From: Bacillota bacterium
GTDB taxonomy: Bacteria; Bacillota; JAAYKD01
Assembly (NCBI GenBank): GCA_012522585.1
Contig: JAAYKD010000069.1
Coordinates: forward strand, 1,602 to 65,601
Length of the DNA: 64,000 bases
Direction: 5' to 3'
The translations under genes and the position numbers were made by a program. Shown here one piece after another: positions 1 to 64,000 of the stretch (within the stretch, counting starts at the first letter, position 1; the number at the start of each line of letters is the position of its first letter). Under the pieces are notes generated by a model, which made no database searches, had not been told where the DNA came from, and was given only the letters and a program-made list of their open reading frames with translations.

Positions 1-689
1 TTCAGATGATAACGCCTCTTCTAGGCAAATATATCTATCCCGGATCCGAAGGCAAAGAGCTAGCAGTCTTACGCTATGGCACCGTCGTTTCCAATGCCGG
101 CTATTTGGGTAACCCCATGGCTCTGGCTCTTTATGGCAGTCAAGGTCTGCTCTATGCCTCTATATTTTTAATTCCTCAACGAATTGTTGTCTGGTCTCTG
201 GGGGTCTCCTATTTCACCGGCAATAGGGGCAAGAAGATGTTCAAGCAGATCCTCTTTCACCCCTGCATTTTAGCGGTCATTGTCGGCCTTGTTTTGATGC
301 TGGCCCAGATTAAACTCCCCAGTGCTTTGGTCAAGGTTCTGCAACATGGAAGCAATAGTGTCACCCCTATTTCCATGGTCTTGATCGGCAACCTTCTAGC
401 CGATATTTCCTTTAAATCCTTGATCAACAAAACTATCCTCTGGTATACAACTGTTCGCCTCATTTTGATTCCGGCAGCCGTCTTAGCAATTTGTTCTGCT
501 TTGAATTTACCCACCATGGTCACAGTCATCTCAACTCTATTGGTAGCCATGCCAGCCGGAGCGACAACTGCTATTTTAGCAGCCCAACATGATGGCGATG
601 ATGTGCTAGCAGCTAAAATAGTCTTCTTTACTACATTTTTATCCTTGATCACTGTGCCCATCTTCATCTTAATCATGAACAAACTTTAA
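1..689 (+). CDS. AEC (auxin efflux carrier/malate permease) family membrane transporter, C-terminal part (5' end lies upstream of window)
   Basis: Hydrophobic multi-TM translation (..GNPMALALYGSQGLLYASIFLIPQRIVVWSLG.., ..VAMPAGATTAILAAQHDGD..) typical of AEC permeases. The ORF runs to the window edge. Confidence 0.6.
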   Translation, partial: QMITPLLGKYIYPGSEGKELAVLRYGTVVSNAGYLGNPMALALYGSQGLLYASIFLIPQRIVVWSLGVSYFTGNRGKKMFKQILFHPCILAVIVGLVLMLAQIKLPSALVKVLQHGSNSVTPISMVLIGNLLADISFKSLINKTILWYTTVRLILIPAAVLAICSALNLPTMVTVISTLLVAMPAGATTAILAAQHDGDDVLAAKIVFFTTFLSLITVPIFILIMNKL

Positions 690-792
690 TCACGATGGCG
701 ACGATGTGCCAGCAGCTAAGATAGTCTTCTTTACTACCTTCTTATCCTTGATTACTATGCCCATCTTCATCTTAATCATGAACAAGCTTTAG
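588..792 (+). repeat. Two tandem copies (about 100 bp each, about 90% identical) of the 3'-terminal coding segment of the AEC transporter. Copy 2 (691-792) lies immediately after the stop codon and keeps its own stop.
   Basis: Direct comparison of 588-689 with 691-792 (cacgatggcgacgatgtgccagcagctaag...catcttaatcatgaacaagctttag). Confidence 0.85.
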
Positions 793-888
793 AATCAGGG
801 CTTGACAATAAAATGAATTTCGTTATAATGCAAGTGTAAACTTTACACCTAGGGTTTATAGATTAATTAAATACTGGTTGCATGATGA

Positions 889-1078
889 TTTCGAGAGAGT
901 GCGAAAGGCAATAGCTTTTCGACGCCGAAGGGGCCCGCGCGGGAAACTCTCAGGCAAAAGGATCGAAATCGGACGACCACTCCGGAAAGCCAGACTACCA
1001 GATGGATGTCTTGGCACCGAAGAAGCAATCCGCAGAGACCTTTAAACTAAAGGATCTTTTCGGGGAATCTTTCAGGTT
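889..1078 (+). promoter_or_regulatory. Glycine riboswitch. One well-conserved aptamer (about 890-975) plus a degenerate second aptamer (about 985-1075).
   Basis: Aptamer 1 contains GAGAG...GACGCCGAAGGGGC...GAAACTCTCAGGCAAAAGGA, matching the glycine-aptamer core. Aptamer 2 contains GGCACCGAAGAAGCAA...AAACTAAAGGATC. Confidence 0.6.
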
Positions 1079-1082
1079 ATAA

Positions 1083-1126
1083 GACGGAGGCGCACGAAAT
1101 ATCGTAGTGCCTCTGTCTTTTTTTAT
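1083..1126 (+). terminator. Intrinsic terminator serving as the riboswitch expression platform
   Basis: GACGGAGGCGCAC...GTGCCTCTGTC stem followed by TTTTTTT. Confidence 0.6.
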
Positions 1127-1164
1127 GAGCTTTAGCTACGAAATCAAGAAAGAGTGAAGAGAGT

Positions 1165-1302
1165 ATGGAGCACAAAACACCTTTATACGACTGCCATCTT
1201 ACAGCTGGAGCCAAAGCCACACCCTTTAGAGGCTATTTGCTCAAGGTTAAAATAGGAAAAGAAGACTTGATCGGTAACAAGGCACTTCCCCTAAAGAGCT
1301 GA
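1165..1302 (+). pseudogene. gcvT: Remnant of the 5' end of gcvT (aminomethyltransferase): 45 codons, then a stop
   Basis: The translation MEHKTPLYDCHLTAGAKATPFRGY.. matches the GcvT N-terminal motif (K/R-TPLYD-H...GAK...F-G), then diverges and terminates. It is preceded by a GA-rich RBS. Confidence 0.5.
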
Positions 1303-1422
1303 GCCGAAAGTTTTACAAGTTAGGCTAAAAGCGGCAGAGAGAGGCAGAGCTTAAGGATTTTGTGCTTTCTGAATCAAGCCAAAGGAAATAAAAGTTGATT
1401 ATAAAGAAAAGGAGCCAATAAT

Positions 1423-2820
1423 ATGCAAAATGAATTCGATCTTGCGGTAATTGGTGCAGGGCCTGGGGGCTATGTAGCTGCCATTAGAGGAGCTCAGTCA
1501 GGCATGAAGGTTGCACTCATTGAAGAAAGAGAAATTGGTGGCACTTGTTTAAACAGAGGATGCGTTCCCACCAAAGCGCTGATGCATTCCGCCAATCTTT
1601 ACCGCCAAATTAGCCGTAGCGATCTCTTCGGTATTGAAGCCACAGACCTAAAATACGATATGGAAAAAATCTATTCACGAAAAGACGAGGTTGTATCAAA
1701 GTTACGCAGTGGAGTTGAGTTTCTCATATCAGCTAATCAAATTGAAATCATCAGAAGCAGAGGCCTGGTTACAGACCAAAACACAATAAAAACAAAGGAC
1801 AGAGAGATTAAAGCTAAGAATATACTCATTGCCACCGGTTCCTCTCCTGCTCGACCTCCTATTCCGGGCTTGGATTTACCAGGGGTCATGACCAGCGATG
1901 AATTACTGAATCAGCAGCAAGGACCCGGCTGCCAAAGTCTCATCATCATCGGCGGAGGCGTTATAGGCATGGAATTCGCCGGAATATTTTCATCTTTCGG
2001 TTGCAAAGTCACCGTCATTGAGGCGATGGACCGTATTTTGTCAACCATGGATAGAGAAATCGCTCAAAATTTGAGTATGATCATGAGGAGGCGGGGTGTA
2101 ACTATAAATACGAGGGCAAGGGTAAACAAAATCGAGCAAACAGAAGAGGGCTTGATCTGCCATTATACCCAAAAAGAAACCTCTAAAGTTGCTGAAGCAC
2201 AAGCAGTGCTCGTGGCCATCGGGCGAAAACCAAATGTTGATGGATTATTCTCAGAAAACCTCAATATAAAGACTGAACGGGGAATCGTTGTTAACGAGCA
2301 TTTCCAAACCAACATCCCTGGTATCTATGCCATTGGAGATGTTATTTCTGATGGCATCCAGCTGGCTCATCTGGCTTCAGCACAAGGAATAACCGCTGTA
2401 TCTCATATGATAGGCAATCCTTCCCCCGTCGACCTCAACACAATACCCTCCTGCATCTACACTGAACCGGAAATTGCCTCTGTGGGTCTTTCTGCAGACC
2501 AAGCCAAGGCCCAAGGGCTTTCAATTAAAACAGGGAAATTCCCTATGTCGGGCAATGCAAAATCAATCATCGAAGATGAAGACCGAGGTTTTATCAAACT
2601 AGTCTTTGATAGTGAAACAGAGGTAATCCTCGGTGCACAAATGATGTGCGGCAGAGCTACCGATTTAATCAGCGAAATGTCAACAGCCATCGTCGCCAAG
2701 CTTACCTTGGCCGACCTAGGCTCCGTGATTCGACCTCATCCCACCTTTATCGAAGGGATCAGCGAAGCCTTAGATGGCACTCATGGCAAAGCCATTCATA
2801 TTGCACCTAGAAACCGCTAA
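1423..2820 (+). CDS. lpdA: Dihydrolipoyl dehydrogenase (E3/L-protein)
   Basis: FAD-binding GAGPGGYVAA, redox-disulfide CLNRGCVPTK, NAD site GGGVIGMEFAG, and a C-terminal dimerisation HPT motif. RBS AAGGAG upstream. Confidence 0.93.
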   Translation: MQNEFDLAVIGAGPGGYVAAIRGAQSGMKVALIEEREIGGTCLNRGCVPTKALMHSANLYRQISRSDLFGIEATDLKYDMEKIYSRKDEVVSKLRSGVEFLISANQIEIIRSRGLVTDQNTIKTKDREIKAKNILIATGSSPARPPIPGLDLPGVMTSDELLNQQQGPGCQSLIIIGGGVIGMEFAGIFSSFGCKVTVIEAMDRILSTMDREIAQNLSMIMRRRGVTINTRARVNKIEQTEEGLICHYTQKETSKVAEAQAVLVAIGRKPNVDGLFSENLNIKTERGIVVNEHFQTNIPGIYAIGDVISDGIQLAHLASAQGITAVSHMIGNPSPVDLNTIPSCIYTEPEIASVGLSADQAKAQGLSIKTGKFPMSGNAKSIIEDEDRGFIKLVFDSETEVILGAQMMCGRATDLISEMSTAIVAKLTLADLGSVIRPHPTFIEGISEALDGTHGKAIHIAPRNR

Positions 2821-2822
2821 AT

Positions 2823-2863
2823 TAAAAGCGCTATCTTCCAATCAAAGATAGCGCTTTTTTACT
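2823..2863 (+). terminator. Rho-independent terminator after lpdA
   Basis: AAAGCGCTATC..GATAGCGCTTTTTT hairpin plus a T-run. Confidence 0.75.
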
Positions 2864-2875
2864 TAGAAACTCTAA

Positions 2876-3005
2876 CAATTGTAATTTCTTACCTTAAATT
2901 TTCCCGACAAAAATTTTCTGTTTAATCCTCTTGGGCTGTTCTTGCAAGGATTTTCTCTTGATCATATTTATCCAAATTGACCCAATAATCGCTGAAAACT
3001 CTAAA
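2876..3005. repeat. Degenerate (about 70% identical) duplicate of the 3' end plus 3' flank of the glycyl-radical enzyme gene (authentic copy about 3006-3135)
   Basis: 2880-2996 aligns with 3010-3130 (..cccgacaaaaattttctgtttaatcctcttgggctgttcttgc..atttatccaaattgacccaataatcgctg.. against ..cccagccaaaaaatcgctgtttattcttcttgagcagttcgagc..atttatccaaattaacgaaataatcgctg..). Confidence 0.7.
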
Positions 3006-3046
3006 TTATCTTTTTCTCTTAATATTCCCAGCCAAAAAATCGCTGT

Positions 3047-5398
3047 TTATTCTTCTTGAGCAGTTCGAGCGATGATCTCCTCTTGATGGTATTTATCCAA
3101 ATTAACGAAATAATCGCTGTAACCGGCTACTCTGACTAAAAGATCTTTATATTCGGCTGGGTTCTGCTGGGCTTTTCTCAGTGTCTCAGTGTCCACCACA
3201 TTGAATTGGATGTGGTGACCGCCTAAACGAAAATAGGTTCTAATCAAGGCAGCCAATTTTTTCAAACCCTGCTCCCCTGCTAGAGTCGAAGGCATGAAGC
3301 GTTGATTGAGCAAGGTGCCTCCGGAGTAACTTTGATCCATTTTAGCCAAGGATTTAATCACTGCTGTGGGACCATTGCGATCAGCGCCGTGAGAAGGTGA
3401 AGTCCCATCTGATTCCGGCAGATGAGCCAAACGACCATTGGCGCTTGCTCCCAGCATTTTGCCAAAATAAACATGACAGGTTGTGGAGAGCATATTCAGA
3501 TGATAGGTGGGCCCTTTAGTGCTATGGCGCCCTTCAATATTATCTAAAAGGGATTGATAGACCCTTTGCATAATTTTATCGGCCCGATCATCATCGTTGC
3601 CATAGAAGGGTGTCTGATTGAGCAATTTTTGTCGCAGCGGCTCATGACCTTGGAAATTATCACTCAAGGCTTGTAGCAATTGCTCCAGCGGGACAGTCTT
3701 TTCATCATAGACATGGGTCTTGATAGCTGAAAGGCTGTCCGTCACCGTTCCTATACCGCAGCATTGAATATAGGTCGTATTATATTTAGGACCTCCGTCG
3801 TAGTAATCTTTGCCACTTTCAATACAGCCTTCGATGACCACGGAGAGGAAAGGAGCCGGAGCATATTTTCTGAACATATGTTCTAAATAGTTGTTGACTC
3901 TGATCTTGGTGTCGACGACGAAACTCAATTGCTTTTGGAAAGCTGCGTAGAGATCATCGAAACTTTCAAAATCTCGGCCCGTGCTCAAGCCGATTTTTTT
4001 ACCGCTCAAGGGGTCAACTCCATCGTTTAAAGTCAATTCCAAAACTTTAGGCACGTTGAGATAGCCGGTCAACAAATAGGCTTCCTTGCCGAAACAGCCT
4101 GTCTCGATACAGCCACTGTTTCCCCCTTCTCTGGCATCCTCAACGCTTTTGCCTGAGCGTACCTGTTCCATGATGACCATATCCGTATTGAAAACGGAAG
4201 GATAACCATAGCCCTTGCGGATAATGGCAGCTGCTTCTAGGAGGAATTTTTCCGGAGTTTTTGCGCTGATCTGAACATTACACTGAGGCTGCAATAAGTG
4301 AAGCTCATCGAAAACTTCCAACAAGAGATATGAGACTTCACTGACTCCATCACTGCCATCTCTTTGCAGGCCACCAATATTGATATTGACGAAATCATTA
4401 TAGGTTCCGCTTTCCAAGGCGGTCACACCGACTTTGGGTGGGGCCGGATGGTTGTTGAATTTTATCCATAAACAGCTCAAGAGCTCCTTAGCTTGATTTC
4501 TGGTCAAGGTGTTGGCAGCCAGTTCTCTAAAATAAAAGGGTGCTAAATGCTGATCTAAATGACCTGGGCTCATAGAATCCCAGCCGTTCAATTCCATGAT
4601 GGTGCCTAAATGGACAAACCAGTACATTTGAAGAGCATCATGAAAACTCTGGGGAGCTTGAGCCGGAATGCGGCGACAGCGCTCAGCTATATCCAACAAT
4701 TCGGCTTTACGCTCAGGGTTATCTTCCTCTTGGGCCAATGCTTGGGCTTTTTCAGCATGTCTTTGACCATAGCGAATCAGTGCCTGAGCGGAAATCATCA
4801 TAGCTTTATATTGCTCATTTTTATTGCCCGCTTCAGGGTCCTTGAGCCAGTCCAATTGGCTTTGCCGTTCTTTTATTTGCTCAATGAAATCGTCCATACC
4901 GTAAAGATAGATTCTACCGTCTAAGGCAGTATGTCCGGGAGCCCTTTGCTCCATAAATTCAGTGAACAAACCTGCTTCGTAGAGGTTCTTCCAAGTATCA
5001 TCGATTTCGGCAAAAGCTTTATCCCGCATACTGCGCCCCCGCCAATAAGGAATCACTTCTTTTTCATAGATCAGCTTATCCTCCGAACTGATCTTGTAGC
5101 CTGCCATCTCCCTCGTATCCAAAACATCTAGATCCTCTAGAGTATGACAAGTCAATTCCGGAAAAGAAGGGACGACTGCGGGAGCATTTCCTCTTTCCCC
5201 TACGATCAATTCCCCTTGACCGATATAGATTTCTTTCTGATCGCAGAAATGATAAAAATTCTTGGCTCGCATGACGGGAACCGAATATTTACCATCATTC
5301 TCTCGATAAAATTCTGTGACCAGCTTGGCCCTTTCCGCACTGAATTTTACAACAGCCTCTCGACTCTCTTGACGCAATCTGGCAACTCGTTCAGTCAT
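3047..5398 (-). CDS. Glycyl-radical enzyme of the PFL2/DhaB-like eliminase family (glycerol dehydratase / HypD / CutC-like). Substrate unassigned.
   Basis: C-terminal glycyl-radical motif RVAGYSDYF. Active-site thiyl-Cys/Glu motif GCIETG. WFVHLGTIMELNGWDSMSPG and FMEQRAPGH blocks resemble C. butyricum glycerol dehydratase. The likely true start is the second ATG (MTERV..), which has AGGAGG 7 nt upstream; the listed ORF begins 6 codons earlier. Confidence 0.85.
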   Translation of the reverse strand: MTERVARLRQESREAVVKFSAERAKLVTEFYRENDGKYSVPVMRAKNFYHFCDQKEIYIGQGELIVGERGNAPAVVPSFPELTCHTLEDLDVLDTREMAGYKISSEDKLIYEKEVIPYWRGRSMRDKAFAEIDDTWKNLYEAGLFTEFMEQRAPGHTALDGRIYLYGMDDFIEQIKERQSQLDWLKDPEAGNKNEQYKAMMISAQALIRYGQRHAEKAQALAQEEDNPERKAELLDIAERCRRIPAQAPQSFHDALQMYWFVHLGTIMELNGWDSMSPGHLDQHLAPFYFRELAANTLTRNQAKELLSCLWIKFNNHPAPPKVGVTALESGTYNDFVNINIGGLQRDGSDGVSEVSYLLLEVFDELHLLQPQCNVQISAKTPEKFLLEAAAIIRKGYGYPSVFNTDMVIMEQVRSGKSVEDAREGGNSGCIETGCFGKEAYLLTGYLNVPKVLELTLNDGVDPLSGKKIGLSTGRDFESFDDLYAAFQKQLSFVVDTKIRVNNYLEHMFRKYAPAPFLSVVIEGCIESGKDYYDGGPKYNTTYIQCCGIGTVTDSLSAIKTHVYDEKTVPLEQLLQALSDNFQGHEPLRQKLLNQTPFYGNDDDRADKIMQRVYQSLLDNIEGRHSTKGPTYHLNMLSTTCHVYFGKMLGASANGRLAHLPESDGTSPSHGADRNGPTAVIKSLAKMDQSYSGGTLLNQRFMPSTLAGEQGLKKLAALIRTYFRLGGHHIQFNVVDTETLRKAQQNPAEYKDLLVRVAGYSDYFVNLDKYHQEEIIARTAQEE

Positions 5399-5412
5399 TT
5401 TATTCCTCCTGA

Positions 5413-6291
5413 TCATTCTATGTTTCTTCGGGCTTCGAGACCACCGGCTCTTAAATAGTCTATGGCTCGGTCCATCTCAGATTCCGTTGGTGTTTCAATA
5501 TGGGGTAATTTATATTCTCGGTTCAATTTTTCATATTTGTTGATCTGCATATGGTGATAGGGCAATAGCTCCAGGGGCCAAGGATTTTCAAACTGCTTAA
5601 AAAAATCGATAATCCTATCGAGATTTTTTTTAGAATCGTTGATTCCCGGTATCAAAGGCATTCGAACAATACCGGCATAACCTGCTCTGATCAAATTGGC
5701 CAAGTTATTTAGAATCAGAGTGTTGTCAACACCTGTATACTTCTCATGTTCTCGGCCAGCCATATGTTTCAAATCGTAGAGAAATAGATCAATATGAGGA
5801 GCCAAGTCTGCTAAGATTGGCCAAGGGCTGTAGCCCGATGTATCCAAAGTTCGATGGATACCCTCCTGGCCTGACAATTTGAGCAACTCCAACAGAAATT
5901 CCGGTTGACTTAAAGGCTCACCACCGGAGAATGTAACTCCGCCACCTGATTCATCATAAAAGAGTCGATCCTTTAAAATGATCTCGTGAACTTCTTGAGC
6001 CCTTTTAGTTTCACCGACCCAAACCCGAGCTTGAGTCAAACAAGCATCAACACAAAGCCCGCAGAGCAAGCAATTTGCACTTTGCTCTAAGCCTTGGGGG
6101 CAAACTTCCAGACAGCGACGACAATCGATACACAGTTCTTCTTGCCAAAGAATCTCTTTAGAAAAACCTTGGCTTTCAGGATTGTGACACCACCAACAAT
6201 TCAAAGGACAGCCTTTGAAAAAAACCGTGGTGCGAATACCCGGACCGTCCTCGATACTGTAGCGCCTAATATTAAAAATGGTACCTTCCAT
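5413..6291 (-). CDS. Glycyl-radical enzyme activating enzyme (radical SAM, with two extra ferredoxin-like Cys clusters)
   Basis: CPLNCWWCHNPE (CX3CX2C) near the N-terminus. CIDCRRCLEVCP and CLLCGLCVDAC clusters. GGEP SAM motif. The stop overlaps the GRE start region. Confidence 0.9.
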   Translation of the reverse strand: MEGTIFNIRRYSIEDGPGIRTTVFFKGCPLNCWWCHNPESQGFSKEILWQEELCIDCRRCLEVCPQGLEQSANCLLCGLCVDACLTQARVWVGETKRAQEVHEIILKDRLFYDESGGGVTFSGGEPLSQPEFLLELLKLSGQEGIHRTLDTSGYSPWPILADLAPHIDLFLYDLKHMAGREHEKYTGVDNTLILNNLANLIRAGYAGIVRMPLIPGINDSKKNLDRIIDFFKQFENPWPLELLPYHHMQINKYEKLNREYKLPHIETPTESEMDRAIDYLRAGGLEARRNIE

Positions 6292-6424
6292 GCTTCTTTT
6301 CCTTCACTATTTATTAGTCTTATCTTTCGCCATAGACTAAAAATTTCCTGCTAGAGAACAATAAAGGAATGCTTGCCAGACAAAGCGAACTTTTTAAAAA
6401 ACAAGGACAAAGGGGTTAAAAGCA

Positions 6425-7054
6425 ATGACAGATTTAGCAGCGCTCTTTAAAATTTCATATGGACTTTACTTGATTGGAGCTAAAAAAGAGAATAAAGAAA
6501 ATGCATGTATCAACAATACCTTGATTCAAATCACCTCGGAGCCTCTGCGTCTCTTGCTGGCCATGAACAAAGGGTCATACACTCACGATCTGGTCAAAGC
6601 AACAGGGCAATTATCCGTTGCTGTCATTGATCAAAGAGCTGATATGAGTTTCTTCAACCATTTTGGAACTAAAAGCGGCAGGGATATTGATAAGCTAGAG
6701 GGTTTCCCCGTCCTCTTCTGCTCCAATGGTTGCCCCAGTGTTGAAGGCAACATCTGTGCTCTTTTTGCAGGTGAGGTTGAGCAGACTATTGATGTGGGCA
6801 GCCACAGCCTCTTCATCATCGCTGTCCAAGAAGCAGCAATCAAAAGCGATTACGAACCCATCACCTATGCTCAGTATCGCAATTTAAAGAACACAGGCAG
6901 CATTGAAATCATCAAGACAGAAAAAAAGGAATACAAATACATCTGCACTGTCTGTCATTACGAGTATGACGGGGATATTCCCTTCGAAGACCTGCCCGAT
7001 GATTATAAATGCCCGATCTGTGGGGTGGGCAAGGAATTGTTCATCAAAGTTTGA
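6425..7054 (+). CDS. Flavin reductase-like domain fused to a C-terminal rubredoxin domain
   Basis: N-terminal flavin-reductase-like fold ([12 protein letters not shown]..). C-terminal [10 protein letters not shown]...[10 protein letters not shown] is a canonical rubredoxin CxxC...CxxC. Confidence 0.75.
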
Positions 7055-7062
7055 TTGAAAAC

Positions 7063-7099
7063 AAAAAAACCGAGCCGATTAATCCGGCTCGGTTTTTTT
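7063..7099. terminator. Bidirectional intrinsic terminator between the convergent rubredoxin-fusion and ilvE genes
   Basis: AAAAAAACCGAGCCGATTAATCCGGCTCGGTTTTTTT. Confidence 0.8.
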
Positions 7100-7110
7100 A
7101 AACTAGTCTT

Positions 7111-8184
7111 CTAGACTTGCTGAATCCAATTGAATTCATCTTTCAGTCTACCCCATTGAATTCCGGTCAATGTATCATAGACTTTTTGAGTTACTTCCCC
7201 TGTTTTGAAATCATTGATGGTCAGAACTTTGCCTTTATAGAAGAGTTCACCGACGGGTGAAACGACTGCAGCAGTTCCCACAGCAAAGATTTCTTCCAAG
7301 GTGCCATTTTCATGAGCTTCGACTAAATCATCGATGGAGATATTGCGTTCACTGACCTTCATGCCCCAATGGCGCATTAGGTGAAGTGCTGAATCGCGGG
7401 TAATACCGGGAAGAATTGTTCCTTCTAGGGGTGGGGTGATGATTTCGCCGTCAATTTTAAAGATGACATTGGTGGTTCCAATTTCTTCTATATATTTGCG
7501 ATGGATTCCATCCAACCACATGACCTGAGAATAGCCTAAAGATCTGGCTTTTTCTTGACCGGCCAAAGAGGCTGCATAGTTACCGCCTGTTTTAGCTTCT
7601 CCAGTTCCACCTTTGATGGCTCTGACGTATTCGTCTTCGACAAAAATCTTGACCGGACTGACTCCTTCAGGATAATAGGAGCCGGAAGGTGAAAGTAAAA
7701 CGATGAAGAGATAGGTGCTGGAGGCTGAAACGCCAACAGAAGGCTGAGTAGCTATACACATGGGCCTGATGTAAAGAGAAGCATCTTTAGCTTGGGGGAC
7801 CCAGTCCTGATCGACTTCGACAATTGCTTTGACAGCCTGAACAAAATCGTCAACCGGTATTTCGGGCATGGAGACTCTTCTATTACTCCGCTGCATGCGA
7901 GCGCCATTGGCTTCGGGTCTGAACAATTGAACCTTTCCATCGTCACGGCGGTAGGCTTTCATGCCTTCAAAGGTTTCTTGAGCATAGTGCAAAACCATTG
8001 CTGCCGGATCCATGGAGATGGGCCCATAAGGAACGATTCTGGGATCATGCCAGCCTGTTCCTCTGGTGTAGTTCATGACGAACATGTGATCGGTAAAATG
8101 TCTGCCAAATCCTAAATTAGCCTCATCGGGGCGTGGTTTAGGATTTTCGGTTAGGGTAATTTTAATATCCAACAAAAAGATCAT
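7111..8184 (-). CDS. ilvE: Branched-chain amino acid aminotransferase
   Basis: N-terminus ..ENPKPRPDEANLGFGRHFTDHMF.. and overall class-IV aminotransferase pattern. 357 aa. Confidence 0.9.
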   Translation of the reverse strand: MIFLLDIKITLTENPKPRPDEANLGFGRHFTDHMFVMNYTRGTGWHDPRIVPYGPISMDPAAMVLHYAQETFEGMKAYRRDDGKVQLFRPEANGARMQRSNRRVSMPEIPVDDFVQAVKAIVEVDQDWVPQAKDASLYIRPMCIATQPSVGVSASSTYLFIVLLSPSGSYYPEGVSPVKIFVEDEYVRAIKGGTGEAKTGGNYAASLAGQEKARSLGYSQVMWLDGIHRKYIEEIGTTNVIFKIDGEIITPPLEGTILPGITRDSALHLMRHWGMKVSERNISIDDLVEAHENGTLEEIFAVGTAAVVSPVGELFYKGKVLTINDFKTGEVTQKVYDTLTGIQWGRLKDEFNWIQQV

Positions 8185-8233
8185 CCTCTCTTTTTTTTAT
8201 AACTATTTCACTGCCTTAGCCAAGGCTTTGAAT

Positions 8234-10750
8234 CTATTTTACTTTCATCAAGGCATTGAAGAAGGGTTTGTAAGTGCCGTCTGTCTGAGCTCTGTATTGA
8301 GCGTGATAGCCCAGAAGGACTACATCACCTTGACCATATTCAACATGCATAGCAGCTGCTTTTCCGGCAATTAATTCTTCACCGTAGAGCAAACCGCTTT
8401 GTAAAATTTCTCTTTCCGGATAGCTGGCTAAAACTGTGTAATTTTGAGCCTTAGCTGTATCGGTGATGATATAAGCAGGACTGCTGAAGTTCAAGGTTAA
8501 GCCTAACTCAGGCATACCCCAATTGATGGGATGATCTGCATGTTCGGTGCGTAAAGTGGCTCCCTGGGTGAAAAACTCATCCATGGATTTTCCTTCAACA
8601 ACATTAGTCAAGCCTAACTCTAAAGCTTCCACTGCCCAATCACAAGAACCTGCTTGAGCTACCAAACGTCCGCCAGCTTCAACAAATTCCTTTAAAGCTG
8701 CAACTCCTTCAGCCTTTAAACCGCTCATATAACCTTCAGGCACGGTTCCGATAAAGCGACGCATCCTGGAGAAAGCGGGATCTTTGGTGATATCGGTGAG
8801 CATGCCTTTGCGATCGGCAGGAATAAAGATAACATCGTATTTGTCGATTAAATTGCCCTTTTGAACTTCTTCATCCATGATGTTGACGTAAGGGAATTCA
8901 AATTGTTCTAAGACCAAACGAGTCCAACCTTCGTCCATAGAGCCGCCTAGATAGCGCTTATAAAGAGCCAGACGCTTTGCTTCGTAGGGAATAATTTCAG
9001 CTTCGGCTAAGGGGCCTTCGAAGGGTACTATATCAATACCCAGCTCTTGGCCGCCGGCTTTTAAGATTTCCTGACCTTGGGCTTCGGCAACAAAATCGCC
9101 GCAGCAACGGGTTCGCCAGACCTTAATACCTTGAGCTAAGAGACGATTGGCTAAACGGAAAGAAGCATTGAGATTTCCACCAAAGACATAGGCTTCATGC
9201 TGATTGGCTTCTTCAAAAATTGCCTGCATGGGGGGAACTTCGGTCAGAAGTTTTGTTTTGCCCTCAATTGGATCTTCAGCTTCTATGATGTAAACACCCA
9301 TATACTCGCCGTAAGTATCGGTGGTGGTATCATAGATATTAGAAGCATTATTGAAGCGACGGCTGAACCAGTTATCATTGAAGAATGTTCTGGCTAAGAG
9401 GGTGCGAATAGCTGCTCTCTTGGGCTGAGACGCGTAAATAACGATGGAACCTTCAGGGGCTGTTTCACAACCGCTTGAGACGCATTCTTCGGCAATATGC
9501 AACTCGAAGCCCTGTTGTTCTAAAACTTTAATCAATTTATAAGCCGTAACCGGATCGTTTTGCAGATCAGCAGGAATGATGAAGCCATAAGGCTTTTCCA
9601 TTTCGCCCAGTTCGGTCTGTCTTTGTGCCTTCTTAATGGCATTGCGCAGGATGATATCCTTGTTTCGAGCTGCACAATCTAAGAGTGCCCAAGAAGTAAT
9701 CTTTTGTTGCTCGACGATATCTCTCAAGGTCCACCAGCCACCGGGCCAAGGATGAACAAAATCAACCTGTTGTTGGTGTACCGGGAAAGTGCGATCATTA
9801 GCACCTTGCAATTGCTCCGGAGCAATGTAGATCGGGCTTGCCGTCTTGACATTGGCCGATTCAGTCAACATACCGGCAATATTATGGTGATTGGTAAACC
9901 AGTGGAAGCCCATATGGCCCCAAGCAGGGAATTGACCTCCGCTTAAGATGCCTCTTTTCCCTTCCTCTTCCAGGCGATAACCCATGTGAGCTCCATACAT
10001 GCGCAGCTCACTCCAGACTAATGGGTCCGGATTGGGATGAATGGGGTCACTATAGGGGGAAATGTAAAGGCGAGCACCATAAGAGCCGAAATGATGATGA
10101 TCTTGGAAAGCATGGGGATTCCATTTTTGGAACATGATTTCTCCCACATAGCGAGATTCGATCAAGTTCCAAGCAAAAGCATCGCGATTGTTGTCGTGAC
10201 CACAATACTTATGATAGAGCCAAGGCAAACCTGCTCCTTCATATTCTGTGCCCAAATATTTGTTATACCAGTCGGTGACCATGATTTGGCCATCCGGGTT
10301 AAAACAAGGAACTATGATGGAAATAGTTTCATCTAAAATTCTTAAACCCTCTTCACTCTCAGTAGTCAAGAGATCATAGACCAGCTCAGGCGCCATTTGG
10401 GTGCCTCCAACCTCGCTGGCGTGCAAGCTCATAGTCTGAACTACTATGGCTTTGCCTTCCTTAACCAGTTCATCTAAGCGTTCTTCTTCAATTCCACGAG
10501 GATCAGTAATCTGCTTGTTGATCAGCCTTAATTCTTCTAGCCTAGCTAAGTTTTCAGGGGAAGATATATAGGCTACTAAAAATGGATGTCCCTCAGTTGA
10601 AGGTCCCATATTTTCGAGGATCATGCGGTCGCTCTCTTTGGCTAAGAGCTCCAAATAGTCGACGATCTTTTCCCATCTGACCAGCTTACGATCCTCTCCC
10701 AGTTGGTGACCAAAATAACTAATTGGAGATGTGACTTTGACTTGACTCAT
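8234..10750 (-). CDS. Large M14-family metallocarboxypeptidase-like protein (about 838 aa)
   Basis: M14 signatures HASE (HxxE zinc site), NPDG, and D-NNRD-F resembling the NRNF motif. The ORF track begins at GTG. An ATG with AAAGGAG RBS (MSQVKV..) is the likelier start. Confidence 0.6.
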   Translation of the reverse strand: MSQVKVTSPISYFGHQLGEDRKLVRWEKIVDYLELLAKESDRMILENMGPSTEGHPFLVAYISSPENLARLEELRLINKQITDPRGIEEERLDELVKEGKAIVVQTMSLHASEVGGTQMAPELVYDLLTTESEEGLRILDETISIIVPCFNPDGQIMVTDWYNKYLGTEYEGAGLPWLYHKYCGHDNNRDAFAWNLIESRYVGEIMFQKWNPHAFQDHHHFGSYGARLYISPYSDPIHPNPDPLVWSELRMYGAHMGYRLEEEGKRGILSGGQFPAWGHMGFHWFTNHHNIAGMLTESANVKTASPIYIAPEQLQGANDRTFPVHQQQVDFVHPWPGGWWTLRDIVEQQKITSWALLDCAARNKDIILRNAIKKAQRQTELGEMEKPYGFIIPADLQNDPVTAYKLIKVLEQQGFELHIAEECVSSGCETAPEGSIVIYASQPKRAAIRTLLARTFFNDNWFSRRFNNASNIYDTTTDTYGEYMGVYIIEAEDPIEGKTKLLTEVPPMQAIFEEANQHEAYVFGGNLNASFRLANRLLAQGIKVWRTRCCGDFVAEAQGQEILKAGGQELGIDIVPFEGPLAEAEIIPYEAKRLALYKRYLGGSMDEGWTRLVLEQFEFPYVNIMDEEVQKGNLIDKYDVIFIPADRKGMLTDITKDPAFSRMRRFIGTVPEGYMSGLKAEGVAALKEFVEAGGRLVAQAGSCDWAVEALELGLTNVVEGKSMDEFFTQGATLRTEHADHPINWGMPELGLTLNFSSPAYIITDTAKAQNYTVLASYPEREILQSGLLYGEELIAGKAAAMHVEYGQGDVVLLGYHAQYRAQTDGTYKPFFNALMKVK

Positions 10751-10931
10751 ATATTCCACTCCTTTGTTTTTTATGGTAAGCTAAAGAACTTACCGGTCTC
10801 TTATATTAATTGGCAATTGCCATGTAAAAATCCTTCTATTGACGGAATAATTTTTCTATTCTAACTTAAAAATTGCTAAAAGGAAGGTGCAGCCTGAAAA
10901 GCGAATCTATCCTTAAGTAAAAGGAGCTGGC

Positions 10932-11993
10932 ATGATGAAATCTAAGCATAGGATAATTTTCCTCTTTGTTTTAATAACTATACTATTGGGCACTGGTTGC
11001 TCAAATTTCAAAAGCAATGAGACCACCTTAAAAGAGGCCAATGGTTTTGCCTTAGGAGGTCTTATTCAATATAAATTGATCGGTGAAAAGGAAAGTACCG
11101 AACTAGCATTTCAAGAGATCAGCCAGCTTTTAAAAGAATTAGAGGATGAATTCAGTGCCAATGATCAAAATTCATTTCTTTCAACCTTGACTGAAGAGGC
11201 CTATCAAGAAAAGATAAAAATCAGCGACAATTTCAAAGCCATGATCGAATTGGCTTGGGATTTGGAGGAGTTGAGCGAAGGAAAATTTACACCTTTGGTT
11301 GGACCCTTGGTAAAACTCTGGAATATCGGTTTCAGCGATGCCAAGAAGCCTGGAGATAACTCGATCAAAGAGCTCTTGCCTTTATTAGTCAAAGAGAATT
11401 TGCTCATAGAAGAAGTAGGCGATGACTCTTTTATTTCCTTCCTCCAGCCTGCTATGTCCTTAGATCTAGGAGCCATCGTCAAAGGCTACGCCGCTCAAGA
11501 GGCTCTGAGGATCTGTCGACAACAGAATTTAAAGGGTGCTCTAATTTCTATTAATGGCAATTTAGCCGTTTATGGTCAGAATACAAATGATTCTCCTTGG
11601 CGGATTGGTTTGATCGATCCAGAAAGAGCGAGCAACGATATCATCGGAAGTTTCACAGGAGAAAACATTACAGTAGCTACTTCCGGCGATTACGAGCGTT
11701 ATTTCATTGAAGATGGTCTAGTCTATCATCATATCCTGGATGCTACTAATGGCTACCCGGTCGACTCCGACTTAAGGGCTGTTTCCATAATTTCAGAGCA
11801 AGGAGCTTTAGCCGATGGTCTTTCCACCGTTGCCTTCCTCTTAGGCAAGGATAAGGGGATGGCTCTCTTGGATAATTATGAAAATCTCGACTACCTTCTG
11901 GTAGCTAAGGATAACAGCCTCTGGAGCAAGGATGAATTTAAGGAAAACTTCATCATAACAAACGATAATTACCATTGGGGTGAGGTGAAATAA
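10932..11993 (+). CDS. apbE: FAD:protein FMN transferase ApbE (lipoprotein)
   Basis: Lipobox LLGTGC. ApbE motifs TSGDYERYF and HHILDATNGYP. Confidence 0.9.
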   Translation: MMKSKHRIIFLFVLITILLGTGCSNFKSNETTLKEANGFALGGLIQYKLIGEKESTELAFQEISQLLKELEDEFSANDQNSFLSTLTEEAYQEKIKISDNFKAMIELAWDLEELSEGKFTPLVGPLVKLWNIGFSDAKKPGDNSIKELLPLLVKENLLIEEVGDDSFISFLQPAMSLDLGAIVKGYAAQEALRICRQQNLKGALISINGNLAVYGQNTNDSPWRIGLIDPERASNDIIGSFTGENITVATSGDYERYFIEDGLVYHHILDATNGYPVDSDLRAVSIISEQGALADGLSTVAFLLGKDKGMALLDNYENLDYLLVAKDNSLWSKDEFKENFIITNDNYHWGEVK

Positions 11994-11994
11994 G

Positions 11995-12537
11995 ATGAAT
12001 ACTCAGAAGATGTTGCGTTTAAGCCTGGCTTTGAGTTTAGGCCTAAGCTTGCATGTGATTGAAAGGATGCTGCCTTTACCGGCTCTGCCTTTCCCCGGAG
12101 TCAAACTAGGCTTAGCCAATCTGATCAGTTTAGGTGCAATCTTTTGGTTTTCCTATAAGGAAAGCCTTACCTTGATTATTTTGCGCTGTGTCTTAGCTTC
12201 CTTTTTTGGAGGTGGTTTTTCCGCTTTTCTCTACTCGTTGAGCGGCGCCTTTTTCAGCTTCAATCTGATCTGGTTTCTTTCTCATCTCTCTCCTGCCAAT
12301 TTCAGCCTACCAATGATCAGCATGGTCGGGGCAATTGTCCATAATTTCAGCCAAATCATGGTCTCCATCTTTTTAATGGAAACCTTAGGGCTCTTGATCT
12401 ATCTGCCAATTCTGATCATAGCCGGTTCGATCAGCGGCTTAGCCATCGGCCTGACCGGTCTTATCTTAATTCGCAATTTACACAAGAGCGGACTCTTGCC
12501 CCAAATTGAAGAAAGATTACTACCCTTGTTAAGTTAA
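11995..12537 (+). CDS. Gx-transporter family membrane protein (former heptaprenyl diphosphate synthase component I, PF07456)
   Basis: 5-TM hydrophobic protein. N-terminus LSLALSLGLSLHVIERMLPLP.. is typical of the family. Frequently found adjacent to apbE. Confidence 0.6.
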   Translation: MNTQKMLRLSLALSLGLSLHVIERMLPLPALPFPGVKLGLANLISLGAIFWFSYKESLTLIILRCVLASFFGGGFSAFLYSLSGAFFSFNLIWFLSHLSPANFSLPMISMVGAIVHNFSQIMVSIFLMETLGLLIYLPILIIAGSISGLAIGLTGLILIRNLHKSGLLPQIEERLLPLLS

Positions 12538-12920
12538 TGCCAATTCTGATCATAGCCGGTTCGATCAGCGGCTTAGCCATCGGCCCGAGCAGTCTTATCC
12601 TAATTCGCAATTTACATAAGAGCGGACTCTTGCCCCAAATTGAAGAGAGATTACTACCCTTGTTAAGTTAATGCCAATTCTGATCATAGCCGGTTCGATC
12701 AGCGGTTTAGCCATCGGCCTGACCAGACTTATCTTAATTCGCAATTTACATACGAGCGGACTCTTACCCCAAATTGAAGAAAGATTACTACCCTTGTTAA
12801 GTTAATGCCAATTCTGATCATAGCCGGTTCGATCAGCGGTTTAGCCATCGGCCTGACCAGTCTTATCTTAATTCGCAATTTACATACGAGCGGACTCTTA
12901 CCCCAAATTGAAGAGAAAGT
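12405..12920 (+). repeat. Four tandem copies of a 134-bp unit (the last one truncated). Copy 1 is the last 44 codons plus stop of the Gx-transporter gene. Copies 2-4 lie downstream, each retaining the TAA.
   Basis: Unit gccaattctgatcatagccggttcgatcagcgg...cccttgttaagttaat begins at 12405, 12539, 12673 and 12807. A few substitutions distinguish the copies. Confidence 0.9.
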
Positions 12921-13000
12921 AAAACTAGTTTAAAATTAAAAAAAGCCTAAGGTCAAAGAACTCTCATTTTTCCTGAGAAGCTTCTGACCTTAGGCTCTTC

Positions 13001-13318
13001 TTATTTGAAATCGTAAAAGGCTGTTCTGTCTATGATGATGAAGGATACCTTGACTCTCTTATAACCTAAATTTTTCATGAAATCTGCGATGACCTGAGCT
13101 GCTTCATCCTGTTGCTCCTGAGGCCGATCGAACCAATGAACTTCAATCATCGGATAACTTTCAATCAAGCCTGATTCATCAAAATGGGTGGTCTGGGTCA
13201 ATTCAAGGGTGAAGACTCTTTTTTCACATTGAGCAACTTGAGATAATTTTTCAATCAGGGGCTGAGCTAAAGTTTGCAAATCACTGGGCTTAACTCCGCG
13301 AAAGACTAATGTTGGCAT
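13001..13318 (-). CDS. Small conserved hypothetical protein. It has an N-terminal Pro after Met and may belong to the tautomerase/DUF1904-like superfamily.
   Basis: ORF only (MPTLVFRGV...). No diagnostic motif beyond the N-terminal Pro. Confidence 0.35.
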   Translation of the reverse strand: MPTLVFRGVKPSDLQTLAQPLIEKLSQVAQCEKRVFTLELTQTTHFDESGLIESYPMIEVHWFDRPQEQQDEAAQVIADFMKNLGYKRVKVSFIIIDRTAFYDFK

Positions 13319-13337
13319 TTAAGTTCCCCCTTCAATC

Positions 13338-13826
13338 TTATTTTTTATACATTTTTTCATACAAGGCAGGAATTATACATTCAGGCACCAAGCCTTCCAA
13401 TTTTCCTCCGTAAGAAGCGATCTCTTTAACAGTTGAGGATGAAACAAAAGCTAAATTCTGTTTTGTCATGAGAAAACACATCTCTATATCATCGTCCAAA
13501 AACTGATTGGCTGCGGCAATTTGAAACTCATATTCAAAATCCATCATGGCCCTCAAGCCACGGACTATGGTCTTAGCTCCAATTTCATTGCAGAAATCAA
13601 CGGAAAGACCTGTGTAATGAGCTATTTTAACCTGAGGGTTTTCATTAATCGCACATTCCATCAGATAGAGGCGCTCTTCTAAATTAAACATGGTGACCTT
13701 GGTCGGATGATTTAAAATAGTCACATAGACCTCGTCAAATAATTTACATGCTCTTTTAATAATATCCATATGCCCATTGGTAATTGGGTCAAATGTACCT
13801 GGATACATTGCTATTTTCTTTGCCAA
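13338..13826 (-). CDS. coaD: Phosphopantetheine adenylyltransferase
   Basis: YPGTFDPITNGH nucleotidyltransferase motif. 162 aa. Confidence 0.93.
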   Translation of the reverse strand: MAKKIAMYPGTFDPITNGHMDIIKRACKLFDEVYVTILNHPTKVTMFNLEERLYLMECAINENPQVKIAHYTGLSVDFCNEIGAKTIVRGLRAMMDFEYEFQIAAANQFLDDDIEMCFLMTKQNLAFVSSSTVKEIASYGGKLEGLVPECIIPALYEKMYKK

Positions 13827-13888
13827 ATTTTTCGGCCTCCTTTTATTTTCTCCTTAAAAACATTCTTTTAAGCTGCTCTTTCAAAAAA

Positions 13889-14848
13889 CTATTCTGCTTC
13901 GAGCTCCTCTTTCTGTTCAGGCTCAACATGCTCAGTCAGAGCATTGAAGGTCTCTTTTATAGTAGCTGTTGTATTGACAATTTTTTGCACGTCTGAGGGA
14001 ATAATCAGCTTGGTGGCTTGACCATCGGCTACTTTTTCCAGAGCTTCATAGCTTTTTAAAGTTAGATAAGCCTGAGTCGGAGCAGCCTTGGAAATCAATT
14101 CTATACTGCGAGCTTGAGCTTCTGCCATCAAGATGACTGCCTCTGCCTGGCCTTCTGCTTCCGTTATAGCTGCTTTTTTAGCCGCTTCAGCTTTTAAAAT
14201 AACTGCTTCTCTTTCACCTTCAGCCCCCATGATGACAGCTCTTTTTTCACCTTCGGCTCGTAAGATCTGCTCGCGGCGCTCTCTTTCAGCACGCATCTGC
14301 TTTTCCATGGCGTCTTGAATATCCCTGGGGGGTATGATGTTTTTCAATTCTACTCTGTTGATTTTAATACCCCAAGGGTCTGTAGCCTCATCAACAATAG
14401 AACGAACTTGAGCATTGATCGTATCCCTGGAAGTCAGGCATTCGTCTAATTCCAAATCACCGATGATGTTTCTCAAAGTTGTCGCTGTCAGGTTTTCAAT
14501 AGCTACAATAGGCCGATCCACCCCATAGGTATAGAGCTTGGCGTCAGTGATAAAGTAATAGACGACTGTGTCGATTTGAATGGTCACATTGTCTTTGGTA
14601 ATGACAGGCTGAGGGGGAAAATCCGCCACCTGTTCTTTCATGGAAACCCGATTGGAGATATAATCAATTATTGGCACCAGAAAATGCAAACCTGTGCTCA
14701 AGGTGGCATTATAGGCACCTAGGCGTTCAACTACATAAACCTCTGACTGAGGCACAATTCTGACATATTTAACCAAAACGGCTAAAACAAACACGACTAA
14801 AATCAATAAAGGAATGAGAACAGCAAGACTACTCGTTAAAACTTCCAT
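13889..14848 (-). CDS. SPFH/Band-7 (stomatin/prohibitin-like) membrane protein
   Basis: N-terminal TM segment, SPFH core, and an Ala/Glu-rich C-terminal coiled coil. Adjacent to an NfeD gene. Confidence 0.8.
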   Translation of the reverse strand: MEVLTSSLAVLIPLLILVVFVLAVLVKYVRIVPQSEVYVVERLGAYNATLSTGLHFLVPIIDYISNRVSMKEQVADFPPQPVITKDNVTIQIDTVVYYFITDAKLYTYGVDRPIVAIENLTATTLRNIIGDLELDECLTSRDTINAQVRSIVDEATDPWGIKINRVELKNIIPPRDIQDAMEKQMRAERERREQILRAEGEKRAVIMGAEGEREAVILKAEAAKKAAITEAEGQAEAVILMAEAQARSIELISKAAPTQAYLTLKSYEALEKVADGQATKLIIPSDVQKIVNTTATIKETFNALTEHVEPEQKEELEAE

Positions 14849-14863
14849 ACGTTACCTCCTGTT

Positions 14864-15325
14864 TTAATGTTTTTTAAATCCTTTAACCACAAACTTAGCC
14901 CCTTCAACTGCTGTGATTTCCACCACATCATCAATTTGAATAATTTCATCTTCATCCTGTAAAAGCACAACCCATTCTACCCCGTCGATTCTTACTCGAC
15001 CTTTGCCCTCCAAATCGACAGTCTCTGTAACAATGGCTCGACGCCCAATAAAACTATCCACATTGGTGGCAACTGTGCTTTTTTTCAATTTAGTTTGGGT
15101 CCAACGTCTGACCAGAATTAGGAAAACAATGGAAAGAATTAAAAAAACTGCAATCTGAAAGACTTCGTTGATCGGACTATAGGAGAGCAAAAGAACAATC
15201 GCTCCGGCAGCTGCAAACCAAATACTGACCAATTGTCTGGTTAAAATTTCAACAACCAAACTGAATAAGACAACTGCTAACCACAACCAAGTCAAAGGCA
15301 ACACCTCCTTGCCAAAAATCTTCAA
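14864..15325 (-). CDS. NfeD-like membrane protein (short form, OB-fold C-terminus)
   Basis: Two TM helices followed by a beta-rich C-terminal domain. Classic NfeD-stomatin pairing. Confidence 0.7.
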   Translation of the reverse strand: MKIFGKEVLPLTWLWLAVVLFSLVVEILTRQLVSIWFAAAGAIVLLLSYSPINEVFQIAVFLILSIVFLILVRRWTQTKLKKSTVATNVDSFIGRRAIVTETVDLEGKGRVRIDGVEWVVLLQDEDEIIQIDDVVEITAVEGAKFVVKGFKKH

Positions 15326-15328
15326 TCA

Positions 15329-16177
15329 TTATTTTCTAAACCATTCGCAGACTATTAAATCGCTGGGCTCCAATGTGTAACCCGCGGCCAAAACTTCTTC
15401 TCTGACTTTTTGATGATCAGCAGAAAAGACTATGGTAATCTTTTCTACCTGTCTCTGCACTGCCTCTTGATAGGCAAAATTAAATATTTTGCGATAATCC
15501 CCAGCATAAAAAGCAATATGTAGAGCTGTTTCAGGCATGAACCTAGCACCTAAAACCAAAAGATTATCACCTTGTTCATCGTAATAAACTTTCTCTTCCC
15601 GAGCTAAGCCTTTAAACAATTCCTCATTCAAAGGATAAAAAGTTCTATTCATGACAAAATGCTGACCCCAACAGGGGCTTTTTTTATTTAAAAGCAGAAG
15701 GGCTTGCTCTTCGTCTAAAAGCTTAAAACCATGGTCGACAAAAGGCAATTCTTCTGAATGCTGGGCCAACAGAAGGTTGGCACCTCGATAGGTAGCGCTG
15801 ACTTCAAAACCGAATTTTAAGGCTAAACCCTTACTGACAAGATTGTTCAAGCCGGTGTACATCCCCATGCGATTGACCCCTTGCAGGTCGGCCAGTTCAA
15901 AAAAACGACGGTAAAAAGCTTTACCGATACCCCGACCTTGATAAATAGGATCGACTCTCAAGGTTTCCAACCAAACACCACCGTCATAAAGATGGGTATA
16001 TTTGCCGATTCCAGCGATGACCCCATCAACCTCAACGACACCTAACTCACCTACCTGATCGTTAAAAAACTCGTCGGCAACTGCTCTTAAATAATAAAGA
16101 CCTCTGACGGCCGCTGCCTCAACTTCACAGGCTCTTTCCAAATCTGACCACTGAGCTCTTCTGACTCGATATTCCAT
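15329..16177 (-). CDS. GNAT-family N-acetyltransferase, two-domain
   Basis: Acetyl-CoA binding motif QGRGIGKAF..RRFFE in the N-terminal domain. Confidence 0.6.
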   Translation of the reverse strand: MEYRVRRAQWSDLERACEVEAAAVRGLYYLRAVADEFFNDQVGELGVVEVDGVIAGIGKYTHLYDGGVWLETLRVDPIYQGRGIGKAFYRRFFELADLQGVNRMGMYTGLNNLVSKGLALKFGFEVSATYRGANLLLAQHSEELPFVDHGFKLLDEEQALLLLNKKSPCWGQHFVMNRTFYPLNEELFKGLAREEKVYYDEQGDNLLVLGARFMPETALHIAFYAGDYRKIFNFAYQEAVQRQVEKITIVFSADHQKVREEVLAAGYTLEPSDLIVCEWFRK

Positions 16178-16365
16178 AAATGCACCTTCTTCGTACGATT
16201 GACTTTTCTATTAGAAAAATTCGCCGCCTTAGAATTGAATTCCTTGTTTTAAAAATTCTATAAGTTTCTCGAATAAAGGAAAAAAATCAAGAAAAAGAAG
16301 GAAAAGCCTAAGGGTAATGGTGAATATATTAGGGTGATTTAAACTTAGAATGAGGAGGACTATTC

Positions 16366-18426
16366 ATGTTTGACGCACCTTACATATTACGCTTGAGTTC
16401 GGAGGACATTCCCGCTAAGACTCCCGACTTTCTGCCCGGTATTCGCAGAGCGCCTCGCCGGACGGCTCAGCTTTCAGAATCTGACATCAGATTGAGCCTA
16501 AAAAACGCCTTGCGCTACATCCCAGCTTCCCATCAGGAAGAGCTGGCCCAAGAGTTTTTACAGGAATTGCTGACCTATGGCCGTATTTATGGCTACCGCT
16601 TCCGCCCAGAAGGCAGAATCTATGGTAAACCAATAGATGAGTATCCAGGCAAATGCACCGAAGGCAAAGCCTTCATGGTCATGATTGACAACAATTTAGA
16701 TTTTGCTACGGCACTCTATCCCTACGAACTGGTCACCTACGGTGAAACGGGGCAAGTCTGTCAAAACTGGATGCAATATCGCCTGCTGCAAAAATACTTG
16801 GCAGAGGTCACCGAAGAGACAACTTTAGTGGTTGATTCCGGCCATCCTGTCGGTTTGTTCAAATCCCACTCCCTGGCACCCAGAGCTATTTTGACCAATG
16901 GCATGACCATAGGTATTGCCGATGATTTAGAATCATTCAAACGTTTAGCTGCCCTAGGTGTTTCCAATTACGGACAGATGACCGCCGGTGGCTGGATGTA
17001 TATTGGGCCCCAAGGAATCGTTCACGGAACCTATAACACTGTCTTAAACGCTTCCAGAAGAATCAAACCCGGTGCCACCGATATGACAGGTCTCCTGTTC
17101 GTTTCTTCCGGTCTAGGAGGCATGTCTGGAGCCCAAGGCAAGGCTGGTAAAATCGCCGGTGGCGTTTCCCTAGTCGCCGAAGTTGACGAGAGCCGTGTGC
17201 AAACTCGCCACGAGCAAGGCTGGGTCGATTCGGTAACCAGAACACCTCAAGAAGCTTTAGAATTAGCCAAGGAATTCCAGGATAAAAAAGAAGCCACTGC
17301 CATTGCTTATCTGGGCAATATAGTTGACTTACTGGAATATGCCCTGGAAAATGATCATCATATCGATCTTTTATCCGATCAAACCTCCTGCCACGAAGCT
17401 TACGAAGGGGGCTACTGCCCAGTCGGTATGAGCTTCGAAGAACGGACCAAGATGCTCAGAGACGATAAGGCTGAATTCAGTCGTTTAGTCGACATTGGCT
17501 TGAGACGTCACTATGATGTAATCCGCGGTTTGACCGAAAAAGGAACCTATTTCTTTGATTATGGCAACAGCTTCATGAAAGCAGTTTTCGATGCTGGCGT
17601 TCAGGAAATCGCCAAGAATGGCCTCAACACCCTGGATGGTTTCATCTGGCCTTCCTATGTGGAAGACATCCTCGGGCCTGAACTCTTCGACTTTGGCTAC
17701 GGCCCCTTCCGTTGGGTCTGCTTGAGCGGTAAAGAAGAGGATTTAGCCAAAACTGATGCAGCTGCCATGGAAATCATCGATCCGGAAAGACGCTATCAGG
17801 ATAGAGACAATTGGGTCTGGATCAAAGATGCCAAGAAAAACCAATTGGTTGTCGGTACCCAAGCCAGAATCCTCTATCAGGATGCCTGGGGACGCACCAA
17901 CATCGCCTTGCGCTTCAACGAGATGGTCAGAAATGGCGAGGTAGGCCCGATCATGCTGGGTCGAGATCACCATGACGTTTCCGGTACAGATTCTCCCTTT
18001 AGAGAAACTTCAAATATTAAAGACGGTTCCAATCTGACTGCTGATATGGCAATCCATTGTTACGCTGGCAATGCCGCCAGAGGCATGTCCTTAGTCGCAT
18101 TACACAACGGTGGCGGCGTTGGCATTGGCAAAGCCATCAATGGTGGCTTCGGTATGGTTTTAGACGGTTCTGAGAGAGTCGATACGGTCTTGAAGATGGC
18201 CATGCCTTGGGATGTCATGAGCGGTGTTGCTAGAAGAGCCTGGGCCCGCAACGAAAATGCCATCACCACTGCAGATGAATGGAACCAACTCTATCACGAA
18301 GATGGCACCAATAGAATCTCCCTGCCCTACCCAACTGAAGAAAGCTTACTGGATGCAACCTTAGAGAAAAACAATCAAGGCGTCCAAGAATTGCTCAAAC
18401 AGATTGATAAGATTTACAAATCCTAA
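16366..18426 (+). CDS. hutU: Urocanate hydratase (long 686-aa form)
   Basis: Urocanase blocks MTAGGWMYIGPQGIVHGT, GGGVGIGKAINGGFGMVLDGS and LGRDHHDVSGTDSP. Confidence 0.9.
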   Translation: MFDAPYILRLSSEDIPAKTPDFLPGIRRAPRRTAQLSESDIRLSLKNALRYIPASHQEELAQEFLQELLTYGRIYGYRFRPEGRIYGKPIDEYPGKCTEGKAFMVMIDNNLDFATALYPYELVTYGETGQVCQNWMQYRLLQKYLAEVTEETTLVVDSGHPVGLFKSHSLAPRAILTNGMTIGIADDLESFKRLAALGVSNYGQMTAGGWMYIGPQGIVHGTYNTVLNASRRIKPGATDMTGLLFVSSGLGGMSGAQGKAGKIAGGVSLVAEVDESRVQTRHEQGWVDSVTRTPQEALELAKEFQDKKEATAIAYLGNIVDLLEYALENDHHIDLLSDQTSCHEAYEGGYCPVGMSFEERTKMLRDDKAEFSRLVDIGLRRHYDVIRGLTEKGTYFFDYGNSFMKAVFDAGVQEIAKNGLNTLDGFIWPSYVEDILGPELFDFGYGPFRWVCLSGKEEDLAKTDAAAMEIIDPERRYQDRDNWVWIKDAKKNQLVVGTQARILYQDAWGRTNIALRFNEMVRNGEVGPIMLGRDHHDVSGTDSPFRETSNIKDGSNLTADMAIHCYAGNAARGMSLVALHNGGGVGIGKAINGGFGMVLDGSERVDTVLKMAMPWDVMSGVARRAWARNENAITTADEWNQLYHEDGTNRISLPYPTEESLLDATLEKNNQGVQELLKQIDKIYKS

Positions 18427-18444
18427 AGAACTTAAAATATTAAA

Positions 18445-18483
18445 GAGCCTCCCTTAAGAAATTAAGGGAGGCCCTTTTTATTT
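18445..18483 (+). terminator. Intrinsic terminator after hutU
   Basis: GCCTCCCTTAAGAAATTAAGGGAGGC followed by TTTTTATTTT. Confidence 0.8.
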
Positions 18484-18855
18484 TCTCAATTTGTCAACAA
18501 AATTATTTGTTCTCCTGAGAGCTATCCGACTAACTATAAATGCTTTTCTTAAAAGCATCTAACCAGGAGCAAAATTATATGTTTATTTTTAAAACAGATT
18601 TTTGATAATCCTTAGATGCTAAATGAAATTTAAATTCTCAGACTCAACAATCTATTCTTCTAGAATCTTATCAGACTCACTATCAGTGCTTTCTAAATAC
18701 TTTAAACAAGAAAGGAAAACTACTGCTTCTATTTACTATGCAATTTCTCAATAGTTATTAAGTGTCAACTTAACTTCAGAATTCTCGGAGAGTAGGTTTG
18801 AATTTTTGAAACTGCACTCTCTCGGATAAACTTACGAACCAAATAGAGAAAACCT

Positions 18856-19728
18856 TTATTTTTTGTATATTTCTTCTGCCAATTTTCGACCTGTGGGAGT
18901 AGCGGCAATACCACCCAAAGCTGTTTCTCTCAACTGCATGGGTAACATCTTGCCAGTTTTAAACATGGCGTCTATGACTTCATCTAAGGGGATGGGGCAA
19001 ACTTGCCCGGCTAAGGCTAAATCAGCACTCAAAAAGGCATTAATTGACTGAGAAGCATTGCGATAGGCACAGGGCAATTGAACCAGGCCAGCTATGGGGT
19101 CACAGATTAAACCCATCACATTGATCAAGGCAAAGGATGCCGCCTCAATGCACTGTTGGGGCCTTCCCCCGGCCATTTCCACAATAGCCGCAGCTGCCAT
19201 GGCCGCAGCTACCCCACATTCCGCCTGACAGCCTCCTTCTGCTCCTGAGACCGTGGCATTGCGGGTTATGATAGCTCCGATACCGGAAGCTGTTAAAAGC
19301 CCCTCTAAAACCTTTTTCTGATCAGCCCCTAGGTGTTCGGCTGCGGTCAGAATGACGGCAGGCACAATGCCACTGGCTCCGGCTGTCGGGGCTGCACAGA
19401 TCAAGCCCATGGCCGCATTAGTCTCGGAAGAAGAGAGAGCTCGAGCCATCATCAAATTTAAGACCGGTCCTAAAAAAGAATTTTCTTGACTGCTATATAA
19501 AAACTGCCTGTGAGCAACTCCGGTAATCAAGGAATGAACGGAATTCAAAGGCTCTTCCAAGGCATTTGTAGCTGATTTTTCCATGATAGAAAAAGTTTGC
19601 TTCAAACCGGCAAAGACTTCTTCCTCTGTTTTCTCCGTCAGCTTCATTTCACTTTGCAAAACCACAAAAGAAAGAGGCTTATTTTCCTCTATTGCTCTTT
19701 GCAGTAATTCCTGAACATCTGTGTACAT
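18856..19728 (-). CDS. sdaAA: L-serine dehydratase, Fe-S dependent, alpha subunit
   Basis: Conserved Cys-rich core (..GGCQAECGVAAAMAAAA..). Positioned after the beta subunit. Confidence 0.9.
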   Translation of the reverse strand: MYTDVQELLQRAIEENKPLSFVVLQSEMKLTEKTEEEVFAGLKQTFSIMEKSATNALEEPLNSVHSLITGVAHRQFLYSSQENSFLGPVLNLMMARALSSSETNAAMGLICAAPTAGASGIVPAVILTAAEHLGADQKKVLEGLLTASGIGAIITRNATVSGAEGGCQAECGVAAAMAAAAIVEMAGGRPQQCIEAASFALINVMGLICDPIAGLVQLPCAYRNASQSINAFLSADLALAGQVCPIPLDEVIDAMFKTGKMLPMQLRETALGGIAATPTGRKLAEEIYKK

Positions 19729-19744
19729 ACGATTCCTCCTTAAA

Positions 19745-20410
19745 CTACAAAGCGTTGATGATGATGACGCTGTTCACCTGAGGTATGCTTCTCAAGATTT
19801 TTCCCACTTCAGCGGGTATTTGCTCATCGGTTTCAATGATACAGGAAGCTATGCTGCCGCGATTTTTACGGCTGACTTTCATCACACCGATATTGATATC
19901 CAAAGCAGCTAAGACAGAAGTTATTTTGTTGATAACCCCTTGCCTATCCTGTTGGGTGATCAGCAAAGTGGGTGAAAGAGCTCGATATTCTGTGGCAAAA
20001 CCATCGATTTCGCTGATAATTATCTGAGCACCTCCTAAAGAGGAGCCGATGATGGTGTTTTTTTGTCCATCTTCCAGATGAAAGATCATTTTGACTGTAT
20101 TCTCATGAACCCCTTCCAATTCTATGGGCTGGAAACTGTAGGTTAAACCCTTTTTTTCGGCCAATATAAAAGCTTGAGGCAGTCTTTCATCATCTTCTTT
20201 TAAACCCAGAGCTCCGGCGACCAAAGCCCTATCGGTGCCATGGCCTTTATAAGTCTGGGCAAAGGAACCATGAAGATAAAAATCAACCCGTTTAAAATCA
20301 CATCCCACGATCTGTCTGGCTATATAAGCTAAACGAGCAGCCCCGGCGGTGTGAGAACTGGATGGCCCGATCATGATAGGACCCAAGACATCAAAGATGC
20401 TAATATGCAC
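19745..20410 (-). CDS. sdaAB: L-serine dehydratase beta subunit (with C-terminal ACT-like domain)
   Basis: MHISIFDVLGPIMIGPSSSHTAGA N-terminus is characteristic of SdaAB. Confidence 0.9.
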   Translation of the reverse strand: MHISIFDVLGPIMIGPSSSHTAGAARLAYIARQIVGCDFKRVDFYLHGSFAQTYKGHGTDRALVAGALGLKEDDERLPQAFILAEKKGLTYSFQPIELEGVHENTVKMIFHLEDGQKNTIIGSSLGGAQIIISEIDGFATEYRALSPTLLITQQDRQGVINKITSVLAALDINIGVMKVSRKNRGSIASCIIETDEQIPAEVGKILRSIPQVNSVIIINAL

Positions 20411-20439
20411 ACAAATAACCCCTTTCTAACTGATCTCAT

Positions 20440-21441
20440 TTAAATTAAATCTTGCAAATAGGAATAGCCCTGGGCTTCCAACTCCTCGGCAGGAATGAAT
20501 CTCAAGGCTGCACTATTGATACAATAACGGTTGCCTGTAGGTGAAATTGGATCATTTTCAAAGAGATGGCCCAGATGGCTATCGCCACTGCGACTTCTGA
20601 CTTCTATTCTCTCCATGAAGAAGCTGCGGTCTTTTAAGTAAACAACGACATCCTGATCGATGACCCGAGCAAATGAGGGCCAACCGGAACCACTGGCAAA
20701 CTTATCCCGGGAGGAAAACAATGGTTCACCGGTTATTATATCAACATAGAGGCCTTTTTCAAAATGCTTATCGTATTGATTTTGATGAGGTGGTTCCGTG
20801 CCATTCTTCTGCGTCACCTCATACTGTAATTGAGTCAGCATCGATTTGATTTGTTCTTCTTCTGGCTTGGGATAATGACCGGGATCGATTAAGAAGGACT
20901 CGGCTTCTTTCAAGGCAGAGAAGGGAATGTGACAATATCCCCTGGGGTTTTTGTTCAAATAATCTTGATGATATTCCTCTGCATCAAAAAACCTCTGTAA
21001 AGGCTCCAGCTCCACATGGAAGCTTTTGCTTCTTCCTTTAACCACGGAAAAAATTCTTTCAATGGTGGGTAAATCTTCCAAATCAGAATAGTAAACACCA
21101 CTTTGATATTGACTGCCAAAATCAGGACCTTGATAATTTTTAGCTCCTACATCTATAACTTTAAAAAAAGTGAAGAGGATGCCATCTAAGGTGATTAGCT
21201 TGGGGTCATACTCCACTCGCACCGTTTCACGATAATCTGTATTTCCTCGTATGACCAAATTGTAGTTGGGAGTTATAGCTTGATTACCATTGGCATAACC
21301 GCTGCTGGTCGCTAGTACTCCGGGTAAATTCTGCATCAGCTTTTGAACTCCCCAAAAGCATCCGCCGGCTAAATAAATCCGCTTTATTCCAGGCTTCTCT
21401 TGATAGCCCTGATCAAGAATATCCCTTTGCATATTTTTCAC
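20440..21441 (-). CDS. msrAB: Bifunctional peptide methionine sulfoxide reductase MsrA/MsrB
   Basis: MsrA GCFWGVQ in the N-terminal half. Msr[10 protein letters not shown] and CINSAAL in the C-terminal half. Confidence 0.9.
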
Positions 21442-22754
21442 TCCTTTTCTATACGGCTTGCTCTGACGATCCCCTCTTCGACACTTTCAGCCTTCAGATC
21501 GAGCAAAAGCCCACCTATGGGCAAATCACTCTGCCAAGGCACTCTCACTCTTAAATATTCTGAACTATAGCCTTCAGCTTCCTGCTTTTTAGGATCGTAA
21601 CTTTCCAAAAGCACGGACAAGTTTCGGCCCAAAAAACCTTGGGCAAAATCCAATGCCATTTCATTTCCTAATTGACGCAGTTGCCGGCTGCGTTTTTCTT
21701 TTTCTTCTTTGACTACCTGAGGTTTCAAGGTAACTGCCTTAGTTCCGGCTCTGGCAGAAAATCGAAAGACATGCATGCGGGAAAATTCCAGCTCAGCGCA
21801 AAACTCGTAGGTAGATTCTGCATCCTCTTGGCTTTCCTGAGGAAAACCAACTATAACATCGGTGCTGATGGCTATATCGGGTATAGATGACCTGATATTT
21901 TTGACCAATTGACGATAATAAGCAGTATCGTAGCGTCTATTCATATTTTTCAAAACAGAATCACAGCCACTTTGCAGAGGGATATGGAGATGGCGACAAA
22001 TTTTATCTGTACTGGCCATCAGTTCAATCAATTCAGCATCCAGGTCGGTGGGCTCCACCGAAGATAAACGCACTCTTTCCAGTTTTGGAATTTTGATCAG
22101 TAATTTTAAAAGATAAGCTAAATTTTTCTTCTCCTGAAAATCCTGGCCCCAGGCTGAAAGATGAATCCCTGTGAGAACCAGCTCCTTATAGCCTGCCTCG
22201 GCGTATCTTTGAGCTTCCGCAACTATATTGGCAGCCTCGCGGCTTCTTTCAGGCCCTCTCAAATAGGGAATAATACAATAACTGCAAAAATTATTGCAGC
22301 CTTCCTGAATTTTAATCATCGGGCGAGTATAATTGGCGACTTCAAAGCCTTTCATCTCTTCAAACTCTTCATTATCTGCAAAGGGGCGAACTAAGTTTGA
22401 ATCCAACTCTTCCCCTTCAACCAAGAGCAGATTATCTAAAAACTCCTGTCTTTCCATTGTGCCGACTACATACTTGACTCCGGGGAACTGAGCCAGCTTG
22501 GTCGACTCCATCTGGGCATAACAGCCCATGACTATTATTTCCGCTTCTGGATTTCGACGGTGAGCTGCATTGATCTGCTGACGAGATTTAGCTGCTGCCT
22601 GAGCCGTGACAGCACATGTATGAACTATGTAAAGATCAGCTTGTTTATTCCAAGGCCCCAGATCATATCCGGCTACCTTCATCTGCTCCGCTATGGAATC
22701 GCTTTCATATTGATTGACTTTGCAGCCTAAGGTAAAAATAGCTGCTTTTTTCAT
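21438..22754 (-). CDS. mtaB: tRNA (t6A37) methylthiotransferase MtaB (radical SAM MTTase)
   Basis: MTTase N-terminal domain ([12 protein letters not shown]). Radical-SAM CNNFCSYC. Synteny prmA-rsmE-mtaB as in Bacillus (yqeT-U-V). Confidence 0.85.
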
Positions 22755-23500
22755 CTTTGAACCTCCATTTGCCCATATTGATATAAAGTGATGGCAGTTA
22801 AAACCACGGCAGCTGTTTCACTGCGCAGTATCCGGGGCCCTAAAGCAACGGCTTTTCCTCCTGCTTCGGTTAGAAGCTCTGCCTCTCTCTGGCTAAATCC
22901 CCCTTCAGGTCCAACAATCAGGGCAATCTTCTCAGAATTTTCATGGGCTTCATACAATTTTTTTAAATTTTTCTCTTTTTCCTCTTCCCAAGCAAAGACG
23001 ACTAAATCAAACTGCTGCAAAATATTGGCAAGTGAAATTAAATCTGTAGGTGGGAAAACTTGAGGAATCATCTGCCTTTGGGATTGTTCCGCTGCTTCCT
23101 TGACTATTCTGCGCCAGCGCTCCAGTTTTTTACTGTCCCTATCCTCATTATATTTGAAGACAGTGCGCTCTGATAATAAAGGCTGAATGGCTTTGACACC
23201 CAACTCCGTGCATTTTTGCAGGATATAAGGCCAACGATCCCCTTTGGGAATGGCTTGAATCAAGGTGATCTCGAGCTCTGGCTCTTTATTCTCAGTGAAG
23301 CTCTCGGTGATTTCTCCATAGGCTTGATTTTTACCCAGATAACTCAAAACCACCTGATGGGTTTGACCCTCAGGATCAATACAAAGAATGGAATTGCCCT
23401 TTCTCAAGCGCAAGACTCTGGTCGCTTGATGGGCAAATTCCCGATCAAAATTTATTTTATTGCCTCGTATTTGTTCATTGGTAATAAAAAATCTCTGCAT
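22751..23500 (-). CDS. rsmE: 16S rRNA (uracil1498-N3)-methyltransferase RsmE
   Basis: MQRFFI.. start overlapping the prmA stop (TAATG), with RBS AAGGA. The listed ORF starts 10 codons upstream, inside prmA. Confidence 0.85.
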   Translation of the reverse strand: MQRFFITNEQIRGNKINFDREFAHQATRVLRLRKGNSILCIDPEGQTHQVVLSYLGKNQAYGEITESFTENKEPELEITLIQAIPKGDRWPYILQKCTELGVKAIQPLLSERTVFKYNEDRDSKKLERWRRIVKEAAEQSQRQMIPQVFPPTDLISLANILQQFDLVVFAWEEEKEKNLKKLYEAHENSEKIALIVGPEGGFSQREAELLTEAGGKAVALGPRILRSETAAVVLTAITLYQYGQMEVQR

Positions 23501-24438
23501 TATTCCTTTTGGGCAATGATGCTCACCCATTCACCTTCCTCTTTAATTTCTAAAACTTCTAAGGACTCTTCCTTTATCATGAGAACGACTTCTTCTTTAC
23601 GGCTATTAATAATGCCTCCGGAAATGAATATTCCCTGAGGTAAGAGCAGTTCTCTGACCTGAGCTAGAAGGCTTAAAATTGCATCAGCCACAATATTGGC
23701 GACGATTAGATCCACAGGTTCCTTGACTTGATCTGCCAAATTACCTTCAATCAGATTCACTTTTCCTGTCAAACCATTCAATTTAAGGTTCTGACGGGCA
23801 CTGGCTATGGCTAAGGGGTCATTGTCCACAGCAATCAAATTTCCAGCTCCCAATTTGGAGGCTGCAATGGTTAAAATTCCAGAACCACAACCTATATCCA
23901 AAAAGCTAGCTCCTCTAGGCAAATACTCTTCCAGGGCCTGTAAGCACAATTTTGTGGTTGGATGCATGCCGGTGCCAAAGGCTAAACCCGGATCTAACAC
24001 AATTTCCAGATCATTTTGTTCTAAAACAAAGTCTTCCCAATGAGGCCTGATGACTAAACTTTTACCCAGGCGGAAAGGCTTATAATATTGCTGCCAAGCC
24101 GTGGCCCAATTCTCATCCTCCACCTGAAAAACTCTGACCCTAGAGGAACCGGCATCGAGGCCATAGCTGTTTAAAAGAGCTGCTTGAGCTTTGATCTCCT
24201 CAAAGAGAGCAGGGAATTTTTCACTATCCTGAAACCATCCCCTGACTTGGGCTTCAGCATCAGGGTCCACCGGGGGCTTTGCTTCCACATAATCCCAACT
24301 ACCTTTTTGATTTTCCACTTTAGTCAAGGCAAAAGGATCATCAATGGCTACTCCCTTAGCTCCCGCTTCCAACAAAATTGCTGAGGCTGCTTCTATAGCC
24401 TCATCTCTGACCGAGATGGTAATTTCCAACCAATTCAT
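23500..24438 (-). CDS. prmA: Ribosomal protein L11 methyltransferase
   Basis: SAM motif LDIGCGSGIL. Synteny after dnaJ. Confidence 0.9.
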   Translation of the reverse strand: MNWLEITISVRDEAIEAASAILLEAGAKGVAIDDPFALTKVENQKGSWDYVEAKPPVDPDAEAQVRGWFQDSEKFPALFEEIKAQAALLNSYGLDAGSSRVRVFQVEDENWATAWQQYYKPFRLGKSLVIRPHWEDFVLEQNDLEIVLDPGLAFGTGMHPTTKLCLQALEEYLPRGASFLDIGCGSGILTIAASKLGAGNLIAVDNDPLAIASARQNLKLNGLTGKVNLIEGNLADQVKEPVDLIVANIVADAILSLLAQVRELLLPQGIFISGGIINSRKEEVVLMIKEESLEVLEIKEEGEWVSIIAQKE

Positions 24439-24512
24439 CTTATTTTCTCCTCTACATACAAAAAAGGCTGCGGTTTAAGAACAACTTAAACCTAACAGCC
24501 TTTTTTAAACAA

Positions 24513-25664
24513 TCACTTGAGAATATCCTTCATTTTGCTAAAAAACCCTTTGCCTTTAGCAATTTCTTCCTCACCCATGGAAAGAGCGAATTGGGTCAGG
24601 GCTTCTCTTTGTTTATCGTTTAACTTTTTGGGTATTTCAATCTTAACCTGAACTTGCATGTCGCCGCGGCCATAACCGCCTAAATTAGGGAAACCCTTAC
24701 CTCGCATCCGGAAATGAGTTCCAGACTCTGTGCCTGCGGGAATTCGCAAGGATGCTGTGCCTTCTAATGTCGTCACCTTGACCTCTTCGCCGATGACAGC
24801 TTGAGTAAAGGTAATGCTGGCATCTGTATAAATATCGTCACCACGACGCTCGAAATCCTTATGGGGTCTGACAGAAACCACGACATAGAGATCACCGTTG
24901 GGGCCATTGCGCTCTCCAGGCTCTCCTTCGCCATTTAAGCGCAGACGTCGGCCGTGTTCGATACCGGCAGGAACCTTGACTTTGACAGGTCTGGTTTTAC
25001 GGACCCGACCGCTGCCGCTACAAGTGGTGCAAGGTTCTTTGATGATCTGTCCCGTGCCTTGACAATTGCTACAGGTTCGGACACTCATCATATTGCCCAA
25101 CATGGTCTGCTGCACAGTTTGAACTTGACCGCTGCCATTACAGACCGGACAGGTTTCAACTTTACTTCCCGGTTTAGCACCGCTGCCCGAGCAAGTCGAA
25201 CAATGTTCTTCTCTTTGAATCTGTATTTCTTTTTCAACTCCGAAATAGCTCTCTTCAAAGGTTATGGTCAAATTGACCCTCAGATCGTTTCCTTTGACCG
25301 GGCCGGTATGTGCCCTTTGGCCCATCCCACCCATGCCACCGGAGAAAAATGTTTCGAATATATCGCTGATATCGCCAAAGCCACTGCCTCCAAAGCCGCC
25401 TCCATAGGAACCGTAGCCACCGCCCATTCCCTGTTCAGGATCAAAGGCCGCATGACCATATTGATCGTAAAGACTGCGCTTTTGGCTATCTGAGAGAACA
25501 TCATAAGCTTCTTTTACTGCTTTAAATTTTTCGGCAGCTGATGGGTCATCAGGATTGGCATCAGGATGTAGCTCCCGGGCCAATTTGCGATAGGCTTTTT
25601 TGATAGTCGCCTCGTCTGCATTTTTATCAACGCCCAGCAGCTGATAATAGTCTTGTTTTGCCAT
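24513..25664 (-). CDS. dnaJ: Chaperone DnaJ
   Basis: J-domain with HPD. G/F-rich region. Four CxxCxGxG zinc-finger repeats. Confidence 0.97.
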
Positions 25665-25727
25665 TATTCAACATCCCTTCAGAGCAAAACCGGCTATTCA
25701 AAAAAGATTCATCGGTTTTTGCTTGTT

Positions 25728-27548
25728 TTATTTTGGATCCTCCGGATCAATTTCATATTCTGCGTCGACGACGGTATCGCCATCTTCTGTTTTTTCTTCC
25801 TCAACAGGAGCTTCTCCTTGTTGGTCTTCGTAAATCTTTGAGCTCAAAGTGTATAGATGCTGGTTCAAAGCTTCAGATGCTTCTTTGATGGCTTCTAAAT
25901 TATCGCCTTTTAAAGCTTCTTTAACTTTTTCTATGGCTGCTTCAACTTCAGCTTTTTCTTCCGGACTCAATTTGTCGCCCAGATCATTGATGGTCTTCTC
26001 AGTTTGATAGACTTGGTTGTCAGCTTGGTTGCGCAGTTCAACTTCTTCTTTCTTTTCTTTGTCGGCTGCCGCATTGATTTCGGCTTCCTTGACCATGCGA
26101 TCGATTTCTTCATCGCTTAAATTAGTTGAAGCGGTGATGGTAATATGCTGTTCTTTACCGGTGCCTTGGTCTTTGGCTGTTACATTGACAATGCCATTGG
26201 CATCGATATCGAAGGTGACTTCAATTTTCGGAACACCTCTGGGTGCTGTAATGATTCCGTCCAACATGAATCTGCCTAAGGTTGTATTATGAGCTGCCAT
26301 TTCTCTTTCACCCTGCAAAACATGAATCTCTACAGAGGTTTGACCATCAGCAGCAGTGGAGAAAATCTGAGATTTCGAAGTGGGAATAGTTGTATTGCGA
26401 TCGATCAGACGGGTGAAGATTCCGCCTAAGGTTTCCAAACCTAAAGAAAGCGGAGTCACATCTAAGAGAACCATACCTTTAACGTCACCTGAGAGAACTC
26501 CGGCTTGAATGGCTGCACCTTCCGAAACAGCTTCATCAGGGTTGACTCCTCTAAAGGGTTCTTTGCCTAAGAACTTATCGATTGCTTCTTGCACGGCAGG
26601 TATTCTGGTTGAACCACCGACTAAAATAATTTTATCCACCTGGTTGGGGGTCAAATCGGCATCTTTTAAAGCCTGGCGAACAGGTCCCATGGTCTGTTCC
26701 ACTAGATCAGCAGTCATTGCATCGAATTTAGCCCTGGTCAAGGTCAGATCCAGATGTTTAGGACCGCTGGCATCTGCTGTGATAAAGGGTAAATTGATAT
26801 TAGCCGTGAGCAAACCGGATAATTCAATTTTAGCTTTTTCTGCCGCTTCTTTCAAGCGTTGCATGGCACTGCGATCCTGGGAGAGATCGATACCACTATC
26901 TTTTTTAAATTCTGCTACCAACCAATCGACGATTCTCTGGTCGAAATCGTCACCGCCTAAGCGGGTATTGCCATTGGTCGATTTAACTTCGACCAAGCCT
27001 TCACTGATTTCCAAAATGGAAACGTCGAAGGTGCCGCCGCCTAGGTCATAGACCATGATGACTTGATCCTCTTCTTTATCCATGCCAAAAGCTAAGGCTG
27101 CAGCTGTAGGCTCGTTGATGATCCGCATAACTTCTAAACCAGCGATGGCTCCTGCATCCTTGGTAGCCTGTCTTTGTGAGTCGTTAAAATAAGCAGGCAC
27201 TGTAATTACAGCTTTATCAACTTTAGTACCCAAATAAGATTCGGCATCTTCTTTGAGTTTGCGTAAGATCATGGCAGTTATTTCTTGTGGGGTATAGGTT
27301 TTATCGTCGATGGTAACTTTATAATTGCTGCCCATCTCCCTTTTGATTGAACTGATCGTATGATCCGGATTGGTGACCGCTTGTCTTTTGGCAATCTGCC
27401 CGACCATACGCTCATCGCCTCTAAATGCCACAACAGAAGGGGTTAGACGACTACCTTCGGCATTGAGGATGACTGTAGGTTGTCCGCCTTCCATGACGGA
27501 AACCACAGAGTTCGTTGTTCCAAAGTCAATTCCAATTATTTTGCTCAT
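25728..27548 (-). CDS. dnaK: Chaperone DnaK (Hsp70)
   Basis: [18 protein letters not shown], and a C-terminal EEDK tail. The ORF track begins at GTG. The likely start is ATG (MSKIIG..) with a GGGAG RBS. Confidence 0.97.
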
Positions 27549-27574
27549 TTTATACACTCCCGTTTCTTTTTATC

Positions 27575-28141
27575 TTAATTTTTTATTATATGTGCAACCT
27601 GTACCATAGAGGCACGGATTACTTTCTCTTTTAACATATAGCCTTTGCGCAAAACCATGGTCACTGTATTGTCTTCTACCCCTTCAGGTGCGGGACAGGT
27701 TGTTACAGCTTCATGAAAATTAGGATCGAAGGGCAAATTTAAAGCTTCAATCTCCTGCAATCCTTCATTGGTCAACAGGTTGATCAGCTGACGGTAGATC
27801 AATTCAACCCCGGCTAAATAGCTTTCTTCATATTGACTATCCGTTTCAGCCGCTTCAATTGCTCTTTCAAAATCATCGATAATTGGCAGCATCTGGGTAA
27901 TCAATTTCTGAGCTGCATATTCGCTCAATTCTTCTTTTTCCCGGGCTGAGCGCCTGCGGAAATTGTCAAAATCCGCTTGCAGACGCATTGTTCTGGCTTC
28001 GGCTATTTTTAATTTTTCAGCAAATTCTTCTAAAATGTCTACTTCTTCTTGAAGCTCCTCCTCGGGAGGCATAACCTCAGGGGTTATTGCTTCTTTTTCT
28101 TCGACTTGAGAATTTTTATCATCCTTTTTCCTTAGAAACAA
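27575..28141 (-). CDS. grpE: Nucleotide exchange factor GrpE
   Basis: Acidic N-terminus and a GrpE C-terminal beta domain. Lies between dnaK and the chaperonin gene. Confidence 0.9.
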   Translation of the reverse strand: MFLRKKDDKNSQVEEKEAITPEVMPPEEELQEEVDILEEFAEKLKIAEARTMRLQADFDNFRRRSAREKEELSEYAAQKLITQMLPIIDDFERAIEAAETDSQYEESYLAGVELIYRQLINLLTNEGLQEIEALNLPFDPNFHEAVTTCPAPEGVEDNTVTMVLRKGYMLKEKVIRASMVQVAHIIKN

Positions 28142-28195
28142 TTAGGCTCATTCCTTTCTTCAAGCAATAGTTGGCAACCAGATAAATATGATTGA

Positions 28196-29734
28196 CTAGT
28201 ATTCAGGGCTTTGATCTTTCTTTTTGATAATGGTATCAATGCGTAAAATTGCTTCAGCTACCTCACCGGCAGCTTTTAAAGCGTGTAATTTTACTAAAGT
28301 CGGATCTAAAATACCCTGCAAACTCAAATCTTTAACTTCGCCGCTATCGCAATCAATTGTGAGATTTTCATTTTTCTCTTCAGATTGAGCAGCTAAAACT
28401 TCTTCGATCTTCTCTAAAGGATTATATCCAGCATTATGGATAATTTGAGCTAAGGGACGTTTTAAAGCTTCTACCACAATATCCAAACCATAGGCAGACA
28501 TGCCTTTGAGTTGGTCTCTCAAGGGAGCTATGTGCCGAGCTGTGGCGATTTCCACTGCTCCACCTCCGCTGACCACTCCACCTTTGACCGCAGCCTGCAC
28601 AGCTGAAGCTGCATCCCGAGCGATTCTTTCTCGCTCTCCGACCACGGCTGATGTGGAAGCACCTACCAGAATAGTAGCTGTCTTCTGCCCTTGTCCTCCC
28701 AAAATTCGGAGATAACCCAATTTTTTATCATGAATAACCGAATCCGCTTGGCCTAAAAGACCCTTTAACTCAGTCAACTCTCTTTTTAAAGCATTTCTTT
28801 TAATGGGTTTGGCTCCGCTATGTTCTGCTATTTGACGCAGACTGCGCCTCAAGACCCTGGTCACTACCATGATACCAGCATCTGTCAAAACCTCCTCAGC
28901 TAAAGGATGGAGATTTTTATCAGTTAAAATGAGGTCAACTTCCAATTGGAGAATTCTTTCCAGCATCTGCTTAAACTCATTCTGCAATTCCATATAGCGG
29001 GCAAAGCCACTTTCGGTTGTCAGGGCCTCATCGTCTATTTCCTCAGGCTCTAGTGCGTCATCGATTAAAAGTATGCGAGCCTTTTCCACTTTTTCCGGCA
29101 TATCCTTGTTTAAAGGCTCTTTCTCTAAGATGATGCCAGCAAACACCTCGTTTTCTGCACCCTCTTTGGCCAAAATCAATTGGGAGAGTTTAAAATCTTC
29201 TTCTTCCAATTTTTCTTTTCCAACCAAAAGTGCTGCTTGCACAGTCAGATCGGCAATGTCTTCATGTTCACGACCGGCTACCAGAGCTATTTGTTTTAAA
29301 ATCTTCTCATCTAAAGTGAGCATAGCTTGACTGGATTGAGTGATATAACTCCTAGCCTCTTGCAGGCCAAAGCGCATACCATCGATAATTCGAGCCACCG
29401 GAACGCCCCGGTAGACATGTTCAGCACCTGCTGAAATCAAGGCATTGGCCATAATGGTGGCTGTGGTCGTGCCGTCGCCAATCTCCTCCTGTTGGGCTTT
29501 AGCAACATTGATTAAAAGCTGAGCTGCCGGATGAGTCACATCCATTTTTTCTAAAATGGTCACGCCGGCGTTGGTGATCAAAACATCGCCGTAGCGATCA
29601 ACCAGCATGGTATCCAAGCCTTTGGGACCAATAGTCCCTTCTACAGCCGCTGCAACAGCTCTGATCGCCGCCGCATTGTTGGCCAAGGCTCCGCTTCTCT
29701 CATCCATTTCTCGATTGGGTGCACTATTTGCCAT
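28196..29734 (-). CDS. Group II (thermosome/CCT-type) chaperonin subunit, 512 aa, embedded in the hrcA operon
   Basis: TCP-1/thermosome signatures LGPKGLDTMLVD, GDGTTTA (rather than GroEL-type motifs), and an apical/equatorial domain layout. AAGGAG RBS. Only 14 bp separate it from the hrcA stop. Confidence 0.8.
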   Translation of the reverse strand: MANSAPNREMDERSGALANNAAAIRAVAAAVEGTIGPKGLDTMLVDRYGDVLITNAGVTILEKMDVTHPAAQLLINVAKAQQEEIGDGTTTATIMANALISAGAEHVYRGVPVARIIDGMRFGLQEARSYITQSSQAMLTLDEKILKQIALVAGREHEDIADLTVQAALLVGKEKLEEEDFKLSQLILAKEGAENEVFAGIILEKEPLNKDMPEKVEKARILLIDDALEPEEIDDEALTTESGFARYMELQNEFKQMLERILQLEVDLILTDKNLHPLAEEVLTDAGIMVVTRVLRRSLRQIAEHSGAKPIKRNALKRELTELKGLLGQADSVIHDKKLGYLRILGGQGQKTATILVGASTSAVVGERERIARDAASAVQAAVKGGVVSGGGAVEIATARHIAPLRDQLKGMSAYGLDIVVEALKRPLAQIIHNAGYNPLEKIEEVLAAQSEEKNENLTIDCDSGEVKDLSLQGILDPTLVKLHALKAAGEVAEAILRIDTIIKKKDQSPEY

Positions 29735-29748
29735 ATTCGTTTTCTCCT

Positions 29749-30777
29749 TTATCCCTTGTTAAAAATATCGGTCAACAACTTGCTAACTTCTCTGACTGCT
29801 GTCATGGCTCTGGCATAATCCATTCTGGTTGGCCCTAAAACGCCAACCCAGCCCACCGGAGCACCATTCCATCTATACAGAGCAGTGACTAAACTACAAT
29901 TTTCAACTTCTTCCAATTGGTTTTCAGAACCAATGGTGACCTGAACATTGTCGGTGAATTGCTTTTCACCTACTAAAGAAAGCATTGCTTCGCGATGATC
30001 TAAAAGTTTTAAAATACTACGAACCCTATTGACATCCTGAAATTCAGGTTGCACTAAAATGCGCGCCGTCCCGCCTAAATAAATATCAGCGGTACTCTCA
30101 CCCAACAGAAGTTCTTGGATCAATTCAACTACTTGGTCGAATTGTTCGATGCGGCGACCAATATCCTGGCGCACATTGAGAATTCCACTTTTTAACATCT
30201 GATTCCAGGTTACATTATAGAAATTACGGTTAATATAATCGCTAATACCATCTAAATCGCTTTGCTCTATATCATCGGGTAAATTGATCATCCGGTTGGC
30301 GACAAGACCATTGTCGGATACCACAACTACCAGAGCTTTACCTTTTTGAACTTCCATCATATGAAGTTTTTGTAAACGACTACTGCCTGCTTGGGGCCCG
30401 GAGGCCAAAGCCATGTAATCGGTCAGTGAGGATAAGAGGTGAGCTGCTTCTTGAATCACATTTTCTAAGACTTGAGCCTGTTGATGATATATTTGTTTGA
30501 TAGCTTGAACTTCCTGCTCACTTAGGGTTGCTTCATCTAAAAGATTGTCAACGTAAAAACGATAACCACTTTCTGAGGGAATACGTCCGGCTGATGTATG
30601 AGGCTGGTGTAGAAAACCCATTTCTTCTAAATCGGCCATTTCATTGCGAATTGTTGCGGCACTGATATCCATCAGATAGCGTCGTGCTATCGTTCTGGAG
30701 CCCACAGGTTCGGCTGTGAGTATGTAGTCGCGCACAATTGCTTGCAGTATCTTTTGTTTCCGTGCATCCAAACTCAC
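29749..30777 (-). CDS. hrcA: Heat-inducible transcription repressor HrcA
   Basis: N-terminal wHTH (ILQAIVRDYI..EPVGSRTIA). HrcA family length. A CIRCE element lies upstream. Confidence 0.93.
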   Translation of the reverse strand: MSLDARKQKILQAIVRDYILTAEPVGSRTIARRYLMDISAATIRNEMADLEEMGFLHQPHTSAGRIPSESGYRFYVDNLLDEATLSEQEVQAIKQIYHQQAQVLENVIQEAAHLLSSLTDYMALASGPQAGSSRLQKLHMMEVQKGKALVVVVSDNGLVANRMINLPDDIEQSDLDGISDYINRNFYNVTWNQMLKSGILNVRQDIGRRIEQFDQVVELIQELLLGESTADIYLGGTARILVQPEFQDVNRVRSILKLLDHREAMLSLVGEKQFTDNVQVTIGSENQLEEVENCSLVTALYRWNGAPVGWVGVLGPTRMDYARAMTAVREVSKLLTDIFNKG

Positions 30778-30810
30778 GCAAATCCCCTGCCTTTTAAAAA
30801 AATATAGTTG

Positions 30811-30837
30811 TTAGCACTCGACCTTGCAGAGTGCTAA
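30811..30837. promoter_or_regulatory. CIRCE operator (HrcA binding site)
   Basis: Perfect inverted repeat TTAGCACTC-N9-GAGTGCTAA, located 34-60 bp upstream of the hrcA start. Confidence 0.95.
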
Positions 30838-30910
30838 CAACTCAAAGATACACCTTTTTTCTCTATTTGTCAAGGGGTTGCCAGGCAAAAGTCAGGAAAG
30901 GTCAAATAGG

Positions 30911-32065
30911 TCAGGGCAGAAACTTAATCATCACCTGATTGCTCACAGGTATGCCCTTTTCTGTCAGGCGAAAGACCTGGCCCTCAACCTCTTCAGCCAA
31001 ACCCGAAGAGATGGCCCAGTCTATCGCTTTTTCGTATTTAACCAAGAAATCAATTTGAAACCGCTCTTTCATTTTTTCGTAGCTGATGCCTTCTTGCAGG
31101 CGCAAAGCCATGATGATAGTTTCAGTTTCTTCTTGCTGGGGCGTAATCTTCTCAATTTCAGAAAAAACAGGTTGAAAATCCTCAGTCCAGGTTTTTATAT
31201 ACTCCCCTAAATCTAGAGTATTGCCTCTTCGCTCACCCTGCCAATAGGAAAAAGCTCCCACACCTAGGCCTAGATACTGCTGATTGCGCCAGTAGATAAG
31301 ATTGTGTTTCGACTCAAAACCTGGTTGAGCAAAATTTGCTATTTCGTAATGGCTATAATTTTCGGCTGCCAAGAGAGCTACTGCCATTTCAAGCATCTGG
31401 ACCTGCTCTTCCTCAGAAGGTAGTTCCAGCCGGCCTTGCTTTGCCAACTCAGCGAAGACCGTTCCCTCAGAAACCATCAGATTATAGAGAGAAAGATGAT
31501 TGGGTTTAAATTTTAAAACTAAACGAAGGCTTTCCTGCCATTGCTCCAAACTCTGTTGGGGCAAACCATAGATAAAATCCAAACTGAAATTTTCTACTTT
31601 CGCTCTTTTTAAATCCGCAATTGCCTCAACGGCCCTTTCACGATTATGGGTCCTGCCCATCTTTTCCAATAAACCCTGATCAAAACTCTGAACGCCTAAA
31701 GAAAATCGATTGACTCCTAAATCTTTAAGCTTAACAATCTTTTCAAAAGTCAAACTCTCAGGATTACACTCGATGGTAATCTCAGCAACGGGATTTATCT
31801 TGAATTTTTTAAACAAAGCCTGGAAAATTTCTTCCAGCTCTTCAATTTTTAAAAGAGAAGGAGTGCCGCCGCCGATGAAAACCGTATCAAAGACCTGGCC
31901 TGCATCCATGCTTTGACTATAATAATCCATCTCTTTGAGCAAAGCTTTAAGATACTCTCCAGTTTGATCATGATCACTTGGCAGAGAAAGAAAATCACAA
32001 TAAAAGCACTTTTGTTGGCAAAAAGGGATGTGGATATAGAGACCTGTCATAATTTCTTCCTCCAA
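30911..32065 (-). CDS. hemW: Radical-SAM heme chaperone HemW (HemN-like, oxygen-independent coproporphyrinogen oxidase family)
   Basis: CQQKCFYCDF radical-SAM motif. The GGGTPS block. Conserved lepA-hemW-hrcA synteny. Confidence 0.88.
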   Translation of the reverse strand: MEEEIMTGLYIHIPFCQQKCFYCDFLSLPSDHDQTGEYLKALLKEMDYYSQSMDAGQVFDTVFIGGGTPSLLKIEELEEIFQALFKKFKINPVAEITIECNPESLTFEKIVKLKDLGVNRFSLGVQSFDQGLLEKMGRTHNRERAVEAIADLKRAKVENFSLDFIYGLPQQSLEQWQESLRLVLKFKPNHLSLYNLMVSEGTVFAELAKQGRLELPSEEEQVQMLEMAVALLAAENYSHYEIANFAQPGFESKHNLIYWRNQQYLGLGVGAFSYWQGERRGNTLDLGEYIKTWTEDFQPVFSEIEKITPQQEETETIIMALRLQEGISYEKMKERFQIDFLVKYEKAIDWAISSGLAEEVEGQVFRLTEKGIPVSNQVMIKFLP

Positions 32066-32113
32066 TCAAAAAACCGTACTCTTAATTTATACAATCTGAG
32101 CACGGTTTAATTT

Positions 32114-33916
32114 TTATTTCTCGATTTTCAAAACTGCCATAAAGGCGTCTTGGGGTAATTCTACGTTTCCGACTAGGCGCATTCTCTTCTTACCCTCTTT
32201 TTGCTTTTCTAAAAGTTTACGTTTACGAGAAACATCTCCCCCGTAGCATTTGGCCAAAACATCTTTACGATAAGCTGCGATATTCTCTCTGGCTATGATC
32301 TTATTACCTAAAGCTGCTTGAATTGGTATTTCAAATTGTTGTCTTGGTATGACCTTGCGCAGACGCTCACATAGAGCCCTGCCTCTGGGAACGGCCTTTT
32401 CTCTATGGACGATAACCGCCAAAGCATCAATTGCATCACCGGCAACTAAAATATCCATCTTGACCAAATCGGCTGCTTTATACTCGGACATTTCATAATC
32501 TAAGGAAGCATAACCCCGGGTCCGTGATTTCAATTGGTCGAAGAAATCATAGATAATCTCGGAAAGAGGGAGTTCATAGAGCAACAAAACTCTATGGGGA
32601 TCTAAGTACTCCATGTGGTCAAAGACTCCTCTTCTCTCTATAACCAAATCCATAACTGTTCCTATATATGTATCGGGAGTCAAAATCGTAGCTTTCACAT
32701 AGGGTTCTTCAATTATTTCGATTTCATTGGGTTCAGGAACTTGAGCCGGATTATCTAAGGTCAGGACTTCACCGTTGGTCTTGGTCACCCGATAGATAAC
32801 CGTCGGAGCAGTTGTGATAATATCCAAATTATAATGCCTGTCCAAACGTTCCTGCACAATTTCCAGATGCAATAGGCCTAAAAAGCCACAGCGGTAGCCG
32901 AAGCCCAAGGCTGCCGATGTTTCCGTTTCATAGGAAAGAGAAGCATCGTTTAACTGTAGTTTTTCTAAAGCATCTCTTAAAGCTGGGTAATCTGAAGTTT
33001 CAGTGGGATAGATACCACAAAAGACCATAGGAGTGGCCTGACGATAGCCGGGTAAAGGCTCCTGGGCAGGTCGATCGGCATCGGTGATTGTATCTCCAAC
33101 CCGGGTATCCTGAACAGTTCTGATGGTTGCAGCCAAATAGCCGACTTCTCCGGCTCTCAATTCATCTAAAGGCTGCATACCTGGCCGGAATGTACCGACC
33201 TCTAAAACTTCATAGACCTTATCGGTAGCCATCAACAAAATCCGCATTCCAGCTTTCAAAGTTCCATGCATGACCCTGATATAACAGATTACCCCACGAT
33301 AATTATCATAATGAGAATCGAAAATCAGAGCTTGCAAAGGTTCTTCTTCATCGCCTTGGGGAGCTGGAATCAAATTGACGATCTGTTCTAAAATCTCCGG
33401 GATGCCTGTTCCATCTTTAGCTGAAGCTAAAACAGCATCGCTACAATCAATGCCTATGACCTCTTCAACTTCCTTTTTAACCCTCTCCGGATCGGCGCTG
33501 GGCAGGTCAATTTTATTGATCACCGGAATAATTTCCAAGTCCTGTTCCAAGGCCAGATAAACATTGGCTAAAGTCTGAGCTTCTATACCTTGAGTAGCAT
33601 CAATAACCAGAATAACACCTTCGCAGGCGTTTAAAGAACGAGAAACTTCATAGCTAAAATCCACATGTCCGGGAGTATCTATCAAGTTCAATTGATAGGT
33701 CTGGCCATCCTTAGCCTGATATTTCATACGCACCGGTTTGAGCTTTATGGTGATGCCTCTTTCTCTTTCCAAATCCATGGAATCCAAAATCTGTTTTTCC
33801 ATTTCCCTGGAACTCAAAGTCTCGGTATGTTCGATTAGCCTGTCGGCTAGAGTTGATTTTCCATGGTCAATATGGGCAATAATACAAAAATTGCGAATGT
33901 TTTCCATGTGGTTCAC
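32114..33916 (-). CDS. lepA: Elongation factor 4 (LepA)
   Basis: GTPase G1 [17 protein letters not shown], and the LepA-specific C-terminal domain. 600 aa. Confidence 0.97.
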
Positions 33917-33942
33917 TAATTTTCCTACTTTCTAAATCAATC

Positions 33943-34581
33943 TTAACGGCGCATGCCGCTGCTCAGCAGACTGAGCAAATAATCCAATTGAACATCTATG
34001 GCTTGTTCATCTCGACTGCCCAAAAAATTGCTCTTAGGCAAGGCAAAGTCTGACAAGTTTAACATAACATGGTTGATCAAGCGGCCCATGACCTCAATAG
34101 GCAAATCCCTACGCAACTCACCTCGGGCTATGGCTTGTTCAATCATGTGAATATAATAATCCAAACCTTCTATGGAATAGTGTTTGGCTATCTCTATTTG
34201 CAATTCTTCCGGCTCACTGCGCACCTGGCGCAAAAAGGCAGCTTCTATAGGGTGAGCATCAGCAAAATCTAAGATCAATCTGCCTTGAACTTTCAGAAGA
34301 ATAAAAAAATCCAAGCGACCGACAGGTCTGATTTCCTGAAATCGCTTTTCAGCAAATTCAGCTTGTACAGCCGCCACTTTAGTCAGGGTACGCAGATAGA
34401 GTTCCAATTTATCCTTAAAATGATGGTAAAAACTACCTTTGGAAACTTTGGCCTTTTTTAATATCTCATTGATCGAGGCTGTCTGATAGCTGTTCTCAGC
34501 AAACTCTTCGATTGCTTCCAGATAGAGCTGTTTTTCATTTTTCAAACCTTCAGGTCTAGGAGCCACTGCAAACCCTCCCAA
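33943..34581 (-). CDS. TetR/AcrR family transcriptional regulator
   Basis: HTH region GSFYHHFKDKLELY. Confidence 0.8.
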   Translation of the reverse strand: MGGFAVAPRPEGLKNEKQLYLEAIEEFAENSYQTASINEILKKAKVSKGSFYHHFKDKLELYLRTLTKVAAVQAEFAEKRFQEIRPVGRLDFFILLKVQGRLILDFADAHPIEAAFLRQVRSEPEELQIEIAKHYSIEGLDYYIHMIEQAIARGELRRDLPIEVMGRLINHVMLNLSDFALPKSNFLGSRDEQAIDVQLDYLLSLLSSGMRR

Positions 34582-34897
34582 TAATTTAAAATTTACAGTC
34601 CATTATAACACTTTAATCTCAGTAATGCCAGAGCCGCCTTTTTAATTCAAAGATTTTTCTTCCATCAAGCCTTGACAAAGCGCTTCTTTTTCTTTACTCT
34701 AACTAAGGCTTTGTTCATATAAGGCCCCTTGCTCTAGAAAATTACTGAATGTGACAAATTTTCCAAGCAAAAAAATCTATCTAAATGACATTTTCAACTT
34801 GCCAAAGATTATATTACATGTTACAATTACTGATGTTATTTATCCAATGAATACTGCTGCCAAGCATTTATACGGATAGAACCCGTGAACGAAGGAG

Positions 34898-35170
34898 GTG
34901 AAACGCATGGCCAACAGTAGATCTGCTTTAAAGCGTGTGAGAATCACCGCCAAGAAAACTGCGCGCAATAAAATTCTTCGATCCAAAGTGAAAAATTCTA
35001 TCCGCAGACATAAGCTAGCTATTTTAAATGAAAGCGAAGATGTTGATACAACATACAAACAAGCGATGAGCCAAATCGACCGCGCCGTTTCCAAAGGGAT
35101 TATGCATAGAAATACAGCAGCCCGGAAGAAATCCCGTTTAACCAAAGCATATAATAAGGTCAGCGTTTAA
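34898..35170 (+). CDS. rpsT: 30S ribosomal protein S20
   Basis: MANSRSALKRVRITAKKTARNK.. is a canonical S20 N-terminus. Confidence 0.95.
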   Translation: MKRMANSRSALKRVRITAKKTARNKILRSKVKNSIRRHKLAILNESEDVDTTYKQAMSQIDRAVSKGIMHRNTAARKKSRLTKAYNKVSV

Positions 35171-35182
35171 GCCGAATAAAAT

Positions 35183-35222
35183 TAAGCGCCTAATCTTTTG
35201 ATTGGGCGCTTTTTTATTTTTA
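35183..35222 (+). terminator. Intrinsic terminator after rpsT
   Basis: AAGCGCCTAATC..GATTGGGCGCTT followed by TTTTTATTTTT. Confidence 0.8.
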
Positions 35223-35225
35223 AAC

Positions 35226-36269
35226 TTATTGAACCGAAGCTATAACCTGACTTAAGAAAAACTCCAAGGCCAATCTCCTGTCTCTTTTCCCTGACAGAAT
35301 GGCATCTTCCGTCTCACTCAAAGCAAACAATAAATTGTTCAAAGAGGATGTGGAAAAGACTCTGCTCTGAATAAGGGATTGCTTGACTAGATAGCTGTGT
35401 AGAGAAAGCTTCTTAGCCATAGCAGCCTCAGTCAGGCCTGATTCTCGCAAAACCTTGACTCTGGATAAGCGGCGCAATTGGAAGCGCAAAGCCCCCAAAA
35501 TTCGCATGGGCTCTTGGTTTTGATCTAAAATTTTACTCAGAATCTTCTGGGCTTGTTCATTCTCCTTTTTGGCTATTAAATCAATAATCTCAAAAACATT
35601 GGCTTCAACCCCTTCGGAAAGAAAAGGCAGAGCCTCTGGCAGAGTAATCACTTTGTTTTTAGGAAAATTCAAAGCCAGTTTGCTGATTTCGTTTTGAGCT
35701 ATGCCCAATTGATTATCTGCAATCAGAGCAAGATGAGCAATCAGTCGAAACTCCCCTTTTAATCCTTGAGCCGCCATTATATCTTGAACTGCCCGAGTCA
35801 TATCCTGGCCTTTTAGCTGAGAGCATTGAACATAGGTTCCTATTTCTAAAACCTTGCGGACCAGACGTCGGCGCCTATCCAAATTAGCATAGTCATAGAA
35901 GACTAAGATATGGTCCCTTTGTTCAAACAATTGAAGCCATGTTTCTTCTTGGTCAAGATTGCTCTTACCCTGACTTTGCTGATCATTGTTCTCTTTGCTT
36001 CTACTGCCACTTTTAAATAAGGGTGAGCCTTCTATGAGAATAACTTTTCCCTCACCTAAAAGCCCTAATTGTAGATTAGCCTCAAGCTGAGCCGGAGTTA
36101 AATCTTCTCCATCCAACTTCAGAACATTATAAAGCCGCTCCTCCAAAGGAATTGTTTCCTGTAATGCCTGGATTGCCTGAGAGACTTGCCAAGTATCATC
36201 ACCATAAACAAGATAGAGATTGGAAACCTTTCCCGATTTTATTTGCCTCTGCAATTGCCGAAAATCCAT
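35226..36269 (-). CDS. holA: DNA polymerase III delta subunit
   Basis: Length and domain pattern of HolA. Conserved comEC-holA / rpsT arrangement as in Bacillus. Confidence 0.8.
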   Translation of the reverse strand: MDFRQLQRQIKSGKVSNLYLVYGDDTWQVSQAIQALQETIPLEERLYNVLKLDGEDLTPAQLEANLQLGLLGEGKVILIEGSPLFKSGSRSKENNDQQSQGKSNLDQEETWLQLFEQRDHILVFYDYANLDRRRRLVRKVLEIGTYVQCSQLKGQDMTRAVQDIMAAQGLKGEFRLIAHLALIADNQLGIAQNEISKLALNFPKNKVITLPEALPFLSEGVEANVFEIIDLIAKKENEQAQKILSKILDQNQEPMRILGALRFQLRRLSRVKVLRESGLTEAAMAKKLSLHSYLVKQSLIQSRVFSTSSLNNLLFALSETEDAILSGKRDRRLALEFFLSQVIASVQ

Positions 36270-36340
36270 AGCCTCACCTACTTTCTTTACTGGTATTCTT
36301 TTTTAAAGCAGCAAATACCTTTTAAATAGCTTTCAAGGTA

Positions 36341-36765
36341 GGCAGGTTCACCAGGTCCAGTAACGGCCATTGCTTTGGCAGATGGTTCCCCTTTGAGCTG
36401 CCCTAGTCAAAACTAGGCTATGGTCAGCAGGTTCGCCAAGTCTAGTAACGGCCATTGCTTTGGCAGATGATTCCCCTTTGAGCTGCCCTAGTCAAAGCTA
36501 GGCTATGGTCAGCAAGTTCGCCAAGTCCAGTAGCGACCGTTGCTTTGGCAAATGATTCCCCTTTGAGCTGCCCCAGTCAAAGCTAGGCCATGGTCAACAG
36601 GTTCGCCAAGTCCAGTAACGGCCATTGCTTTGGCAGATGATACCTCCTTTGAGCTGCCCTAGTCAAAACTAGGCTACGGTAAACAGGTTCGCCAAGTCCA
36701 GTAACGGCCATTGCTTTGGCAGATGATACCTCCTTGGGCAGCCGTAGTCAAAACTATGCTATTGT
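36341..36765. repeat. About five tandem copies of an approximately 85-bp unit. The last copy supplies the final roughly 20 codons and stop of comEC.
   Basis: Unit ggtcagcaggttcgccaagtccagtaacggccattgctttggcagatgattcccctttgagctgccctagtcaaagctaggctat recurs at about 36343, 36428, 36513, 36598 and 36684 with point differences. Each unit contains the small hairpin CTAGTCAAAACTAG. Confidence 0.9.
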
Positions 36766-39022
36766 GCCTTTTTAAAATTTCCAATGTGGAATCGGCCGGA
36801 TGATTATATCGGTTGTTAACAGCGACGGAGATGATGGAGATCTCCGGTGTAATTTTACCGAGAAATTCAGGGCTGCAAGAACTGGCTCCCCCGTGATGGG
36901 AAACTTTAAAGAGGGTTTGGGCTTCTATAGCTCTGATTTTTGGCAAAAGGGCGAATTCCCCTTCCCTTTCCAGATCTCCAGCAAGCCACAAATCCGTTCC
37001 TTGATAGACTAGATGGATAACTAAAGAGTCATCATTGCCTCCATCTTTAAAAACCTGAGATTGCACTACTTCGATGCTAACATCCTTGTCTAAAACTATT
37101 TGATCCCCTTCAAACAAGAGGATCTTTTGGCTTTCCGGCTGTTGGCTCAGCCAATCGGTCAATTCTGCAGGTAAATTCGTTAAATCTGCCAGGCCGTGTA
37201 AAAACTTTTTGTAAGGAAGTTTATCTCCCACTTGAATTAAGCCTTGAAAATGGTCTGAGTGGCCATGACTCAATAACAGAACATCCAGACTATTCAATCC
37301 CAATCTTTTCAAATAGGGAAGCACCGTCTTCTTTCCAATTTCACTGCTGCCAGTACCCGAGCCTCCTCCATCCACTAGGATGGTTTTTCCATTGGGCAAA
37401 CGCAAAAAAATACAATCACCTTGGCCAACATCGATCATATGAACTTCCAATTTATAGGGCCAAGGATGCCAACAGAGCAGGGCTAAAATGAGAAGGAAAG
37501 ACAGAGCTGTTTTTTTAACCAGGCTTTTATACTTAGGTAAAATCCCTGAGCTCAGGAAAAACAAGAAGATATAGGCCAAGTAGACGACTGACAAGCTGGG
37601 TTTGGGTAAATATAATGAAGACATAGGCAAGGAAGCAAAGAGACTTCCCGTTTTGATCAACAGCCAAGCATAGGCTTCGGCCAATCCGTAGAGCCAAAAG
37701 AACAAAGAGCTAAAAGGGATGCTCAACCATAATAAAAGCAATAAAGGCATGGCGGGAATGATCAAAGGAGTAAAAACTAAATTGCTCAAAGGAGCGATTA
37801 AAGACACTTCCTGAAAATAATAGAGACTTAGTGGAAGGACACCGATTTGAGCTGCCAGAGTGGCAGCCATAGGAAAGATCAAAAAATCAGCTAACTTCAA
37901 TCGCTTTTTTAAAGCTGTGGAAATAGGTCTGGTGAAAACAAAAAGACCCCAGACTGCACATAAGGAAAGGAGAAAACCCGTTTCAAAGAGTAAATTAGGC
38001 CAAAGCGGCAGGAGAATCAAAAGCATCAAGGCTAATATTGTAGACCAATGGGTTCGCCTCAAGATTATTTTAGCTGAGAAAACGATGATGGCCATGATTC
38101 CGGCTCGAACAACCGAAGGTTCCAATTCTGTCAAGAGCATAAAAAACATTATTAAGGCCAGATAGAGAAAATATTCCGACTTTCTACTTAAAAGAAGTCT
38201 GTTTAAAAACAAGCCCAACCCCACAATGAAAAAAGCGACATTGCCCCCGGAGACTGCCAGAAGATGCAGAAGACCTGCCTTTTGAAAATTTTCAATTAAG
38301 TCTTCGGCCAAATCATCTGCCACCCCAAATGACAAGCTCATCAAAAGAGAAGCGGTCTCCTCTTGCAGCTTAGGGTTTCCATCTTGCCCCTTAGAGTAAA
38401 GAGCCATGTAGAGATTTCTTCTCAATTTCCAGATAGATGCTAGAGGGTCGGTCAAGGTTGGCCCTCCCAAGGTTTTTCCCTCCTGAGCAAAAAAGCGAGC
38501 CACAATATTCTTTCTTTTCTGAATTAAATCCCAATTGGGATCTCCGAAATTTACTCTGCCCCCCTGCAGTCCCAAGCTACCCTTAAGCCAGATAAAGGTG
38601 CCTGGAGGATATAGTTGATCTTCCTTGTTCTCCAGATAGACATCGACTTTACCACCCTGAGAGTGCCAAGAATTTTCCTTTAAAATAGAAAACTCCTCTA
38701 ACTGAAAGCGCCATCTGTTTTGATTGTCCTTAAAAGGAAAGCCGCTGACCCGTCCTTGAATTTCTATTGTTTGATCCGTAGGGATTGAATCCAACCTTTT
38801 CGCTTTTTTAAATTCATGGAGGGAATAAATGGAATAGCCTAAAATCATGAAAACTAAGAAAATTGCTACTGTCTTTCTATCTCTATAGAGAGCCAAGATA
38901 ATTAAGAGAAAAGATAGAACTATCAAAAAAGGCAAATAGGAGAAACCGTATCTTTGCTCTCCTAAAGCAATTCCCAAAGCCATAGCCGCAGCTGCGACTA
39001 TGGGCTTTTTAATTCTTTTCAT
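36674..39022 (-). CDS. comEC: DNA internalisation competence protein ComEC/Rec2 (with C-terminal metallo-beta-lactamase domain)
   Basis: Multi-TM competence domain. MBL motif HGHSDH. 782 aa. The C-terminal tail is encoded inside the tandem repeat. Confidence 0.92.
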   Translation of the reverse strand: MKRIKKPIVAAAAMALGIALGEQRYGFSYLPFLIVLSFLLIILALYRDRKTVAIFLVFMILGYSIYSLHEFKKAKRLDSIPTDQTIEIQGRVSGFPFKDNQNRWRFQLEEFSILKENSWHSQGGKVDVYLENKEDQLYPPGTFIWLKGSLGLQGGRVNFGDPNWDLIQKRKNIVARFFAQEGKTLGGPTLTDPLASIWKLRRNLYMALYSKGQDGNPKLQEETASLLMSLSFGVADDLAEDLIENFQKAGLLHLLAVSGGNVAFFIVGLGLFLNRLLLSRKSEYFLYLALIMFFMLLTELEPSVVRAGIMAIIVFSAKIILRRTHWSTILALMLLILLPLWPNLLFETGFLLSLCAVWGLFVFTRPISTALKKRLKLADFLIFPMAATLAAQIGVLPLSLYYFQEVSLIAPLSNLVFTPLIIPAMPLLLLLWLSIPFSSLFFWLYGLAEAYAWLLIKTGSLFASLPMSSLYLPKPSLSVVYLAYIFLFFLSSGILPKYKSLVKKTALSFLLILALLCWHPWPYKLEVHMIDVGQGDCIFLRLPNGKTILVDGGGSGTGSSEIGKKTVLPYLKRLGLNSLDVLLLSHGHSDHFQGLIQVGDKLPYKKFLHGLADLTNLPAELTDWLSQQPESQKILLFEGDQIVLDKDVSIEVVQSQVFKDGGNDDSLVIHLVYQGTDLWLAGDLEREGEFALLPKIRAIEAQTLFKVSHHGGASSCSPEFLGKITPEISIISVAVNNRYNHPADSTLEILKRHNSIVLTTAAQGGIICQSNGRYWTWRTCLP

Positions 39023-39621
39023 CTGACTTTAATCTGATCTTTAATGGCGGAGAAGATGCCTTCAGCTATGCCGGGAACATTCATCAAATCCTCAATGGCC
39101 TGAAATTTGCCCTGTTTATCCCGATAGTTGATGATGGCTCGAGCTCTGGTTTCACCGATTTGACTGAGAGTCATCAATTGGCTTAGATCTGCCTGATTGA
39201 TATCCACCTTGCCATCGTCTAGATTGACTACAGTCAAGTCGTCTTCTGTGTAACTGGGCACATAATAACGACAGCCATCCTGCAAAACCATGGCTAAATT
39301 CAACCTGTCTAAATCTGCGTCCTCTTTAGCTCCTCCAACTGAAATCAGGGCTTCTCCCAGGCGCAATTCCTTCTTTATTCTGACCAGGCCAGGCTTTAAA
39401 ACGGCTCCGGCTATATGAACCACAATCTCCTCTTCACTCTCTTGCACCACTTCTTTTAATTCACCGCTTGTTTGCTCATTGACTAATTGAATTTGACCTT
39501 CTGCGGGAATTATATTAAAGCTCTGCTCCTTTTTCTGCCATTGCCAAAATCCAAAGCTGCATATGAAAATACCCAAACCCAAGCCTAGGCAAAGGTAATG
39601 AAGATTAGTCATTTTTTTCAT
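39019..39621 (-). CDS. comEA: Competence protein ComEA (SLBB + helix-hairpin-helix DNA-binding domains)
   Basis: N-terminal TM segment, SLBB domain (VHIAGAVLKPGLVRI), and a C-terminal HhH pair (INQADLSQLMTLSQIGETRARAII). Confidence 0.9.
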   Translation of the reverse strand: MKKMTNLHYLCLGLGLGIFICSFGFWQWQKKEQSFNIIPAEGQIQLVNEQTSGELKEVVQESEEEIVVHIAGAVLKPGLVRIKKELRLGEALISVGGAKEDADLDRLNLAMVLQDGCRYYVPSYTEDDLTVVNLDDGKVDINQADLSQLMTLSQIGETRARAIINYRDKQGKFQAIEDLMNVPGIAEGIFSAIKDQIKVR

Positions 39622-39950
39622 ATTTAGCTCCCCTTTTTTAGGGAGTTTTCAGCAATTTTCCCTTTTTTTCCTGCTTGCCCCCACCAGCCAGCCCAAGATT
39701 CAAAGCTGCAGACAAGAAGTTTTAAAGGAGATAATCATGTTTGGGACTTGAATATGCAAAGGAACAGCAATAATTCTGTTCTATTTTGATTTAAAGACCC
39801 AAAAGCAGCCATTCTGCTTTTTTTCACTGAAAAAAATGAAAAACTTAATTTATTTTGTGATTCAAATCTCTTTTTTTTCTTTGAGATCTATGATATAATA
39901 CTTTTTGGTAATCAATTTACCAGAGTATAGACAAAAGGGAGCGATTTATC

Positions 39951-40151
39951 ATGATCGACAAAAACATCAATATAGTTGAATTAATTCAAAAATACCCCCA
40001 AGCAGCCATGGTTTTAATGCAGTCTGGCATGGGTTGCATAGGCTGTGCAGCAGCTCAGTTCGAAACTTTAGAGCAAGGCTGTAATGCTCATGGCATCGAT
40101 GCCGACGCAATGGTCAAAAATTTAAATACAGTTTTAGGTTTGGATAAATAA
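39951..40151 (+). CDS. Small DUF1858-like protein (hybrid-cluster-protein-associated redox disulfide domain)
   Basis: 66 aa with paired Cys CIGCAA and the conserved ELIQKYPQAAMVLMQSGMGC pattern. Confidence 0.6.
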   Translation: MIDKNINIVELIQKYPQAAMVLMQSGMGCIGCAAAQFETLEQGCNAHGIDADAMVKNLNTVLGLDK

Positions 40152-40163
40152 GTCTAAAAAATT

Positions 40164-40200
40164 TAAGCCACCTTCTAAATTGAAGGTGGCTTGTTTTTTT
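40164..40200 (+). terminator. Intrinsic terminator
   Basis: AAGCCACCTTCTAAATTGAAGGTGGCTT followed by GTTTTTTT. Confidence 0.8.
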
Positions 40201-40227
40201 GGAATGAAATCTATTTTGTTTTTTTAT

Positions 40228-41262
40228 TTAGTCGTCGATCAGATAAGAATGAATTACTTTATAGGTGTTCTTCAATCCATCGATATGAGTTCTCTCGTAG
40301 CCATGAGAAGCATAAACACCAGGACCGATCAGACCGTGTCTGACATCAAAGCCTGCTCTTAATGTAACTTCTACGTCGGAACCATACATAGGATAAACGT
40401 CTAAAGCATAATCTGCTCCTGCTTTTTTAGCTGCAGCAATCAGTTCGTTGGTCAGATCGTAGTGATAGATACCGCCGGAATCCTTAGGACAGATTGAAAC
40501 CATACGCTCGGTGCATTTCAAGCCTTGGCCGACACAACCCATATCAACTGCGATAACATCTTCGATGATGTCAGGAATACCCGTAGCTCCTCCATGACCG
40601 ATTTCTTCAAACATGGTAAAGCTGAGCCAGGTGTTGCGCTTAGGTGTAACCTTCTCTTCGGCTAAGTATTTAGCAAAGGTCAGCAAAACTGCAGAGGATG
40701 CTTTATCGTCGAGGAAGCGGCTTTTAATATAGCCTTTAGAAGTAATTCTAAAACGAGGTTCCAGACAGATGAAGTCTCCGTGTTGGATTCCAAGAGCCTC
40801 AGTATCAGCTGCAGAGGTGACAAATTCATCTAAGAGCACTTCAACATTATCTCTGAAATTACGAGGGTTATTGACATTGGGGTTGACATGAGTGGAAGCA
40901 TTGGCTACTTGTAAGGTGCCTTCATATTCTTGACCGTCTCTGGTAATGACTATGACATTTTCTGTTTCCGTATTGTTGGGGTTTAAGCCGCCAATATTGC
41001 TGAGCATCAAAGCTCCGCTGCTTTTAATTGTAGCGACTGCTCCGCCCAGAGTATCGACGTGGCCAAAGAACATGACCGGTGAACCTTCCCCGCCCAAATC
41101 AACGGTAACTCCGCCTTTGCGCAAGGTGTTGGGCTCATAACCCATTCCTCTCAATTCTTTGAGCAAAAATTCAGTAATCCTACCGGTGTAACCTGAGGGG
41201 CTAGGGATTTCTAACAATCTTTCTAAAACATCCAGCATATAATCCACATACTTCTGTTCCAT
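40228..41262 (-). CDS. M42-family (FrvX/YsdC-like) metallo-aminopeptidase
   Basis: M42 peptidase domain order and conserved His/Asp/Glu ligand blocks (..FFGHVDTLG.., ..EEIGHGGA..). Confidence 0.75.
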   Translation of the reverse strand: MEQKYVDYMLDVLERLLEIPSPSGYTGRITEFLLKELRGMGYEPNTLRKGGVTVDLGGEGSPVMFFGHVDTLGGAVATIKSSGALMLSNIGGLNPNNTETENVIVITRDGQEYEGTLQVANASTHVNPNVNNPRNFRDNVEVLLDEFVTSAADTEALGIQHGDFICLEPRFRITSKGYIKSRFLDDKASSAVLLTFAKYLAEEKVTPKRNTWLSFTMFEEIGHGGATGIPDIIEDVIAVDMGCVGQGLKCTERMVSICPKDSGGIYHYDLTNELIAAAKKAGADYALDVYPMYGSDVEVTLRAGFDVRHGLIGPGVYASHGYERTHIDGLKNTYKVIHSYLIDD

Positions 41263-41411
41263 GACATTGCCTCCTTTTATTAGTATCTTTATTGTATCAT
41301 TGCTGGAAATTTATGTAAAGACAGATTAAAGTGCTTCCAGCCGGAGCAGGAAAAAGAGCAGGTCAACAGGAATTAGTTAAAATAATGAACTCTTTAAGAA
41401 AGGAGGATCTC

Positions 41412-42188
41412 ATGCAAAAAGAACAAGAAAAAAGATTGGCAGTTTTAATTGATGCAGAAAACATTTCCGACAAATACATTAAAACCATCATGGATGAGGC
41501 CGCAAATCTTGGAGTTGCTACCTATAAAAGAATCTATGGAGACTGGACCGGTAGCCTACTCAATTCATGGAAGACGGTTTTATTGGAGAATTCCATCATT
41601 CCCATTCAACAGTATCATTATACCTATGGTAAGAGTTCCAGTGATTCGGCCATGATAATAGATGCTATGGATATTCTCTATTCGGGAAATGTCGAAGGTT
41701 TTTGCATCGTCTCTTCAGACAGTGACTTTACCCGCCTGGCCTCTCGTTTAAGAGAAAGCGGCATGGTTGTCATAGGAATGGGAGAGCGTAAAACACCTAA
41801 ACCTTTTATTACATCCTGTAATCAGTTTAAATATCTGGATATTTTAACTGAAAATCAAGAGAAAGAGCGAAAATCCAACATTATCCGAGTTTCACAACAT
41901 CACATAAAAGACGATTATAACAACACCCAAGCGGACTTAGAAGCTATTAAAAAGACTCTCTTAGCTCTGGCCGAAGAAAGCAGCGACGAAGATGGATGGC
42001 TTTTTATTGGCGACGTAGGCAATCAATTGGCTAAACGATTCCCCGATTTTGATGTGCGCAATTATGGTTTTAAAAAATTAACTCCTTTTTTAAAATCTCT
42101 AAAACTATTTGAACTGAGAGCCGAACCGGCAGGAGAAGGTCGCAATGTCAAATTAATCTATATCCGTTTGAAGAACAACCATTATTAA
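41412..42188 (+). CDS. NYN (LabA-like) nuclease-domain protein with C-terminal OST-HTH/LOTUS domain
   Basis: NYN block RLAVLIDAENIS...YGDW...DSDF. C-terminal OST-HTH-like segment. Start chosen at the ATG that has a GGAGG RBS. Confidence 0.7.
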   Translation: MQKEQEKRLAVLIDAENISDKYIKTIMDEAANLGVATYKRIYGDWTGSLLNSWKTVLLENSIIPIQQYHYTYGKSSSDSAMIIDAMDILYSGNVEGFCIVSSDSDFTRLASRLRESGMVVIGMGERKTPKPFITSCNQFKYLDILTENQEKERKSNIIRVSQHHIKDDYNNTQADLEAIKKTLLALAEESSDEDGWLFIGDVGNQLAKRFPDFDVRNYGFKKLTPFLKSLKLFELRAEPAGEGRNVKLIYIRLKNNHY

Positions 42189-42270
42189 AGTTTGTTTTTA
42201 GGCTTTAATAACTATCCTTATCTGAGAAAATTAATCTAAAGAGTTTATATATCTGGAAAGAAGGAATAAT

Positions 42271-43149
42271 ATGGCAAAAATTGCATGGATTGGAACCGGC
42301 GTCATGGGAGCTTCCATGGCAGGTCATTTGAGCCAAGAAGGCCATGAACTTTTTTTATTCAACCGCACCCACACCAAAGCTGTTAAGGTAGCGGAACAAA
42401 TCAAAGCTAAGGCCTTTGACACAATAGCCGAAACTGTCAAGGATGCAGATTTCATCTTCACCATTGTCGGTTACCCTCATGATGTGGAAGAAGTGATGCT
42501 GAAACCTCAAGGTGTTTTCGATTCAGCCAAAAAAGGGTCCTTGATCATCGATATGACCACCTCATTGCCTTCCCTAGCGGTAAAACTCTACCAAATCGGT
42601 CAAGAAAGAGGTTTGAAACTCTTGGACGCACCTGTTTCAGGGGGCGATTCAGGAGCCCGCAACGGGACACTATCCATCATGGTAGGAGGAGATCAAGAAG
42701 ATTTCAAAACTGCCCTGCCTCTTTTTGAAGCGATGGGCCAAAACATAGTTCACATGGGAGTGGCTGGCAATGGTCAACATACTAAAGCCGCCAACCAAAT
42801 TGCCGTCGCCGGAGCAACTGCTGCCATGACAGAAGCAATCGTTTACTCTAAAAAAGTTGGTTTGGAGCCGGAAGCTATGCTCAAGGCTATTGGAGCCGGA
42901 GCGGCAGGCAGCTGGCAATTACAGAATATGGCTCCCAGAGTCCTGCAAAAGGATTTTGACCCTGGCTTTTTCGTCAAACACTTCATCAAGGATATGAAAA
43001 TTGTCAATGAGGAAATGGAAGAGCGAGATACTCATTTAGAAATGCTCAATACTGTTTTGAATCTCTATCTGAAGATGGCTGAAGCCGGTTTCGAAGACGA
43101 CGGTACTCAAGCCTTGATTAAGCTCTACGAAGAACAATCGAGCTGCTAA
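42271..43149 (+). CDS. 3-hydroxyisobutyrate dehydrogenase / 2-hydroxy-3-oxopropionate reductase family NAD(P)-dependent oxidoreductase
   Basis: Rossmann motif WIGTGVMGASMAGHL. HIBADH-family catalytic Lys region. Confidence 0.8.
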   Translation: MAKIAWIGTGVMGASMAGHLSQEGHELFLFNRTHTKAVKVAEQIKAKAFDTIAETVKDADFIFTIVGYPHDVEEVMLKPQGVFDSAKKGSLIIDMTTSLPSLAVKLYQIGQERGLKLLDAPVSGGDSGARNGTLSIMVGGDQEDFKTALPLFEAMGQNIVHMGVAGNGQHTKAANQIAVAGATAAMTEAIVYSKKVGLEPEAMLKAIGAGAAGSWQLQNMAPRVLQKDFDPGFFVKHFIKDMKIVNEEMEERDTHLEMLNTVLNLYLKMAEAGFEDDGTQALIKLYEEQSSC

Positions 43150-43303
43150 ACTTAAAGATAAACCTGTGTGTTAGCAATTACTCTTTGTTGATGCTCTAGG
43201 AAGAACAGTCGAAACTGCTAAACATATAGTTAAATCTTTATATGTAGGCAATCATACCCTTTGTTGATCTTCAACAGAAATCAGTAAATTAACTTTCAAA
43301 CCT

Positions 43304-43348
43304 AAAAAGGCTGTAGCAAAAATTTGCTACAGCCTTTTTGTTTTTTTA
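43304..43348. terminator. Bidirectional intrinsic terminator
   Basis: AAAAAGGCTGTAGCAAAAATTTGCTACAGCCTTTTTGTTTTTTT. Confidence 0.8.
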
Positions 43349-43390
43349 TTCGAATTCTAAAGAAACAGGACAGTGATCTGAGATTCCTTC

Positions 43391-45241
43391 TTATCCTACT
43401 TTTTGTTTCTTTTCTTCTATTTCCAGATGCTCATCCAGGGCTTTTCTAAACTGAGTTTCGTATAATTCAGTATAGACACCGTTTTTCATCAAGAGCTCTC
43501 TATGAGTGCCTTGCTCGACGATCCGGCCTTCTTTTAAGACCAGGATTTCATCTGCTGACATGATGGTGGATAATCTATGGGCAATGACGATACTGGTTCG
43601 ACCTTGCAAAAGTGGTAGAATAGCATCTTGAATCAGGCTTTCGGAGATGGAGTCCAATGAAGAAGTTGCTTCATCCAAAATCATAATTTTGGGGTTTTTC
43701 AAGATCGCTCGGGCAATGGACAGCCTTTGCTTCTCTCCTCCGGAAAGTTTTGTTCCTCTATTTCCAATTTGAGTATCATAGCCTTGAGGCAAAGTCATGA
43801 TGAATTCATGGATATTAGCATCCTTACAGGCTGCGATCAAATCCTCTTCTTTGCTGTTTTGATTTGCATAGAGCAGGTTTTCTCTAATGGAACCATTGAA
43901 GAGATAAGTTTCTTGGGTCACCATACCTACGGAAGAGCGCAGGAATTTTAAATCCAAATCCCTGACATCAATACCATCGATTTTTACTGCTCCAGCTATG
44001 ACATCGTAAAGTCTGACGACTAAATTTGTAATTGTAGTTTTCCCCGAACCTGAGGGACCGACAATCGCAACTGATTTTCCTTCTTCGACGCTAAAGGAAA
44101 TATCCTTTAAAATCTCTTTATCCTCACTATAATGGAAATTAGCATTTTCAAAGCTGAGATTTCCAGAAATATTAGCTGGAACTATGGCCTCAGGTGAGTT
44201 TTGAATTTCTATCGGCATATCAAAATAATCGAAGAGGCGAGTAAACAAAGCCATCGACCTGATTAAATCGACTTGTAAGTTCAAGAGGGAGTTGACCGGT
44301 CGATAGAGTCGACCTAAGAGAGCAACCATGACGGTAATATCACCGACGCTCAACTGATCGTTGCCTTTGATAATCATCAAATAGCCACCGACCAAATAGA
44401 TCAGCATGGGGCCAATGCTGGTAAAGACATTCATCACCATTCTAAACCAACGGCCGGCAATACTCTCTTTGATATTCAATTCGGTCATTTCTTTAGCGGT
44501 TCTTTCATATTTTTCATATTCCATCTCTTCATTGGCAAAAATCTTGACCAATTGTTGTCCGCTGACAGAAAGAGTTTCGTTCAAAATCTGGTTGATTTCA
44601 TCGTATTTTTGTTGAGCAATTCTAGTCAATTCCCATCTTCTCTTGCCCACATATTTAGTTGGCAAGATGAAAAAGGGAACTAAAACACAGCCCAGCAAGG
44701 CCAAAATCCAATTCTTTTGAAACATGGCAATCAATGCCAAGATGACCAAAGAAACATTTTGGATAAAACTGACCAAGGTTCCGGCAACAACTCTTTGCAC
44801 TCCGTTAATATCGCTGGTCATCCTGGTTATTATTTCACCTTGTTTGCTGGTTGAAAAGAAGCTTTGAGACAAATACTGGAGATGATAGTATAGCTCGGTC
44901 TTCATATTCAAGGTAATGTGTTGAGATATCCAGGTGTTGAGCTGAGCATTCAATACATCAATCAAATTAGAAAGTATCAAAACACCAAAGGACAAGCCGA
45001 TCAGCTTGACTAAAAGATTAAAATCTCTGCCGATCAAACCGTCGTCAATAATTCTTCCGGTGAGCAGCGAAGGCAATAGTGAAAAAGCCGATGACACGAT
45101 GATTAAAACTAAAACTAAAATCATCTGGGGAGCAAAAGGCACCAGATAAGAGAAGATTCTCTTGACTAACTCTAGCGTAACTTCCGGTTTATTTGCCTTT
45201 TCCTCTTCGGTTAAATAACGTCCGCGTCTTCCACCTCTCAT
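43391..45241 (-). CDS. ABC exporter, fused permease/ATPase (MsbA/MdlB-like)
   Basis: Six-TM N-terminal domain. Walker A GPSGSGKTT, signature LSGGEKQR, and Walker B ILDEATS. Confidence 0.9.
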   Translation of the reverse strand: MRGGRRGRYLTEEEKANKPEVTLELVKRIFSYLVPFAPQMILVLVLIIVSSAFSLLPSLLTGRIIDDGLIGRDFNLLVKLIGLSFGVLILSNLIDVLNAQLNTWISQHITLNMKTELYYHLQYLSQSFFSTSKQGEIITRMTSDINGVQRVVAGTLVSFIQNVSLVILALIAMFQKNWILALLGCVLVPFFILPTKYVGKRRWELTRIAQQKYDEINQILNETLSVSGQQLVKIFANEEMEYEKYERTAKEMTELNIKESIAGRWFRMVMNVFTSIGPMLIYLVGGYLMIIKGNDQLSVGDITVMVALLGRLYRPVNSLLNLQVDLIRSMALFTRLFDYFDMPIEIQNSPEAIVPANISGNLSFENANFHYSEDKEILKDISFSVEEGKSVAIVGPSGSGKTTITNLVVRLYDVIAGAVKIDGIDVRDLDLKFLRSSVGMVTQETYLFNGSIRENLLYANQNSKEEDLIAACKDANIHEFIMTLPQGYDTQIGNRGTKLSGGEKQRLSIARAILKNPKIMILDEATSSLDSISESLIQDAILPLLQGRTSIVIAHRLSTIMSADEILVLKEGRIVEQGTHRELLMKNGVYTELYETQFRKALDEHLEIEEKKQKVG

Positions 45242-45810
45242 AGACTTTCACCTTCCTTTTCTGCTTCTACACTTTCATTTGTTGAACCTTGATCCTTCTT
45301 GGGCAAAGTTCTTTCTCTTGGTTTTCTATGCTTACTATGATGCTTGCGACTTTTAGTCTTTCCAGACTTTCTATCTTTGTGCCTTTGCTTTCGTTTTTCA
45401 TCCATTCCATCATTTAGCTTTTGACAGAGTTTAAAAAACTCTTCCTTTTCTTCTGAAGTTAGAAATTCTGAAAGAAAATCAGGACTTTCCCCTCTTTTTC
45501 TTAACTGTTTTGCTTGATCTTGTCCGGTAGGTGTCAGGAAAAGCTGAATTGCTCTTTTGTCCTTTTCATCCCGCTCTTTTGTTACAAGCCCCTCCTCCAG
45601 AAGTTTGTCCAACCATTCACTTAAAGATGGAGGTCGTATATCCATACGCCGAGCTAAATCGCGTAAATTTATTCCAGGATTTTCCAAAAGCATGAGTTTC
45701 AATGTATCCAATCGGCTCAAATGACGATCACTGTGTGCTGTAAAACGACGAATACGTCTAGCTAGCTTGATTATTTCTTCTACTAAAGATTTTTCAATTA
45801 CTTCATTCAT
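45238..45810 (-). CDS. MarR-family transcriptional regulator with a Lys/Arg-rich C-terminal tail
   Basis: Winged-helix MarR core (..LSRLDTLKLMLLENPGINLRDLARRMDIRPPSLSEWLDKLLEEGLV..). Its stop overlaps the downstream ABC exporter start by 4 bp. Confidence 0.7.
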   Translation of the reverse strand: MNEVIEKSLVEEIIKLARRIRRFTAHSDRHLSRLDTLKLMLLENPGINLRDLARRMDIRPPSLSEWLDKLLEEGLVTKERDEKDKRAIQLFLTPTGQDQAKQLRKRGESPDFLSEFLTSEEKEEFFKLCQKLNDGMDEKRKQRHKDRKSGKTKSRKHHSKHRKPRERTLPKKDQGSTNESVEAEKEGESL

Positions 45811-46025
45811 ACAAATTCTCCTTTCAATTAATTAGGTTCCTTACTAATTATAGTATAGTTAGGTTCCTAACGATTGTCAAGGGTTTCAATTCGTTTTTTT
45901 ATGCCGTTTTTAGTTATTTCAAATTTTCCAGCCAAAAAAAATCGCAAAGGATTATAATCATACCCGTCGAATTTATGGGTTGAAATGCTAATTATATCCA
46001 CAAGTTATCTAAAAGGAGGTATAGC

Positions 46026-46737
46026 TTTGCTGCAAAATTACGATTCCAATGCACCGATCTTGGGTTTAACTAAGAATGCTGACAATCAAGAAATTAAATC
46101 CAAAGCTTTTGACTTCATCATTGATTGTGGTAGTTTGTTCTTTGCCAGCACCGATCAGAGTGGTAAACCAAATATCAGAGGCCTAGAAGTGCATCGCTTA
46201 GATGAGGAAGGCAATGTCTATTTTGGTCTCTCCACCGGTAAACCATCCTATACAGAAATCAAGGAACAGAATTTCATAGCGGCCAGTGCTTTTAAAAGTC
46301 TGCCCCTCGATTCAGGAGGCTATTCTATTGCCATCAGGGTCTACGCCGATCTTGAAGAAATGGATTCACCTTTGCTTATGGAAAGATACTGGCAACAAAA
46401 CCCTGGCACCAAAGAGATGTATAAAAAGGATCTGAGCAATTTTGCTTTGTTCAAACTTAAAAATGGTTACGGTGAATTCTTCCATGTGCGCAAGGATGAA
46501 AAGATTTTCAGATTGAGGTTTAGCTTCGGTCAGGGAAAGATCCGGCCTTTCCTCTACCATATAGAAGACAATTGCATCGAATGTGGCCTTTGTGCAGAGA
46601 GCTGCTTGATGGATACAATCCTGGTTAAAGATGGACATCATTATATAGACCATTACAGCTGTCTGGAATGTGGCAAATGTTACCAGGTCTGCCCGACTGA
46701 TGCGATCAGCAAGGCATCCCAGAAAATTCCTCTTTAA
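46026..46737 (+). CDS. Pyridoxamine-5'-phosphate-oxidase-like (FMN-binding split-barrel) domain fused to a 2x[4Fe-4S] ferredoxin domain
   Basis: C-terminal CIECGLCAESC and CLECGKCYQVCP clusters. Start placed at the TTG that has an AAAGGAGGT RBS. The listed ORF starts 14 codons earlier at an ATG without an RBS. Confidence 0.6.
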
Positions 46738-46782
46738 AAAGAAGGTTGAAATTTTTCAATCGAGATAGAAATTTCAGCAAGA

Positions 46783-46823
46783 AAAAACAGGCACCGAGGT
46801 TTTAAACCTCGGTGCCTGTTTTC
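46783..46823. terminator. Bidirectional intrinsic terminator
   Basis: AAAAAACAGGCACCGAGGTTTTAAACCTCGGTGCCTGTTTTCTG. Confidence 0.8.
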
Positions 46824-46829
46824 TGAATT

Positions 46830-47339
46830 TTATTCTTCAATAGCTTTTAAAACTGCTTGCATAAAATAGGGTAAGTCTCTGGGAGTCCGGGAAGTGATTA
46901 AATGACCATCGATGACTACGGCTTCGTCGACATGGATTGCACCGGCATTGATCAAATCATCTTTGATGGAATAAAAACTGGTAACCTTCTTGCCTTTTAA
47001 ATCGCAGCAGGAAGCCAGCATCCAGCCACCGTGACAAATAGTCGCAATGGGCTTTTTGGCTTTATCCATCTGTCTGACAAATTCTACCGTTGCCGGAGTT
47101 CTGCGCATGAAGTCGGGTGAGAATCCTCCGGGAATCACCACTGCTGCATAGTCATCTGCGTTGATGGCATCGGAAGCATGGGTGCTTTTTTCGGTAACAC
47201 CTGCTTTAGATGCAAAGGTAGCATCGGCTCTGGGGCCAACTAAGTGAACCTCATAACCTGCTTCGAGCAGTCTCAGGTAGGGATAGATTAATTCTCTTTC
47301 ATCGAATTGGTTTTCAATTAAAACAGCAACTTTTTTCAT
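46830..47339 (-). CDS. DJ-1/PfpI family protein (class-I glutamine amidotransferase-like)
   Basis: Nucleophile-elbow Cys in ICHGGWML. 169 aa. Confidence 0.8.
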   Translation of the reverse strand: MKKVAVLIENQFDERELIYPYLRLLEAGYEVHLVGPRADATFASKAGVTEKSTHASDAINADDYAAVVIPGGFSPDFMRRTPATVEFVRQMDKAKKPIATICHGGWMLASCCDLKGKKVTSFYSIKDDLINAGAIHVDEAVVIDGHLITSRTPRDLPYFMQAVLKAIEE

Positions 47340-47354
47340 TTACTTCACCCTTTT

Positions 47355-47582
47355 TTATTTTCGCCAATAATTATTTGCAGCTGCCACTGTTTGGAAATTT
47401 ATGGCAACGACTTGCGAGGCTAAAGTCAAACTATCTGCATTATTGGAATAATCTTCCCGTAAACGGGCTTTCACAGCCTCATCCTTTTGAATATAACCTA
47501 CTCCTTTACGAGCAAGAGTAATTGCTAATTCAAACCCTTCTTGAGGAGTAGCGGTTATCAATGATTCTAACCAAACGCTCAT
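47355..47582 (-). CDS. Hypothetical small protein, probably co-transcribed with the DJ-1 gene
   Basis: 75-aa ORF, 15 bp upstream of the DJ-1 gene. No recognisable motif. Confidence 0.3.
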   Translation of the reverse strand: MSVWLESLITATPQEGFELAITLARKGVGYIQKDEAVKARLREDYSNNADSLTLASQVVAINFQTVAAANNYWRK

Positions 47583-48118
47583 AATAATATCCTCCTTTAG
47601 TGATCTCTCTATAATTATACCTGATGACTGACGAAATGTCTATAATTCTAAGGGTTTTAGTGAGATAGTCACATTTCTCTGAAAAGCTTTGAGTTCTAAA
47701 TGCAAGCTTGATAATCGAGCAAGACCATTGCAACAGTCCTGCTTGTTAGTTTCTAAATTTTGTCTTTGGGGGAAAATTTAGCTTTCAGAGTCCAATTTGT
47801 TACAACATTCTATTTTATACAGCTTCCTATAATTTTCCCTGATATTGAAGATGAAAAGGCTAAGCTAACCCAGCTTTAGCTCTTTGTTCAAAGCAAATAG
47901 AAGGAATCTGTATCTAAAATCCGATTTTCTAGAGCCTAAATGGTATTTTCAAGGCCTGATAGGCTAAGCAAGCCAACCCAACTCTTTCGACTAAGGAAGG
48001 AATAAAGGAACAAAATGTTGAAGTTTAGTTGTGAAAAAAGGGAATATTTAATAATATTTAAACAATTTTCCCAGAGCTAAAATTAAATAAGCTCGACAAA
48101 TTTTGAGGAGGTAGGTCA

Positions 48119-49294
48119 ATGCAGTATCAAGGTTTAGTCATCTCTGTACCTAAGGAGATTATGCCTGGTGAAAAACGTGTTGCAGCGACACCGGAAACAG
48201 TCAAAAAACTCGTGTCCCAAGGAGCCACCCTATTAGTAGAAGAAAGTGCAGGTTTAGGTTCTTATTTTTCTGATGCAGAATATGTGGAAGCCGGTGCTAC
48301 TATTGTCGGTGATGTAGAAGAATTATTCTCCAAAGCCAATATCATATTCAAAGTAAAAGAGCCTCAATTCAACCATCAGGTAGGAAAACATGAAGTGGAT
48401 CTGATGAAAGCGGAGCAAGTTCTGATAACCTTCTTACATCCAGCAGCTCCTGCCAACCACGAAATGATTCAAAATTTGACGGCTAAAGGTGTAACGGCTT
48501 TGACTTTAGATGGAATACCTCGTATTTCCAGAGCCCAAGCTATGGACGCTTTGACTTCCATGAGCACTGTTGCCGGCTATAAATCAGTCTTGATGGCAGC
48601 TAACCGAGTACCAAAATTCCTGCCCATGATCGGCACTGCCATCGGTATGATGCCACCGGCCAATGTAACTGTCTTAGGAGCAGGAGTTGCCGGTTTACAG
48701 GCTATCGCCACAGCTAAACGCTTAGGCGCCGTGGTCTATGCTGCAGATATCCGACCGGAAGCTGCCGAGCATGCTAAGAGCCTAGGAGCAAGAATCGTGG
48801 AAACTGGTGTTCCGGCCGAAATTGCTATCGGTGAAGGTGGCTATGCCAAAGCCCTGCCCCAAGAATGGATTGTCAAAGAGCAAACTGCTCTCTACGATAC
48901 CATCATCAATTCAGATATCGTCATAGCAACTGCTTTAGTTCCCGGAAGAATGGCTCCCACCTTAATTACCGAAGAGATGGTCAAAGCCATGAAACCCGGC
49001 TCAGCCATCGTCGACGTTTCCATTGACCAAGGAGGCAACTGTGCTCTGACAGTGGGCGGCGAATTAATCGAACGCCACGGCATCAGCATCGACGGAACTA
49101 AGAATATTCCCGGTATGGTAGCCACCAGTGCAACCAGTATGTTCTCTAAAAATATAGTCAACTTTGTTGCCAATATCGTCAAAGACGGAAAGATTATCAT
49201 CGACACAAACGATGAAATTACCGATTCTACCCTGGTCTGTCAAAATGGAAAACTGGTTCACGCCGGTACCCGTGAGGCTTTAGGCCTTAATTAA
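48119..49294 (+). CDS. pntAA: NAD(P) transhydrogenase subunit alpha part 1 (dI, NAD(H)-binding)
   Basis: Alanine-dehydrogenase-like dI fold with GAGVAGLQA Rossmann motif and the N-terminal PKEIMPGEKRVAATPE signature. Confidence 0.92.
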   Translation: MQYQGLVISVPKEIMPGEKRVAATPETVKKLVSQGATLLVEESAGLGSYFSDAEYVEAGATIVGDVEELFSKANIIFKVKEPQFNHQVGKHEVDLMKAEQVLITFLHPAAPANHEMIQNLTAKGVTALTLDGIPRISRAQAMDALTSMSTVAGYKSVLMAANRVPKFLPMIGTAIGMMPPANVTVLGAGVAGLQAIATAKRLGAVVYAADIRPEAAEHAKSLGARIVETGVPAEIAIGEGGYAKALPQEWIVKEQTALYDTIINSDIVIATALVPGRMAPTLITEEMVKAMKPGSAIVDVSIDQGGNCALTVGGELIERHGISIDGTKNIPGMVATSATSMFSKNIVNFVANIVKDGKIIIDTNDEITDSTLVCQNGKLVHAGTREALGLN

Positions 49295-49317
49295 TAAATT
49301 CAAGGAGTGGCCATAGA

Positions 49318-49593
49318 ATGAATGCAATCTGGTTGCTTGCAATATTTCTCGTCTCCACTTTGCTGGGATATAAAGTTATCAGCGAAGTTCCATCATTATT
49401 GCACACACCATTGATGTCCGGCAGCAATGCCATCTCAGGAGTTACTATTTTAGGATCCTTGGTCTCGACTGCAGCCGCTGCTGCCTTGGGGAGCAGATTA
49501 TTGGGATTTGTTGCTATCGTTTTAGCATGTATAAACTTAGTCGGTGGTTTTGTAGTCACCGACCGCATGCTGAGAATGTTTAAAAGTAAATAG
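49318..49593 (+). CDS. pntAB: NAD(P) transhydrogenase subunit alpha part 2 (small membrane subunit)
   Basis: 91-aa, 3-TM protein with the conserved GYKVISEVPSLLHTPLMSGSNAISG block. Confidence 0.9.
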   Translation: MNAIWLLAIFLVSTLLGYKVISEVPSLLHTPLMSGSNAISGVTILGSLVSTAAAAALGSRLLGFVAIVLACINLVGGFVVTDRMLRMFKSK

Positions 49594-49607
49594 GAGGGCT
49601 TATCTAG

Positions 49608-52600
49608 ATGGAACCGATTTATATCATTATCTCTATCGTTTTAGCAGCTCTCGTTCTTCTCGGCATCAAACTCATGAGTTCTCCCAAAACAGCCGTCCAA
49701 GGTAATTTAATCAGCGCCTTCAGTATGTTGGCGGCAGTAATTTTGGTGCTTTGGACTAACAATATTTTAAGTCTCCCTCTATTGTGGGCAGCAATAGCCA
49801 TCGGAAGTATAATCGGCTATGTTCTGGGTATGAAAGTCACCATGATTCAAATGCCTCAGGTTGTTGCTCTTTTAAACGGATTGGGAGGCGGAGCTTCCCT
49901 TTTAGTTGCAGCAGCTGAAATTCTCAGCAACTTTAATCAAATGGACGCTTTTAGTAAAGTGAGCGGTCAATTGGCTTTAATCGTCGGTGGTATCACCCTC
50001 TCAGGCAGCATGATTGCAGCAGCCAAGTTGGACAGAAGGATGAGTCAACGTCCCGTAGTCCTCAAAGGCCACAATATTTTAGCCAACGGTAGTTTGGTCA
50101 TCATGATTGTTGCCACTTTTCTCACCTTATTGGACAATTCACCTTATATTTTCTTATCCTTCCTGATTTTAATACTATCCCTAGCCTATGGTTATCTTTT
50201 CTCTGTCCGAGTAGGCGGAGCTGATATGCCTATCACCATCAGTTTGTTAAACTCCTTTTCCGGATTAGCAGGAGCAATAGTTGGTTTTACCATAGGTGAG
50301 CCACTTTTGGTTGCAGTCGGTGCCATTGTCGGAGCCTCGGGTCTGATTTTGACTCAAATCATGTGTAAAGCCATGAATCGCTCCTTAGGCAGTGTCTTAA
50401 GCGGAGGCACCTCCAAACCGAGTAGCAAACCCAAGGTCGTGCCTGCGAAAGTGGAAGAGCCCGTTTTAACAGAGCCCATAAAAGAAGAAGTTGCTAAAAG
50501 TTTAGGGGATTTATTAAAAGAAGCCCAACGAGTCATCATCATACCAGGCTATGGCATGGCCTTGGCTCAGGCTCAAAATGAAGTAAAAGCCCTGACCGAT
50601 GCACTCATCGCCCAGGGTAAACAGGTAGAATTCGCTATACACCCCGTAGCCGGACGGATGCCCGGACATATGAATGTCCTTTTAGCAGAGGTTGATGTTC
50701 CCTACGAATTGATGCGAGAGATGGACGATATCAATCCTCTCTTTGCCGAAACGGATGTAGCCATCGTGGTTGGATCTTGTGACGTTGTCAATCCAGCCGC
50801 CAACACAGCCGAAGATACCCCCATCTACGGAATGCCTGTTCTTTCCGTAGAAAACGCCAAACATGTAATCGTTTGCAATTTAGATACAAACCCTGGCTAT
50901 TCTGGCGTAGACAATCCTCTCTATGAGATGGAACATGTCAGACTCCTTTTGGGAGATGCCAAAGCAACTCTCAAGCAATTACTGGCTGAATTTAAAGAGG
51001 AAAAGAAATCTGAGCCCCAGGAGATCGAAGAAGAAAAAACTCCAAGCTCTCCTTCCTATTTAGAACTATTGCACCAAGGAGAAAAAGTTATCTTCGTTCC
51101 CGGATACGGTATGGCCTTAGCCCAAGCCCAATCATTGGTCAAACAGTTGGCTGATGCTTTGGAAGAAAAAGGCAAAGAGGTCAAATTTGCCATCCACCCT
51201 GTAGCCGGACGAATGCCCGGTCACATGAATGTGCTCTTAGCAGAAACGGATGTGCCTTACGATAAACTTTGGGAAATGGACGATATCAATCCTCTCTTCC
51301 CGGAAACCGATATAGTCATCATCGTTGGTGCCAATGACGTAGTCAACCCGGCAGCCAACACTGCAGAAGACACACCCATCTACGGTATGCCCGTCTTATC
51401 AGTTGAAAATGCCAAACATGTAATTGTCTGTAACTTAGATAAAAGCCCTGGCTATTCCGGCGTAGATAATCCTTTATACGAAATGGATAATGTGACTCTG
51501 CTTTTAGGCGACGCTAAAGAGAGCCTGACTCAACTGATCGACCAGTTTAAACAAGGACCTATAGCCAAAGAGCCGGAGCCTCTAGCTCAAGGAACAGACA
51601 CTCTAACCACTGTTCTGGCTAAACCTGAAAGAGTCATCATCGTGCCTGGATATGGCATGGCTTTAGCCCAAGCTCAAACCCAGGTCAAGGAGATTTATGA
51701 AACCTTGGAGGCCAAGGGAACAGAAGTGGAATTTGCCATTCACCCAGTGGCAGGACGGATGCCCGGACATATGAATGTGCTCTTAGCAGAAGTCGATATT
51801 CCTTATGAAAAATTGAGAGAAATGGATGATATCAACCCTCTCTTCCCGGAAACAGATCTGGTCATCATTGTGGGCGCCAATGACGTAGTCAACCCGGCAG
51901 CCAACACAGCTGAGGACACACCCATTTACGGCATGCCCATTCTCAATGTAGATCAAGCTAAGCATATTGTGGTTTGCAATTTGGATCAAAGCCCAGGTTA
52001 TTCCGGTGTGGATAACCCCCTATACGAGATGGACAATGTCACTCTTTTGTTGGGCGATGCCAAGGACAGCCTGAATAAAATACTGGATATCTTCAAGGCA
52101 GAACCCTCAGCAGCCCCAGAAGCAGAACCAACTTCAGTAGCTCAAACTTCAGTCTTAGCCGCAGCTAAAAAGGTCATCATCGTACCAGGCTATGGCATGG
52201 CTTTAGCTCAGGCTCAAACTCTAGTCAAAAGTGTTTACGATGCCCTAGAAGCCAAGGGTGCAGAGGTGGAATTCGCCATCCACCCGGTGGCAGGACGCAT
52301 GCACGGCCACATGAACGTTCTCTTAGCAGAAGTCGATGTTCCTTACGAAAAACTGAGAGAGATGGACGATATCAACCCTCTCTTCCCGGAAACCGACGTG
52401 GTCATCGTAGTGGGCGCCAATGACGTAGTCAACCCGGCGGCCAATACAGCCGAGGACACACCTATTTATGGGATGCCCATCTTAAATGTAGACCAAGCCA
52501 AACACATCATAGTCTGCAACTTGGATAGGAGCCCAGGTTATTCCGGCGTAGACAACCCCCTATACGATATGGAGAATGTGACTTTGCTTCTAGGTGATGC

Positions 52601-52640
52601 CAAAGCATCTTTAGAAATCCTTCTCGAAGAATTGAAATAA
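49608..52640 (+). CDS. pntB: NAD(P) transhydrogenase subunit beta carrying four tandem dIII (NADP(H)-binding) domains (1010 aa)
   Basis: Residues 1 to about 290 form the multi-TM dII domain. They are followed by four repeats of about 180 aa, each with PGYGMALAQAQ, AIHPVAGRMPGHMNVLLAE, GANDVVNPAANTAEDTPIYGMP and NPLYEM. Confidence 0.9.
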   Translation: MEPIYIIISIVLAALVLLGIKLMSSPKTAVQGNLISAFSMLAAVILVLWTNNILSLPLLWAAIAIGSIIGYVLGMKVTMIQMPQVVALLNGLGGGASLLVAAAEILSNFNQMDAFSKVSGQLALIVGGITLSGSMIAAAKLDRRMSQRPVVLKGHNILANGSLVIMIVATFLTLLDNSPYIFLSFLILILSLAYGYLFSVRVGGADMPITISLLNSFSGLAGAIVGFTIGEPLLVAVGAIVGASGLILTQIMCKAMNRSLGSVLSGGTSKPSSKPKVVPAKVEEPVLTEPIKEEVAKSLGDLLKEAQRVIIIPGYGMALAQAQNEVKALTDALIAQGKQVEFAIHPVAGRMPGHMNVLLAEVDVPYELMREMDDINPLFAETDVAIVVGSCDVVNPAANTAEDTPIYGMPVLSVENAKHVIVCNLDTNPGYSGVDNPLYEMEHVRLLLGDAKATLKQLLAEFKEEKKSEPQEIEEEKTPSSPSYLELLHQGEKVIFVPGYGMALAQAQSLVKQLADALEEKGKEVKFAIHPVAGRMPGHMNVLLAETDVPYDKLWEMDDINPLFPETDIVIIVGANDVVNPAANTAEDTPIYGMPVLSVENAKHVIVCNLDKSPGYSGVDNPLYEMDNVTLLLGDAKESLTQLIDQFKQGPIAKEPEPLAQGTDTLTTVLAKPERVIIVPGYGMALAQAQTQVKEIYETLEAKGTEVEFAIHPVAGRMPGHMNVLLAEVDIPYEKLREMDDINPLFPETDLVIIVGANDVVNPAANTAEDTPIYGMPILNVDQAKHIVVCNLDQSPGYSGVDNPLYEMDNVTLLLGDAKDSLNKILDIFKAEPSAAPEAEPTSVAQTSVLAAAKKVIIVPGYGMALAQAQTLVKSVYDALEAKGAEVEFAIHPVAGRMHGHMNVLLAEVDVPYEKLREMDDINPLFPETDVVIVVGANDVVNPAANTAEDTPIYGMPILNVDQAKHIIVCNLDRSPGYSGVDNPLYDMENVTLLLGDAKASLEILLEELK
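50526..52640 (+). repeat. Intragenic tandem repeat: four units of about 540-560 bp (starts about 50526, 51084, 51630, 52170), each encoding one dIII domain
   Basis: Self-alignment of the pntB sequence. Copies differ mainly at third-codon positions. Confidence 0.9.
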
Positions 52641-52660
52641 AATCCTTATTCAATAAATTA

Positions 52661-52703
52661 AAAAAGCAGCCTCAGATTTTCGTCTGAAGCTGCTTTTTAT
52701 TTT
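52661..52703 (+). terminator. Intrinsic terminator after pntB
   Basis: AAAAAGCAGCCTCAGATTTTCGTCTGAAGCTGCTTTTTATTTT. Confidence 0.85.
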
Positions 52704-52755
52704 ATTATTTGCACTTAGGACTTTTAAGGAACACTATGGGCTGCCTAGTTCACTG

Positions 52756-52863
52756 ATAAAAAAGTAATCATCGTACCAGGATACAACATGGCTTTAACAT
52801 AAGTTCAAATATTGATCAAAGAAGCTTCTAACCTGGAAGCTGAACAAGCTAATAAAATCTAAG
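52756..52863 (+). pseudogene. Decayed remnant of the start of a fifth dIII repeat (..KVIIVPGYNMALT*..), downstream of the pntB terminator
   Basis: aaaaagtaatcatcgtaccaggatacaacatggctttaac... aligns to repeat-unit starts (aaaaaggtcatcatcgtaccaggctatggcatggctttagc...) with many substitutions and a stop. Confidence 0.7.
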
Positions 52864-52916
52864 CATAAATAAAAACAGTCCGGTCTTCAAATTTAAGACC
52901 AGACTGTTTTTTTCTA

Positions 52917-53879
52917 TTATTTTCTCTTGAATTCTCGCCGATAGCTTTCTGCCTCACTGGGAGAACAATAGACAAAATGTTCAGGTAATATCTCAACCAT
53001 GGAAGGCTGTTCAACAGAGTAATCATGAGTCTCCAAGCCGTCATAGGTAATCCGCCTGCGTCTTTTCTCACTCAAGGGATTGGGATGAGGTATGGCCGAG
53101 AGCAAAGCTCTGGTATAAGGATGGATGGGATTGTCGTAGAGTTCATCTGCCTCTGCCACTTCCACCAACTTTCCATAGTACATGACGCCGATACGATCGG
53201 AAAAATGCTTGACTACACTTAAATCGTGAGCAATAAACAAAATGGTTAAACCTAAATCTTCCTTGAGACTGCCCAGCAAATTTATAACCTGAGCTTGGAT
53301 GGAAACATCCAAAGCAGAAACCGGTTCGTCGGCAATGACCATGGCCGGCTCAACTACTATGGCTCTGGCAATGCCTATACGCTGACGCTGTCCTCCAGAA
53401 AACTCATGAGGATAACGAGTCGCATGCTCTCTGGTCAGGCCTACTTTATTCAGGATGCTGTAAACTTTTTCATCAACTACAGCTTTATCTTTAATTCCCC
53501 TGACTTCCAAGCCTTCTCCGATGATTTCCCGAACTGTCATCCGAGGATTTAAGGAATCCACAGGATCTTGAAAAATCATCGCTACCTTATCGGTGATGTA
53601 GCGACGCAGCCTGCTATTCATCGGGCCGGAAATATCCTCGCCATCTAAAAACATTTCACCTGAGGTGGGGGTATAAAGACGAATAATCGAGCGCCCCGTG
53701 GTGGTCTTGCCACAACCTGACTCCCCTACCAAACCAAAAGTTTCCCCTTGATAGATATGAAAAGTCACGTCATCTACGGCTTTAACGACCTGCTGGCTTT
53801 TACCGCTGCCACTATAAAAATACATGCTCAAATTATTTACTTCCAGTATTTTTTTCCTTGAATCACTGATTGCCCTCAC
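52917..53879 (-). CDS. oppF: Oligopeptide ABC transporter ATP-binding protein OppF
   Basis: Walker A GESGCGKTT, signature FSGGQRQR, and the OppD/F C-terminal extension. Confidence 0.9.
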   Translation of the reverse strand: MRAISDSRKKILEVNNLSMYFYSGSGKSQQVVKAVDDVTFHIYQGETFGLVGESGCGKTTTGRSIIRLYTPTSGEMFLDGEDISGPMNSRLRRYITDKVAMIFQDPVDSLNPRMTVREIIGEGLEVRGIKDKAVVDEKVYSILNKVGLTREHATRYPHEFSGGQRQRIGIARAIVVEPAMVIADEPVSALDVSIQAQVINLLGSLKEDLGLTILFIAHDLSVVKHFSDRIGVMYYGKLVEVAEADELYDNPIHPYTRALLSAIPHPNPLSEKRRRRITYDGLETHDYSVEQPSMVEILPEHFVYCSPSEAESYRREFKRK

Positions 53880-54945
53880 CCCTTCCTTTATGATACTCTT
53901 CTTCCTCCACCAGCATGCGGTCGATACGATTGCGTAAAACTTCAGGCATCTCTACATCCGGCGCATTCTCATGCAAAAGCCAAGTGGCTGCATAATGAGT
54001 ATCACTAACTTTGAAAAAGGGCGGTTGCTCTTTAAAATCGATTTCCATAGCATAGCGGTTGCGAGAAGCAAAAGCATCTCCAACCGGGGGTTCAAGCATA
54101 TTGGGAGGGGTTCCGGGAATAGCCAGAAGCTTTTCCTTTGAGTCCATATCTGGCATAGAAGATAGCAGGGCCCAGGTGTATGGGTGCTTGGGGTTGAAGA
54201 AAATTTCTTCGCTGGTCCCATATTCTACTACTTTCCCTGCATACATAACATAGACGAAGTCTGCCATATTGGCCACAACTCCCAAGTCATGGGTAATAAA
54301 GACAATGGAAAGATTTTTTTGGTATTTTAATTCATTGATCATATCCAAAATACGAGCTTGAACAGTTACATCAAGAGCCGTTGTCGGTTCATCACAAATC
54401 AGTATTTCCGGCTCATTGGCCAAAGCAATGGCTATAACAATGCGCTGGCGCATTCCCCCTGATAATTGGAAGGGATAATGTTCGAATCTTTGTTCTACAT
54501 CGGGTATGCCAACATCTCGCATCAGATCTAAGGCTCTTTCTCTCGCTTCTTTTTTACTGACCTTTTGATTTTCCAAAATCATCTCGGTAATCTGTTTGCC
54601 TACCTTCATAATAGGGTTCAAAGAAGACAGAGGGTCTTGGAAGATCAGACCGATTTTTTTACCTCTGATATCTTGAAATTGCTTTTCGCTGATTTTAGTC
54701 AGATCATCACCGTCATAGAGAATACTGCCTTTTTCAATGATAGCATTGCCTGCCAAAATTCCCATGATACTCTTGGCTGTGACGCTCTTACCGCTACCAC
54801 TCTCCCCTACTATTGCCACAGTTTTTCCTCTGGGCAATTGAAAAGAAACACCTCTGACCGCTTGCACTTTACCTACAAAACCTCGAAAGGAGACTGTTAA
54901 ATCCTGGACATCTAATACTATTTCATCGTTGATTTGATTATTCAT
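53863..54945 (-). CDS. oppD: Oligopeptide ABC transporter ATP-binding protein OppD
   Basis: Walker [10 protein letters not shown], signature LSGGMRQR, and a C-terminal oligopeptide-transporter domain. Confidence 0.9.
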
Positions 54946-54957
54946 AGCTCCTCCTTT

Positions 54958-56094
54958 CTAGTCTACACCGCGCATAGTCGGATCAAAAGCATCCCGCAAA
55001 CCATTTCCAAAGAGGTTAAAAGAAATCATCAAGATGGAAATCAGGATGGCAGGAAACAGAGTCTGATAGGGATAGGATGTGAGCACTTTCTGAGCATCAG
55101 AAAGCAAAACACCCATAGATGGTTCAGGTGCTTGAATTCCCAAACCGATAAAGGCTAAGAAAGCTTCGCTAAAGATAGCTCCGGGAACAGCAATCATGGC
55201 CCGAGTTATGATCGGCCCGATAGAGTTAGGTAAGATGTGTCTAAAAATCAATTTGCGATCATCAACTCCCAGTGTCCTGGCAGCTAAAACATATTCTCGA
55301 CCTTTAAAGCGCAAGAATTGTGCTCTGATCAATCTGGCTGTACCTATCCAGCCTCTGACAACCAAAGCTATAATTATGGCACGAATACCTGTACCCAAGA
55401 CTAAAATCAGCATGGTAGCCAAGATAGATTGAGGAAAAGCCCCTACTATTTCAGTAAAGCGCATCATCACCATATCCGCTTTGCCACCGTAATAACCGGC
55501 TATTGCCCCATAAATTGTGCCGATGACTATATTGACGAAAACTGCTATAACAGCAATCATCAAAGACACTCTAGCTCCTCGCCAGGTTCTAGTCCACAAA
55601 TCTCGACCTAAATAATCGGTACCGAACCAGAAGTTAATATCATCAGGGACATCATGCATTTTATACATATCCGCTTTTATGTCGGCCATCGCTATATCCC
55701 TGCTGGTAAAGGTTCTGACCGTTTCAAGAATACTTCCTTCGGGGTACCTGCTGGGATCAGTAAGATTGGCTACCTGACGATTATAAAGAATTCTGGTACC
55801 ATCAAACACTCCAAATTTAGCGAATATGGGAATCCGAGGTGGCAGATTAACCCGATCAACCATCTGTTGATTATAGCCAAATTGATTCATAGCCGGCCCG
55901 AACAAAGCCATAATAATTATAAAAACAATTATTCCAAAGGCAATAATAGCTGATTTATTTCTGGAAAGCCTGATTAAAGCATCTCCGAAGTAACTGACCG
56001 GTTGCCCAACAAAACTGTCATCAAAAAGATCTTCATCTAACTGGACTAAAACAAAATCTTCCGGAGCAAGACGGGAATTCAATTTTTTATTCAT
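54958..56094 (-). CDS. oppC: Oligopeptide ABC transporter permease OppC
   Basis: BPD-transporter permease with the EAA-like loop, plus an N-terminal extension. Confidence 0.88.
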   Translation of the reverse strand: MNKKLNSRLAPEDFVLVQLDEDLFDDSFVGQPVSYFGDALIRLSRNKSAIIAFGIIVFIIIMALFGPAMNQFGYNQQMVDRVNLPPRIPIFAKFGVFDGTRILYNRQVANLTDPSRYPEGSILETVRTFTSRDIAMADIKADMYKMHDVPDDINFWFGTDYLGRDLWTRTWRGARVSLMIAVIAVFVNIVIGTIYGAIAGYYGGKADMVMMRFTEIVGAFPQSILATMLILVLGTGIRAIIIALVVRGWIGTARLIRAQFLRFKGREYVLAARTLGVDDRKLIFRHILPNSIGPIITRAMIAVPGAIFSEAFLAFIGLGIQAPEPSMGVLLSDAQKVLTSYPYQTLFPAILISILMISFNLFGNGLRDAFDPTMRGVD

Positions 56095-57040
56095 CCTTCT
56101 TACCTCCTACTCTGACACGTGGGTCAACTAAACCGTAAGATAAGTCTACGAGTAGGGCTGTTCCGATTGAAATCATCGCATAAAACATCAATGTTGCCAC
56201 GGTCAAAGAGTGGTCATTAGCATTGATTGATTTTATCATAGTCCCGCCTACACCCGGTATGGAAAAAAGCCTTTCTATGACCATGGAGCCTCCTACTATA
56301 TTGGCGAACATGGGCACGATAACATTCATCATCGGTAAAGAAGCATTACGGAAAGCATGCTTAACTGTAGCTTTAAACCTGCCTAGCCCCTTCGTCTTGG
56401 CCAAGAGCATATATTCAGAGCCCAAAACCTCTATCAATTCTCCTCTGAGATAACGGGTGATGGTTGCTATGGGGCTCAAGGATAGGGCGGCGATAGGCAA
56501 TACCATGGACTTTAATCGCAGAGCACCTACCGCTGAGGGCTGATACAAAATAGGAAAGAGTTTTAGCTTATAGGCTAAAAAGTACTGCATCAAAGAAGCA
56601 AAAACAAAAGAAGGAACAGAAATAAAGATAATTACACCGACAGAAATCAGAGTATCCGCCCCTCGATTCTTCTGCAAAGCTGCCACAATACCGGCAACTA
56701 TACCTATAGGCACAGAGATCAGCAGAGAAATCAAATTTATTTGTAAAGAGACTGGTATCCTATTGGCTAAAACTTGGAAAGCTGGAACTCCCGGTTCAAC
56801 TTTAACCGAAGTTCCCCAATCCTTATCCATAACCACGCCTTTGAGAAAATAATAAAACTGGATATGGATAGGTTTATCCAAATGGGCCCGTTCTATCAAC
56901 ATATCTATTATGGCTTGGTCTAAGTTAGGGTCATCATAGACACTCCCTGGCATGAGGCGAACAACTGCAAAAGCAAGTGCCAAAATGATGAAGAGAGTAA
57001 CAGCTGCTGCTAGGAGGCGCTTAAGAACATATTTAAGCAT
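56087..57040 (-). CDS. oppB: Oligopeptide ABC transporter permease OppB
   Basis: Six-TM permease. Start MLKYVLKRLL.. is typical of OppB/DppB. Confidence 0.88.
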   Translation of the reverse strand: MLKYVLKRLLAAAVTLFIILALAFAVVRLMPGSVYDDPNLDQAIIDMLIERAHLDKPIHIQFYYFLKGVVMDKDWGTSVKVEPGVPAFQVLANRIPVSLQINLISLLISVPIGIVAGIVAALQKNRGADTLISVGVIIFISVPSFVFASLMQYFLAYKLKLFPILYQPSAVGALRLKSMVLPIAALSLSPIATITRYLRGELIEVLGSEYMLLAKTKGLGRFKATVKHAFRNASLPMMNVIVPMFANIVGGSMVIERLFSIPGVGGTMIKSINANDHSLTVATLMFYAMISIGTALLVDLSYGLVDPRVRVGGKKDE

Positions 57041-57184
57041 AATGGATTATACCTCCCCTTTCTAGTAAAAAATGGATCTAAAAATGCTTTATATTTCATA
57101 ATTCACTCTTTAAAAAAACCTATTAAATCATGACAAGGCATCAAGAAATAAATCTTGACGCCTTGTCCATAATTAGAACATCGA

Positions 57185-58951
57185 TTATTCTTCCATATCC
57201 ATAAATCTCCAGCCGAAGCCGAGACCGACTGTATATTCGTCTACAGGTAGAACTATACGCTCAGACCAGAGCACAAAAGCTTTCTCTTGGATTACAGGAA
57301 TACAGGTTATATCGTCCAAGATAATTGACTTTTCTATTTCTACAGTAGCATCGAAGGTTTTACGCTCGTCGAAACGATACTCTTCTGTTAATAATTTTTC
57401 ATAATTATCATCGAGGAAGTCATTGCTATAAGGAGAATATTTGTTTGTTGCATAACTGCGATAAGGGGCAAACTTTTTATGAGGCTCATAAGTTTCTGCT
57501 CCTAAATGCCAACCTGACCAACACATATCCCATTCGGTCGTCGGACCTTCATTAGAAGTGCGCATCAAGGCTAAGGCTGCAGTATGTTGGATTGCCTGCA
57601 ATTTCAGCTCGAATTTATCTTCGCCAAAAATCTGAGGCAATTGGTTCTGAATATATTCAGAAGCTGTACGCAATGCGTCCATTCCCTCGCTATAATGCAA
57701 ACTCAGACTCATTTTATCTAAGTTGTATTTTTCCAGTGCCTCGTCGAAAAGCTCCTTAGCTAAATCAGGATCATAGCCTCCATTGGCTGGCAGCCATTCA
57801 TTGGCCTCTTCCATTTGACGATAGAGAGTGCCATCGGCGAAGGATACACCTGAGTAAGATAAGAAGAAGGGAGCGGCAGTGGTAAAGGTTAAATCGGCAA
57901 TTGTATTTCTGTCAATAGCATGGAATATGGCTTTACGCACCAGAGGATCTTGTAAGAAAGCTTTATCTGGGTTGTTTCTATTGACTTCGATGGTACGAAT
58001 TGCTTTTTGATCGTAAGAAATCAAACTTGGATCTTCAGCATACTTGGCTAAACCATTAGCACCAAGAGCCACATAATCACTATCTCCACTTTCAAAGAGC
58101 TCTAATCTGGTAGCTTCATCTAAAACGACTCGGCCTTCGATTCCATCTAATTTGATCAGATGAGCATTGATGAAGTTTTCGTTCTTTTCAAAGGTTCTTT
58201 CCGATGCTTTAACCCAATTTGTCAGGTTAAATGGTCCGCATCCCATGAATTTTTCTAACGAAGTGCCATAGCTATTGCCTGTCCGGTCAGCATTCATACA
58301 TTCTTCATATATGGGCTCATAAACAGGACTGGTTGATCTAACAGCAAAATGGCGAATAACTTCTTGTTCGGTGTATTTCTGAGCTGTGGTAATTTCCAAA
58401 GTATAATCGTCTAAAGCTTTTAAACCAACATCTTCCCAATCTACTGCAGGGTTGGGGTTACCGTCTTTATCAGTACCTTTTTGTTGGTAATACTCTAAAC
58501 CATTTTTGACAAGAATATATTGATTGGCAATACTACTGGTAGAATTCCAGGCTAGATCTGGATCTAAGCCCATCTTCCAAGAATAGATAAAGGTATTGGC
58601 ATCAATTGGTTCTCCGTTAGCCCATTTGGCTTCAGGATTGACTTTAATTGTCCAGACATAATCATCTTCAGCAACAGGATAGTCCTCAGCTAAGGCTGGT
58701 ACATAATATGATTTGTCGCGGCTTTCAGCTGGTACTATCTGATAGAGTGCCACTTGAATAAAGTCTACAATTTCATAGTTTGGTGCAGCATTACAATCGT
58801 GAGGGTTGATGGAGTTGTCCTCTCCACTGCTTATCCATTTGAATATTTTTGGGGCAGCTTCAGGAGATGGGGGTGGTTCACTGGGGTTGCAACCGGCCAA
58901 AGCCAGGGCAACGATTAAAAGAGATAAGAAAAATAACAATCGTTTACGCAA
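57185..58951 (-). CDS. oppA: Oligopeptide-binding lipoprotein OppA (SBP family 5)
   Basis: Lipobox LALAGC. 588-aa family-5 solute-binding protein. Confidence 0.88.
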   Translation of the reverse strand: MRKRLLFFLSLLIVALALAGCNPSEPPPSPEAAPKIFKWISSGEDNSINPHDCNAAPNYEIVDFIQVALYQIVPAESRDKSYYVPALAEDYPVAEDDYVWTIKVNPEAKWANGEPIDANTFIYSWKMGLDPDLAWNSTSSIANQYILVKNGLEYYQQKGTDKDGNPNPAVDWEDVGLKALDDYTLEITTAQKYTEQEVIRHFAVRSTSPVYEPIYEECMNADRTGNSYGTSLEKFMGCGPFNLTNWVKASERTFEKNENFINAHLIKLDGIEGRVVLDEATRLELFESGDSDYVALGANGLAKYAEDPSLISYDQKAIRTIEVNRNNPDKAFLQDPLVRKAIFHAIDRNTIADLTFTTAAPFFLSYSGVSFADGTLYRQMEEANEWLPANGGYDPDLAKELFDEALEKYNLDKMSLSLHYSEGMDALRTASEYIQNQLPQIFGEDKFELKLQAIQHTAALALMRTSNEGPTTEWDMCWSGWHLGAETYEPHKKFAPYRSYATNKYSPYSNDFLDDNYEKLLTEEYRFDERKTFDATVEIEKSIILDDITCIPVIQEKAFVLWSERIVLPVDEYTVGLGFGWRFMDMEE

Positions 58952-59160
58952 TAAAACCTACTCCTTTTCCTTATAAATTACATCTATTATTGCATAGATG
59001 GCTTTAACTGTCAATAATTATTTGAATACTACTCTATTCGTTTAAATGGAACATCATACTATTGATCCAATGGCCTGGAGTAGGTGTTTTGGCTCAATCA
59101 AAACGAGGTTTTCAGACCATTCCACATCGATTTTATACATTTCCCCACTTCATGTTGCAT

Positions 59161-59195
59161 AAAAAAAGCTTCTGCTAGCTCGCAGAAGCTTTTTG
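59161..59195. terminator. Intrinsic hairpin terminator between the hypothetical gene and the opp promoter region
   Basis: AAAAAAAGCTTCTGCTAGCTCGCAGAAGCTTTTTGG. Confidence 0.7.
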
Positions 59196-59508
59196 GTCCT
59201 ATTGAAAAATCTGGGTTTTAGTCACGAAACATCCCCGGCTATGCCAGTTTTCAGAAAATACCACCCAACAACTTCGATCGGAAAATTTAATCATTTATTT
59301 TCAATCAGTAAATTCTCCCTATTGCTTATTTCCTTGCCTAGATAATCTAATCAGAAAGGCTAGCTGAAAGCCAATTAACCCGAGCCATAGCCAATAAAAA
59401 AGCTAGAACCACCTCTAATTAATACAGTTTAAACTAGAAGTATAGCCGAACGGGTCGCAACAATAATAACTTAATACAGATAGAAAAATTGAGATAGACT
59501 TAAGTGAA

Positions 59509-60414
59509 TCAATCTTCCCAAGAACTAGGGTAAAACTCGGTTACCTCTCCTTGGGCACCAAAGCCGTAGAGCACCTCGTCCTCCACTTTAAAATAGGAGA
59601 AAAAGTCAAAGGTTCCATCAATAGTGCGATTAAGAATTTTGCCTTCATCATAATGATAAATACCCGATTCAGATGGTTTCTTACTGCCATTTTCATAAAT
59701 ATAAAGCTGATTGGATATTACCCAAACGGCTAACTTTTTGTCGCTAGTTTCCCAATAACCTGCAACTGCTTGATAAAACTCATCCAATTCCCTTTTATAG
59801 GCAAATAAATCTTGTCCGTGGTCTTCTGCTAAATCGATGAAAAAATCGTACATGGCGATTGTAGCCCTATTATCAACGGCAGCTCCGCTATTATCTCGAG
59901 CATAAATCCCTTCCCCACTAGCATAATCTATCCGTAGATCCGAACCTATGTTAGGGGGTAAGCCAGCGGTAAAAATATTGGTCCCATTACTAGCAGCCAC
60001 CGGATACTCATCGATGATGGCCTGCAAATCATCCAGTGTTGTTAAAGGCAACTCTATTTCAAAATCAAAACCTTTCATGCCAACCAAAGGGATGGCAGAG
60101 CCTTCAAAAATAACCTGGTCTTGATCTTTTCGAACAATAAAAGAACAGTATTCAAAGTCCATCTCTTTTTCATAAAAATGGAAAAAGTCACACGCAAATT
60201 CATAGCTGAAAAAAACTATCTCTTTTGATTCAATCACTTTAGGCGCCTTTTTATTTGTCCGATCAGTTCTTTTCCCCGTCATTTCCGATCTGTTAACCAT
60301 TTCTTGAATCACCTCCCGAATATAATCAAAGCCAAATTTAAATCCAGAAGAAAGAGATTTTTGCATCACTAAAAGAGCTGCTAGAAGAACCAGCAGACCA
60401 ATAAGCCACTTCAT
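59509..60414 (-). CDS. Hypothetical exported/membrane-anchored protein (N-terminal signal anchor, no recognisable domain)
   Basis: ORF with AGAGGT RBS before MKWLIGLLVLLAALLV. The listed ORF starts 7 codons upstream. Confidence 0.5.
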   Translation of the reverse strand: MKWLIGLLVLLAALLVMQKSLSSGFKFGFDYIREVIQEMVNRSEMTGKRTDRTNKKAPKVIESKEIVFFSYEFACDFFHFYEKEMDFEYCSFIVRKDQDQVIFEGSAIPLVGMKGFDFEIELPLTTLDDLQAIIDEYPVAASNGTNIFTAGLPPNIGSDLRIDYASGEGIYARDNSGAAVDNRATIAMYDFFIDLAEDHGQDLFAYKRELDEFYQAVAGYWETSDKKLAVWVISNQLYIYENGSKKPSESGIYHYDEGKILNRTIDGTFDFFSYFKVEDEVLYGFGAQGEVTEFYPSSWED

Positions 60415-60555
60415 ATTTTTACCTCTCTTTTGCATAAATTTGCCTCACTTCCCACTCACTTAAAATTGACCATTATATTTACTTAAAGTATACCGTATCC
60501 ACTCACAAAAGTATATTGGTCTTACGGTTAATATGTTGTAACTGAAATAAAGCAA

Positions 60556-60588
60556 AAAAGCCCCACCTCAGGTGGGGCTCAAATTTTT
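60556..60588. terminator. Hairpin terminator immediately 3' of tRNA-Ser
   Basis: AAAAAAGCCCCACCTCAGGTGGGGCTCAAATTTTTT. Confidence 0.75.
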
Positions 60589-60676
60589 TGGCGGAGGGTT
60601 AGGGATTCGAACCCTAGATACCTCTCAGTATGCCGGTTTTCAAGACCGGTGCCTTCAACCACTCGGCCAACCCTCC
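60589..60676 (-). tRNA. tRNA-Ser (anticodon UGA), class II with long variable arm and encoded CCA
   Basis: Reverse complement: GGAGGGTTGGCCGAGTGGTTGAAGGCACCGGTCTTGAAAACCGGCATACTGAGAGGTATCTAGGGTTCGAATCCCTAACCCTCCGCCA. T-loop GGTTCGAATCC. Anticodon loop CTTGAAA. Confidence 0.9.
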
Positions 60677-61099
60677 ATTTTATCGAATAGATTGCCTAAT
60701 TTTGTCGGCAATTTAAACAAATTAGTTGCTTTTAATTTACTTTTGCATGTTAGCACGCTCCCACAAAAAAGTCAAGCAAAAAGGCTGGTTCTGACTCGAT
60801 TAAAGAGCTTGAATACAACTCTTCTCTAATGGCCTTTAAACCCTTGGTTTAACTTGACTTTTTAAGGGTTTAGGCTTAATATGGATATGGTTTTTCTCTG
60901 AATTATTTGTGCCGAAACATATTCATGAATATGTTTTTTAGTCAATAAAAAGGTTTACTAAAGAACAACTTTTTCTCTATTATTCTACAATACTATTAGT
61001 ATTTATTGACTTTTAGACAATTCGATTAAAACTGTTATTTTCAACAAATTTCAGAGAAAAAAACACAGCTTTTTATGACTGTGAATATTCCATTAAGAG

Positions 61100-61582
61100 G
61101 TGTATTTCATGTTTTTACTTCTCTTCGTACTTTGGTGGATCTTTAGCGGGCCTTTAACCGTTGAAATCATCATGGTAGGCTTTTTTCTATCTTTAATCTT
61201 AGAATTTGCCACGGTGAAGATTTTGGGCTATCGTTTCAACGCTGACTTGAGTGCCGCTGTACACACAAGATTATGGGCCAGATACTTTAAAACATTGGTA
61301 GTAGAAATAGTAATCTGCTGCATAGATGTTTTACGTATGATTTATACCAAGGATTTAGAGATAAAACCAATGCTCAGGCGATTTAAAGTCGATTTAAAAG
61401 AAGATGGAAACAAAGTTCTTTTAGCCAATTCGATTACTTTGACTCCCGGCTCCATCACAGCAAGGGTCCAGGGAGATTATTTTATTGTTCATGCCCTTGA
61501 TGGCGCCCTCATGGAAGGCATAGAAGATTCAGAATTTGTCAAGATTTTAAAGGAGATGGAAGAATATGACGAAACTTTCTGA
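61100..61582 (+). CDS. mrpE: Mrp/Mnh-type cation:proton antiporter subunit E (MbhA-like)
   Basis: MrpE-like 160-aa membrane protein. It is the first gene of an E-F-G-B-B'-C-D cluster. Confidence 0.7.
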   Translation: MYFMFLLLFVLWWIFSGPLTVEIIMVGFFLSLILEFATVKILGYRFNADLSAAVHTRLWARYFKTLVVEIVICCIDVLRMIYTKDLEIKPMLRRFKVDLKEDGNKVLLANSITLTPGSITARVQGDYFIVHALDGALMEGIEDSEFVKILKEMEEYDETF

Positions 61583-61904
61583 GTTTGTTCCCTATTTCCT
61601 CATGACATGCTGCATCATTCTCGCACTTTGCGCCATAGCCGCTTTGATCAGAGCTATTAAAGGTCCAAGATACACCGATCGTTTAGTCGCAGGCAATATG
61701 ATTGGCACCATGGTCATTGCCACCATGTGTATCTTATCGGTCTATTTAGGTCAAAGTTTCCTAGTCGATGTGGCAATTGTCTATGCTTTGCTCAGCGCCT
61801 TAGCAGTTATCGTTCTTTCCCGCCTGATCATTGTTAGGCGCTACGAACAAATAGATAAAGAGGGCGGCCAACCTGTCTTAGACGATTGGAGGCAAGAGCA
61901 ATGA
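61566..61904 (+). CDS. mrpF: Mrp/Mnh antiporter subunit F
   Basis: IRAIKGPRYTDRLVAGNMIGTM matches the MrpF/PhaF signature. Confidence 0.8.
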   Translation: MTKLSEFVPYFLMTCCIILALCAIAALIRAIKGPRYTDRLVAGNMIGTMVIATMCILSVYLGQSFLVDVAIVYALLSALAVIVLSRLIIVRRYEQIDKEGGQPVLDDWRQEQ

Positions 61905-62236
61905 TCAATACTATCAGCACTATAATAGGTATGTTTTTAATCGCCTCCGGAATTTTCACTTTTATTTCTGCTATTTTTGGTGTTTACCGCTTTAAATATG
62001 TGCTCAATCGCATGCATGCTGCGGCCCTTTGTGAAACCCTTGGCATGATGCTATTGATTTCTGGTCTAAGTTTTATCATAGGTATTTCCTGGCATGCCGC
62101 TAAAATGATTTTAATCGTGGTTTTCATCTGGCTGGCTTCACCAGTTTCCAGCCATCTGATCGCCCGAGCCGAAATACTGACATATAAGGGCATAGAAAAC
62201 GAATTGGAGGTTGTTGACGATGAATGTAGTGCTTGA
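61886..62236 (+). CDS. mrpG: Mrp/Mnh antiporter subunit G
   Basis: MnhG-like 3-TM protein (..FGVYRFKYVLNRMHAAAL..). Confidence 0.8.
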   Translation: MEARAMINTISTIIGMFLIASGIFTFISAIFGVYRFKYVLNRMHAAALCETLGMMLLISGLSFIIGISWHAAKMILIVVFIWLASPVSSHLIARAEILTYKGIENELEVVDDECSA

Positions 62237-62474
62237 GTTAATTTTATTGGCCTTCCTGTTCATCTGTGCCATTGGGGCAATGACCTCTGAACGCCTATTG
62301 GTTTCTGTAGTCATCTATATGTCTTATGGTTTAGTCATGGCCTTGATTTGGGCCTTGCTACAAAGTCCGGACTTAGCCATCACAGAAGCAGCCGTCGGAG
62401 CCGGTGTCTCCGGCATACTCTTCTTTTTAACTCTCAAAAGAATTCATGCTTTAAAAGGAACGGAGGATGAATAA
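62211..62474 (+). CDS. MnhB N-terminal-domain-like small membrane protein (DUF4040/MbhD-like)
   Basis: 87-aa, 3-TM ORF. Its position between mrpG and mrpB matches mbhD. Confidence 0.55.
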   Translation: MLTMNVVLELILLAFLFICAIGAMTSERLLVSVVIYMSYGLVMALIWALLQSPDLAITEAAVGAGVSGILFFLTLKRIHALKGTEDE

Positions 62475-62477
62475 AGG

Positions 62478-63392
62478 TTGAAAATTTTCAAGGGTAGATT
62501 TTTTCAAAATTTGATCATGTGGGTCAACGGAGATACAGAGCATTTTCTGCCGCCTGCTGATACCAAAATGATGGAATCCCCTAAGGTTCCCAGTGTAACC
62601 CAGACCCTCAGGCCTTTACCTACCAAGGATGAGGTTTTTTTAGGCAGCTTTACAGGCCTTTCTATTTTCCTGGTCATAGGCTTGGTTTCCATCCTTTTGT
62701 TGACAACATATAATTTGCCTCTTTTTGGCGATCCGGACAACCCCGTAGTCAACGAAGTGATTAAACGCTATGTGGAAAAGGGTGTAGAAGAAACAGGAGC
62801 CATCAACGTTGTTGCCGGCATGATTTTAGACTACAGGGCCTTTGATACTCTGGGCGAAGCCTCCGTTTTGCTTTTAGCCGGAACCAGTGTGATGATGCTC
62901 TTGCTCAAAGATATTAAAAACACCGACCCAGAAGATGATCAAATAGCAGCTTATGAAATGGAAATTGAGGAGCGCAATCGGGATCTCATCTTACAGAAGA
63001 TAACCATGATTTTACTCCCAGCCATCATCCTCTACGGTATCTACGTGGTAATCAACGGGCATCTATCGCCTGGGGGTGGGTTCTCAGGAGGGGCAATTTT
63101 AGGCGCTGGTTTAATTCTCTATGCTTCAGCCTTCGGCACCAATGAAGTCAGAAAAATTTTCACCATGAAAACCTTTAAAATTCTGACCACCTCCGCTTTG
63201 ATGACTTATGCCATCTGTAAAACATACGTTTTCCTCTTGGGAGCCAATGGCATTGATACGCGCATCCCTTTAGGCACACCCGGAGCAATCTTCAGCAGTG
63301 GTTTAATCTTCGTCCTGGATGTTTGTGTTGGCATCATTGTTGCTTGTACCATGTATGGTTTCTACTCAATATTTACAACGGGGGAAATCTAA
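62478..63392 (+). CDS. MnhB/MrpB-related membrane subunit (MbhE/F-like)
   Basis: Multi-TM protein with an MnhB-domain C-terminal half. TTG start (uncertain). Confidence 0.55.
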   Translation: MKIFKGRFFQNLIMWVNGDTEHFLPPADTKMMESPKVPSVTQTLRPLPTKDEVFLGSFTGLSIFLVIGLVSILLLTTYNLPLFGDPDNPVVNEVIKRYVEKGVEETGAINVVAGMILDYRAFDTLGEASVLLLAGTSVMMLLLKDIKNTDPEDDQIAAYEMEIEERNRDLILQKITMILLPAIILYGIYVVINGHLSPGGGFSGGAILGAGLILYASAFGTNEVRKIFTMKTFKILTTSALMTYAICKTYVFLLGANGIDTRIPLGTPGAIFSSGLIFVLDVCVGIIVACTMYGFYSIFTTGEI

Positions 63393-63394
63393 AA

Positions 63395-63777
63395 TGAACA
63401 ATCTATTAAAAACAATGATCAACGATCGTTTTATGATAGCGGCAGTCTTGCTCTTCGGATTTGGTTTTATGAATCTCTTGTTGCAGAAAAATCTGATCCG
63501 CAAAATCATCTCCTTTAATATCATGGAGTCTTCGATCTTTTTGTTTTTAGCTTCCCAAGGCTACATCAATGGTCGCATTGCTCCTATCATCGTCGACGGA
63601 ATCCTCGATGCAGATGTCTATATCAACCCCATACCCAGTGGCCTGGTTTTAACAGGCATAGTCGTTTCCGTCAGTGTTACGGCTTTCTTTTTGGCTTTAA
63701 CGGTCAGACTTTACAATATATACAAAACCGTCGACTTCGACGAAATCATGCTTTTAGTCAATAAGGAGGCGGAATAG
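63395..63777 (+). CDS. mrpC: Mrp/Mnh antiporter subunit C (NuoK-like)
   Basis: About 127-aa, 3-TM NuoK-like protein. Start placed at the ATG that has a GGGGGAAAT RBS. Confidence 0.7.
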
Positions 63778-64000
63778 ATGTTACCATTACATTATAATAT
63801 ACCGGCCATCAGCATTCTTGCCTGCCTTATTTCCGGAATAGTCATTCCCCTTCTGCCCAGTGAGAGAGCAGCTCTCAGGCTGAATCTAACGGTCAGCGGT
63901 TTTGTCGCGTTTTTGTCCGCTATCCTTCTATACAAGGTAGTGCCCAATAACGAATACTTCGTCTACACCATGGGAAGCTTTCCCGCTCCCTGGGGCAACG
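63778..64000 (+). CDS. mrpD: Mrp/Mnh antiporter subunit D (NuoN/NuoM-like), 5' part only (continues past window)
   Basis: ATG with AAGGAGG RBS. Hydrophobic N-terminus. Position after mrpC. Confidence 0.6.
   Translation, partial: MLPLHYNIPAISILACLISGIVIPLLPSERAALRLNLTVSGFVAFLSAILLYKVVPNNEYFVYTMGSFPAPWGN

Follow-up and report, generated by a model that had tools for sequence, protein, structure and literature searches.

The 64-kb stretch of DNA analysed here (the window), which comes from an uncultured Bacillota bacterium of anaerobic digesters, carries tandem arrays that begin within the 3′ ends of genes and, at most of the loci, stop at the foot of a transcription terminator. We read them as young to middle-aged, strain-variable minisatellites of the VNTR type, each derived from its own locus and devoid of function, and would give this reading a probability of about 0.55. 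The arrays give the impression of harmless side products of DNA copying and not of a system directed at gene ends.

Tandem arrays in the window

An earlier note on this DNA had described four genes whose last codons are repeated head-to-tail past the stop codon, and all four arrays were recovered with TRF and self-blastn (Table 1). They consist of 2 × 103 bp with 91% identity at the AEC transporter gene (588-791), 2 × 129 bp with 75% identity at the glycyl-radical enzyme gene (2867-3122), 3.8 × 134 bp with 95-96% identity at the Gx gene (12404-12914) and 4.9 × 85 bp with 85-91% identity at comEC (36342-36765), i.e. of head-to-tail units longer than the ~10 bp that mark a VNTR or minisatellite. 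Each of them starts in the 3′ end of an ORF that Pfam identified. The proposal that the duplications are of different ages is supported as well, and some details need amendment. At Gx the multi-copy array of 134-bp units stands, but not its four complete copies, the tail of the last one having decayed. At the glycyl-radical enzyme gene the duplication is real, but its flank measures about 51 nt and not 35 bp, and it covers 2867-3122 and not 2876-3135. The comEC array does have about five copies of about 85 bp, but the original stop of the gene is not part of its units: the junction falls within the final sense codon, where a new TAG arises, so that the protein still ends in TCLP*, comparable with the TCRP* of homologues (those found are at most 46% identical, with no closer outgroup).

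Two further arrays, one decayed at 43105-43303 and one just outside the window in a sister strain, were absent from that note. The unit of the former, with a period of 73-76 bp by alignment, comprises the last ~45 nt and the stop of gene 42271..43149 and ~35 nt of flank; the array reaches up to a terminator stem and is also present in contig L089. The latter, at an mrp-operon locus (contig L095), has a period of 125 bp, made of 15 nt of coding sequence and ~110 nt of flank, and extends to an inverted repeat starting at 10036 of that contig; this diverged array and its long-loop hairpin were missed by TRF and the terminator scan and were recovered by blastn and alignment. Unit content ranges from nearly all coding (Gx) to nearly all intergenic (the mrp-operon locus). 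By self-blastn, the direct repeats in the window are the four arrays and the internal repeats of pntB and nothing else; the same search found no dispersed repeats in the 64 kb and no matches between units of different loci.

The pntB gene had been put forward as an in-frame variant of the same phenomenon. Its in-frame duplication of the dIII domain is confirmed, with repeats of 72-75% nucleotide identity and four PNTB stretches in hmmscan. However, PntB homologues with three, four or five dIII domains (~830, 1010 and 1190 aa) occur in Bacillota, Bacteroidota, Desulfovibrio and Alkalicella, and an architecture so widespread across taxa must be old and selected, which sets it apart from the 3′-end arrays. 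The segment at 52757-52860 is related material, but it derives from the start of a dIII unit and is not a copy of a 3′ end.

In public gene calls the downstream copies of the arrays are listed as ORFs of 42-45 aa, and such calling of array copies as small ORFs calls for caution in annotation.

Table 1. Features of the window discussed in the text
Feature	Position	Strand	Basis or remark
AEC transporter ORF (Mem_trans)	6..689	+	Pfam
AEC array unit 1, functional 3′ end	588..690	+	34 codons, stop 687-689, ~3 nt more
AEC array unit 2, untranslated copy	691..795	+	own stop TAG 790-792
Bidirectional terminator hairpin, lpd/glycyl-radical enzyme gene	2826..2860	.	DNA fold -15.8 kcal/mol, z = -6.0
Glycyl-radical enzyme array unit 2	2867..2997	-	~75% identical copy of coding end and flank
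Glycyl-radical enzyme array unit 1	2996..3124	-	last 25 codons, stop 3047-3049, 51 nt of 3′ flank
PFL-like glycyl-radical enzyme ORF	3047..5416	-	Pfam
Gx ORF (Hpre_diP_synt_I)	11995..12537	+	Pfam
Gx array unit 1, functional 3′ end	12404..12537	+	stop 12535-12537, ancestral tail ...ERLLPLLS*
Gx array units 2-4, untranslated	12538..12928	+	tail of last unit: 23-to-12 nt replacement
Terminator hairpin beyond Gx array	12944..12996	.	in the window -15.4 kcal/mol, z = -3.95
comEC array units 1-4, untranslated	36341..36680	-	~8 derived changes in common
comEC array unit 0, functional 3′ end	36681..36765	-	ORF stop 36674-36676
ComEC ORF	36674..39022	-	Pfam
Fifth array, decayed	43105..43303	+	~2.6 × 73-76 bp; alignment
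Terminator hairpin bounding fifth array	43303..43340	.	
pntB	49608..52640	+	1010 aa, four in-frame dIII domains
Decayed start of PntB dIII unit	52757..52860	+	beyond pntB stop and first terminator

Variation among strains

Copy numbers are the same in five independent metagenome contigs (99.5-100% identical). A strain that is 98% identical (ERZ4239849; contigs L089 and L090) has one copy against four at Gx, the whole 391 bp of extra units being missing in L090, and one against five at comEC, where all 341 bp of extra units are missing in L089. Copy number thus differs among strains of one species, as in VNTRs, with the qualification that the single-copy strain comes from an assembly of 3.5× coverage, in which single copies could in principle result from collapse by the assembler. 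The AEC gene, present at full length in contig L087, has two copies of its 3′ end in the window and three in another strain (SRR24100346, contig L094), and it is the third copy of the latter to which unit 2 of the window is orthologous. Identity between this strain and the window is 97.2% over AEC and 99.4% over the glycyl-radical enzyme gene, which makes the locus a mosaic. The second copy of the glycyl-radical enzyme 3′ end is absent from L094 and from the relatives L004, L084 and L085.

A comparison with related genomes had been suggested; relatives at ~70% nucleotide identity, with conserved gene order, have no arrays. When metagenomes were searched with the M14 peptidase, three loci at ~70% identity were all that came back, and a protein search of genome contigs with the glycyl-radical enzyme yielded chiefly copies acquired by horizontal transfer in Desulfobacterota and Synergistota; among the loci of that search gene order was conserved only in L004, and the others were reused as controls.

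Position relative to terminators, stop codons and replication

What the arrays have in common is their relation to the terminator and not to the stop codon. At five of the six loci the array ends no more than ~12 nt from a strong terminator stem, the distance being 12 nt for Gx, 7 nt for AEC (with the L094 flank), 0-3 nt for the array at 43105 and 8 nt for the glycyl-radical enzyme gene, whose distal anchor is the hairpin at 2826..2860. The hairpin is never inside any unit (P ~0.002), and in the three cases with a long spacer the array end abuts the stem (P ~0.001), both values being post hoc and based on six loci. In the single-copy Gx allele of L090 the hairpin (-17.8 kcal/mol, z = -5.9) begins 12 nt past the stop codon.

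Relative to the stop codon, the distal breakpoints lie at -1, 0/+1, +3, +35, +51 and +110 nt. Two of the mechanisms offered earlier can be judged on this basis. A process targeted at gene 3′ ends or stop codons is not what the data suggest: the three tight cases (P ~0.003 under a uniform model) are outweighed by the three distant breakpoints because these follow the terminator, and the position of the unit with respect to the stop codon shifts while its anchorage at the terminator does not. Slippage at terminator hairpins is the best-fitting of the candidates, but not every locus obliges. At comEC there is no significant hairpin at the distal breakpoint (z = 0.8), which is at the stop codon within an operon; in the window AEC is flanked by a promoter, a terminator being found in this place only in L094; and the glycyl-radical enzyme array is on the side that would need a stall on the leading strand.

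GC skew is negative throughout, which identifies the + strand as the lagging strand; + strand genes are those on the side where lagging-strand synthesis meets the hairpin. The strand bias that was to be checked comes down to four of six arrays on + strand genes, a trend that is not significant (P = 0.08-0.3). Microhomology at the junctions amounts to 0-2 nt.

Enrichment at 3′ ends

The last 150 nt of each gene was compared with the 700 nt downstream and its first 150 nt with the 700 nt upstream, and the same scan was applied to 80 unrelated loci as a control; comparisons cover about 80 kb of this species. At the scale of the window the proposed bias toward 3′ ends holds, since a copy was found for 5 of 56 3′ ends and 0 of 55 5′ ends (one-sided P = 0.03), and the former figure compares with 0 of 1,142 ORFs of unrelated bacteria (Fisher P = 2e-7). 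If duplications were placed uniformly, no more than 4-5% of them would be expected to run across a 3′ end like this. From the density of arrays in 1.29 Mb of control loci, 0.2 would be expected in 64 kb where 5 are seen (P ~2e-6). There are seven convergent junctions in the window: three have an array, or four if AEC is counted in its L094 arrangement, and one more carries the pntB fragment.

Fate of the copies

The ancestral C-terminus is kept in the first copy, as illustrated by the Gx tail RLLPLL, which matches both the L004 orthologue and L090. The extra copies are in decay, with nonsense codons, frameshifts and deletions; in comEC, unit 1 has a frameshift, and nonsense codons are found in units 3 and 4. 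Four variants of comEC unit 2 are in common with the L089 allele.

Differences between the functional and the downstream copy are distributed over codon positions as 1/1/8 for AEC (P = 0.013) and 4/1/10 for the glycyl-radical enzyme (P = 0.026), both under a neutral model. Since the locus is a mosaic, we attribute this third-position bias to homologous recombination, which would have replaced the functional copy by another allele. Translation of the downstream copies was also considered as a cause and judged a poorer one; the bias is absent for comEC and for Gx, where the variable sites are distributed as 2/3/4.

Origin of the arrays

From the anatomy of the arrays we infer stalling followed by backward template switching. 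A polymerase would stall at the foot of an intrinsic-terminator hairpin, or at the entry point at the 3′ end of a transcription unit; the nascent end would re-pair 70-135 nt upstream with 0-2 nt of homology; and recopying would create a tandem duplication with its distal end at the hairpin foot and its proximal end wherever the switch happened to land, usually in the last 15-134 nt of the gene. Once there are two copies, unequal recombination or slippage together with gene conversion expand, contract and homogenise them, as the pattern of shared variants shows. The events that persist are those that leave the C-terminus and stop of the first copy intact, and the untranslated downstream copies decay, as is seen at the loci described above; the comparison among genomes shows the propensity to be specific to this species-level lineage. 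We consider this model as a whole, from terminator-stall template switching through array expansion to selection for an intact gene, to have slightly better than even odds. The more general proposition that terminator-anchored duplication, with little or no microhomology, seeds minisatellites at most convergent-gene junctions of the lineage can be advanced only tentatively, as we would sooner bet against it; the trigger of such duplication may be stalls at hairpins or collisions at 3′ ends.

An explanation that we find unlikely, though it accounts for several observations, is that selection alone places the arrays. Duplications of ~100 bp would arise at a high rate and uniformly, with no mutational bias as to position, harmful ones would be purged, and the survivors would be those that span a stop codon into the neutral DNA between convergent genes. 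It is true that about 80% of uniformly placed events would hit coding sequence, that the first copy is intact in every case, that the arrays other than comEC are at promoter-free convergent junctions (AEC only in its L094 arrangement) and that microhomology-mediated duplications are depleted from essential genes (PMC8639346). But among placements that are not internal to a gene, those that span the 3′ end alone make up 23%, and yet five arrays of five do so (P = 7e-4), while wholly intergenic duplications, expected as often as the 3′-spanning ones, are not seen in the window. Nor would selection explain the exclusion of the terminator from the units or the abutment of array ends on stems, since duplication of a terminator should be harmless.

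Another possibility, which we hold to be distinctly improbable, is the repair of breaks at convergent junctions, where topological stress and gyrase cleavage, or head-on replication-transcription collisions at the 3′ entry, would produce staggered ends, and fill-in followed by end joining without microhomology would leave a tandem duplication. Microhomology of 0-2 nt is typical of end joining and atypical for slippage between direct repeats (PMC8639346; bioRxiv 10.64898/2026.02.28.708716), and indels near collision sites are a known signature of conflicts (PMC7451550). Five of the six arrays are at convergent junctions (again with AEC in its L094 arrangement only) and the pntB fragment is at another; this fragment and four of the six arrays are on head-on (+) genes. 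However, that orientation bias does not reach significance, comEC is co-directional with replication and within an operon, and break repair alone gives no reason to expect that an array should stop precisely at the hairpin foot that faces the gene.

A selected function, be it as a spacer between ribosome and terminator, as a structured 3′ UTR or as a store of alternative C-terminal cassettes, appears very improbable. In its favour, the ancestral distance from stop to hairpin was only 10-12 nt in Gx and AEC, and the reading frames of the downstream copies are still open at AEC and the glycyl-radical enzyme gene, with differences biased toward third positions. But strains 98% identical do without the Gx and comEC arrays, downstream copies accumulate disabling changes (nonsense, frameshift and deletion), spacers of 40-115 nt are already present at the glycyl-radical enzyme, 43105 and mrp-operon loci, no Rfam matches were found within the arrays, and variation between copies is small without being concentrated in any segment.

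Integrative elements and DGRs are known to leave a second gene 3′ end downstream, and attL/attR duplicates, DGR template and variable repeats or a dispersed MIRU-like element might be thought of; such footprints have next to no probability here, as adjacent copies are only 0-4 nt apart, so that there is no intervening element, units of different loci are dissimilar in the self-blastn of the window, and substitutions are mostly T/C and A/G transitions (9 of 10 between the AEC copies) and not adenine-specific. Among the Pfam-annotated genes of contigs L001, L002, L087, L089, L090, L091 and L095, the annotations of which cover most of the window, there is no integrase, transposase or reverse transcriptase (RVT family). 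An assembly artefact, for instance through k-mer overlaps or haplotypes of several strains joined in tandem, can practically be dismissed: every source is a short-read metagenome assembly and one contig (L003) breaks within the Gx array, but three assembly projects (megahit, JGI and Logan/SPAdes) yield identical structures, divergence between copies amounts to 4-25% and includes indels and decay peculiar to single units, and the three-copy AEC allele of L094 has a variant pattern of its own.

Comparison with known systems

Tandem duplication is the first step toward minisatellites and repeated protein domains; to our knowledge, the site and the cause of the first duplication in bacteria are poorly known. 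Read as minisatellites seeded at terminators, the arrays offer independent events of different ages in one species, with single- and multi-copy alleles still segregating and with a common positional rule, namely that arrays stop at the terminator foot almost without microhomology. If the rule holds genome-wide, it would provide a testable link from terminator hairpins (or replication-transcription encounters at 3′ ends) to structural mutation, as well as strain-typing markers for an uncultured digester organism. If the terminator-anchored process is true, we would have a natural and still-active system of minisatellite birth, which would also supply gene 3′ ends with the material for longer C-termini or for the accretion of domains.

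In E. coli, work from the laboratories of Sinden, Lovett, Ehrlich and Leach established that slippage is stimulated by hairpins, with a preference for the lagging strand: a hairpin in the template pauses the polymerase, and the nascent strand dissociates and misaligns. The likeness would be in the stable template hairpin that pauses the polymerase, but the classical outcome is a deletion between flanking direct repeats, whereas here the 70-135 nt upstream are duplicated and the hairpin remains single-copy. The MIRUs of Mycobacterium are tandem units of 50-100 bp, located at gene boundaries, overlapping stop codons and variable among strains, features that our arrays share; but MIRUs are a dispersed family common to many loci, whereas each array here copies the end of its own gene.

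Prokaryotic 'satellites' with long units are abundant in a few array-rich species and almost lacking in most (Subirana and Messeguer, PMC6749651). Like VNTRs and minisatellites, the present arrays are unique to their locus, have head-to-tail units of 70-135 bp and vary in copy number among close strains; the difference is that they are seeded between a gene 3′ end and a terminator, from the last codons of the gene itself. The terms 'stop codon' and 'terminat' are absent from the surveys PMC6749651 and bioRxiv 10.64898/2026.02.28.708716, and a full-text search of the literature found no description of 3′-end arrays anchored at terminators. Microhomology-mediated tandem duplications (MTDs) similarly turn a single-copy segment into a tandem duplicate that may expand or revert, with gene-disrupting events selected out. 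By definition, their microhomology arms are ~3-4 bp or more (PMC8639346; bioRxiv 10.64898/2026.02.28.708716), whereas with the single-copy L090 and L089 alleles as progenitors the arms measure 1 nt at Gx and 2 nt at comEC, and at AEC and the glycyl-radical enzyme gene 2 nt and 1-2 nt, although the junctions of old, diverged arrays may have lost signal; the description of MTDs includes no bias toward terminators. In B. subtilis, according to the account of Sankar et al. 2016 given in PMC7451550, head-on conflicts induce indels beside collision sites. Most of our arrays likewise belong to head-on genes and lie at the end that the fork reaches first, but the indels of that account are loss-of-function changes in reporter genes, as opposed to fixed arrays past stop codons, and the orientation bias is not significant in our case.

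Gene 3′ ends as sites of tandem duplication

All non-trivial direct repeats detected by TRF and self-blastn in the 64-kb window are local head-to-tail arrays, and the same searches found neither dispersed repeats nor insertion sequences there. The arrays which the earlier note had described at the AEC, glycyl-radical enzyme, Gx and comEC genes (genes assigned by Pfam) are all present, and a fifth, decayed array and a sixth join them in the table. At each of the four, the first unit is the true 3′ end of the ORF and the remaining units lie past the stop codon; the unit lengths of 103, 134 and 85 bp are not divisible by three. Some details had to be amended. The 3′ flank carried by the glycyl-radical enzyme unit amounts to 51 nt on alignment, not 35 bp. 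The Gx array, described as four copies of 134 bp, has 3.8 by TRF, the tail of its final copy being rearranged by a 23-to-12 nt replacement. The comEC gene end is indeed repeated in tandem, but the junction falls within the final sense codon and generates a new TAG, the protein still ending in TCLP*. In the fifth array, the unit comprises the final ~45 nt of the gene, its stop codon and ~35 nt of flank; in the sixth, the final 15 nt and stop of the last gene of an mrp-type (multi-subunit cation/proton antiporter) operon are followed by ~110 nt of flank.

Tandem arrays, their genes and the position of their distal breakpoints
Array	Position	Strand	Copies x unit	Identity	Gene	Distal breakpoint relative to stop codon	Distance of distal end upstream of terminator stem
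AEC	588-791	+	2 x 103 bp	91%	Mem_trans/AEC permease, 6..689 (+)	+3 nt	7 nt (L094 flank)
Glycyl-radical enzyme	2867-3122	-	2 x 129 bp	75%	PFL-like, 3047..5416 (-)	+51 nt	8 nt
Gx	12404-12914	+	3.8 x 134 bp	95-96%	Hpre_diP_synt_I/Gx, 11995..12537 (+)	0/+1 nt	12 nt (L090 allele)
comEC	36342-36765	-	4.9 x 85 bp	85-91%	ComEC, 36674..39022 (-)	-1 nt	
Fifth, decayed	43105-43303	+	~2.6 x 73-76 bp		42271..43149	~+35 nt	0-3 nt
Sixth	9712-10035 of sister-strain contig L095, just past the right window end		~2.6 x 125 bp	75-78%	Last mrp-type operon gene	~+110 nt	

When the last 150 nt of the 56 ORFs were compared with the 700 nt downstream, with calibration by shuffling, the four named arrays gave z = 24-87 and the fifth z = 6.7, while the corresponding scan of the first 150 nt against 700 nt upstream produced no match in the window (maximum z = 3.3). 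If duplications of the observed lengths are placed uniformly on the reconstructed single-copy gene map, 78-82% fall within a coding sequence, 4-5% span a 3′ end alone, 4-5.5% a 5′ end alone, and 5-6.5% are entirely intergenic. Finding five out of five at 3′ ends then has P = 7e-4, even with all internal events purged. A control set of 80 unrelated loci (1.29 Mb, 1,142 ORFs) contained about four true tandem arrays with units of 78-123 bp, all intergenic or in-frame, and its 3′-end scan returned adjacent paralogues and a REP-like hairpin only, with no true array. Genes with a 3′-end array thus number 5/56 in the window vs 0/1,142 in the controls (P = 2e-7), and five arrays are observed in 64 kb where 0.2 would be expected from the control density. 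These enrichment tests are post hoc, since it was this pattern that led to the choice of the window, but their margins are wide.

Some weaker similarities were also seen. A 300-bp segment (18549-18848) of the convergent spacer between urocanase and serine dehydratase is missing in strain L090; the spacer has weak internal direct repeats (e.g. TATCCGACTAACTAT.../TATCAGACTCACTAT...) and the segment could represent one more old duplication in the intergenic DNA of a convergent-gene junction. At the aminotransferase gene (7111..8184, - strand), the 3′ end weakly resembles ~6560-6620, ~450 nt downstream and within the neighbouring gene (z = 5.0), probably by chance. Public gene callers report the untranslated Gx copies as ORFs of 42-44 aa and, in the lpd leader ~470 nt past the AEC array, a further ORF of 45 aa; these calls, at 3874-4136 in L001 and 7375-7512 in L087, are probably spurious small-protein database entries.

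Variation among strains and relatives

The window matches an NCBI MAG contig of an uncultured Firmicutes/Bacillota bacterium that lives in anaerobic digesters. Independent assemblies from other runs and projects (L001, L002, L003, L087, L088, L092 and L093) are 99.5-100% identical to the window and have equal copy numbers. In the ENA ERZ4239849 strain (L089, L090; ~98% identical), comEC and Gx are each single-copy, and the extra DNA of the window, 341 bp and 391 bp, respectively, lies exactly at the arrays. The Logan SRR24100346 strain (L094) has three AEC units, the last orthologous to window unit 2 and the middle one a recent copy of its own first unit; it lacks the glycyl-radical enzyme duplicate and the whole glycine-riboswitch-lpd cassette. 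Its AEC array is followed directly by a bidirectional terminator of 60 nt, and this by the stop codon of the glycyl-radical enzyme. The comparison with related genomes proposed earlier revealed no direct repeats in ~60 kb of relatives with ~70% nucleotide identity and conserved gene order (L004, the same as L084, and L085). Since near-identical assemblies agree, strains differ in copy number and the ~70% relatives have no repeats, the arrays are lineage-specific, polymorphic and VNTR-like.

Two further differences between strains were noted. Between the AEC and glycyl-radical enzyme genes there is a presence/absence polymorphism: window 796-2866 holds a promoter, a tandem glycine riboswitch (882-1097, two Rfam RF00504 hits) and, together with its terminator, the gene for dihydrolipoyl dehydrogenase (1423-2820), where L094 (1435-1494) has nothing but the 60-nt terminator, the alleles diverging exactly where the AEC array ends and at the stop codon of the glycyl-radical enzyme. 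Within pntA, 85 bp (window 48870-48954; L089 near 166) are missing from ERZ4239849, which leaves the gene split into two ORFs; the cause is a deletion that shifts the frame or else a mistake in the 3.5x assembly.

Terminators and junctions

Because the distal breakpoints range from -1 to ~+110 nt from the stop codon, the latter is not the landmark. The arrays end close to terminators. The hairpins at Gx, AEC and glycyl-radical enzyme are strong, folding as DNA at -15.8 to -20.1 kcal/mol (z ~-6), and so is that of the fifth array, which stops at a 17-pair stem (43303-43340, terminator scan). The sixth array reaches an inverted repeat beginning at L095 10036 (found by blastn), part of a bidirectional terminator (10036-10079) read as a stem of 11 bp, a long loop and a run of T. 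The hairpin is contained in no unit (P ~0.002), and at all three long-spacer loci the array abuts the stem (P ~0.001). The exception is comEC, inside an operon, where folding gave no significant hairpin at the distal breakpoint. Junction microhomology is 0-2 nt wherever the progenitor is readable. GC skew is negative over the entire window and 38/56 genes are on the - strand, which makes the + strand the lagging one. As to the strand or replichore bias that had been suggested as a check, 4/6 arrays are on + genes, the side where lagging-strand synthesis goes from the gene into the hairpin, but this trend is not significant (P = 0.08-0.3).

Functional and downstream copies

The first copy has kept its ancestral C-terminus: the tail of Gx, ...ERLLPLLS*, is the same in the single-copy strain and similar in the L004 orthologue (...KRLLPLLD...), and ComEC homologues end in ...TCRP*. 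Downstream, comEC unit 1 is frameshifted (unit 0 being the functional end) and units 3 and 4 have nonsense codons; variable sites of Gx are distributed 2/3/4 over the codon positions, with 5/9 non-synonymous.

Units 1-4 of comEC have ~8 derived changes in common relative to unit 0 and the L089 allele; amplification of one pseudo-copy thus followed its divergence by ~10%. Four variants (GGT CGC ... ACT TGC) are common to unit 2 and the functional L089 allele, and the functional unit of the window has the other states, as do units 3 and 4, which suggests gene conversion or exchange between translated and untranslated units. The array probably predates the strain split, since 14/75 sites differ between the pseudo-lineage and the functional sequence, vs 1.5% overall between the strains. 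If so, the single-copy allele would represent a precise collapse or a long-standing polymorphism; a small chance persists that it reflects assembler collapse at 3.5x coverage.

At the other two loci, differences between functional and downstream copies are distributed 1/1/8 (AEC) and 4/1/10 (glycyl-radical enzyme) over the codon positions, with stop codons neither lost nor gained; under a neutral downstream-copy model, this third-position excess has P = 0.013 and 0.026, respectively. Among AEC differences common to both strains, 6/7 are at third positions. Identity between L094 and the window is 97.2% for AEC and 99.4% for glycyl-radical enzyme, and the locus is a recombination mosaic. On the simplest reading, the functional gene end would later have been replaced by a diverged allele via homologous recombination, the older copy being left behind. 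Translation of the downstream copies was also considered and is unsupported, copies at other loci being in decay.

The pntB gene

PntB (49608-52640, 1010 aa) has four in-frame tandem dIII domains, which bind NADP(H), with 72-75% nucleotide identity. It had been taken for an in-frame variant of the same phenomenon; however, homologues with three, four or five dIII (~830, 1010 and 1190 aa) are common in Bacillota, Bacteroidota, Desulfovibrio and Alkalicella, and the architecture is old and selected rather than a recent event of the array kind. Across phyla, such homologues are labelled plainly PntB; the stoichiometry and function of multi-dIII transhydrogenases seem to deserve separate attention. 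Downstream of the pntB stop codon and the first terminator lies a fragment (52757-52860) that aligns with the beginning of a dIII unit, at 79% with the fourth copy, and not with the end of a gene. It is a decayed copy of the first ~35 codons of a unit, situated between two terminators, and could be left over from a fifth dIII unit or from a 591-bp duplication since deleted.

Origin of the arrays

The best-supported account, to which we give a probability of about 0.55, has three steps. Synthesis would stall at the terminator hairpin, or where a transcription unit is entered from its 3′ side, and would then switch template backwards by 70-135 nt on the basis of little microhomology or none, giving the first duplication, as the array anatomy suggests. 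Copy number then changes by unequal recombination and gene conversion, as shared variants and strain polymorphism show, and purifying selection keeps only ORF-preserving events, as the intact first copies show. Polymerases are known to pause at hairpins, which agrees with the stall-and-switch step; conflict-associated indels (reviewed in PMC7451550) agree with it as well.

A pure selection filter, with no positional bias of mutation, is unlikely, as it would leave both the terminator adjacency and the lack of intergenic and 5′ events unaccounted for. Break repair at convergent-gene junctions would fit the short junction microhomology, yet we hold it to be slightly less likely still. That the arrays are selected for a function is improbable, given that some strains do without them and that downstream copies decay. 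A site-specific or retro-element process is contradicted by the array anatomy, and an assembly artefact by both anatomy and independent assemblies, so that each is very improbable. As to the targeted process once put forward as a candidate, there is no sign of a dedicated system.

Comparison with known systems

DGR, att-site and MIRU-type repeats were rejected as the identity of the arrays. Our full-text literature search turned up no account of arrays that are seeded systematically in the interval from a gene 3′ end to its terminator, and a word search of two prokaryotic tandem-repeat surveys (PMC6749651; bioRxiv 10.64898/2026.02.28.708716) found stop codons and terminators unmentioned. By definition, the arrays are VNTR/minisatellite loci. 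They differ from microhomology-mediated tandem duplications, whose microhomology is wanting at both loci with an available progenitor, and are similar to the unique long-unit 'satellites' numerous in a few prokaryotic species (PMC6749651) and to tandem duplications that later expand (PMC8639346; bioRxiv 10.64898/2026.02.28.708716); it is their recurrence and positional rule that merit genome-wide attention.

Follow-up and report, generated by a model that had tools for sequence, protein, structure and literature searches.

A tandem glycine riboswitch upstream of a gcvT pseudogene and an intact lpdA: a probable relic of a glycine-cleavage operon

The closest described system is the glycine riboswitch (RF00504) of the Bacillus subtilis gcvT-gcvPA-gcvPB operon, in which two aptamers are followed by a single terminator and work with ON-type logic, and which has been studied in vivo (PMC5666159). 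In GCV-regulating tandem riboswitches generally, aptamer 1 is better conserved, and the second aptamer is the weaker one (PMC6944388). Singlet riboswitches with a degenerate “ghost” aptamer have also been described (PMC5066625, PMC6944388). No literature coupling a glycine riboswitch with lipoamide dehydrogenase was found.

The locus considered here lies in a 64-kb stretch of DNA, all of which was analysed (the window). It is very probably a relic glycine-cleavage operon, in which an ON-type tandem riboswitch is followed by a destroyed gcvT, with lpdA as the sole functional gene, presumably induced by glycine. Its features are listed below; alignments refer to the nearest relative, L083.

802-829, + strand: sigma-70-type promoter (TTGACA-16 nt-TATAAT, 12/12 matches), 53 nt 5′ of aptamer 1
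882-975, + strand: glycine riboswitch aptamer 1 (RF00504, 58.9 bits, E 1.3e-09)
976-1097, + strand: second aptamer of the glycine riboswitch, its P3b extended by a long insertion (RF00504, 40.5 bits, E 8.9e-05)
1081 to about 1126, + strand: intrinsic terminator, the putative expression platform (hairpin 1081-1119, then a U-tract to about 1126; minimum free energy -26.2 kcal/mol)
1153-1163, + strand: degraded Shine-Dalgarno (SD) sequence of the former gcvT, GTGAAGAGAGT (anti-SD duplex -4.9 kcal/mol, 0-nt spacing)
1165-1302, + strand: 45-codon ORF, the open part of the pseudogene
1165-1242, + strand: gcvT pseudogene fragment A, codons 1-26 (55/73 nt identical to L083 282-354)
1243-1346, + strand: junction of deletion 1 and gcvT fragment B, codons about 259-292 (codon-level alignment to L083 1057-1156)
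1347-1354, + strand: junction of deletion 2, the last nucleotides of gcvT, and its original TAA (collinear alignment to L083)
1355-1422, + strand: retained gcvT-lpdA spacer, 68 nt, equal in length to that of L083
1423-2820, + strand: lpdA, intact, encoding dihydrolipoyl dehydrogenase of 465 aa (TIGR01350, 519.5 bits against a cut-off of 408.8)
2824-2860, + strand: terminator hairpin closing the transcription unit (-18.1 kcal/mol, followed by a T-run)
3047-5416, opposite strand: hypD, convergent with lpdA

The covariance-model scan proposed in the earlier note, performed with Rfam cmscan, returns two aptamers above the RF00504 gathering score of 32 bits, both spanning model positions 1-94 of 94. 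The good aptamer described there, whose quoted motifs are located at 893-963, is thus confirmed, as are the weaker second aptamer and the terminator hairpin. The two aptamers are adjacent and precede one terminator, as in the tandem type of RF00504. Comparison with L083 and five other relatives has revealed that the P1 and P2 pairs of aptamer 1 are preserved by compensatory changes; in this alignment of seven sequences, a small sample, two-sided changes occur at 14 of the 48 consensus pairs, with the pairs retained in the window. Relatives with intact operons have second-aptamer scores of 37.7-43 bits on RF00504. Because these relatives and the GCV-regulating tandem riboswitches show the same imbalance, the lower score of aptamer 2 is no sign of decay; judged by sequence comparison, it is the norm of the clade.

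The 5′ arm of the terminator (1081-1097) includes the 3′ strand of P1 of the second aptamer (1085-1092), so that the two structures are predicted to be mutually exclusive, and the relatives share this layout. The hairpin is conserved in the relatives' alignment; its counterpart in L083 is weaker (-22.8 kcal/mol). These observations support a real riboswitch with a predicted ON-type terminator platform, which probably still switches in response to glycine. Without glycine, the terminator at 1081-1126 would form; with glycine, aptamer-2 P1 would sequester the 5′ arm of the terminator, and transcription would read through. The perfect promoter site is found only at 802-829, and promoter-like sites are not in excess across the region. 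Two weak promoter-like matches (9/12) at 1225-1253 and 1395-1422 could allow expression of lpdA independently of the riboswitch, their number being no higher than chance. Upstream, a transporter gene has a 101-bp duplication of its 3′ end, which may mark a recombination event that introduced the locus.

The first ORF behind the riboswitch indeed encodes the 45-aa peptide quoted in the earlier note, which had described a GcvT match of about 25 residues that then stops. The N-terminal match holds, whereas the match does not stop there, as codons about 259-292 of gcvT are also present. A custom GcvT profile was made from the sequences of 68 relatives and run against the six-frame translation of the whole 64-kb window; it matches fragment A with E 1.5e-06, and no other match to it is better than E 2. 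By blastx, fragment A is similar to the N-terminus of GcvT from over 40 relatives. Deletion 1, of about 0.7 kb and in frame, joins codons 1-26 to codons about 259-292, and a +1 frameshift near 1296 generates the TGA at 1300-1302. The ORF's final 19 codons, and another 17 that continue in the +1 frame, are gcvT-derived; when corrected for the frameshift, the fragment B peptide scores 16.9 bits over positions 258-292 of the GcvT profile, while the best of 2000 shuffles reached 4.3. Deletion 2, of about 0.2 kb, covers codons about 293-358, and behind it the window (1345-1440) becomes collinear with L083 1356-1451 (73% identity over 96 nt). Altogether, the remnant comprises about 190 nt, with about 60 of 360 gcvT codons left and about 890 nt missing relative to gcvT of L083. 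To map the junctions, local alignments were anchored and codons were aligned with codons; aligning the DNA globally at a low cost of gap extension gave spurious short blocks.

The 45-aa ORF matches no Pfam or NCBIfam family and lacks the complete domains of a GcvT protein (PF01571 and PF08669; TIGR00528). Its descent from gcvT is indicated by homology and by its orthologous position between the same riboswitch and lpdA. Of its 59 residues, the remnant has 15 that are absent from all 69 GcvT sequences, including changes at the invariant G16, F266, and G284, versus 0-7 such residues (median 1) in a real GcvT. The proportion of non-synonymous differences (pN) amounts to 0.28 for the remnant and 0.13 for lpdA. 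Translation signals have decayed as well: gcvT of L083 bears the SD GAAGGAG (-8.4 kcal/mol, 9-nt spacing), and in comparison, the window lacks about 9 nt of the interval separating SD and ATG. On these alignments, the 45-codon ORF is a gcvT pseudogene fragment and not a functional GcvT.

The earlier note had suggested that the stub might act as a leader peptide. That the stub functions as a leader peptide or as a small protein, by modulating lpdA or on its own account, is very unlikely, even though deletion 1, by preserving the frame, leaves 45 codons open, and even though the stub is annotated as a gene in three other assemblies. Its degraded SD abuts the ATG, its stop codon arises from a +1 frameshift within gcvT-derived sequence, and its changes at positions invariant in GcvT point to drift rather than to new constraint. 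Since the ORF ends 120 nt before lpdA, translational coupling is impossible. The known 45-aa forms come from one species, where the sole polymorphism seen (1274 G>C, in assembly L087) is non-synonymous; outside the species, blastx against the relatives and a search of 5.8 billion proteins have yielded no homologue of the stub other than full-length GcvT. Neither a working ribosome-binding site nor a conserved peptide or position, which would mark a regulatory leader peptide or uORF, is seen, and the suggestion finds no support.

With a metagenome-assembled genome as the source of the window, one should also consider that gcvT was collapsed or wrongly joined during assembly. Such an assembly or sequencing artefact is scarcely credible: the junctions are the same in three other independent assemblies (L001, L002, and L087) from different samples and assemblers, and the remnant has many substitutions besides the deletions. 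In the corresponding records, the sequence recurs with a single mismatch along 5730 nt (ENA ERZ941572), without any difference along 5193 nt (JGI 3300038805), and at 99.7% identity (ENA ERZ25038406); L001 and L002 barely differ from the window, and L087 departs from it at 10 positions in 2.9 kb. An artefact was rejected on the recurrence of the structure in four independent assemblies, the window included.

The next intact gene is dihydrolipoyl dehydrogenase, exactly as the earlier note had it. Residues 4-460 of LpdA cover positions 1-461 of TIGR01350, the next best family, MerA, scoring under its own cut-off, and the protein consists of the Pfam domains Pyr_redox_2 and Pyr_redox_dim. We take the redox-active CxxxxC disulfide and a C-terminal His-Glu pair to be the marks of the dihydrolipoyl dehydrogenase family; both are found in the translation, as GGTCLNRGCVPTK and RPHPTFIEG, respectively. 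Relative to L083, dN is 0.14 and dS is saturated. LpdA keeps 91 of the 94 columns whose conservation in the family is 95% or higher; its three deviations (I>V, G>S, K>R) lie at the top of the family range, the relative having none, and an incipient relaxation of constraint on LpdA may conceivably have begun.

The spacer in front of lpdA is well preserved, with 54 of 69 nt identical to L083 in the region 1372-1440, and the lpdA SD (AAGGAG, 1409-1414) is equally good in the window and in L083 (-8.1 kcal/mol, 7-8 nt spacing). Between 1130 and 1422, neither a terminator-like site on the + strand nor another Rfam element was detected. This arrangement supports lpdA as the apparently sole functional gene remaining in the transcription unit; read-through would then reach lpdA, and the riboswitch presumably controls this gene alone. 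From the terminator to lpdA, a transcript would now contain about 260 nt of untranslated RNA, which could cut read-through via Rho or RNA decay.

In the nearest relative, represented by contigs L083 and L084 (Logan SRR25621789/90), the riboswitch precedes an intact gcvT and then lpdA, and neither gcvH nor gcvP lies in the interval. The GcvT of this relative, 360 aa long, scores 365.8 bits on TIGR00528 (cut-off 235.85) and contains GCV_T and GCV_T_C. The LpdA proteins are 77% identical and the riboswitches 73%, the terminator position is common to both, and the downstream genes for hypD, an activase, and a flavin reductase are shared as well. In more than 60 more distant loci (47-63% identity), the genes are arranged as gcvT-H-PA-PB(-lplA)-lpdA or sdaAB-sdaAA-lpdA-gcvT-H-PA-PB-lplA; the arrangement gcvT-gcvH-gcvPA-gcvPB-(lplA)-lpdA accounts for 49 of 80 loci (e.g., L005, L006, and L024). 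Because gcvH and gcvP are already absent between gcvT and lpdA in L083/L084, gcvT decay is the only event visible in the window, and the comparison with the more distant relatives suggests that gcvH-PA-PB(-lplA) had been lost or relocated before gcvT decayed. The ancestral state is drawn here from one relative lineage, whose two contigs stem from a pair of related sequencing runs. The earlier view of the locus as a relic of a glycine-cleavage operon is thereby upheld as regards the loss of gcvT but not as regards a joint deletion of gcvT, gcvH, and gcvP, for the relative holds gcvT only.

It might be supposed that one large deletion took most of gcvT together with gcvH, gcvPA, and gcvPB and joined the 5′ end of gcvT to lpdA, given that the distant loci carry full gcv gene sets with lpdA. 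This is very unlikely: gcvH/P are already missing between the intact gcvT and lpdA of the relative with 77% LpdA identity, and the window preserves an internal piece of gcvT (codons about 259-292), the stop codon of that gene, and the spacer of 68 nt. These parts could not have survived a deletion from gcvT to gcvPB, which is thus refuted as a recent event. The single deletion was rejected on the gene order of the relative and the surviving gcvT fragments.

The search for the missing partners was carried out at several scales. With profiles built for GcvH, PA, PB, LplA, and SdaA, no gcvH, gcvPA, gcvPB, or lplA was found within the 64-kb window. Among representative genome contigs, nothing is closer than 56% identity to LpdA, so that the species of the window is absent from the representative genomes. 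Metagenome contigs queried with the relative's GcvT gave no match above 63%, a search whose 8-mer seeding might miss a protein of about 75% identity. Finally, no GcvT with an identity between 64% and 100% to that of the relative occurs among 5.8 billion proteins, in which the species is sampled several times. These searches thus yielded no second gcvT of close kinship; a distant gcvT paralogue may still reside elsewhere.

The death of gcvT, the absence of the other cleavage genes within 64 kb and of a close GcvT among the proteins searched, and the three deviations in LpdA against none in the relative could also mean that the riboswitch is a fossil, with lpdA either expressed from another promoter or silent and the whole locus being lost. 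This is unlikely, however, as both aptamers score as in the relatives with intact operons, their stems are kept via compensatory changes, the terminator is stronger than that of the relative, the perfect consensus promoter is retained, and lpdA, which has no frameshift or stop, keeps 91/94 columns and lies 110 bits over the equivalog cut-off. A comparably low probability is assigned to the riboswitch and lpdA having been purposely retained after loss of H/P and then T, with LpdA serving a non-canonical role. Such a role might be, for example, T-independent or differently partnered lipoyl/disulfide redox in an anaerobe fermenting glycine and hydroxyproline; if true, a riboswitch regulon would have been naturally shifted by deletion.

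The preferred reading of a relic operon implies the following course. In a recent ancestor, the read-through transcript would have coded for GcvT and LpdA, as that of the nearest relative still does. gcvT would then have been destroyed by the in-frame loss of about 0.7 kb, the +1 frameshift, a further loss of about 0.2 kb, and the degradation of the ribosome-binding site, the 45-codon ORF being the part of the remnant that may stay open just by chance. lpdA, with its own spacer and Shine-Dalgarno sequence, appears to stay under purifying selection and is presumably still induced by glycine. This is ordinary gene-by-gene operon erosion with no sign of a new mechanism.

The locus thus offers a snapshot, dated by comparison, of the erosion of a riboswitch-controlled operon. 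The series leads from gcvT-H-PA-PB-lplA-lpdA in distant relatives via gcvT-lpdA in the sister lineage to pseudo-gcvT-lpdA in the window, with riboswitch, promoter, terminator, and the last gene intact throughout. It also carries a warning for annotation: what several assemblies list as a 45-aa gene is a piece of a pseudogene. Moreover, the locus may serve as a construct made by nature, with a single gene that is not glycine-specific placed under a tandem glycine switch; as such, it would be of interest only if the genome has no other cleavage proteins.

Compared with the known systems, the window shares with Bacillus subtilis the two aptamers, the single terminator, and the predicted ON-type logic. 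The Bacillus subtilis operon has no lpdA and begins with gcvT, whereas at the present locus a pseudogene stands first behind the riboswitch, and lpdA is the one intact gene after it. L083/L084 differ in gcvT, which is intact and has a strong SD there; in the window it has lost about 890 nt, is frameshifted, and has a degraded SD. The clostridial gcvT-gcvH-gcvPA-gcvPB-(lplA)-lpdA operons resemble the window in their homologous riboswitch, the GcvT N-terminus, LpdA (47-56% identity), and the last position of lpdA; they keep full P, H, and T, while the lineage of the window has no H, PA, PB, or lplA at this locus, and the window itself is also without T. Finally, as in the singlet riboswitches with a ghost aptamer, one aptamer is weaker than the other, but in the window both pass the Rfam threshold at full length, in keeping with a true tandem riboswitch.

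The locus is a standard tandem glycine riboswitch followed by gcvT, now a pseudogene, and by lpdA, which is intact. The observation of the earlier note, which placed a riboswitch, a stub and an intact lpdA here, is confirmed as a whole, and its interpretation is supported in part. The unit is composed as follows (all on the + strand):

802–829, +, sigma-70 promoter with the perfect consensus TTGACA-16 nt-TATAAT (motif match)
882–975, +, glycine aptamer 1 (RF00504, 58.9 bits, full-length)
976–1097, +, glycine aptamer 2 (RF00504, 40.5 bits, full-length)
1081–1119, +, terminator hairpin (-26.2 kcal/mol), then a U-run to 1126
1165–1302, +, 45-codon ORF, gcvT remnant (blastx, GcvT profile, L083 alignment)
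1423–2820, +, lpdA, dihydrolipoyl dehydrogenase, 465 codons (domains, TIGR01350, motifs)
2824–2860, +, terminator hairpin closing the unit (-18.1 kcal/mol)

Both back-to-back aptamers exceed the Rfam gathering score for RF00504 (32 bits), so the covariance scan bears out the proposed tandem riboswitch. The 3′ strand of the aptamer-2 P1 helix (1085–1092) lies inside the terminator hairpin region, the layout of a classical ON-type transcriptional platform. The two scores fall within the ranges of relatives with complete operons (48–68 bits for first aptamers, 37.7–43 for second ones), and a weaker second aptamer is the pattern reported for tandem switches that regulate glycine cleavage (PMC6944388). 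In a seven-sequence alignment, the helices are preserved via compensatory changes, and the odd features of aptamer 2, GAAGAAGCAA and UUUCAGGU, are common to the whole clade. The riboswitch does not appear to be decaying; we infer from sequence that it still answers glycine and that read-through reaches lpdA over an untranslated remnant of ~260 nt.

The upstream Mem_trans (auxin-efflux-carrier family) gene (6–689) has its last 33 codons and stop tandemly duplicated (588–690 and 691–793, + strand), the 691–793 copy lying directly 5′ of the promoter that serves the riboswitch. Ten nucleotides distinguish the two copies, and since most of the differences are synonymous (eight, against two that are not, L>P and V>M), the untranslated second copy looks evolved as coding DNA. 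The duplication, also present in three other independent assemblies of the species (L001, L002, and L087), may be a scar of recombination or horizontal transfer.

When region 1100–1425 was compared by blastx with the ORFs of 80 related loci, it matched GcvT N-termini (residues 1–27) and, more weakly, residues ~258–276 and, in another frame, ~278–294. When all six frames of the 64-kb window were translated and searched with a GcvT profile of 68 relatives, the stub was matched with E 1.5e-06, no other match there being better than E 2. After frameshift correction, the second piece scored 16.9 bits on profile positions 258–292, while the best of 2000 shuffles reached 4.3.

An LpdA search of 5.8 billion proteins returned the same species (99–100%) and one lineage at 77%, beyond which no match exceeded 62%. 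Two Logan runs supplied the contigs of this nearest lineage, L083 and L084, in which a tandem glycine riboswitch with a terminator precedes gcvT, a 68-nt spacer, and lpdA. Its gcvT is intact (360 aa, GCV_T and GCV_T_C domains, TIGR00528 365.8 bits, cut-off 235.85). The window and L083 align as follows:

884–1236 = L083 1–354, riboswitch, terminator and gcvT codons 1–24, 73% identity
1246–1346 = L083 1057–1156, gcvT codons 259–292 with one added base near 1296, 33/43 nt over 1304–1346
1345–1440 = L083 1356–1451, final gcvT nucleotides and TAA, spacer and lpdA start, 73% identity

These blocks therefore reveal four gcvT lesions: an in-frame loss of ~0.7 kb (codons ~27–258); a +1 frameshift, in which the base added near 1296 leads to the TGA at 1300–1302; a further ~0.2-kb deletion (codons ~293–358); and a loss of ~9 nt between the SD and ATG, plus a GGAG-to-GAGAG change. 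Judged by sequence, the stub is a gcvT pseudogene. The N-terminal match described earlier thus holds, but not its extent of ~25 residues, as gcvT-derived sequence continues with codons 259–292.

It had also been suggested that the stub might act as a leader peptide. This role is rejected because the remnant is decaying. Its SD directly abuts the ATG and forms a weak anti-SD duplex of -4.9 kcal/mol (-8.4 kcal/mol and 9-nt spacing for the relative's gcvT), and 15 of its 59 residues, including those at the invariant G16, F266, and G284, are absent from all 69 GcvT sequences, real GcvT proteins having 0–7 such residues (median 1). Non-synonymous divergence from the relative amounts to 0.28, vs 0.13 for lpdA, and the single stub polymorphism across assemblies is non-synonymous. 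Finally, the ORF stops 120 nt short of lpdA, so translational coupling is impossible.

lpdA itself does not seem to be decaying. Its product bears Pyr_redox_2 and Pyr_redox_dim domains, the CxxxxC disulfide and HPTxxE motifs, and scores 519.5 bits with TIGR01350 (cut-off 408.8). It retains 91 of the 94 columns of at least 95% family conservation; the three deviations are conservative changes, yet few members of the family range as high in their number. SD pairing (-8.1 kcal/mol, spacing 7–8 nt) is alike in the window and the relative, and dN against L083 is 0.14, with dS saturated.

On the far side of the 2824–2860 terminator, the convergent hypD closes the unit. This gene (trans-4-hydroxy-L-proline dehydratase; NF043068 1186 bits, cut-off 1100) and a glycyl-radical activase gene occupy 3047–6291 (- strand), and their synteny is retained in L083; hypD, the activase, and the flavin reductase-rubredoxin genes are common to the relative and the window. 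Glycine and hydroxyproline are both substrates derived from collagen.

Neither gcvH, gcvPA, gcvPB, nor lplA occurs in the 64-kb window, nor does a second gcvT, and Pfam annotation of its other genes gave none related to glycine reductase. Neither the collection of 5.8 billion proteins nor the JGI metagenomes yielded a GcvT 64–100% identical to the relative's, although four or more assemblies of the species exist and a metagenome-assembled genome of it has been deposited (protein NLN83374.1). This argues against a close second copy, whereas a divergent one may exist elsewhere in the genome. A search with the L083 GcvT also returned P0126, a 465-aa GcvT-family protein 50% identical over 85% of the query; it scores 571 bits, above 360-aa matches at 64% identity, and may carry an insertion or partial duplication.

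Elsewhere in the window, a PntB transhydrogenase subunit of 1010 aa (49608–52640, + strand; pntA-like gene at 48119–49294) has one membrane domain and then four tandem NADP(H)-binding dIII copies, starting near residues 309, 494, 676, and 856. An ordinary PntB has ~460 aa and a single dIII domain. The copies share 70–79% of protein and 68–75% of DNA sequence, and are therefore no assembly repeat. A thermosome-like (Cpn60_TCP1, archaeal-type) chaperonin (28196–29734, - strand) lies between hrcA (29749–30777) and grpE-dnaK-dnaJ (24513–28141); it stays under the NCBIfam thermosome cut-offs (~300 bits vs 400–671) and resembles bacterial chaperonins of the 'group III' type, known from some Firmicutes.

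It is improbable that LpdA, induced by glycine, has taken on a function beyond the canonical cleavage system; if true, this would be the sole reading to raise the interest of the locus. Erosion of a glycine-cleavage operon is the preferred reading, and the earlier proposal of one with gcvT/H/P deleted stands for gcvT, decayed by the L083 alignment, but not for H/P, as gcvH, gcvPA, and gcvPB are already absent between gcvT and lpdA in L083/L084. Among 80 loci of species-representative genomes (LpdA 47–56% identical), all those long enough to tell carry gcvT-gcvH-gcvPA-gcvPB, in most cases then lplA, then lpdA, an order found exactly in 49. The closest metagenomic outgroups (60–63% identity) show riboswitch-sdaAB-sdaAA-lpdA-gcvT-gcvH-gcvPA-gcvPB-lplA or, in the part of L085 fetched, gcvPA-gcvPB-lpdA. 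In L086 (5955–14456; L089 and L094 alike), a tandem glycine riboswitch is followed by L-serine dehydratase genes (sdaAB-sdaAA) and lpdA ahead of gcvT, all under the one switch. Given these fuller operons, the sister lineage, with its gcvT-lpdA pair, already shows a reduced form. Probably H, PA, PB, and lplA were first lost or moved from the locus, a step deduced by parsimony, and gcvT then decayed in the window's species. Beside the full operons of its relatives, the locus is the last stage so far in a stepwise erosion.

Follow-up and report, generated by a model that had tools for sequence, protein, structure and literature searches.

A predicted HypD and activase operon beside a divergent Hrb-type rubredoxin gene in a Bacillota contig

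The described systems closest to the locus analysed here are the trans-4-hydroxy-L-proline dehydratase (HypD) of C. difficile with its activase, HypD-AE, and the 'high molecular weight rubredoxin' (Hrb) of Moorella. The residues of C. difficile HypD used for comparison and their roles were taken from published work (PMC7077986). Among genomes with HypD, those with proC beside hypD are exceptions (PMC6219649). Moorella Hrb has a flavodiiron protein as its natural partner (PMC12288474). Among activases of glycyl radical enzymes (GREs), that of PFL receives its electrons in vivo from flavodoxin (PMC13450708).

We analysed a 64,000-nt stretch of contig JAAYKD010000069.1 (the window). Two ORFs on the minus strand encode the GRE (hypD, 3047-5416) and its activase (5413-6291), and an ORF on the plus strand (6425-7054) encodes a flavin-reductase/rubredoxin fusion. 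The fusion gene is divergent from the activase gene, with 133 nt between them. Coordinates of all features are listed in Table 1. The GRE size of 783-789 aa, the RVAGYSDYF and GCIETG motifs and the gene order given in the initial annotation were all reproduced by the ORFs and their translation. Pfam domains found in the GRE are PFL-like (E 7e-228) and Gly_radical (PF01228, E 1.5e-36). The ambiguity between 783 and 789 aa is genuine. The 783-aa form (3047-5398) is favoured because AGGAGG is located 6 nt ahead of the second ATG (5398) and the alignment with homologues begins at residue 7-8. In line with the initial annotation, the window ORFs scanned (those of at least 100 aa) include no pdu, eut or cut genes and no proline genes such as proC or prd. 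One ProC candidate, a 292-aa F420_oxidored match at 42271-43149, was rejected; tartronate-semialdehyde (2-hydroxy-3-oxopropionate) reductase models were closest to it, though it scored below their cut-offs.

Table 1. Positions of genes, motifs and control elements at the predicted hypD locus (window coordinates).
Feature	Position	Strand	Remarks
hypD, trans-4-hydroxy-L-proline dehydratase (predicted)	3047..5398	-	783 aa from favoured ATG 5398; alternative ATG 5416 gives 789 aa
Glycyl radical motif RVAGYSDYF	3107..3133	-	Radical Gly765 (789-aa numbering) = Gly759 (783-aa numbering)
Cys loop GCIETG with CXE motif	4097..4114	-	Cys436, Glu438 (789-aa numbering)
HypD-specific substrate-binding and acid-base residues	4391..4957	-	F154, R158, H162, W279, D280, K328, S336, D341, F342
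HypD residues beyond the stretch 4391..4957	4061-4063; 3482-3484	-	Y452; T645
HypD-activating enzyme (predicted), radical-SAM glycyl-radical activase	5413..6291	-	292 aa; TIGR02494; hypD adjacency
Activase radical-SAM cluster motif CPLNCWWC	6187..6210	-	C28, C32, C35
Activase ferredoxin-like insert, two CX2CX2CX3C motifs	6040..6132	-	8 Cys, ligands of two predicted auxiliary [4Fe-4S] clusters
Activase-Hrb divergent control region	6292..6424	.	133 nt; short blocks conserved in four relatives
Hrb-type 'high molecular weight rubredoxin'	6425..7054	+	209 aa; PF01613 + PF00301
Hrb flavin-reductase domain	6449-6877	+	
Hrb C-terminal rubredoxin domain	6935-7042	+	
Bidirectional intrinsic terminator, Hrb (+) / branched-chain aminotransferase gene (-)	7062..7100	.	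17-bp stem, A-run and T-run flanks

The GRE is predicted to be an ordinary HypD which, together with its activase, belongs to a known system. It matches the NCBIfam HypD equivalog model NF043068 with 1186 bits (cut-off 1100), while its scores with the next-best eliminase and other GRE equivalog models are far below their cut-offs. It shares 53% identity over 780 aa with C. difficile HypD (6VXC, 970 bits), compared with 412-485 bits for the structures of GDH, CutC, HpzG, HpyG and HplG. Membership in the classical PFL group was rejected, as PFL structures reach only about 100 bits (1H16, 103 bits); the earlier placement in the PFL2/eliminase group was thus correct. CutC, GDH, PD, HpsG/HpfG, IAD, HPAD, HpyG, HpzG and HplG were rejected as well, with equivalog scores far below cut-off and much lower PDB scores. 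In the alignment to 6VXC, all 14 catalytic and substrate-binding positions checked are kept. Gly765 of C. difficile HypD aligns with the radical glycine of RVAGYSDYF, Cys434 and Glu436 align with Cys436 and Glu438 of the GRE, and F152, R156, H160, W277, D278, K326, S334, D339, F340, Y450 and T645 are all identical. The sole difference, Val to Ile, lies at the X of the CXE motif. Ser334 of HypD is replaced by Phe in other eliminases; the window GRE carries Ser. An active-site alignment against characterised GREs had been proposed as a check for classical PFL membership; the alignment to 6VXC matched all the HypD residues, and the structure scores gave no such placement.

Some other substrate, for instance a different isomer of hydroxyproline, N-methyl-hydroxyproline (as for HplG, HpyG and HpzG), a diol or choline, might be suspected from the activase, which scores below the cut-off of the HypD-activase equivalog, and from the absence of proline-pathway genes nearby. 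We consider this extremely unlikely. The GRE passes the HypD equivalog model, and its 970 bits with HypD compare with 412-443 bits for HpzG (8IOF), HpyG (8ID1) and HplG (7VUA). The HypD-specific residues are identical without exception, Ser334, Asp278, Asp339, Phe340, Tyr450 and Thr645 (C. difficile numbering) among them. Moreover, the absence of proline genes near hypD is normal for HypD. The initial annotation held that the substrate cannot be deduced. This is correct for synteny, but the substrate is deducible from the equivalog score and the active-site residues.

The best model for the activase is the HypD-activase equivalog NF043069 (350.6 bits), yet this is below the cut-off of 425; the match to TIGR02494 (338 bits) exceeds the cut-off of 174. 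The protein was assigned as the putative HypD activase because its gene adjoins hypD, as an activase gene does in 78 of the 80 HypD loci examined in other genomes. Its radical-SAM motif has the spacing C28-X3-C32-X2-C35. The two CX2CX2CX3C motifs (C54, C57, C60, C64 and C74, C77, C80, C84) agree with the two auxiliary ferredoxin-type clusters reported earlier, which are predicted from sequence. The insert is 87 aa in length, whereas 59 of the 70 other HypD activases compared have one of 96 aa, and the stretch linking the two motifs is shorter than usual by about nine residues. The short insert is shared with one of the HypD loci (L001) and nearly so with a second (L002). Fourteen nt separate the end of the activase gene from the favoured hypD start, and the two minus-strand genes are predicted to form a two-gene operon with the activase first.

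We infer the reaction chemistry, where the activase obtains its electrons and what Hrb does, with the mechanism modelled by homology on C. difficile HypD (PMC7077986). The reduced radical-SAM [4Fe-4S] cluster of the activase would cleave S-adenosylmethionine, and the resulting 5'-deoxyadenosyl radical would take a hydrogen from Gly765 of HypD. The glycyl radical would in turn generate a thiyl radical on Cys436, which is expected to abstract a hydrogen at C5 of hydroxyproline. Loss of the C4 hydroxyl would be promoted by Asp280 with His162 and Glu438 (789-aa numbering). The predicted product is pyrroline-5-carboxylate, which may be reduced to proline or oxidized to glutamate by housekeeping enzymes encoded elsewhere. 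Since a standard HypD system is present, the window's organism, a peptide-fermenting Firmicute from anaerobic digesters, can probably dehydrate hydroxyproline derived from collagen.

The fusion protein consists of a Flavin_Reduct domain (residues 9-151, E 1.7e-25) and a rubredoxin domain (residues 171-206) with the CxxC...CxxC arrangement. The rubredoxin cysteines C174, C177, C196 and C199 are invariant across an alignment of 25 sequences, and the flavin domain matches PDB 1I0R (E 2e-26). Full-length homologues include Moorella-group proteins with about 37-42% identity. Two of them, from Neomoorella humiferrea (P0104, UniRef name 'High molecular weight rubredoxin') and Moorella naiadis (P0120, named 'flavin reductase'), match at E ~1e-38 with 99% coverage. 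The fusion gene is an ordinary member of the widespread Hrb family, a common oxidative-stress family. Electrons from NAD(P)H would normally be passed by such proteins to iron proteins that detoxify oxygen, peroxide or NO.

Four relatives share the short blocks TTCG.CA, TCCTGC, AAGGA.T and AAAG.GAA.T in the intergenic region between the activase and Hrb genes. These blocks could be a shared operator of the two genes. No consensus RNA fold was found for the 133-nt region, and no PerR or Rex boxes were found in it. A search of the hypD/activase/Hrb region against Rfam gave no match at the gathering score; the sole E-value match was the terminator hairpin. A scan for sigma-70 consensus sites returned fewer promoter-like matches than were found in shuffled sequences, hence it was uninformative. 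Hrb is predicted to be a separate, divergent and monocistronic transcription unit with its own bidirectional terminator.

The initial annotation had regarded the fusion as a plausible dedicated electron donor of the activase, and had named an unrelated transcription unit or regulon as evidence against that role. The gene organization indicates a divergent unit of its own that is closed by a terminator, which partly corresponds to such evidence; as to a shared regulon, the conserved intergenic blocks were observed. If Hrb did serve the HypD activase in vivo as its dedicated electron donor, electrons from NAD(P)H would pass via FMN and the rubredoxin iron to the activase clusters. The divergent genes with a common control region carrying conserved blocks are consistent with this role, and adjacency is kept by Hrb homologues of 68, 56 and 55% identity. 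In these loci, however, the surrounding genes are also kept: the 68% locus has lpd and gcvT, and the 56% and 55% loci have the M14 peptidase and aminotransferase genes. The Hrb gene of the 56% relative overlaps a gene for a phosphoribosyltransferase that lies downstream. Hrb homologues of 44% identity occur in unrelated contexts; one has a hybrid-cluster protein and a regulator of the CRP type as neighbours. Of the 80 HypD loci taken from other genomes, a single one has Hrb next to HypD, and there the entire syntenic block is shared; conversely, a GRE or activase gene was found in none of 80 metagenomic loci of Hrb homologues. In every case the adjacency comes with conservation of the entire neighbourhood and so carries no independent signal. 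The family context of oxidative stress and the known flavodiiron partner also argue against a donor role, as does the separate transcription unit. Radical-SAM clusters usually receive electrons from flavodoxin or ferredoxin, and their 2+/1+ couple lies hundreds of mV below the potentials at which rubredoxin-type centres and NAD(P)H-linked flavin reductases operate. We judge a dedicated donor highly unlikely. Hrb beside HypD is very likely inherited synteny of one narrow Firmicutes lineage and not a functional pairing.

Clustering of the ORFs in the 80 HypD loci showed that the activase alone recurs (spurious antisense ORF clusters from high-GC genomes were disregarded). Minority neighbours are histidine kinases, ABC ATPases, GntR regulators, aminotransferases and Isf-like proteins. 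The Isf-like FMN reductases, Fe-S flavoproteins unrelated to Hrb, adjoin the activase in HypD loci of Desulfobulbales and Thermotogaceae. They might be a non-orthologous equivalent of Hrb if the latter were an activase reductant, and with cases in two other lineages, a flavoprotein beside the activase could conceivably be a recurring theme.

Glycyl radicals are destroyed by O2. Hrb may then be a co-regulated protector: with the help of a partner whose gene lies elsewhere, it would scavenge O2, peroxide or NO and shield the glycyl radical. Genes for rubrerythrin, desulfoferrodoxin, Fur-family (PerR-type) regulators, AhpC or SOD are present in 22 of the 80 metagenomic Hrb loci, and the conserved blocks in the shared intergenic region would fit co-regulation. 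Against this, Hrb and HypD show no independent co-occurrence, the intergenic region has no PerR-like or Rex-like box, and neither a flavodiiron, rubrerythrin or desulfoferrodoxin gene nor any other obvious Hrb partner gene was found in the window. Protection of this kind is highly improbable. The broader proposal that Hrb was recruited in this Firmicutes lineage as an NAD(P)H-linked HypD helper, either as activase reductant or as co-regulated oxygen scavenger, with the Isf-like proteins as analogous cases, is in our view very improbable.

The locus is very likely an activase-hypD operon for anaerobic use of trans-4-hydroxy-L-proline plus an independent Hrb gene, whose adjacency would reflect lineage synteny. 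Its significance beyond correct annotation is slight. To our knowledge, few glycyl-radical activases have an established physiological reductant, so that an Hrb-activase pairing would be of interest if proven; the comparative evidence argues against it.

Comparison with Moorella thermoacetica Hrb, which reduces the flavodiiron protein FprA with electrons from NAD(P)H, shows the same order of an N-terminal flavin reductase and a C-terminal [Fe(SCys)4] rubredoxin. The identity to the Neomoorella humiferrea and Moorella naiadis proteins (see above) extends over the full length. The window Hrb is smaller (209 versus ~229 aa); its two domains are joined by a shorter linker, and its rubredoxin is minimal, with no loop insertion. 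It also has no flavodiiron, rubrerythrin or desulfoferrodoxin gene nearby. Glycerol dehydratase, propanediol dehydratase, CutC, HpyG, HpzG, HplG and IslA resemble the window system in fold, CXE Cys loop, RVxG motif and an activase with auxiliary clusters. However, the window GRE scores less than half of HypD's bits against these other GRE eliminases and isomerases, and falls below their equivalog cut-offs. C. difficile and many Clostridia have an adjacent proC, which the window locus lacks, and the window activase differs from C. difficile HypD-AE in an insert nine residues shorter and a score below the HypD-activase equivalog cut-off. Shared with C. difficile HypD/HypD-AE (6VXC, 6VXE), at 53% full-length identity, are the Gly and Cys loops, identical hydroxyproline-binding and acid-base residues, and an immediately adjacent activase gene whose product carries two auxiliary-cluster motifs.

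On sequence grounds, the glycyl radical enzyme (GRE) is firmly assigned to the trans-4-hydroxy-L-proline dehydratase (HypD) family, and its gene and that of its activase form an ordinary HypD/HypD-activase operon. The three ORFs (GRE, activase and a divergent fusion gene) lie exactly where the initial annotation placed them, and the two motifs it named, RVAGYSDYF and GCIETG, are both present in the GRE translation. The GRE matches the Pfam PFL-like (E 7e-228) and Gly_radical (E 1.5e-36) domains and scores 1186 bits (cut-off 1100) on the NCBIfam trans-4-hydroxy-L-proline dehydratase equivalog NF043068. The scores on the models for sulfopropanediol dehydratase, CutC, PflD-type enzymes, indoleacetate decarboxylase, hydroxyphenylacetate decarboxylase and PFL were far under their cut-offs. 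The minus-strand sequence around the GRE start codons (gaATGatcAGGAGGaataaaATGact) contains a perfect Shine-Dalgarno sequence 6 nt ahead of the second ATG. Alignments of homologues and the HypD model begin at GRE residue 7-8. The 783-aa form is favoured over 789 aa as the predicted product; with this form, the gap from the activase stop to the hypD start is 14 nt.

Coordinates of the features discussed (window coordinates unless a related locus is named)
Feature	Position	Strand	Basis or remark
GRE (hypD)	3047-5416, favoured start 5398 (second ATG)	minus	motifs, Pfam, NF043068
HypD activase	5413-6291	minus	CX3CX2C and two CX2CX2CX3C motifs, TIGR02494
Ferredoxin-like insert of activase	6040-6132	minus	two CX2CX2CX3C motifs only 9 residues apart
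Flavin-reductase/rubredoxin fusion (Hrb)	6425-7054	plus	Flavin_Reduct domain, C-terminal rubredoxin, CxxC...CxxC; divergent from activase
Activase/Hrb divergent region	6292-6424; L085 5854-6000; L088 3408-3587; L001 4916-5115		conserved blocks
Isf-like flavoproteins	L006 4262-4837; L007 4220-4828; L058 4522-5097; L050 377-1033		Pfam FMN_red, N-terminal Cys cluster
Phosphoribosyltransferase	L087 3926-4531; L088 4172-4777		overlaps Hrb 3' end by 46 nt
AEC transporter 3' end duplication	588-688 and 691-791		101 nt, 91% identity
Tandem glycine riboswitch	882-1097	plus	Rfam RF00504, 58.9 + 40.5 bits
45-aa ORF	1165-1302		resembles GcvT pieces
Dihydrolipoyl dehydrogenase (lpd)	1423-2820		
M14 carboxypeptidase-domain protein	8234-10759	minus	841 aa, domain N-terminal
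Chaperonin	28196-29734	minus	512 aa
AlaDh/PNT alpha-like gene	48119-49294		
PNTB protein	49608-52640	plus	1010 aa

The activase carries the radical-SAM motif C28-X3-C32-X2-C35 in addition to its two auxiliary motifs, and with 338 bits it clears the 174-bit cut-off of TIGR02494, the general GRE-activase model. Of the models it matches the HypD-activase equivalog best, yet the score is under the cut-off (351 vs 425 bits), in part because the ferredoxin-like insert is shorter. The distance from the radical-SAM motif to the GGE motif is 87 residues, compared with 96 in 59 of the 70 other HypD activases; eight out of eight auxiliary Cys are kept. The short insert is common to the two closest Clostridia relatives (L001, and nearly so L002). 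An activase adjoins hypD in 78 of 80 related loci.

By its sequence, the fusion protein is an ordinary, typical member of the high molecular weight rubredoxin (Hrb) family. The family is very large (1136 matches at E 0.001 or better) and its members carry the source names "flavin reductase" or "High molecular weight rubredoxin". Full-length identity of the fusion protein to Moorella-group proteins is 37-42%, and the flavin domain resembles PDB entry 1I0R (E 2e-26), a deposition labelled conserved hypothetical protein. Moorella Hrb has been described as an FMN/[Fe(SCys)4] dehydrogenase that depends on NADPH and has a flavodiiron protein for its natural partner (PMC12288474).

The initial annotation proposed the fusion protein as a plausible dedicated electron donor for the activase, which we consider improbable. 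The transcription unit speaks in part against it: in the window Hrb is monocistronic and divergent from the activase-hypD operon, with its own hairpin terminator (17-bp stem, A- and T-run on the flanks) that also serves the convergent aminotransferase gene. In general, rubredoxin centres and hydride-accepting flavin reductases have a potential far above that needed for reducing a radical-SAM cluster. The in vivo reductant of PFL activase is flavodoxin (PMC13450708). Among 80 HypD loci from GTDB species-representative genomes of several phyla, judged by record titles (62-81% identity to the window HypD), an Hrb homologue is present only in the closest relative, L001, which also retains the M14 peptidase and branched-chain aminotransferase (BCAT) genes in unchanged order. 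Conversely, GRE or activase was found in 0 of 80 further metagenomic Hrb-homologue loci (32-42% identity; 56 at 3.6 kb or longer); 22 of these 80 contain rubrerythrin, desulfoferrodoxin, a Fur-family (PerR-type) regulator, AhpC/TSA peroxiredoxin or Fe/Mn SOD. A dedicated pairing of Hrb with the HypD activase is not supported.

Loci with Hrb proteins at 100%, 68% and 56% identity retain the block M14-BCAT-(PRT)-Hrb<>AE-HypD-Lpd-GcvT (PRT, phosphoribosyltransferase; AE, activase), and the Hrb-HypD adjacency, kept along with it, is therefore inseparable from general synteny. In the 56% relatives (L087 and L088) the phosphoribosyltransferase overlap indicates a different co-transcription partner for Hrb; unlike these loci, the window has no phosphoribosyltransferase gene at the Hrb 3' end. 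Hrb homologues at 44% identity occur in unrelated contexts, one adjoining a hybrid-cluster protein and a CRP-type regulator. A link between Hrb and the activase would be favoured by the 133-nt divergent region, in which short blocks (TTCG.CA, TCCTGC, AAGGA.T and AAAG.GAA.T) are kept among four relatives, with TCCT and AGGA as the arms of an imperfect inverted repeat. These blocks might act as promoters or as a common operator, and no RNA fold, Rfam match, PerR box or Rex box was found in the region. Isf-like Fe-S flavoproteins (FMN_red), unrelated to Hrb, adjoin the HypD activase in Desulfobulbales loci L006 and L007, and one lies 28 nt upstream of the activase on the same strand in Thermotogaceae locus L050. 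In a further locus (L058) it lies beside hypD and no activase was detected. These cases would also favour a flavoprotein donor, but they represent two or three independent events in 80 loci, not clearly above chance since the genes are common.

The window is part of a Firmicutes MAG from anaerobic-digester metagenomes, and its other genes include those for urocanase, serine dehydratase, an Opp-type peptide transporter, an M42 aminopeptidase and an AlaDh/PNT-domain protein, either alanine dehydrogenase or a transhydrogenase alpha subunit. This gene content fits an amino-acid/peptide fermenter, and use of collagen-derived hydroxyproline is possible. The tandem glycine riboswitch lies upstream of lpd with only the 45-aa ORF in between; in the relative with 68% identical Hrb (L085), lpd is preceded by a complete gcvT, so most of gcvT has apparently been deleted in the window. 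The duplication at the AEC-family transporter gene repeats its last ~26 codons in tandem just beyond the stop. The M14-domain protein belongs to no NCBIfam family, and in all close relatives its gene stays in synteny with those for the aminotransferase, Hrb and HypD. The chaperonin gene is located between hrcA and grpE-dnaK-dnaJ. The product matches archaeal thermosome models best (304 bits, under the cut-off) and not GroEL, and we take it to be like the archaeal-like chaperonins reported in bacterial dnaK operons. The 1010-aa protein matches PNTB in four stretches, and its residues 10-460 cover a full PntB. It is apparently a transhydrogenase beta subunit in doubled form, and its gene lies downstream of the AlaDh/PNT alpha-like gene.

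The top solved-structure match of the GRE is C. difficile HypD (6VXC/6VXE, 970 bits), with 53% identity across 780 residues; glycerol dehydratase scores 485 bits, CutC about 444-466, HpzG (8IOF) 443, HplG (7VUA) 414, HpyG (8ID1) 412 and PFL 103. Catalytic and substrate-binding positions listed in the HypD structure paper (PMC7077986) were transferred by pairwise alignment to C. difficile HypD. Phe152, Arg156, His160, Trp277, Asp278, Lys326, Ser334, Asp339, Phe340, Cys434, Glu436, Tyr450, Thr645 and Gly765 (C. difficile numbering) are identical in the window GRE, and the sole change in the CXE motif is the middle residue (Val to Ile). The structure scores place the GRE in the eliminase group, in line with the initial annotation, and not with classical PFL. 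The same annotation held the substrate to be not deducible from synteny, but the sequence gives it through these residues and the NF043068 match; the lack of proline genes near hypD is not informative on this point. HypD is told apart from other eliminases at Ser334, Asp278 and Asp339.

Follow-up and report, generated by a model that had tools for sequence, protein, structure and literature searches.

The end of a Gx-transporter family gene is repeated in tandem in the window, as the whole 64,000-nt stretch of DNA analysed here is called, and the array is read, with a probability of about 0.75, as a strain-specific amplification of the minisatellite or VNTR type that multiplied the last 134 bp of the gene (44 codons and the stop). 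The tandem structure is secure, and the exact copy number of 3.8 is well supported on the basis of short-read assemblies. By itself the array is probably an ordinary copy-number polymorphism with no function. As a routine structural polymorphism it provides a strain marker and a warning of breaks and miscounts in short-read assembly; the surrounding pattern matters more, namely the density, 3' bias and allele-like divergence of gene-tail duplications in this lineage.

The repeat array and its source gene

Tandem Repeats Finder places the array at 12404-12914 with a period of 134, 3.8 copies, 96% matches, 0% indels and a score of 931, in agreement with the first-pass annotation, which had described four tandem 134-bp copies of the 3' end of the Gx-transporter gene. 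A separate repeat search returned the same register (starts at 12404, 12538 and 12672, spacing 134), and self-alignment of 377 nt of the array against its own shifted copy gave 96% identity with E = 1.6e-175, far beyond chance. The starts proposed earlier (12405, 12539, 12673 and 12807) each fall one base to the right of this register, an immaterial shift for an array that is indeed present. It lies between the intact Gx-transporter gene and its terminator, with units that abut and no DNA between the copies; the earlier view that this is not a CRISPR array stands, as the units adjoin without spacers.

The 180-aa product is named 'Gx transporter family protein' at NCBI, in a Bacillota MAG (NLN83381.1); its gene is preceded by ApbE and followed, on the opposite strand, by DUF1904, a CoaD-like gene, Band 7 and NfeD. 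Homologues sharing 63-75% identity have ...P.I..(R/K)L.PLL(D/N) and a further 2-5 residues at their ends, and because these ends are conserved, the tail of unit 1, ...PQIEERLLPLLS and stop, is the real C-terminus; its ...RLLPLLS fits the conserved pattern, which bears out the original assignment of the first unit as the authentic end. The last unit ends in ...EEKVKLV and stop and is not the real C-terminus. Copy 1 retains the full conserved protein, and the array is tolerated because this copy leaves the gene intact.

The ancestral state is seen in single-copy strains. In a contig from another sample (L001), with flanks 97.4-98.3% identical to the window, the unit is present once and reads ...gaagagagattactacccttgttaagttaa directly followed by tttaaaatcaaaaagagcctaagg..., and a third strain (L011) has the same arrangement, its one copy abutting the flank tttaaaat. 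As both edges are set by this single-copy state, the unit is exactly 12404-12537, ending at the TAA. The terminator hairpin in the single-copy strains stands about 10 nt past the Gx stop codon, and the microhomology between unit start and flank amounts to at most 1 nt (t). The array is likewise absent from a syntenic relative (L012) whose Gx protein is 65% identical. No relative turned up in a GTDB genome scan that used the Gx protein, and the closest match in a GTDB scan with LepA has 69% identity, so the species and family are not represented there.

At the far end of the array, the match of the fourth unit to the ancestral unit stops at 12916 and the normal downstream flank returns at 12929. 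The last copy had been described as truncated; it is shortened, but not by mere truncation, since its final 23 nt have been swapped for 12 unrelated nt. This 12-nt filler is probably the original illegitimate junction. It has no second exact copy in the window, and a 2-mismatch match at 18709 that was considered as its source was taken as chance. The downstream copies keep their open frames and TAA stops, as was also claimed before and is seen in the ORF list: the small ORFs at 12537..12671 (44 aa), 12671..12805 (44 aa) and 12805..12933 (42 aa) are all intact, and stop and start overlap by one base as TAATG at 12535-12539, 12669-12673 and 12803-12807, the join between units reading gtTAATGcc.

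Table 1. Positions of the Gx array, its neighbours and the other gene-tail duplications in the window.
Feature	Position	Strand	Remarks
Gx-transporter family gene	11995..12537	+	180 aa, PF07456, intact; last 134 nt are unit 1
Repeat unit 1	12404..12537	+	134 nt; functional gene end, last base is that of the TAA stop; edges set by L001 and L011
Repeat unit 2	12538..12671	+	Non-functional copy; 44-codon ORF 12537..12671 via TAATG overlap
Repeat unit 3	12672..12805	+	GGT/TTA haplotype, as in single-copy strain L001
Repeat unit 4	12806..12916	+	111 of 134 nt; 1 position different from unit 3
Filler aagtaaaactag	12917..12928	+	12 nt replacing last 23 nt of unit; from comparison with L001
Terminator hairpin, two-sided	12934..13006	.	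Inverted repeat, 33-nt arms; also serves convergent DUF1904; conserved in L001
DUF1904 gene	13001..13318	-	Convergent to Gx gene
AEC-family transporter tail array	591-791	+	103 bp x 2.0, 91% identical; gene ORF 6..689
PFL-like glycyl-radical enzyme tail copy	2886-2997 vs 3011-3122	-	76% identity, period 125 bp; gene 3047..5416
ComEC tail array	36342-36762	-	85 bp x 4.9; gene 36674..39022
NAD-binding dehydrogenase tail duplication	43114-43192 vs 43185-43268	+	71-bp period, 76% identity; gene 42271..43149
PntB gene	49608-52640		1010 aa: complete beta subunit and three extra in-frame C-terminal domain copies

Between units, identity is 94-99% and pairwise differences number 1 to 8 nt; point differences had been noted before, in a range (3-6 per copy) that proved too narrow. 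Unit 2 has L15P, T16S and a silent TTA>CTA (Leu) to itself, unit 3 has S17R, and the downstream units share K26T and a silent His change. These downstream-private changes, four non-synonymous (L15P, T16S, S17R, K26T) against two synonymous, are close to the expectation without selection, and the extra copies are probably neutral, on a count of about ten substitutions. Two silent polymorphisms divide the array into units 1-2, with GGC...TTG as in L011, and units 3-4, with GGT...TTA as in L001. Within the unit the two single-copy strains can be told apart at only three sites, two of which match array variants in both position and base, a coincidence for which the chance is roughly estimated at about 0.01. 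The shared silent variants therefore indicate that the array exchanged sequence with, or was assembled from, alleles of other strains.

Assembly support and proposed history

Two contigs from separately assembled digester samples carry the identical 3.8-copy array, with 1 mismatch against the window in 9,740 nt (L002) and 3 mismatches in 7,496 nt (L003), and assemblies of the same strain thus agree exactly on it. A JGI contig from an independent dataset (L004) contains unit 1, the junction of units 1 and 2 and 63 nt of unit 2 with SNPs specific to that unit, and then ends; a contig end inside an array is as expected at repeats. JGI metagenome scans with the exact junction or the Gx protein gave no match, although the same scans also miss L004, which has the junction. 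The whole-array assemblies are all short-read (MEGAHIT k127 for L002 and L003), and two of them come from one project.

It is improbable that the array is an assembly artefact in which a de Bruijn assembler turned strain variants of a locus with one or two copies into four tandem copies. The period of 134 is admittedly near the assembler k of 127, the copies hold allelic variants found in single-copy strains, one contig breaks within the array, and the length of the ComEC array is not equal between the window and a same-project contig. Single-copy genomes, however, cannot give rise to the junction in which ...gttaa is joined to tgccaatt..., and this junction occurs in three datasets including the JGI one. 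The path through a k=127 graph is moreover unique, because distinguishing SNPs flank each inter-unit junction less than 127 nt apart and so link every junction; the identical array was recovered from two separately assembled samples, and the 76% identity of the window's older duplications is too low for products of assembly. Heterogeneity in array length had been put forward as a sign of mis-assembly. Heterogeneity does exist, with 3.8 copies in the window, L002 and L003 and one copy in L001 and L011; it separates strains about 2% different in their flanks and does not point to mis-assembly.

The most economical history for the strain-specific amplification would be an insertion followed by an expansion. 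An illegitimate event with 0-1 nt of microhomology would have put a 111-nt copy of the gene end and the 12-nt filler right after the TAA, giving a-b-a-x-flank, and unequal homologous recombination in the 134-bp register would then have expanded this to (a-b)x3-a-x; recombination with other strains may subsequently have introduced the two allelic haplotypes. In-register change at this locus would fit the a-b-a-b-a-b-a-x layout and the two haplotypes, and the two-step history explains why the copy number of 3.8 is not an integer with no need for an additional truncation. The other order, a clean four-copy array followed by a later 23-to-12-nt replacement, fits equally well. The array is likely to have no other effects than to lengthen the 3' untranslated region by about 390 nt, perhaps to allow some low-level reinitiation on the 44-codon ORFs, and to create a hotspot where recombination takes place and assemblies break.

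Possible functions and comparison with known repeat systems

That the extra copies are functional is very improbable. Under such a reading, termination-reinitiation at TAATG would yield 44-aa single-helix peptides that modulate the transporter, or the copies would act as a regulatory 3' untranslated region. It draws on the three consecutive intact ORFs, each with an ATG overlapping the preceding stop by 1 nt, and on the complete lack of indels across all copies; overlaps of -1 and -4 nt reportedly support translational coupling (PMC10666635). The ATG, however, is a by-product of the duplication junction, there is no Shine-Dalgarno sequence upstream, the C-terminal segment of unit 2 has a Leu-to-Pro change, and the tail of unit 4 is scrambled. 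The extra copies are also absent from close relatives, and the sister copies at ComEC are frameshifted and contain stops. Folding of the unit does not rise above that of shuffled sequence (z = +1.1 as RNA, -1.5 as DNA), giving no signal of structure, and Rfam has no match in the array region, its only matches in the window being a tRNA and a tandem glycine riboswitch.

A programmed repeat system within the window, whether a CRISPR-like array, the template and variable repeats of a diversity-generating retroelement (DGR) or att duplications of an integrative element that targets 3' ends, is effectively refuted. The unit lengths (85-134 bp) and the position at ORF 3' ends do recall DGR variable repeats, in which a repeat of about 100-140 bp likewise has one copy forming the very 3' end of an ORF, and integrative elements often target gene 3' ends, bringing a replacement end with them. 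Here, though, no cas, reverse transcriptase, integrase or transposase gene was found among the window ORFs examined (64 kb), and plasmid and phage databases showed no similarity. The differences between units include C/T, T/C, C/G, G/A, T/A and A/C, mostly transitions of all kinds and not confined to adenines, which departs from the adenine specificity of a DGR, as do the lack of a reverse transcriptase and the abutting copies in place of the usual spacer and accessory genes. A CRISPR array would differ in its spacers, and no cas-like gene is present among the Gx neighbours or the other ORFs examined in the window; att sites of an integrative element would differ in having DNA between the copies and an integrase, neither of which the window holds.

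The closest known kind is the bacterial minisatellite or VNTR, of which MIRU is an example. According to PMC3184786 and PMC3635867, MIRU (Supply et al. 1997) are units of 40-130 bp, arranged head to tail between genes and transcribed together with the gene before them; close strains differ in copy number, small ORFs overlap neighbouring coding sequences, and the units form one dispersed family of about 40-50 loci that may be MITE-like insertions. The likeness extends to unit size, intergenic co-transcribed position, variable copy number, overlapping small ORFs and, probably, in-register expansion and contraction. Unlike MIRU, each array here is built from the 3' end of the local gene, with no sequence common between arrays; self-BLAST found the Gx unit nowhere else in the 64-kb window, and the other arrays are unrelated to it in sequence.

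Orphan C-terminal modules of rhs and cdiA are displaced 3' ends downstream of an intact gene, thought to have been displaced by incoming ends (PMC3150448). They resemble the present arrays as displaced gene ends, and the synonymous-rich divergence of the AEC and PFL duplications described below fits that logic; in contrast to those modules, which are kb-scale, highly divergent toxin domains with immunity genes (PMC3150448), the units here are 71-134 bp, nearly identical, derived from housekeeping genes and without a partner gene. No gene, for immunity or otherwise, follows any copy of the Gx array. The proposed founding event has a further parallel in flap-processing defects and topoisomerase action. 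Yeast rad27 mutants, E. coli polA 5'-nuclease mutants and gyrase-mediated illegitimate recombination give rise to short duplications in tandem whose junctions show hardly any homology or none. These share with the present arrays a size of tens to about 100 bp and a junction microhomology of 0-3 nt, as inferred here for Gx, ComEC and AEC; they differ in being laboratory mutator phenotypes and do not alone account for a bias toward 3' ends.

Gene-tail duplications across the window

About one window gene in ten has a tail duplication. Besides the Gx array, four stop-spanning duplications with periods of 71-125 bp are present, two of them, AEC and ComEC, being the remaining long arrays reported by Tandem Repeats Finder and two, PFL-like and dehydrogenase, detected by sensitive self-comparison of the window; the two that were checked (ComEC and AEC) are both strain-variable. 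ComEC has 4.9 copies in the window, 3.9 in a 99.5% identical contig (L005) and one in a 98% identical contig (L006). In L005 the third unit is hybrid between units 3 and 4 of the window, which is a direct case of in-register change. Four variants of the L006 allele lie in the 3' half of unit 3 of the ComEC array. The ComEC unit ends 1 base before the ancestral TGA, and its junction recreates Pro-stop (cc[a/g] tag), so that the protein stays at 782 aa. A separate 21-bp x 2 repeat (80% match) within ComEC at 38354-38394 also occurs in L005 and L006 and is therefore fixed in these strains.

The AEC array has 3.0 copies in a 97% identical strain (L010) as against two in the window, and seven of the nine differences between its units are synonymous, TAA>TAG included (simulation P = 0.0075). 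The PFL-like copy takes in the last approximately 72 nt of the gene and 50 nt downstream, beginning just past the glycyl-radical motif (RVAGY); frame and stop are kept, and 9 of 15 differences are synonymous (P = 0.0004). Such synonymous-rich divergence is not expected of a copy decaying freely in situ. It suggests that the AEC and PFL copies diverged mostly as working alleles before they were placed side by side, and one copy of each may have been put in place, or exchanged, through recombination with diverged DNA; the older copies look like displaced functional alleles rather than decayed in-situ copies. Recombination with diverged DNA would also fit the shared polymorphisms at Gx and ComEC and the presence of ComEA and ComEC. 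The dehydrogenase duplication spans the stop codon and lies just upstream of the gene's terminator. In PntB the C-terminal repeats have a 555-bp period and 72-75% nucleotide identity, and a fragment of a further copy (52757-52809, 79% identity) lies past the first terminator and before the second. The window has no duplication at a gene 5' end, and the 6.2 kb to its left contain no further arrays.

Five stop-spanning local duplications in 64 kb compare with about 0.4 expected from a control rate (Poisson P about 6e-5). The control consisted of 80 unrelated lepA-centred loci taken from the LepA search, 940 kb in all, put through the same scan; local direct repeats were found in 15 of the 80, most of them intragenic, and at most six repeats were not inside a gene. 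The excess in the window is at least 12-fold over these loci. One control locus, a Thermobacillus MAG (L014), has a 115-bp tandem duplication of 87% identity at 9210-9445 that apparently spans the end of ORF 8708..9277, from which it follows that such events occur sporadically in other Bacillota.

The local density of five in 64 kb suggests a process more systematic than sporadic slippage. A lineage-specific systematic process of which the Gx array is one product is a rather unlikely minority reading, and it overlaps with the strain-specific amplification favoured here and is not opposed to it. Candidates are the additive integration of transformed diverged DNA, anchored by homology inside the gene and joined illegitimately immediately beyond the stop, which would stack incoming allelic 3' ends ahead of the resident one; illegitimate recombination at gene ends through topoisomerase or replication-transcription conflict; and an unknown element making long staggered cuts. 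The five stop-spanning duplications and the in-frame PntB domain repeats, none of them at 5' ends, argue for such a process, as do the scarcity of non-intragenic duplications in the control, the right-hand boundaries of the three younger arrays at -1, 0 and about +4 nt from the stop, the mostly synonymous differences of the older pairs, the alleles of other strains held in the array copies and the ComEA/ComEC uptake machinery that the organism encodes. It is weakened by the fact that selection alone favours stop-spanning duplications because the gene stays whole, and selection may by itself explain much of the 3' bias. The intergenic spacers, at just about 60-70 nt, leave few places for a boundary, and two of the five boundaries fall 43-50 nt past the stop; all copies of an array have the same boundaries, which argues for one founding event and expansion rather than repeated integrations. 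The evidence for a systematic process comes from about 70 kb of genome (the window and its left extension), and the DNA examined held no candidate enzyme.

The more specific proposal, that the lineage has a process not yet described by which the final 70-560 bp of genes are repeatedly duplicated or stacked at stop codons, for example through uptake from diverged strains, is a shade more doubtful still. If it were true, the arrays would preserve earlier alleles like fossils, and the process would offer a route to the amplification of C-terminal domains, of which the four-domain PntB would be an example. Should the pattern extend genome-wide, it would mean that the gene ends of an uncultured anaerobe are unusually active sites of small-scale duplication or additive recombination, and it would offer a natural system for the birth of C-terminal extensions and domain repeats. 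Searches of the literature turned up no relevant account of tandem duplication that systematically affects gene 3' ends in bacteria. Among narrower mechanisms, one specific to the stop codon is weakened by the two duplications that end well past it, and slippage at terminator hairpins misfits ComEC, which has no strong terminator before holA. An orientation effect was rejected, as genes of both strands carry arrays although the plus strand has negative GC skew throughout, which points to one direction of replication for the entire window.

Two further features of the window were observed alongside the duplications. A 2.25-kb segment (792-3046) is replaced in L010 by a 60-nt terminator (1435-1494 of that contig), the breakpoints lying 5 nt past the AEC stop at one end and precisely on the PFL stop at the other. 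It contains a promoter, a tandem glycine riboswitch, a dihydrolipoyl dehydrogenase gene, a terminator and a PFL-end remnant; the riboswitch, at 882-1097 with aptamers scoring 58.9 and 40.5 bits, lies upstream of the dehydrogenase gene, which stands alone at 1423..2820. At 28196-29734 on the minus strand, a Cpn60/TCP-1 family chaperonin (PF00118, 511 aa) is encoded within a run of same-strand ORFs that, by ORF sizes and order, is provisionally an hrcA-grpE-dnaK-dnaJ heat-shock cluster, a placement presumably resembling that of the archaeal-like 'group III' chaperonins of some Firmicutes.
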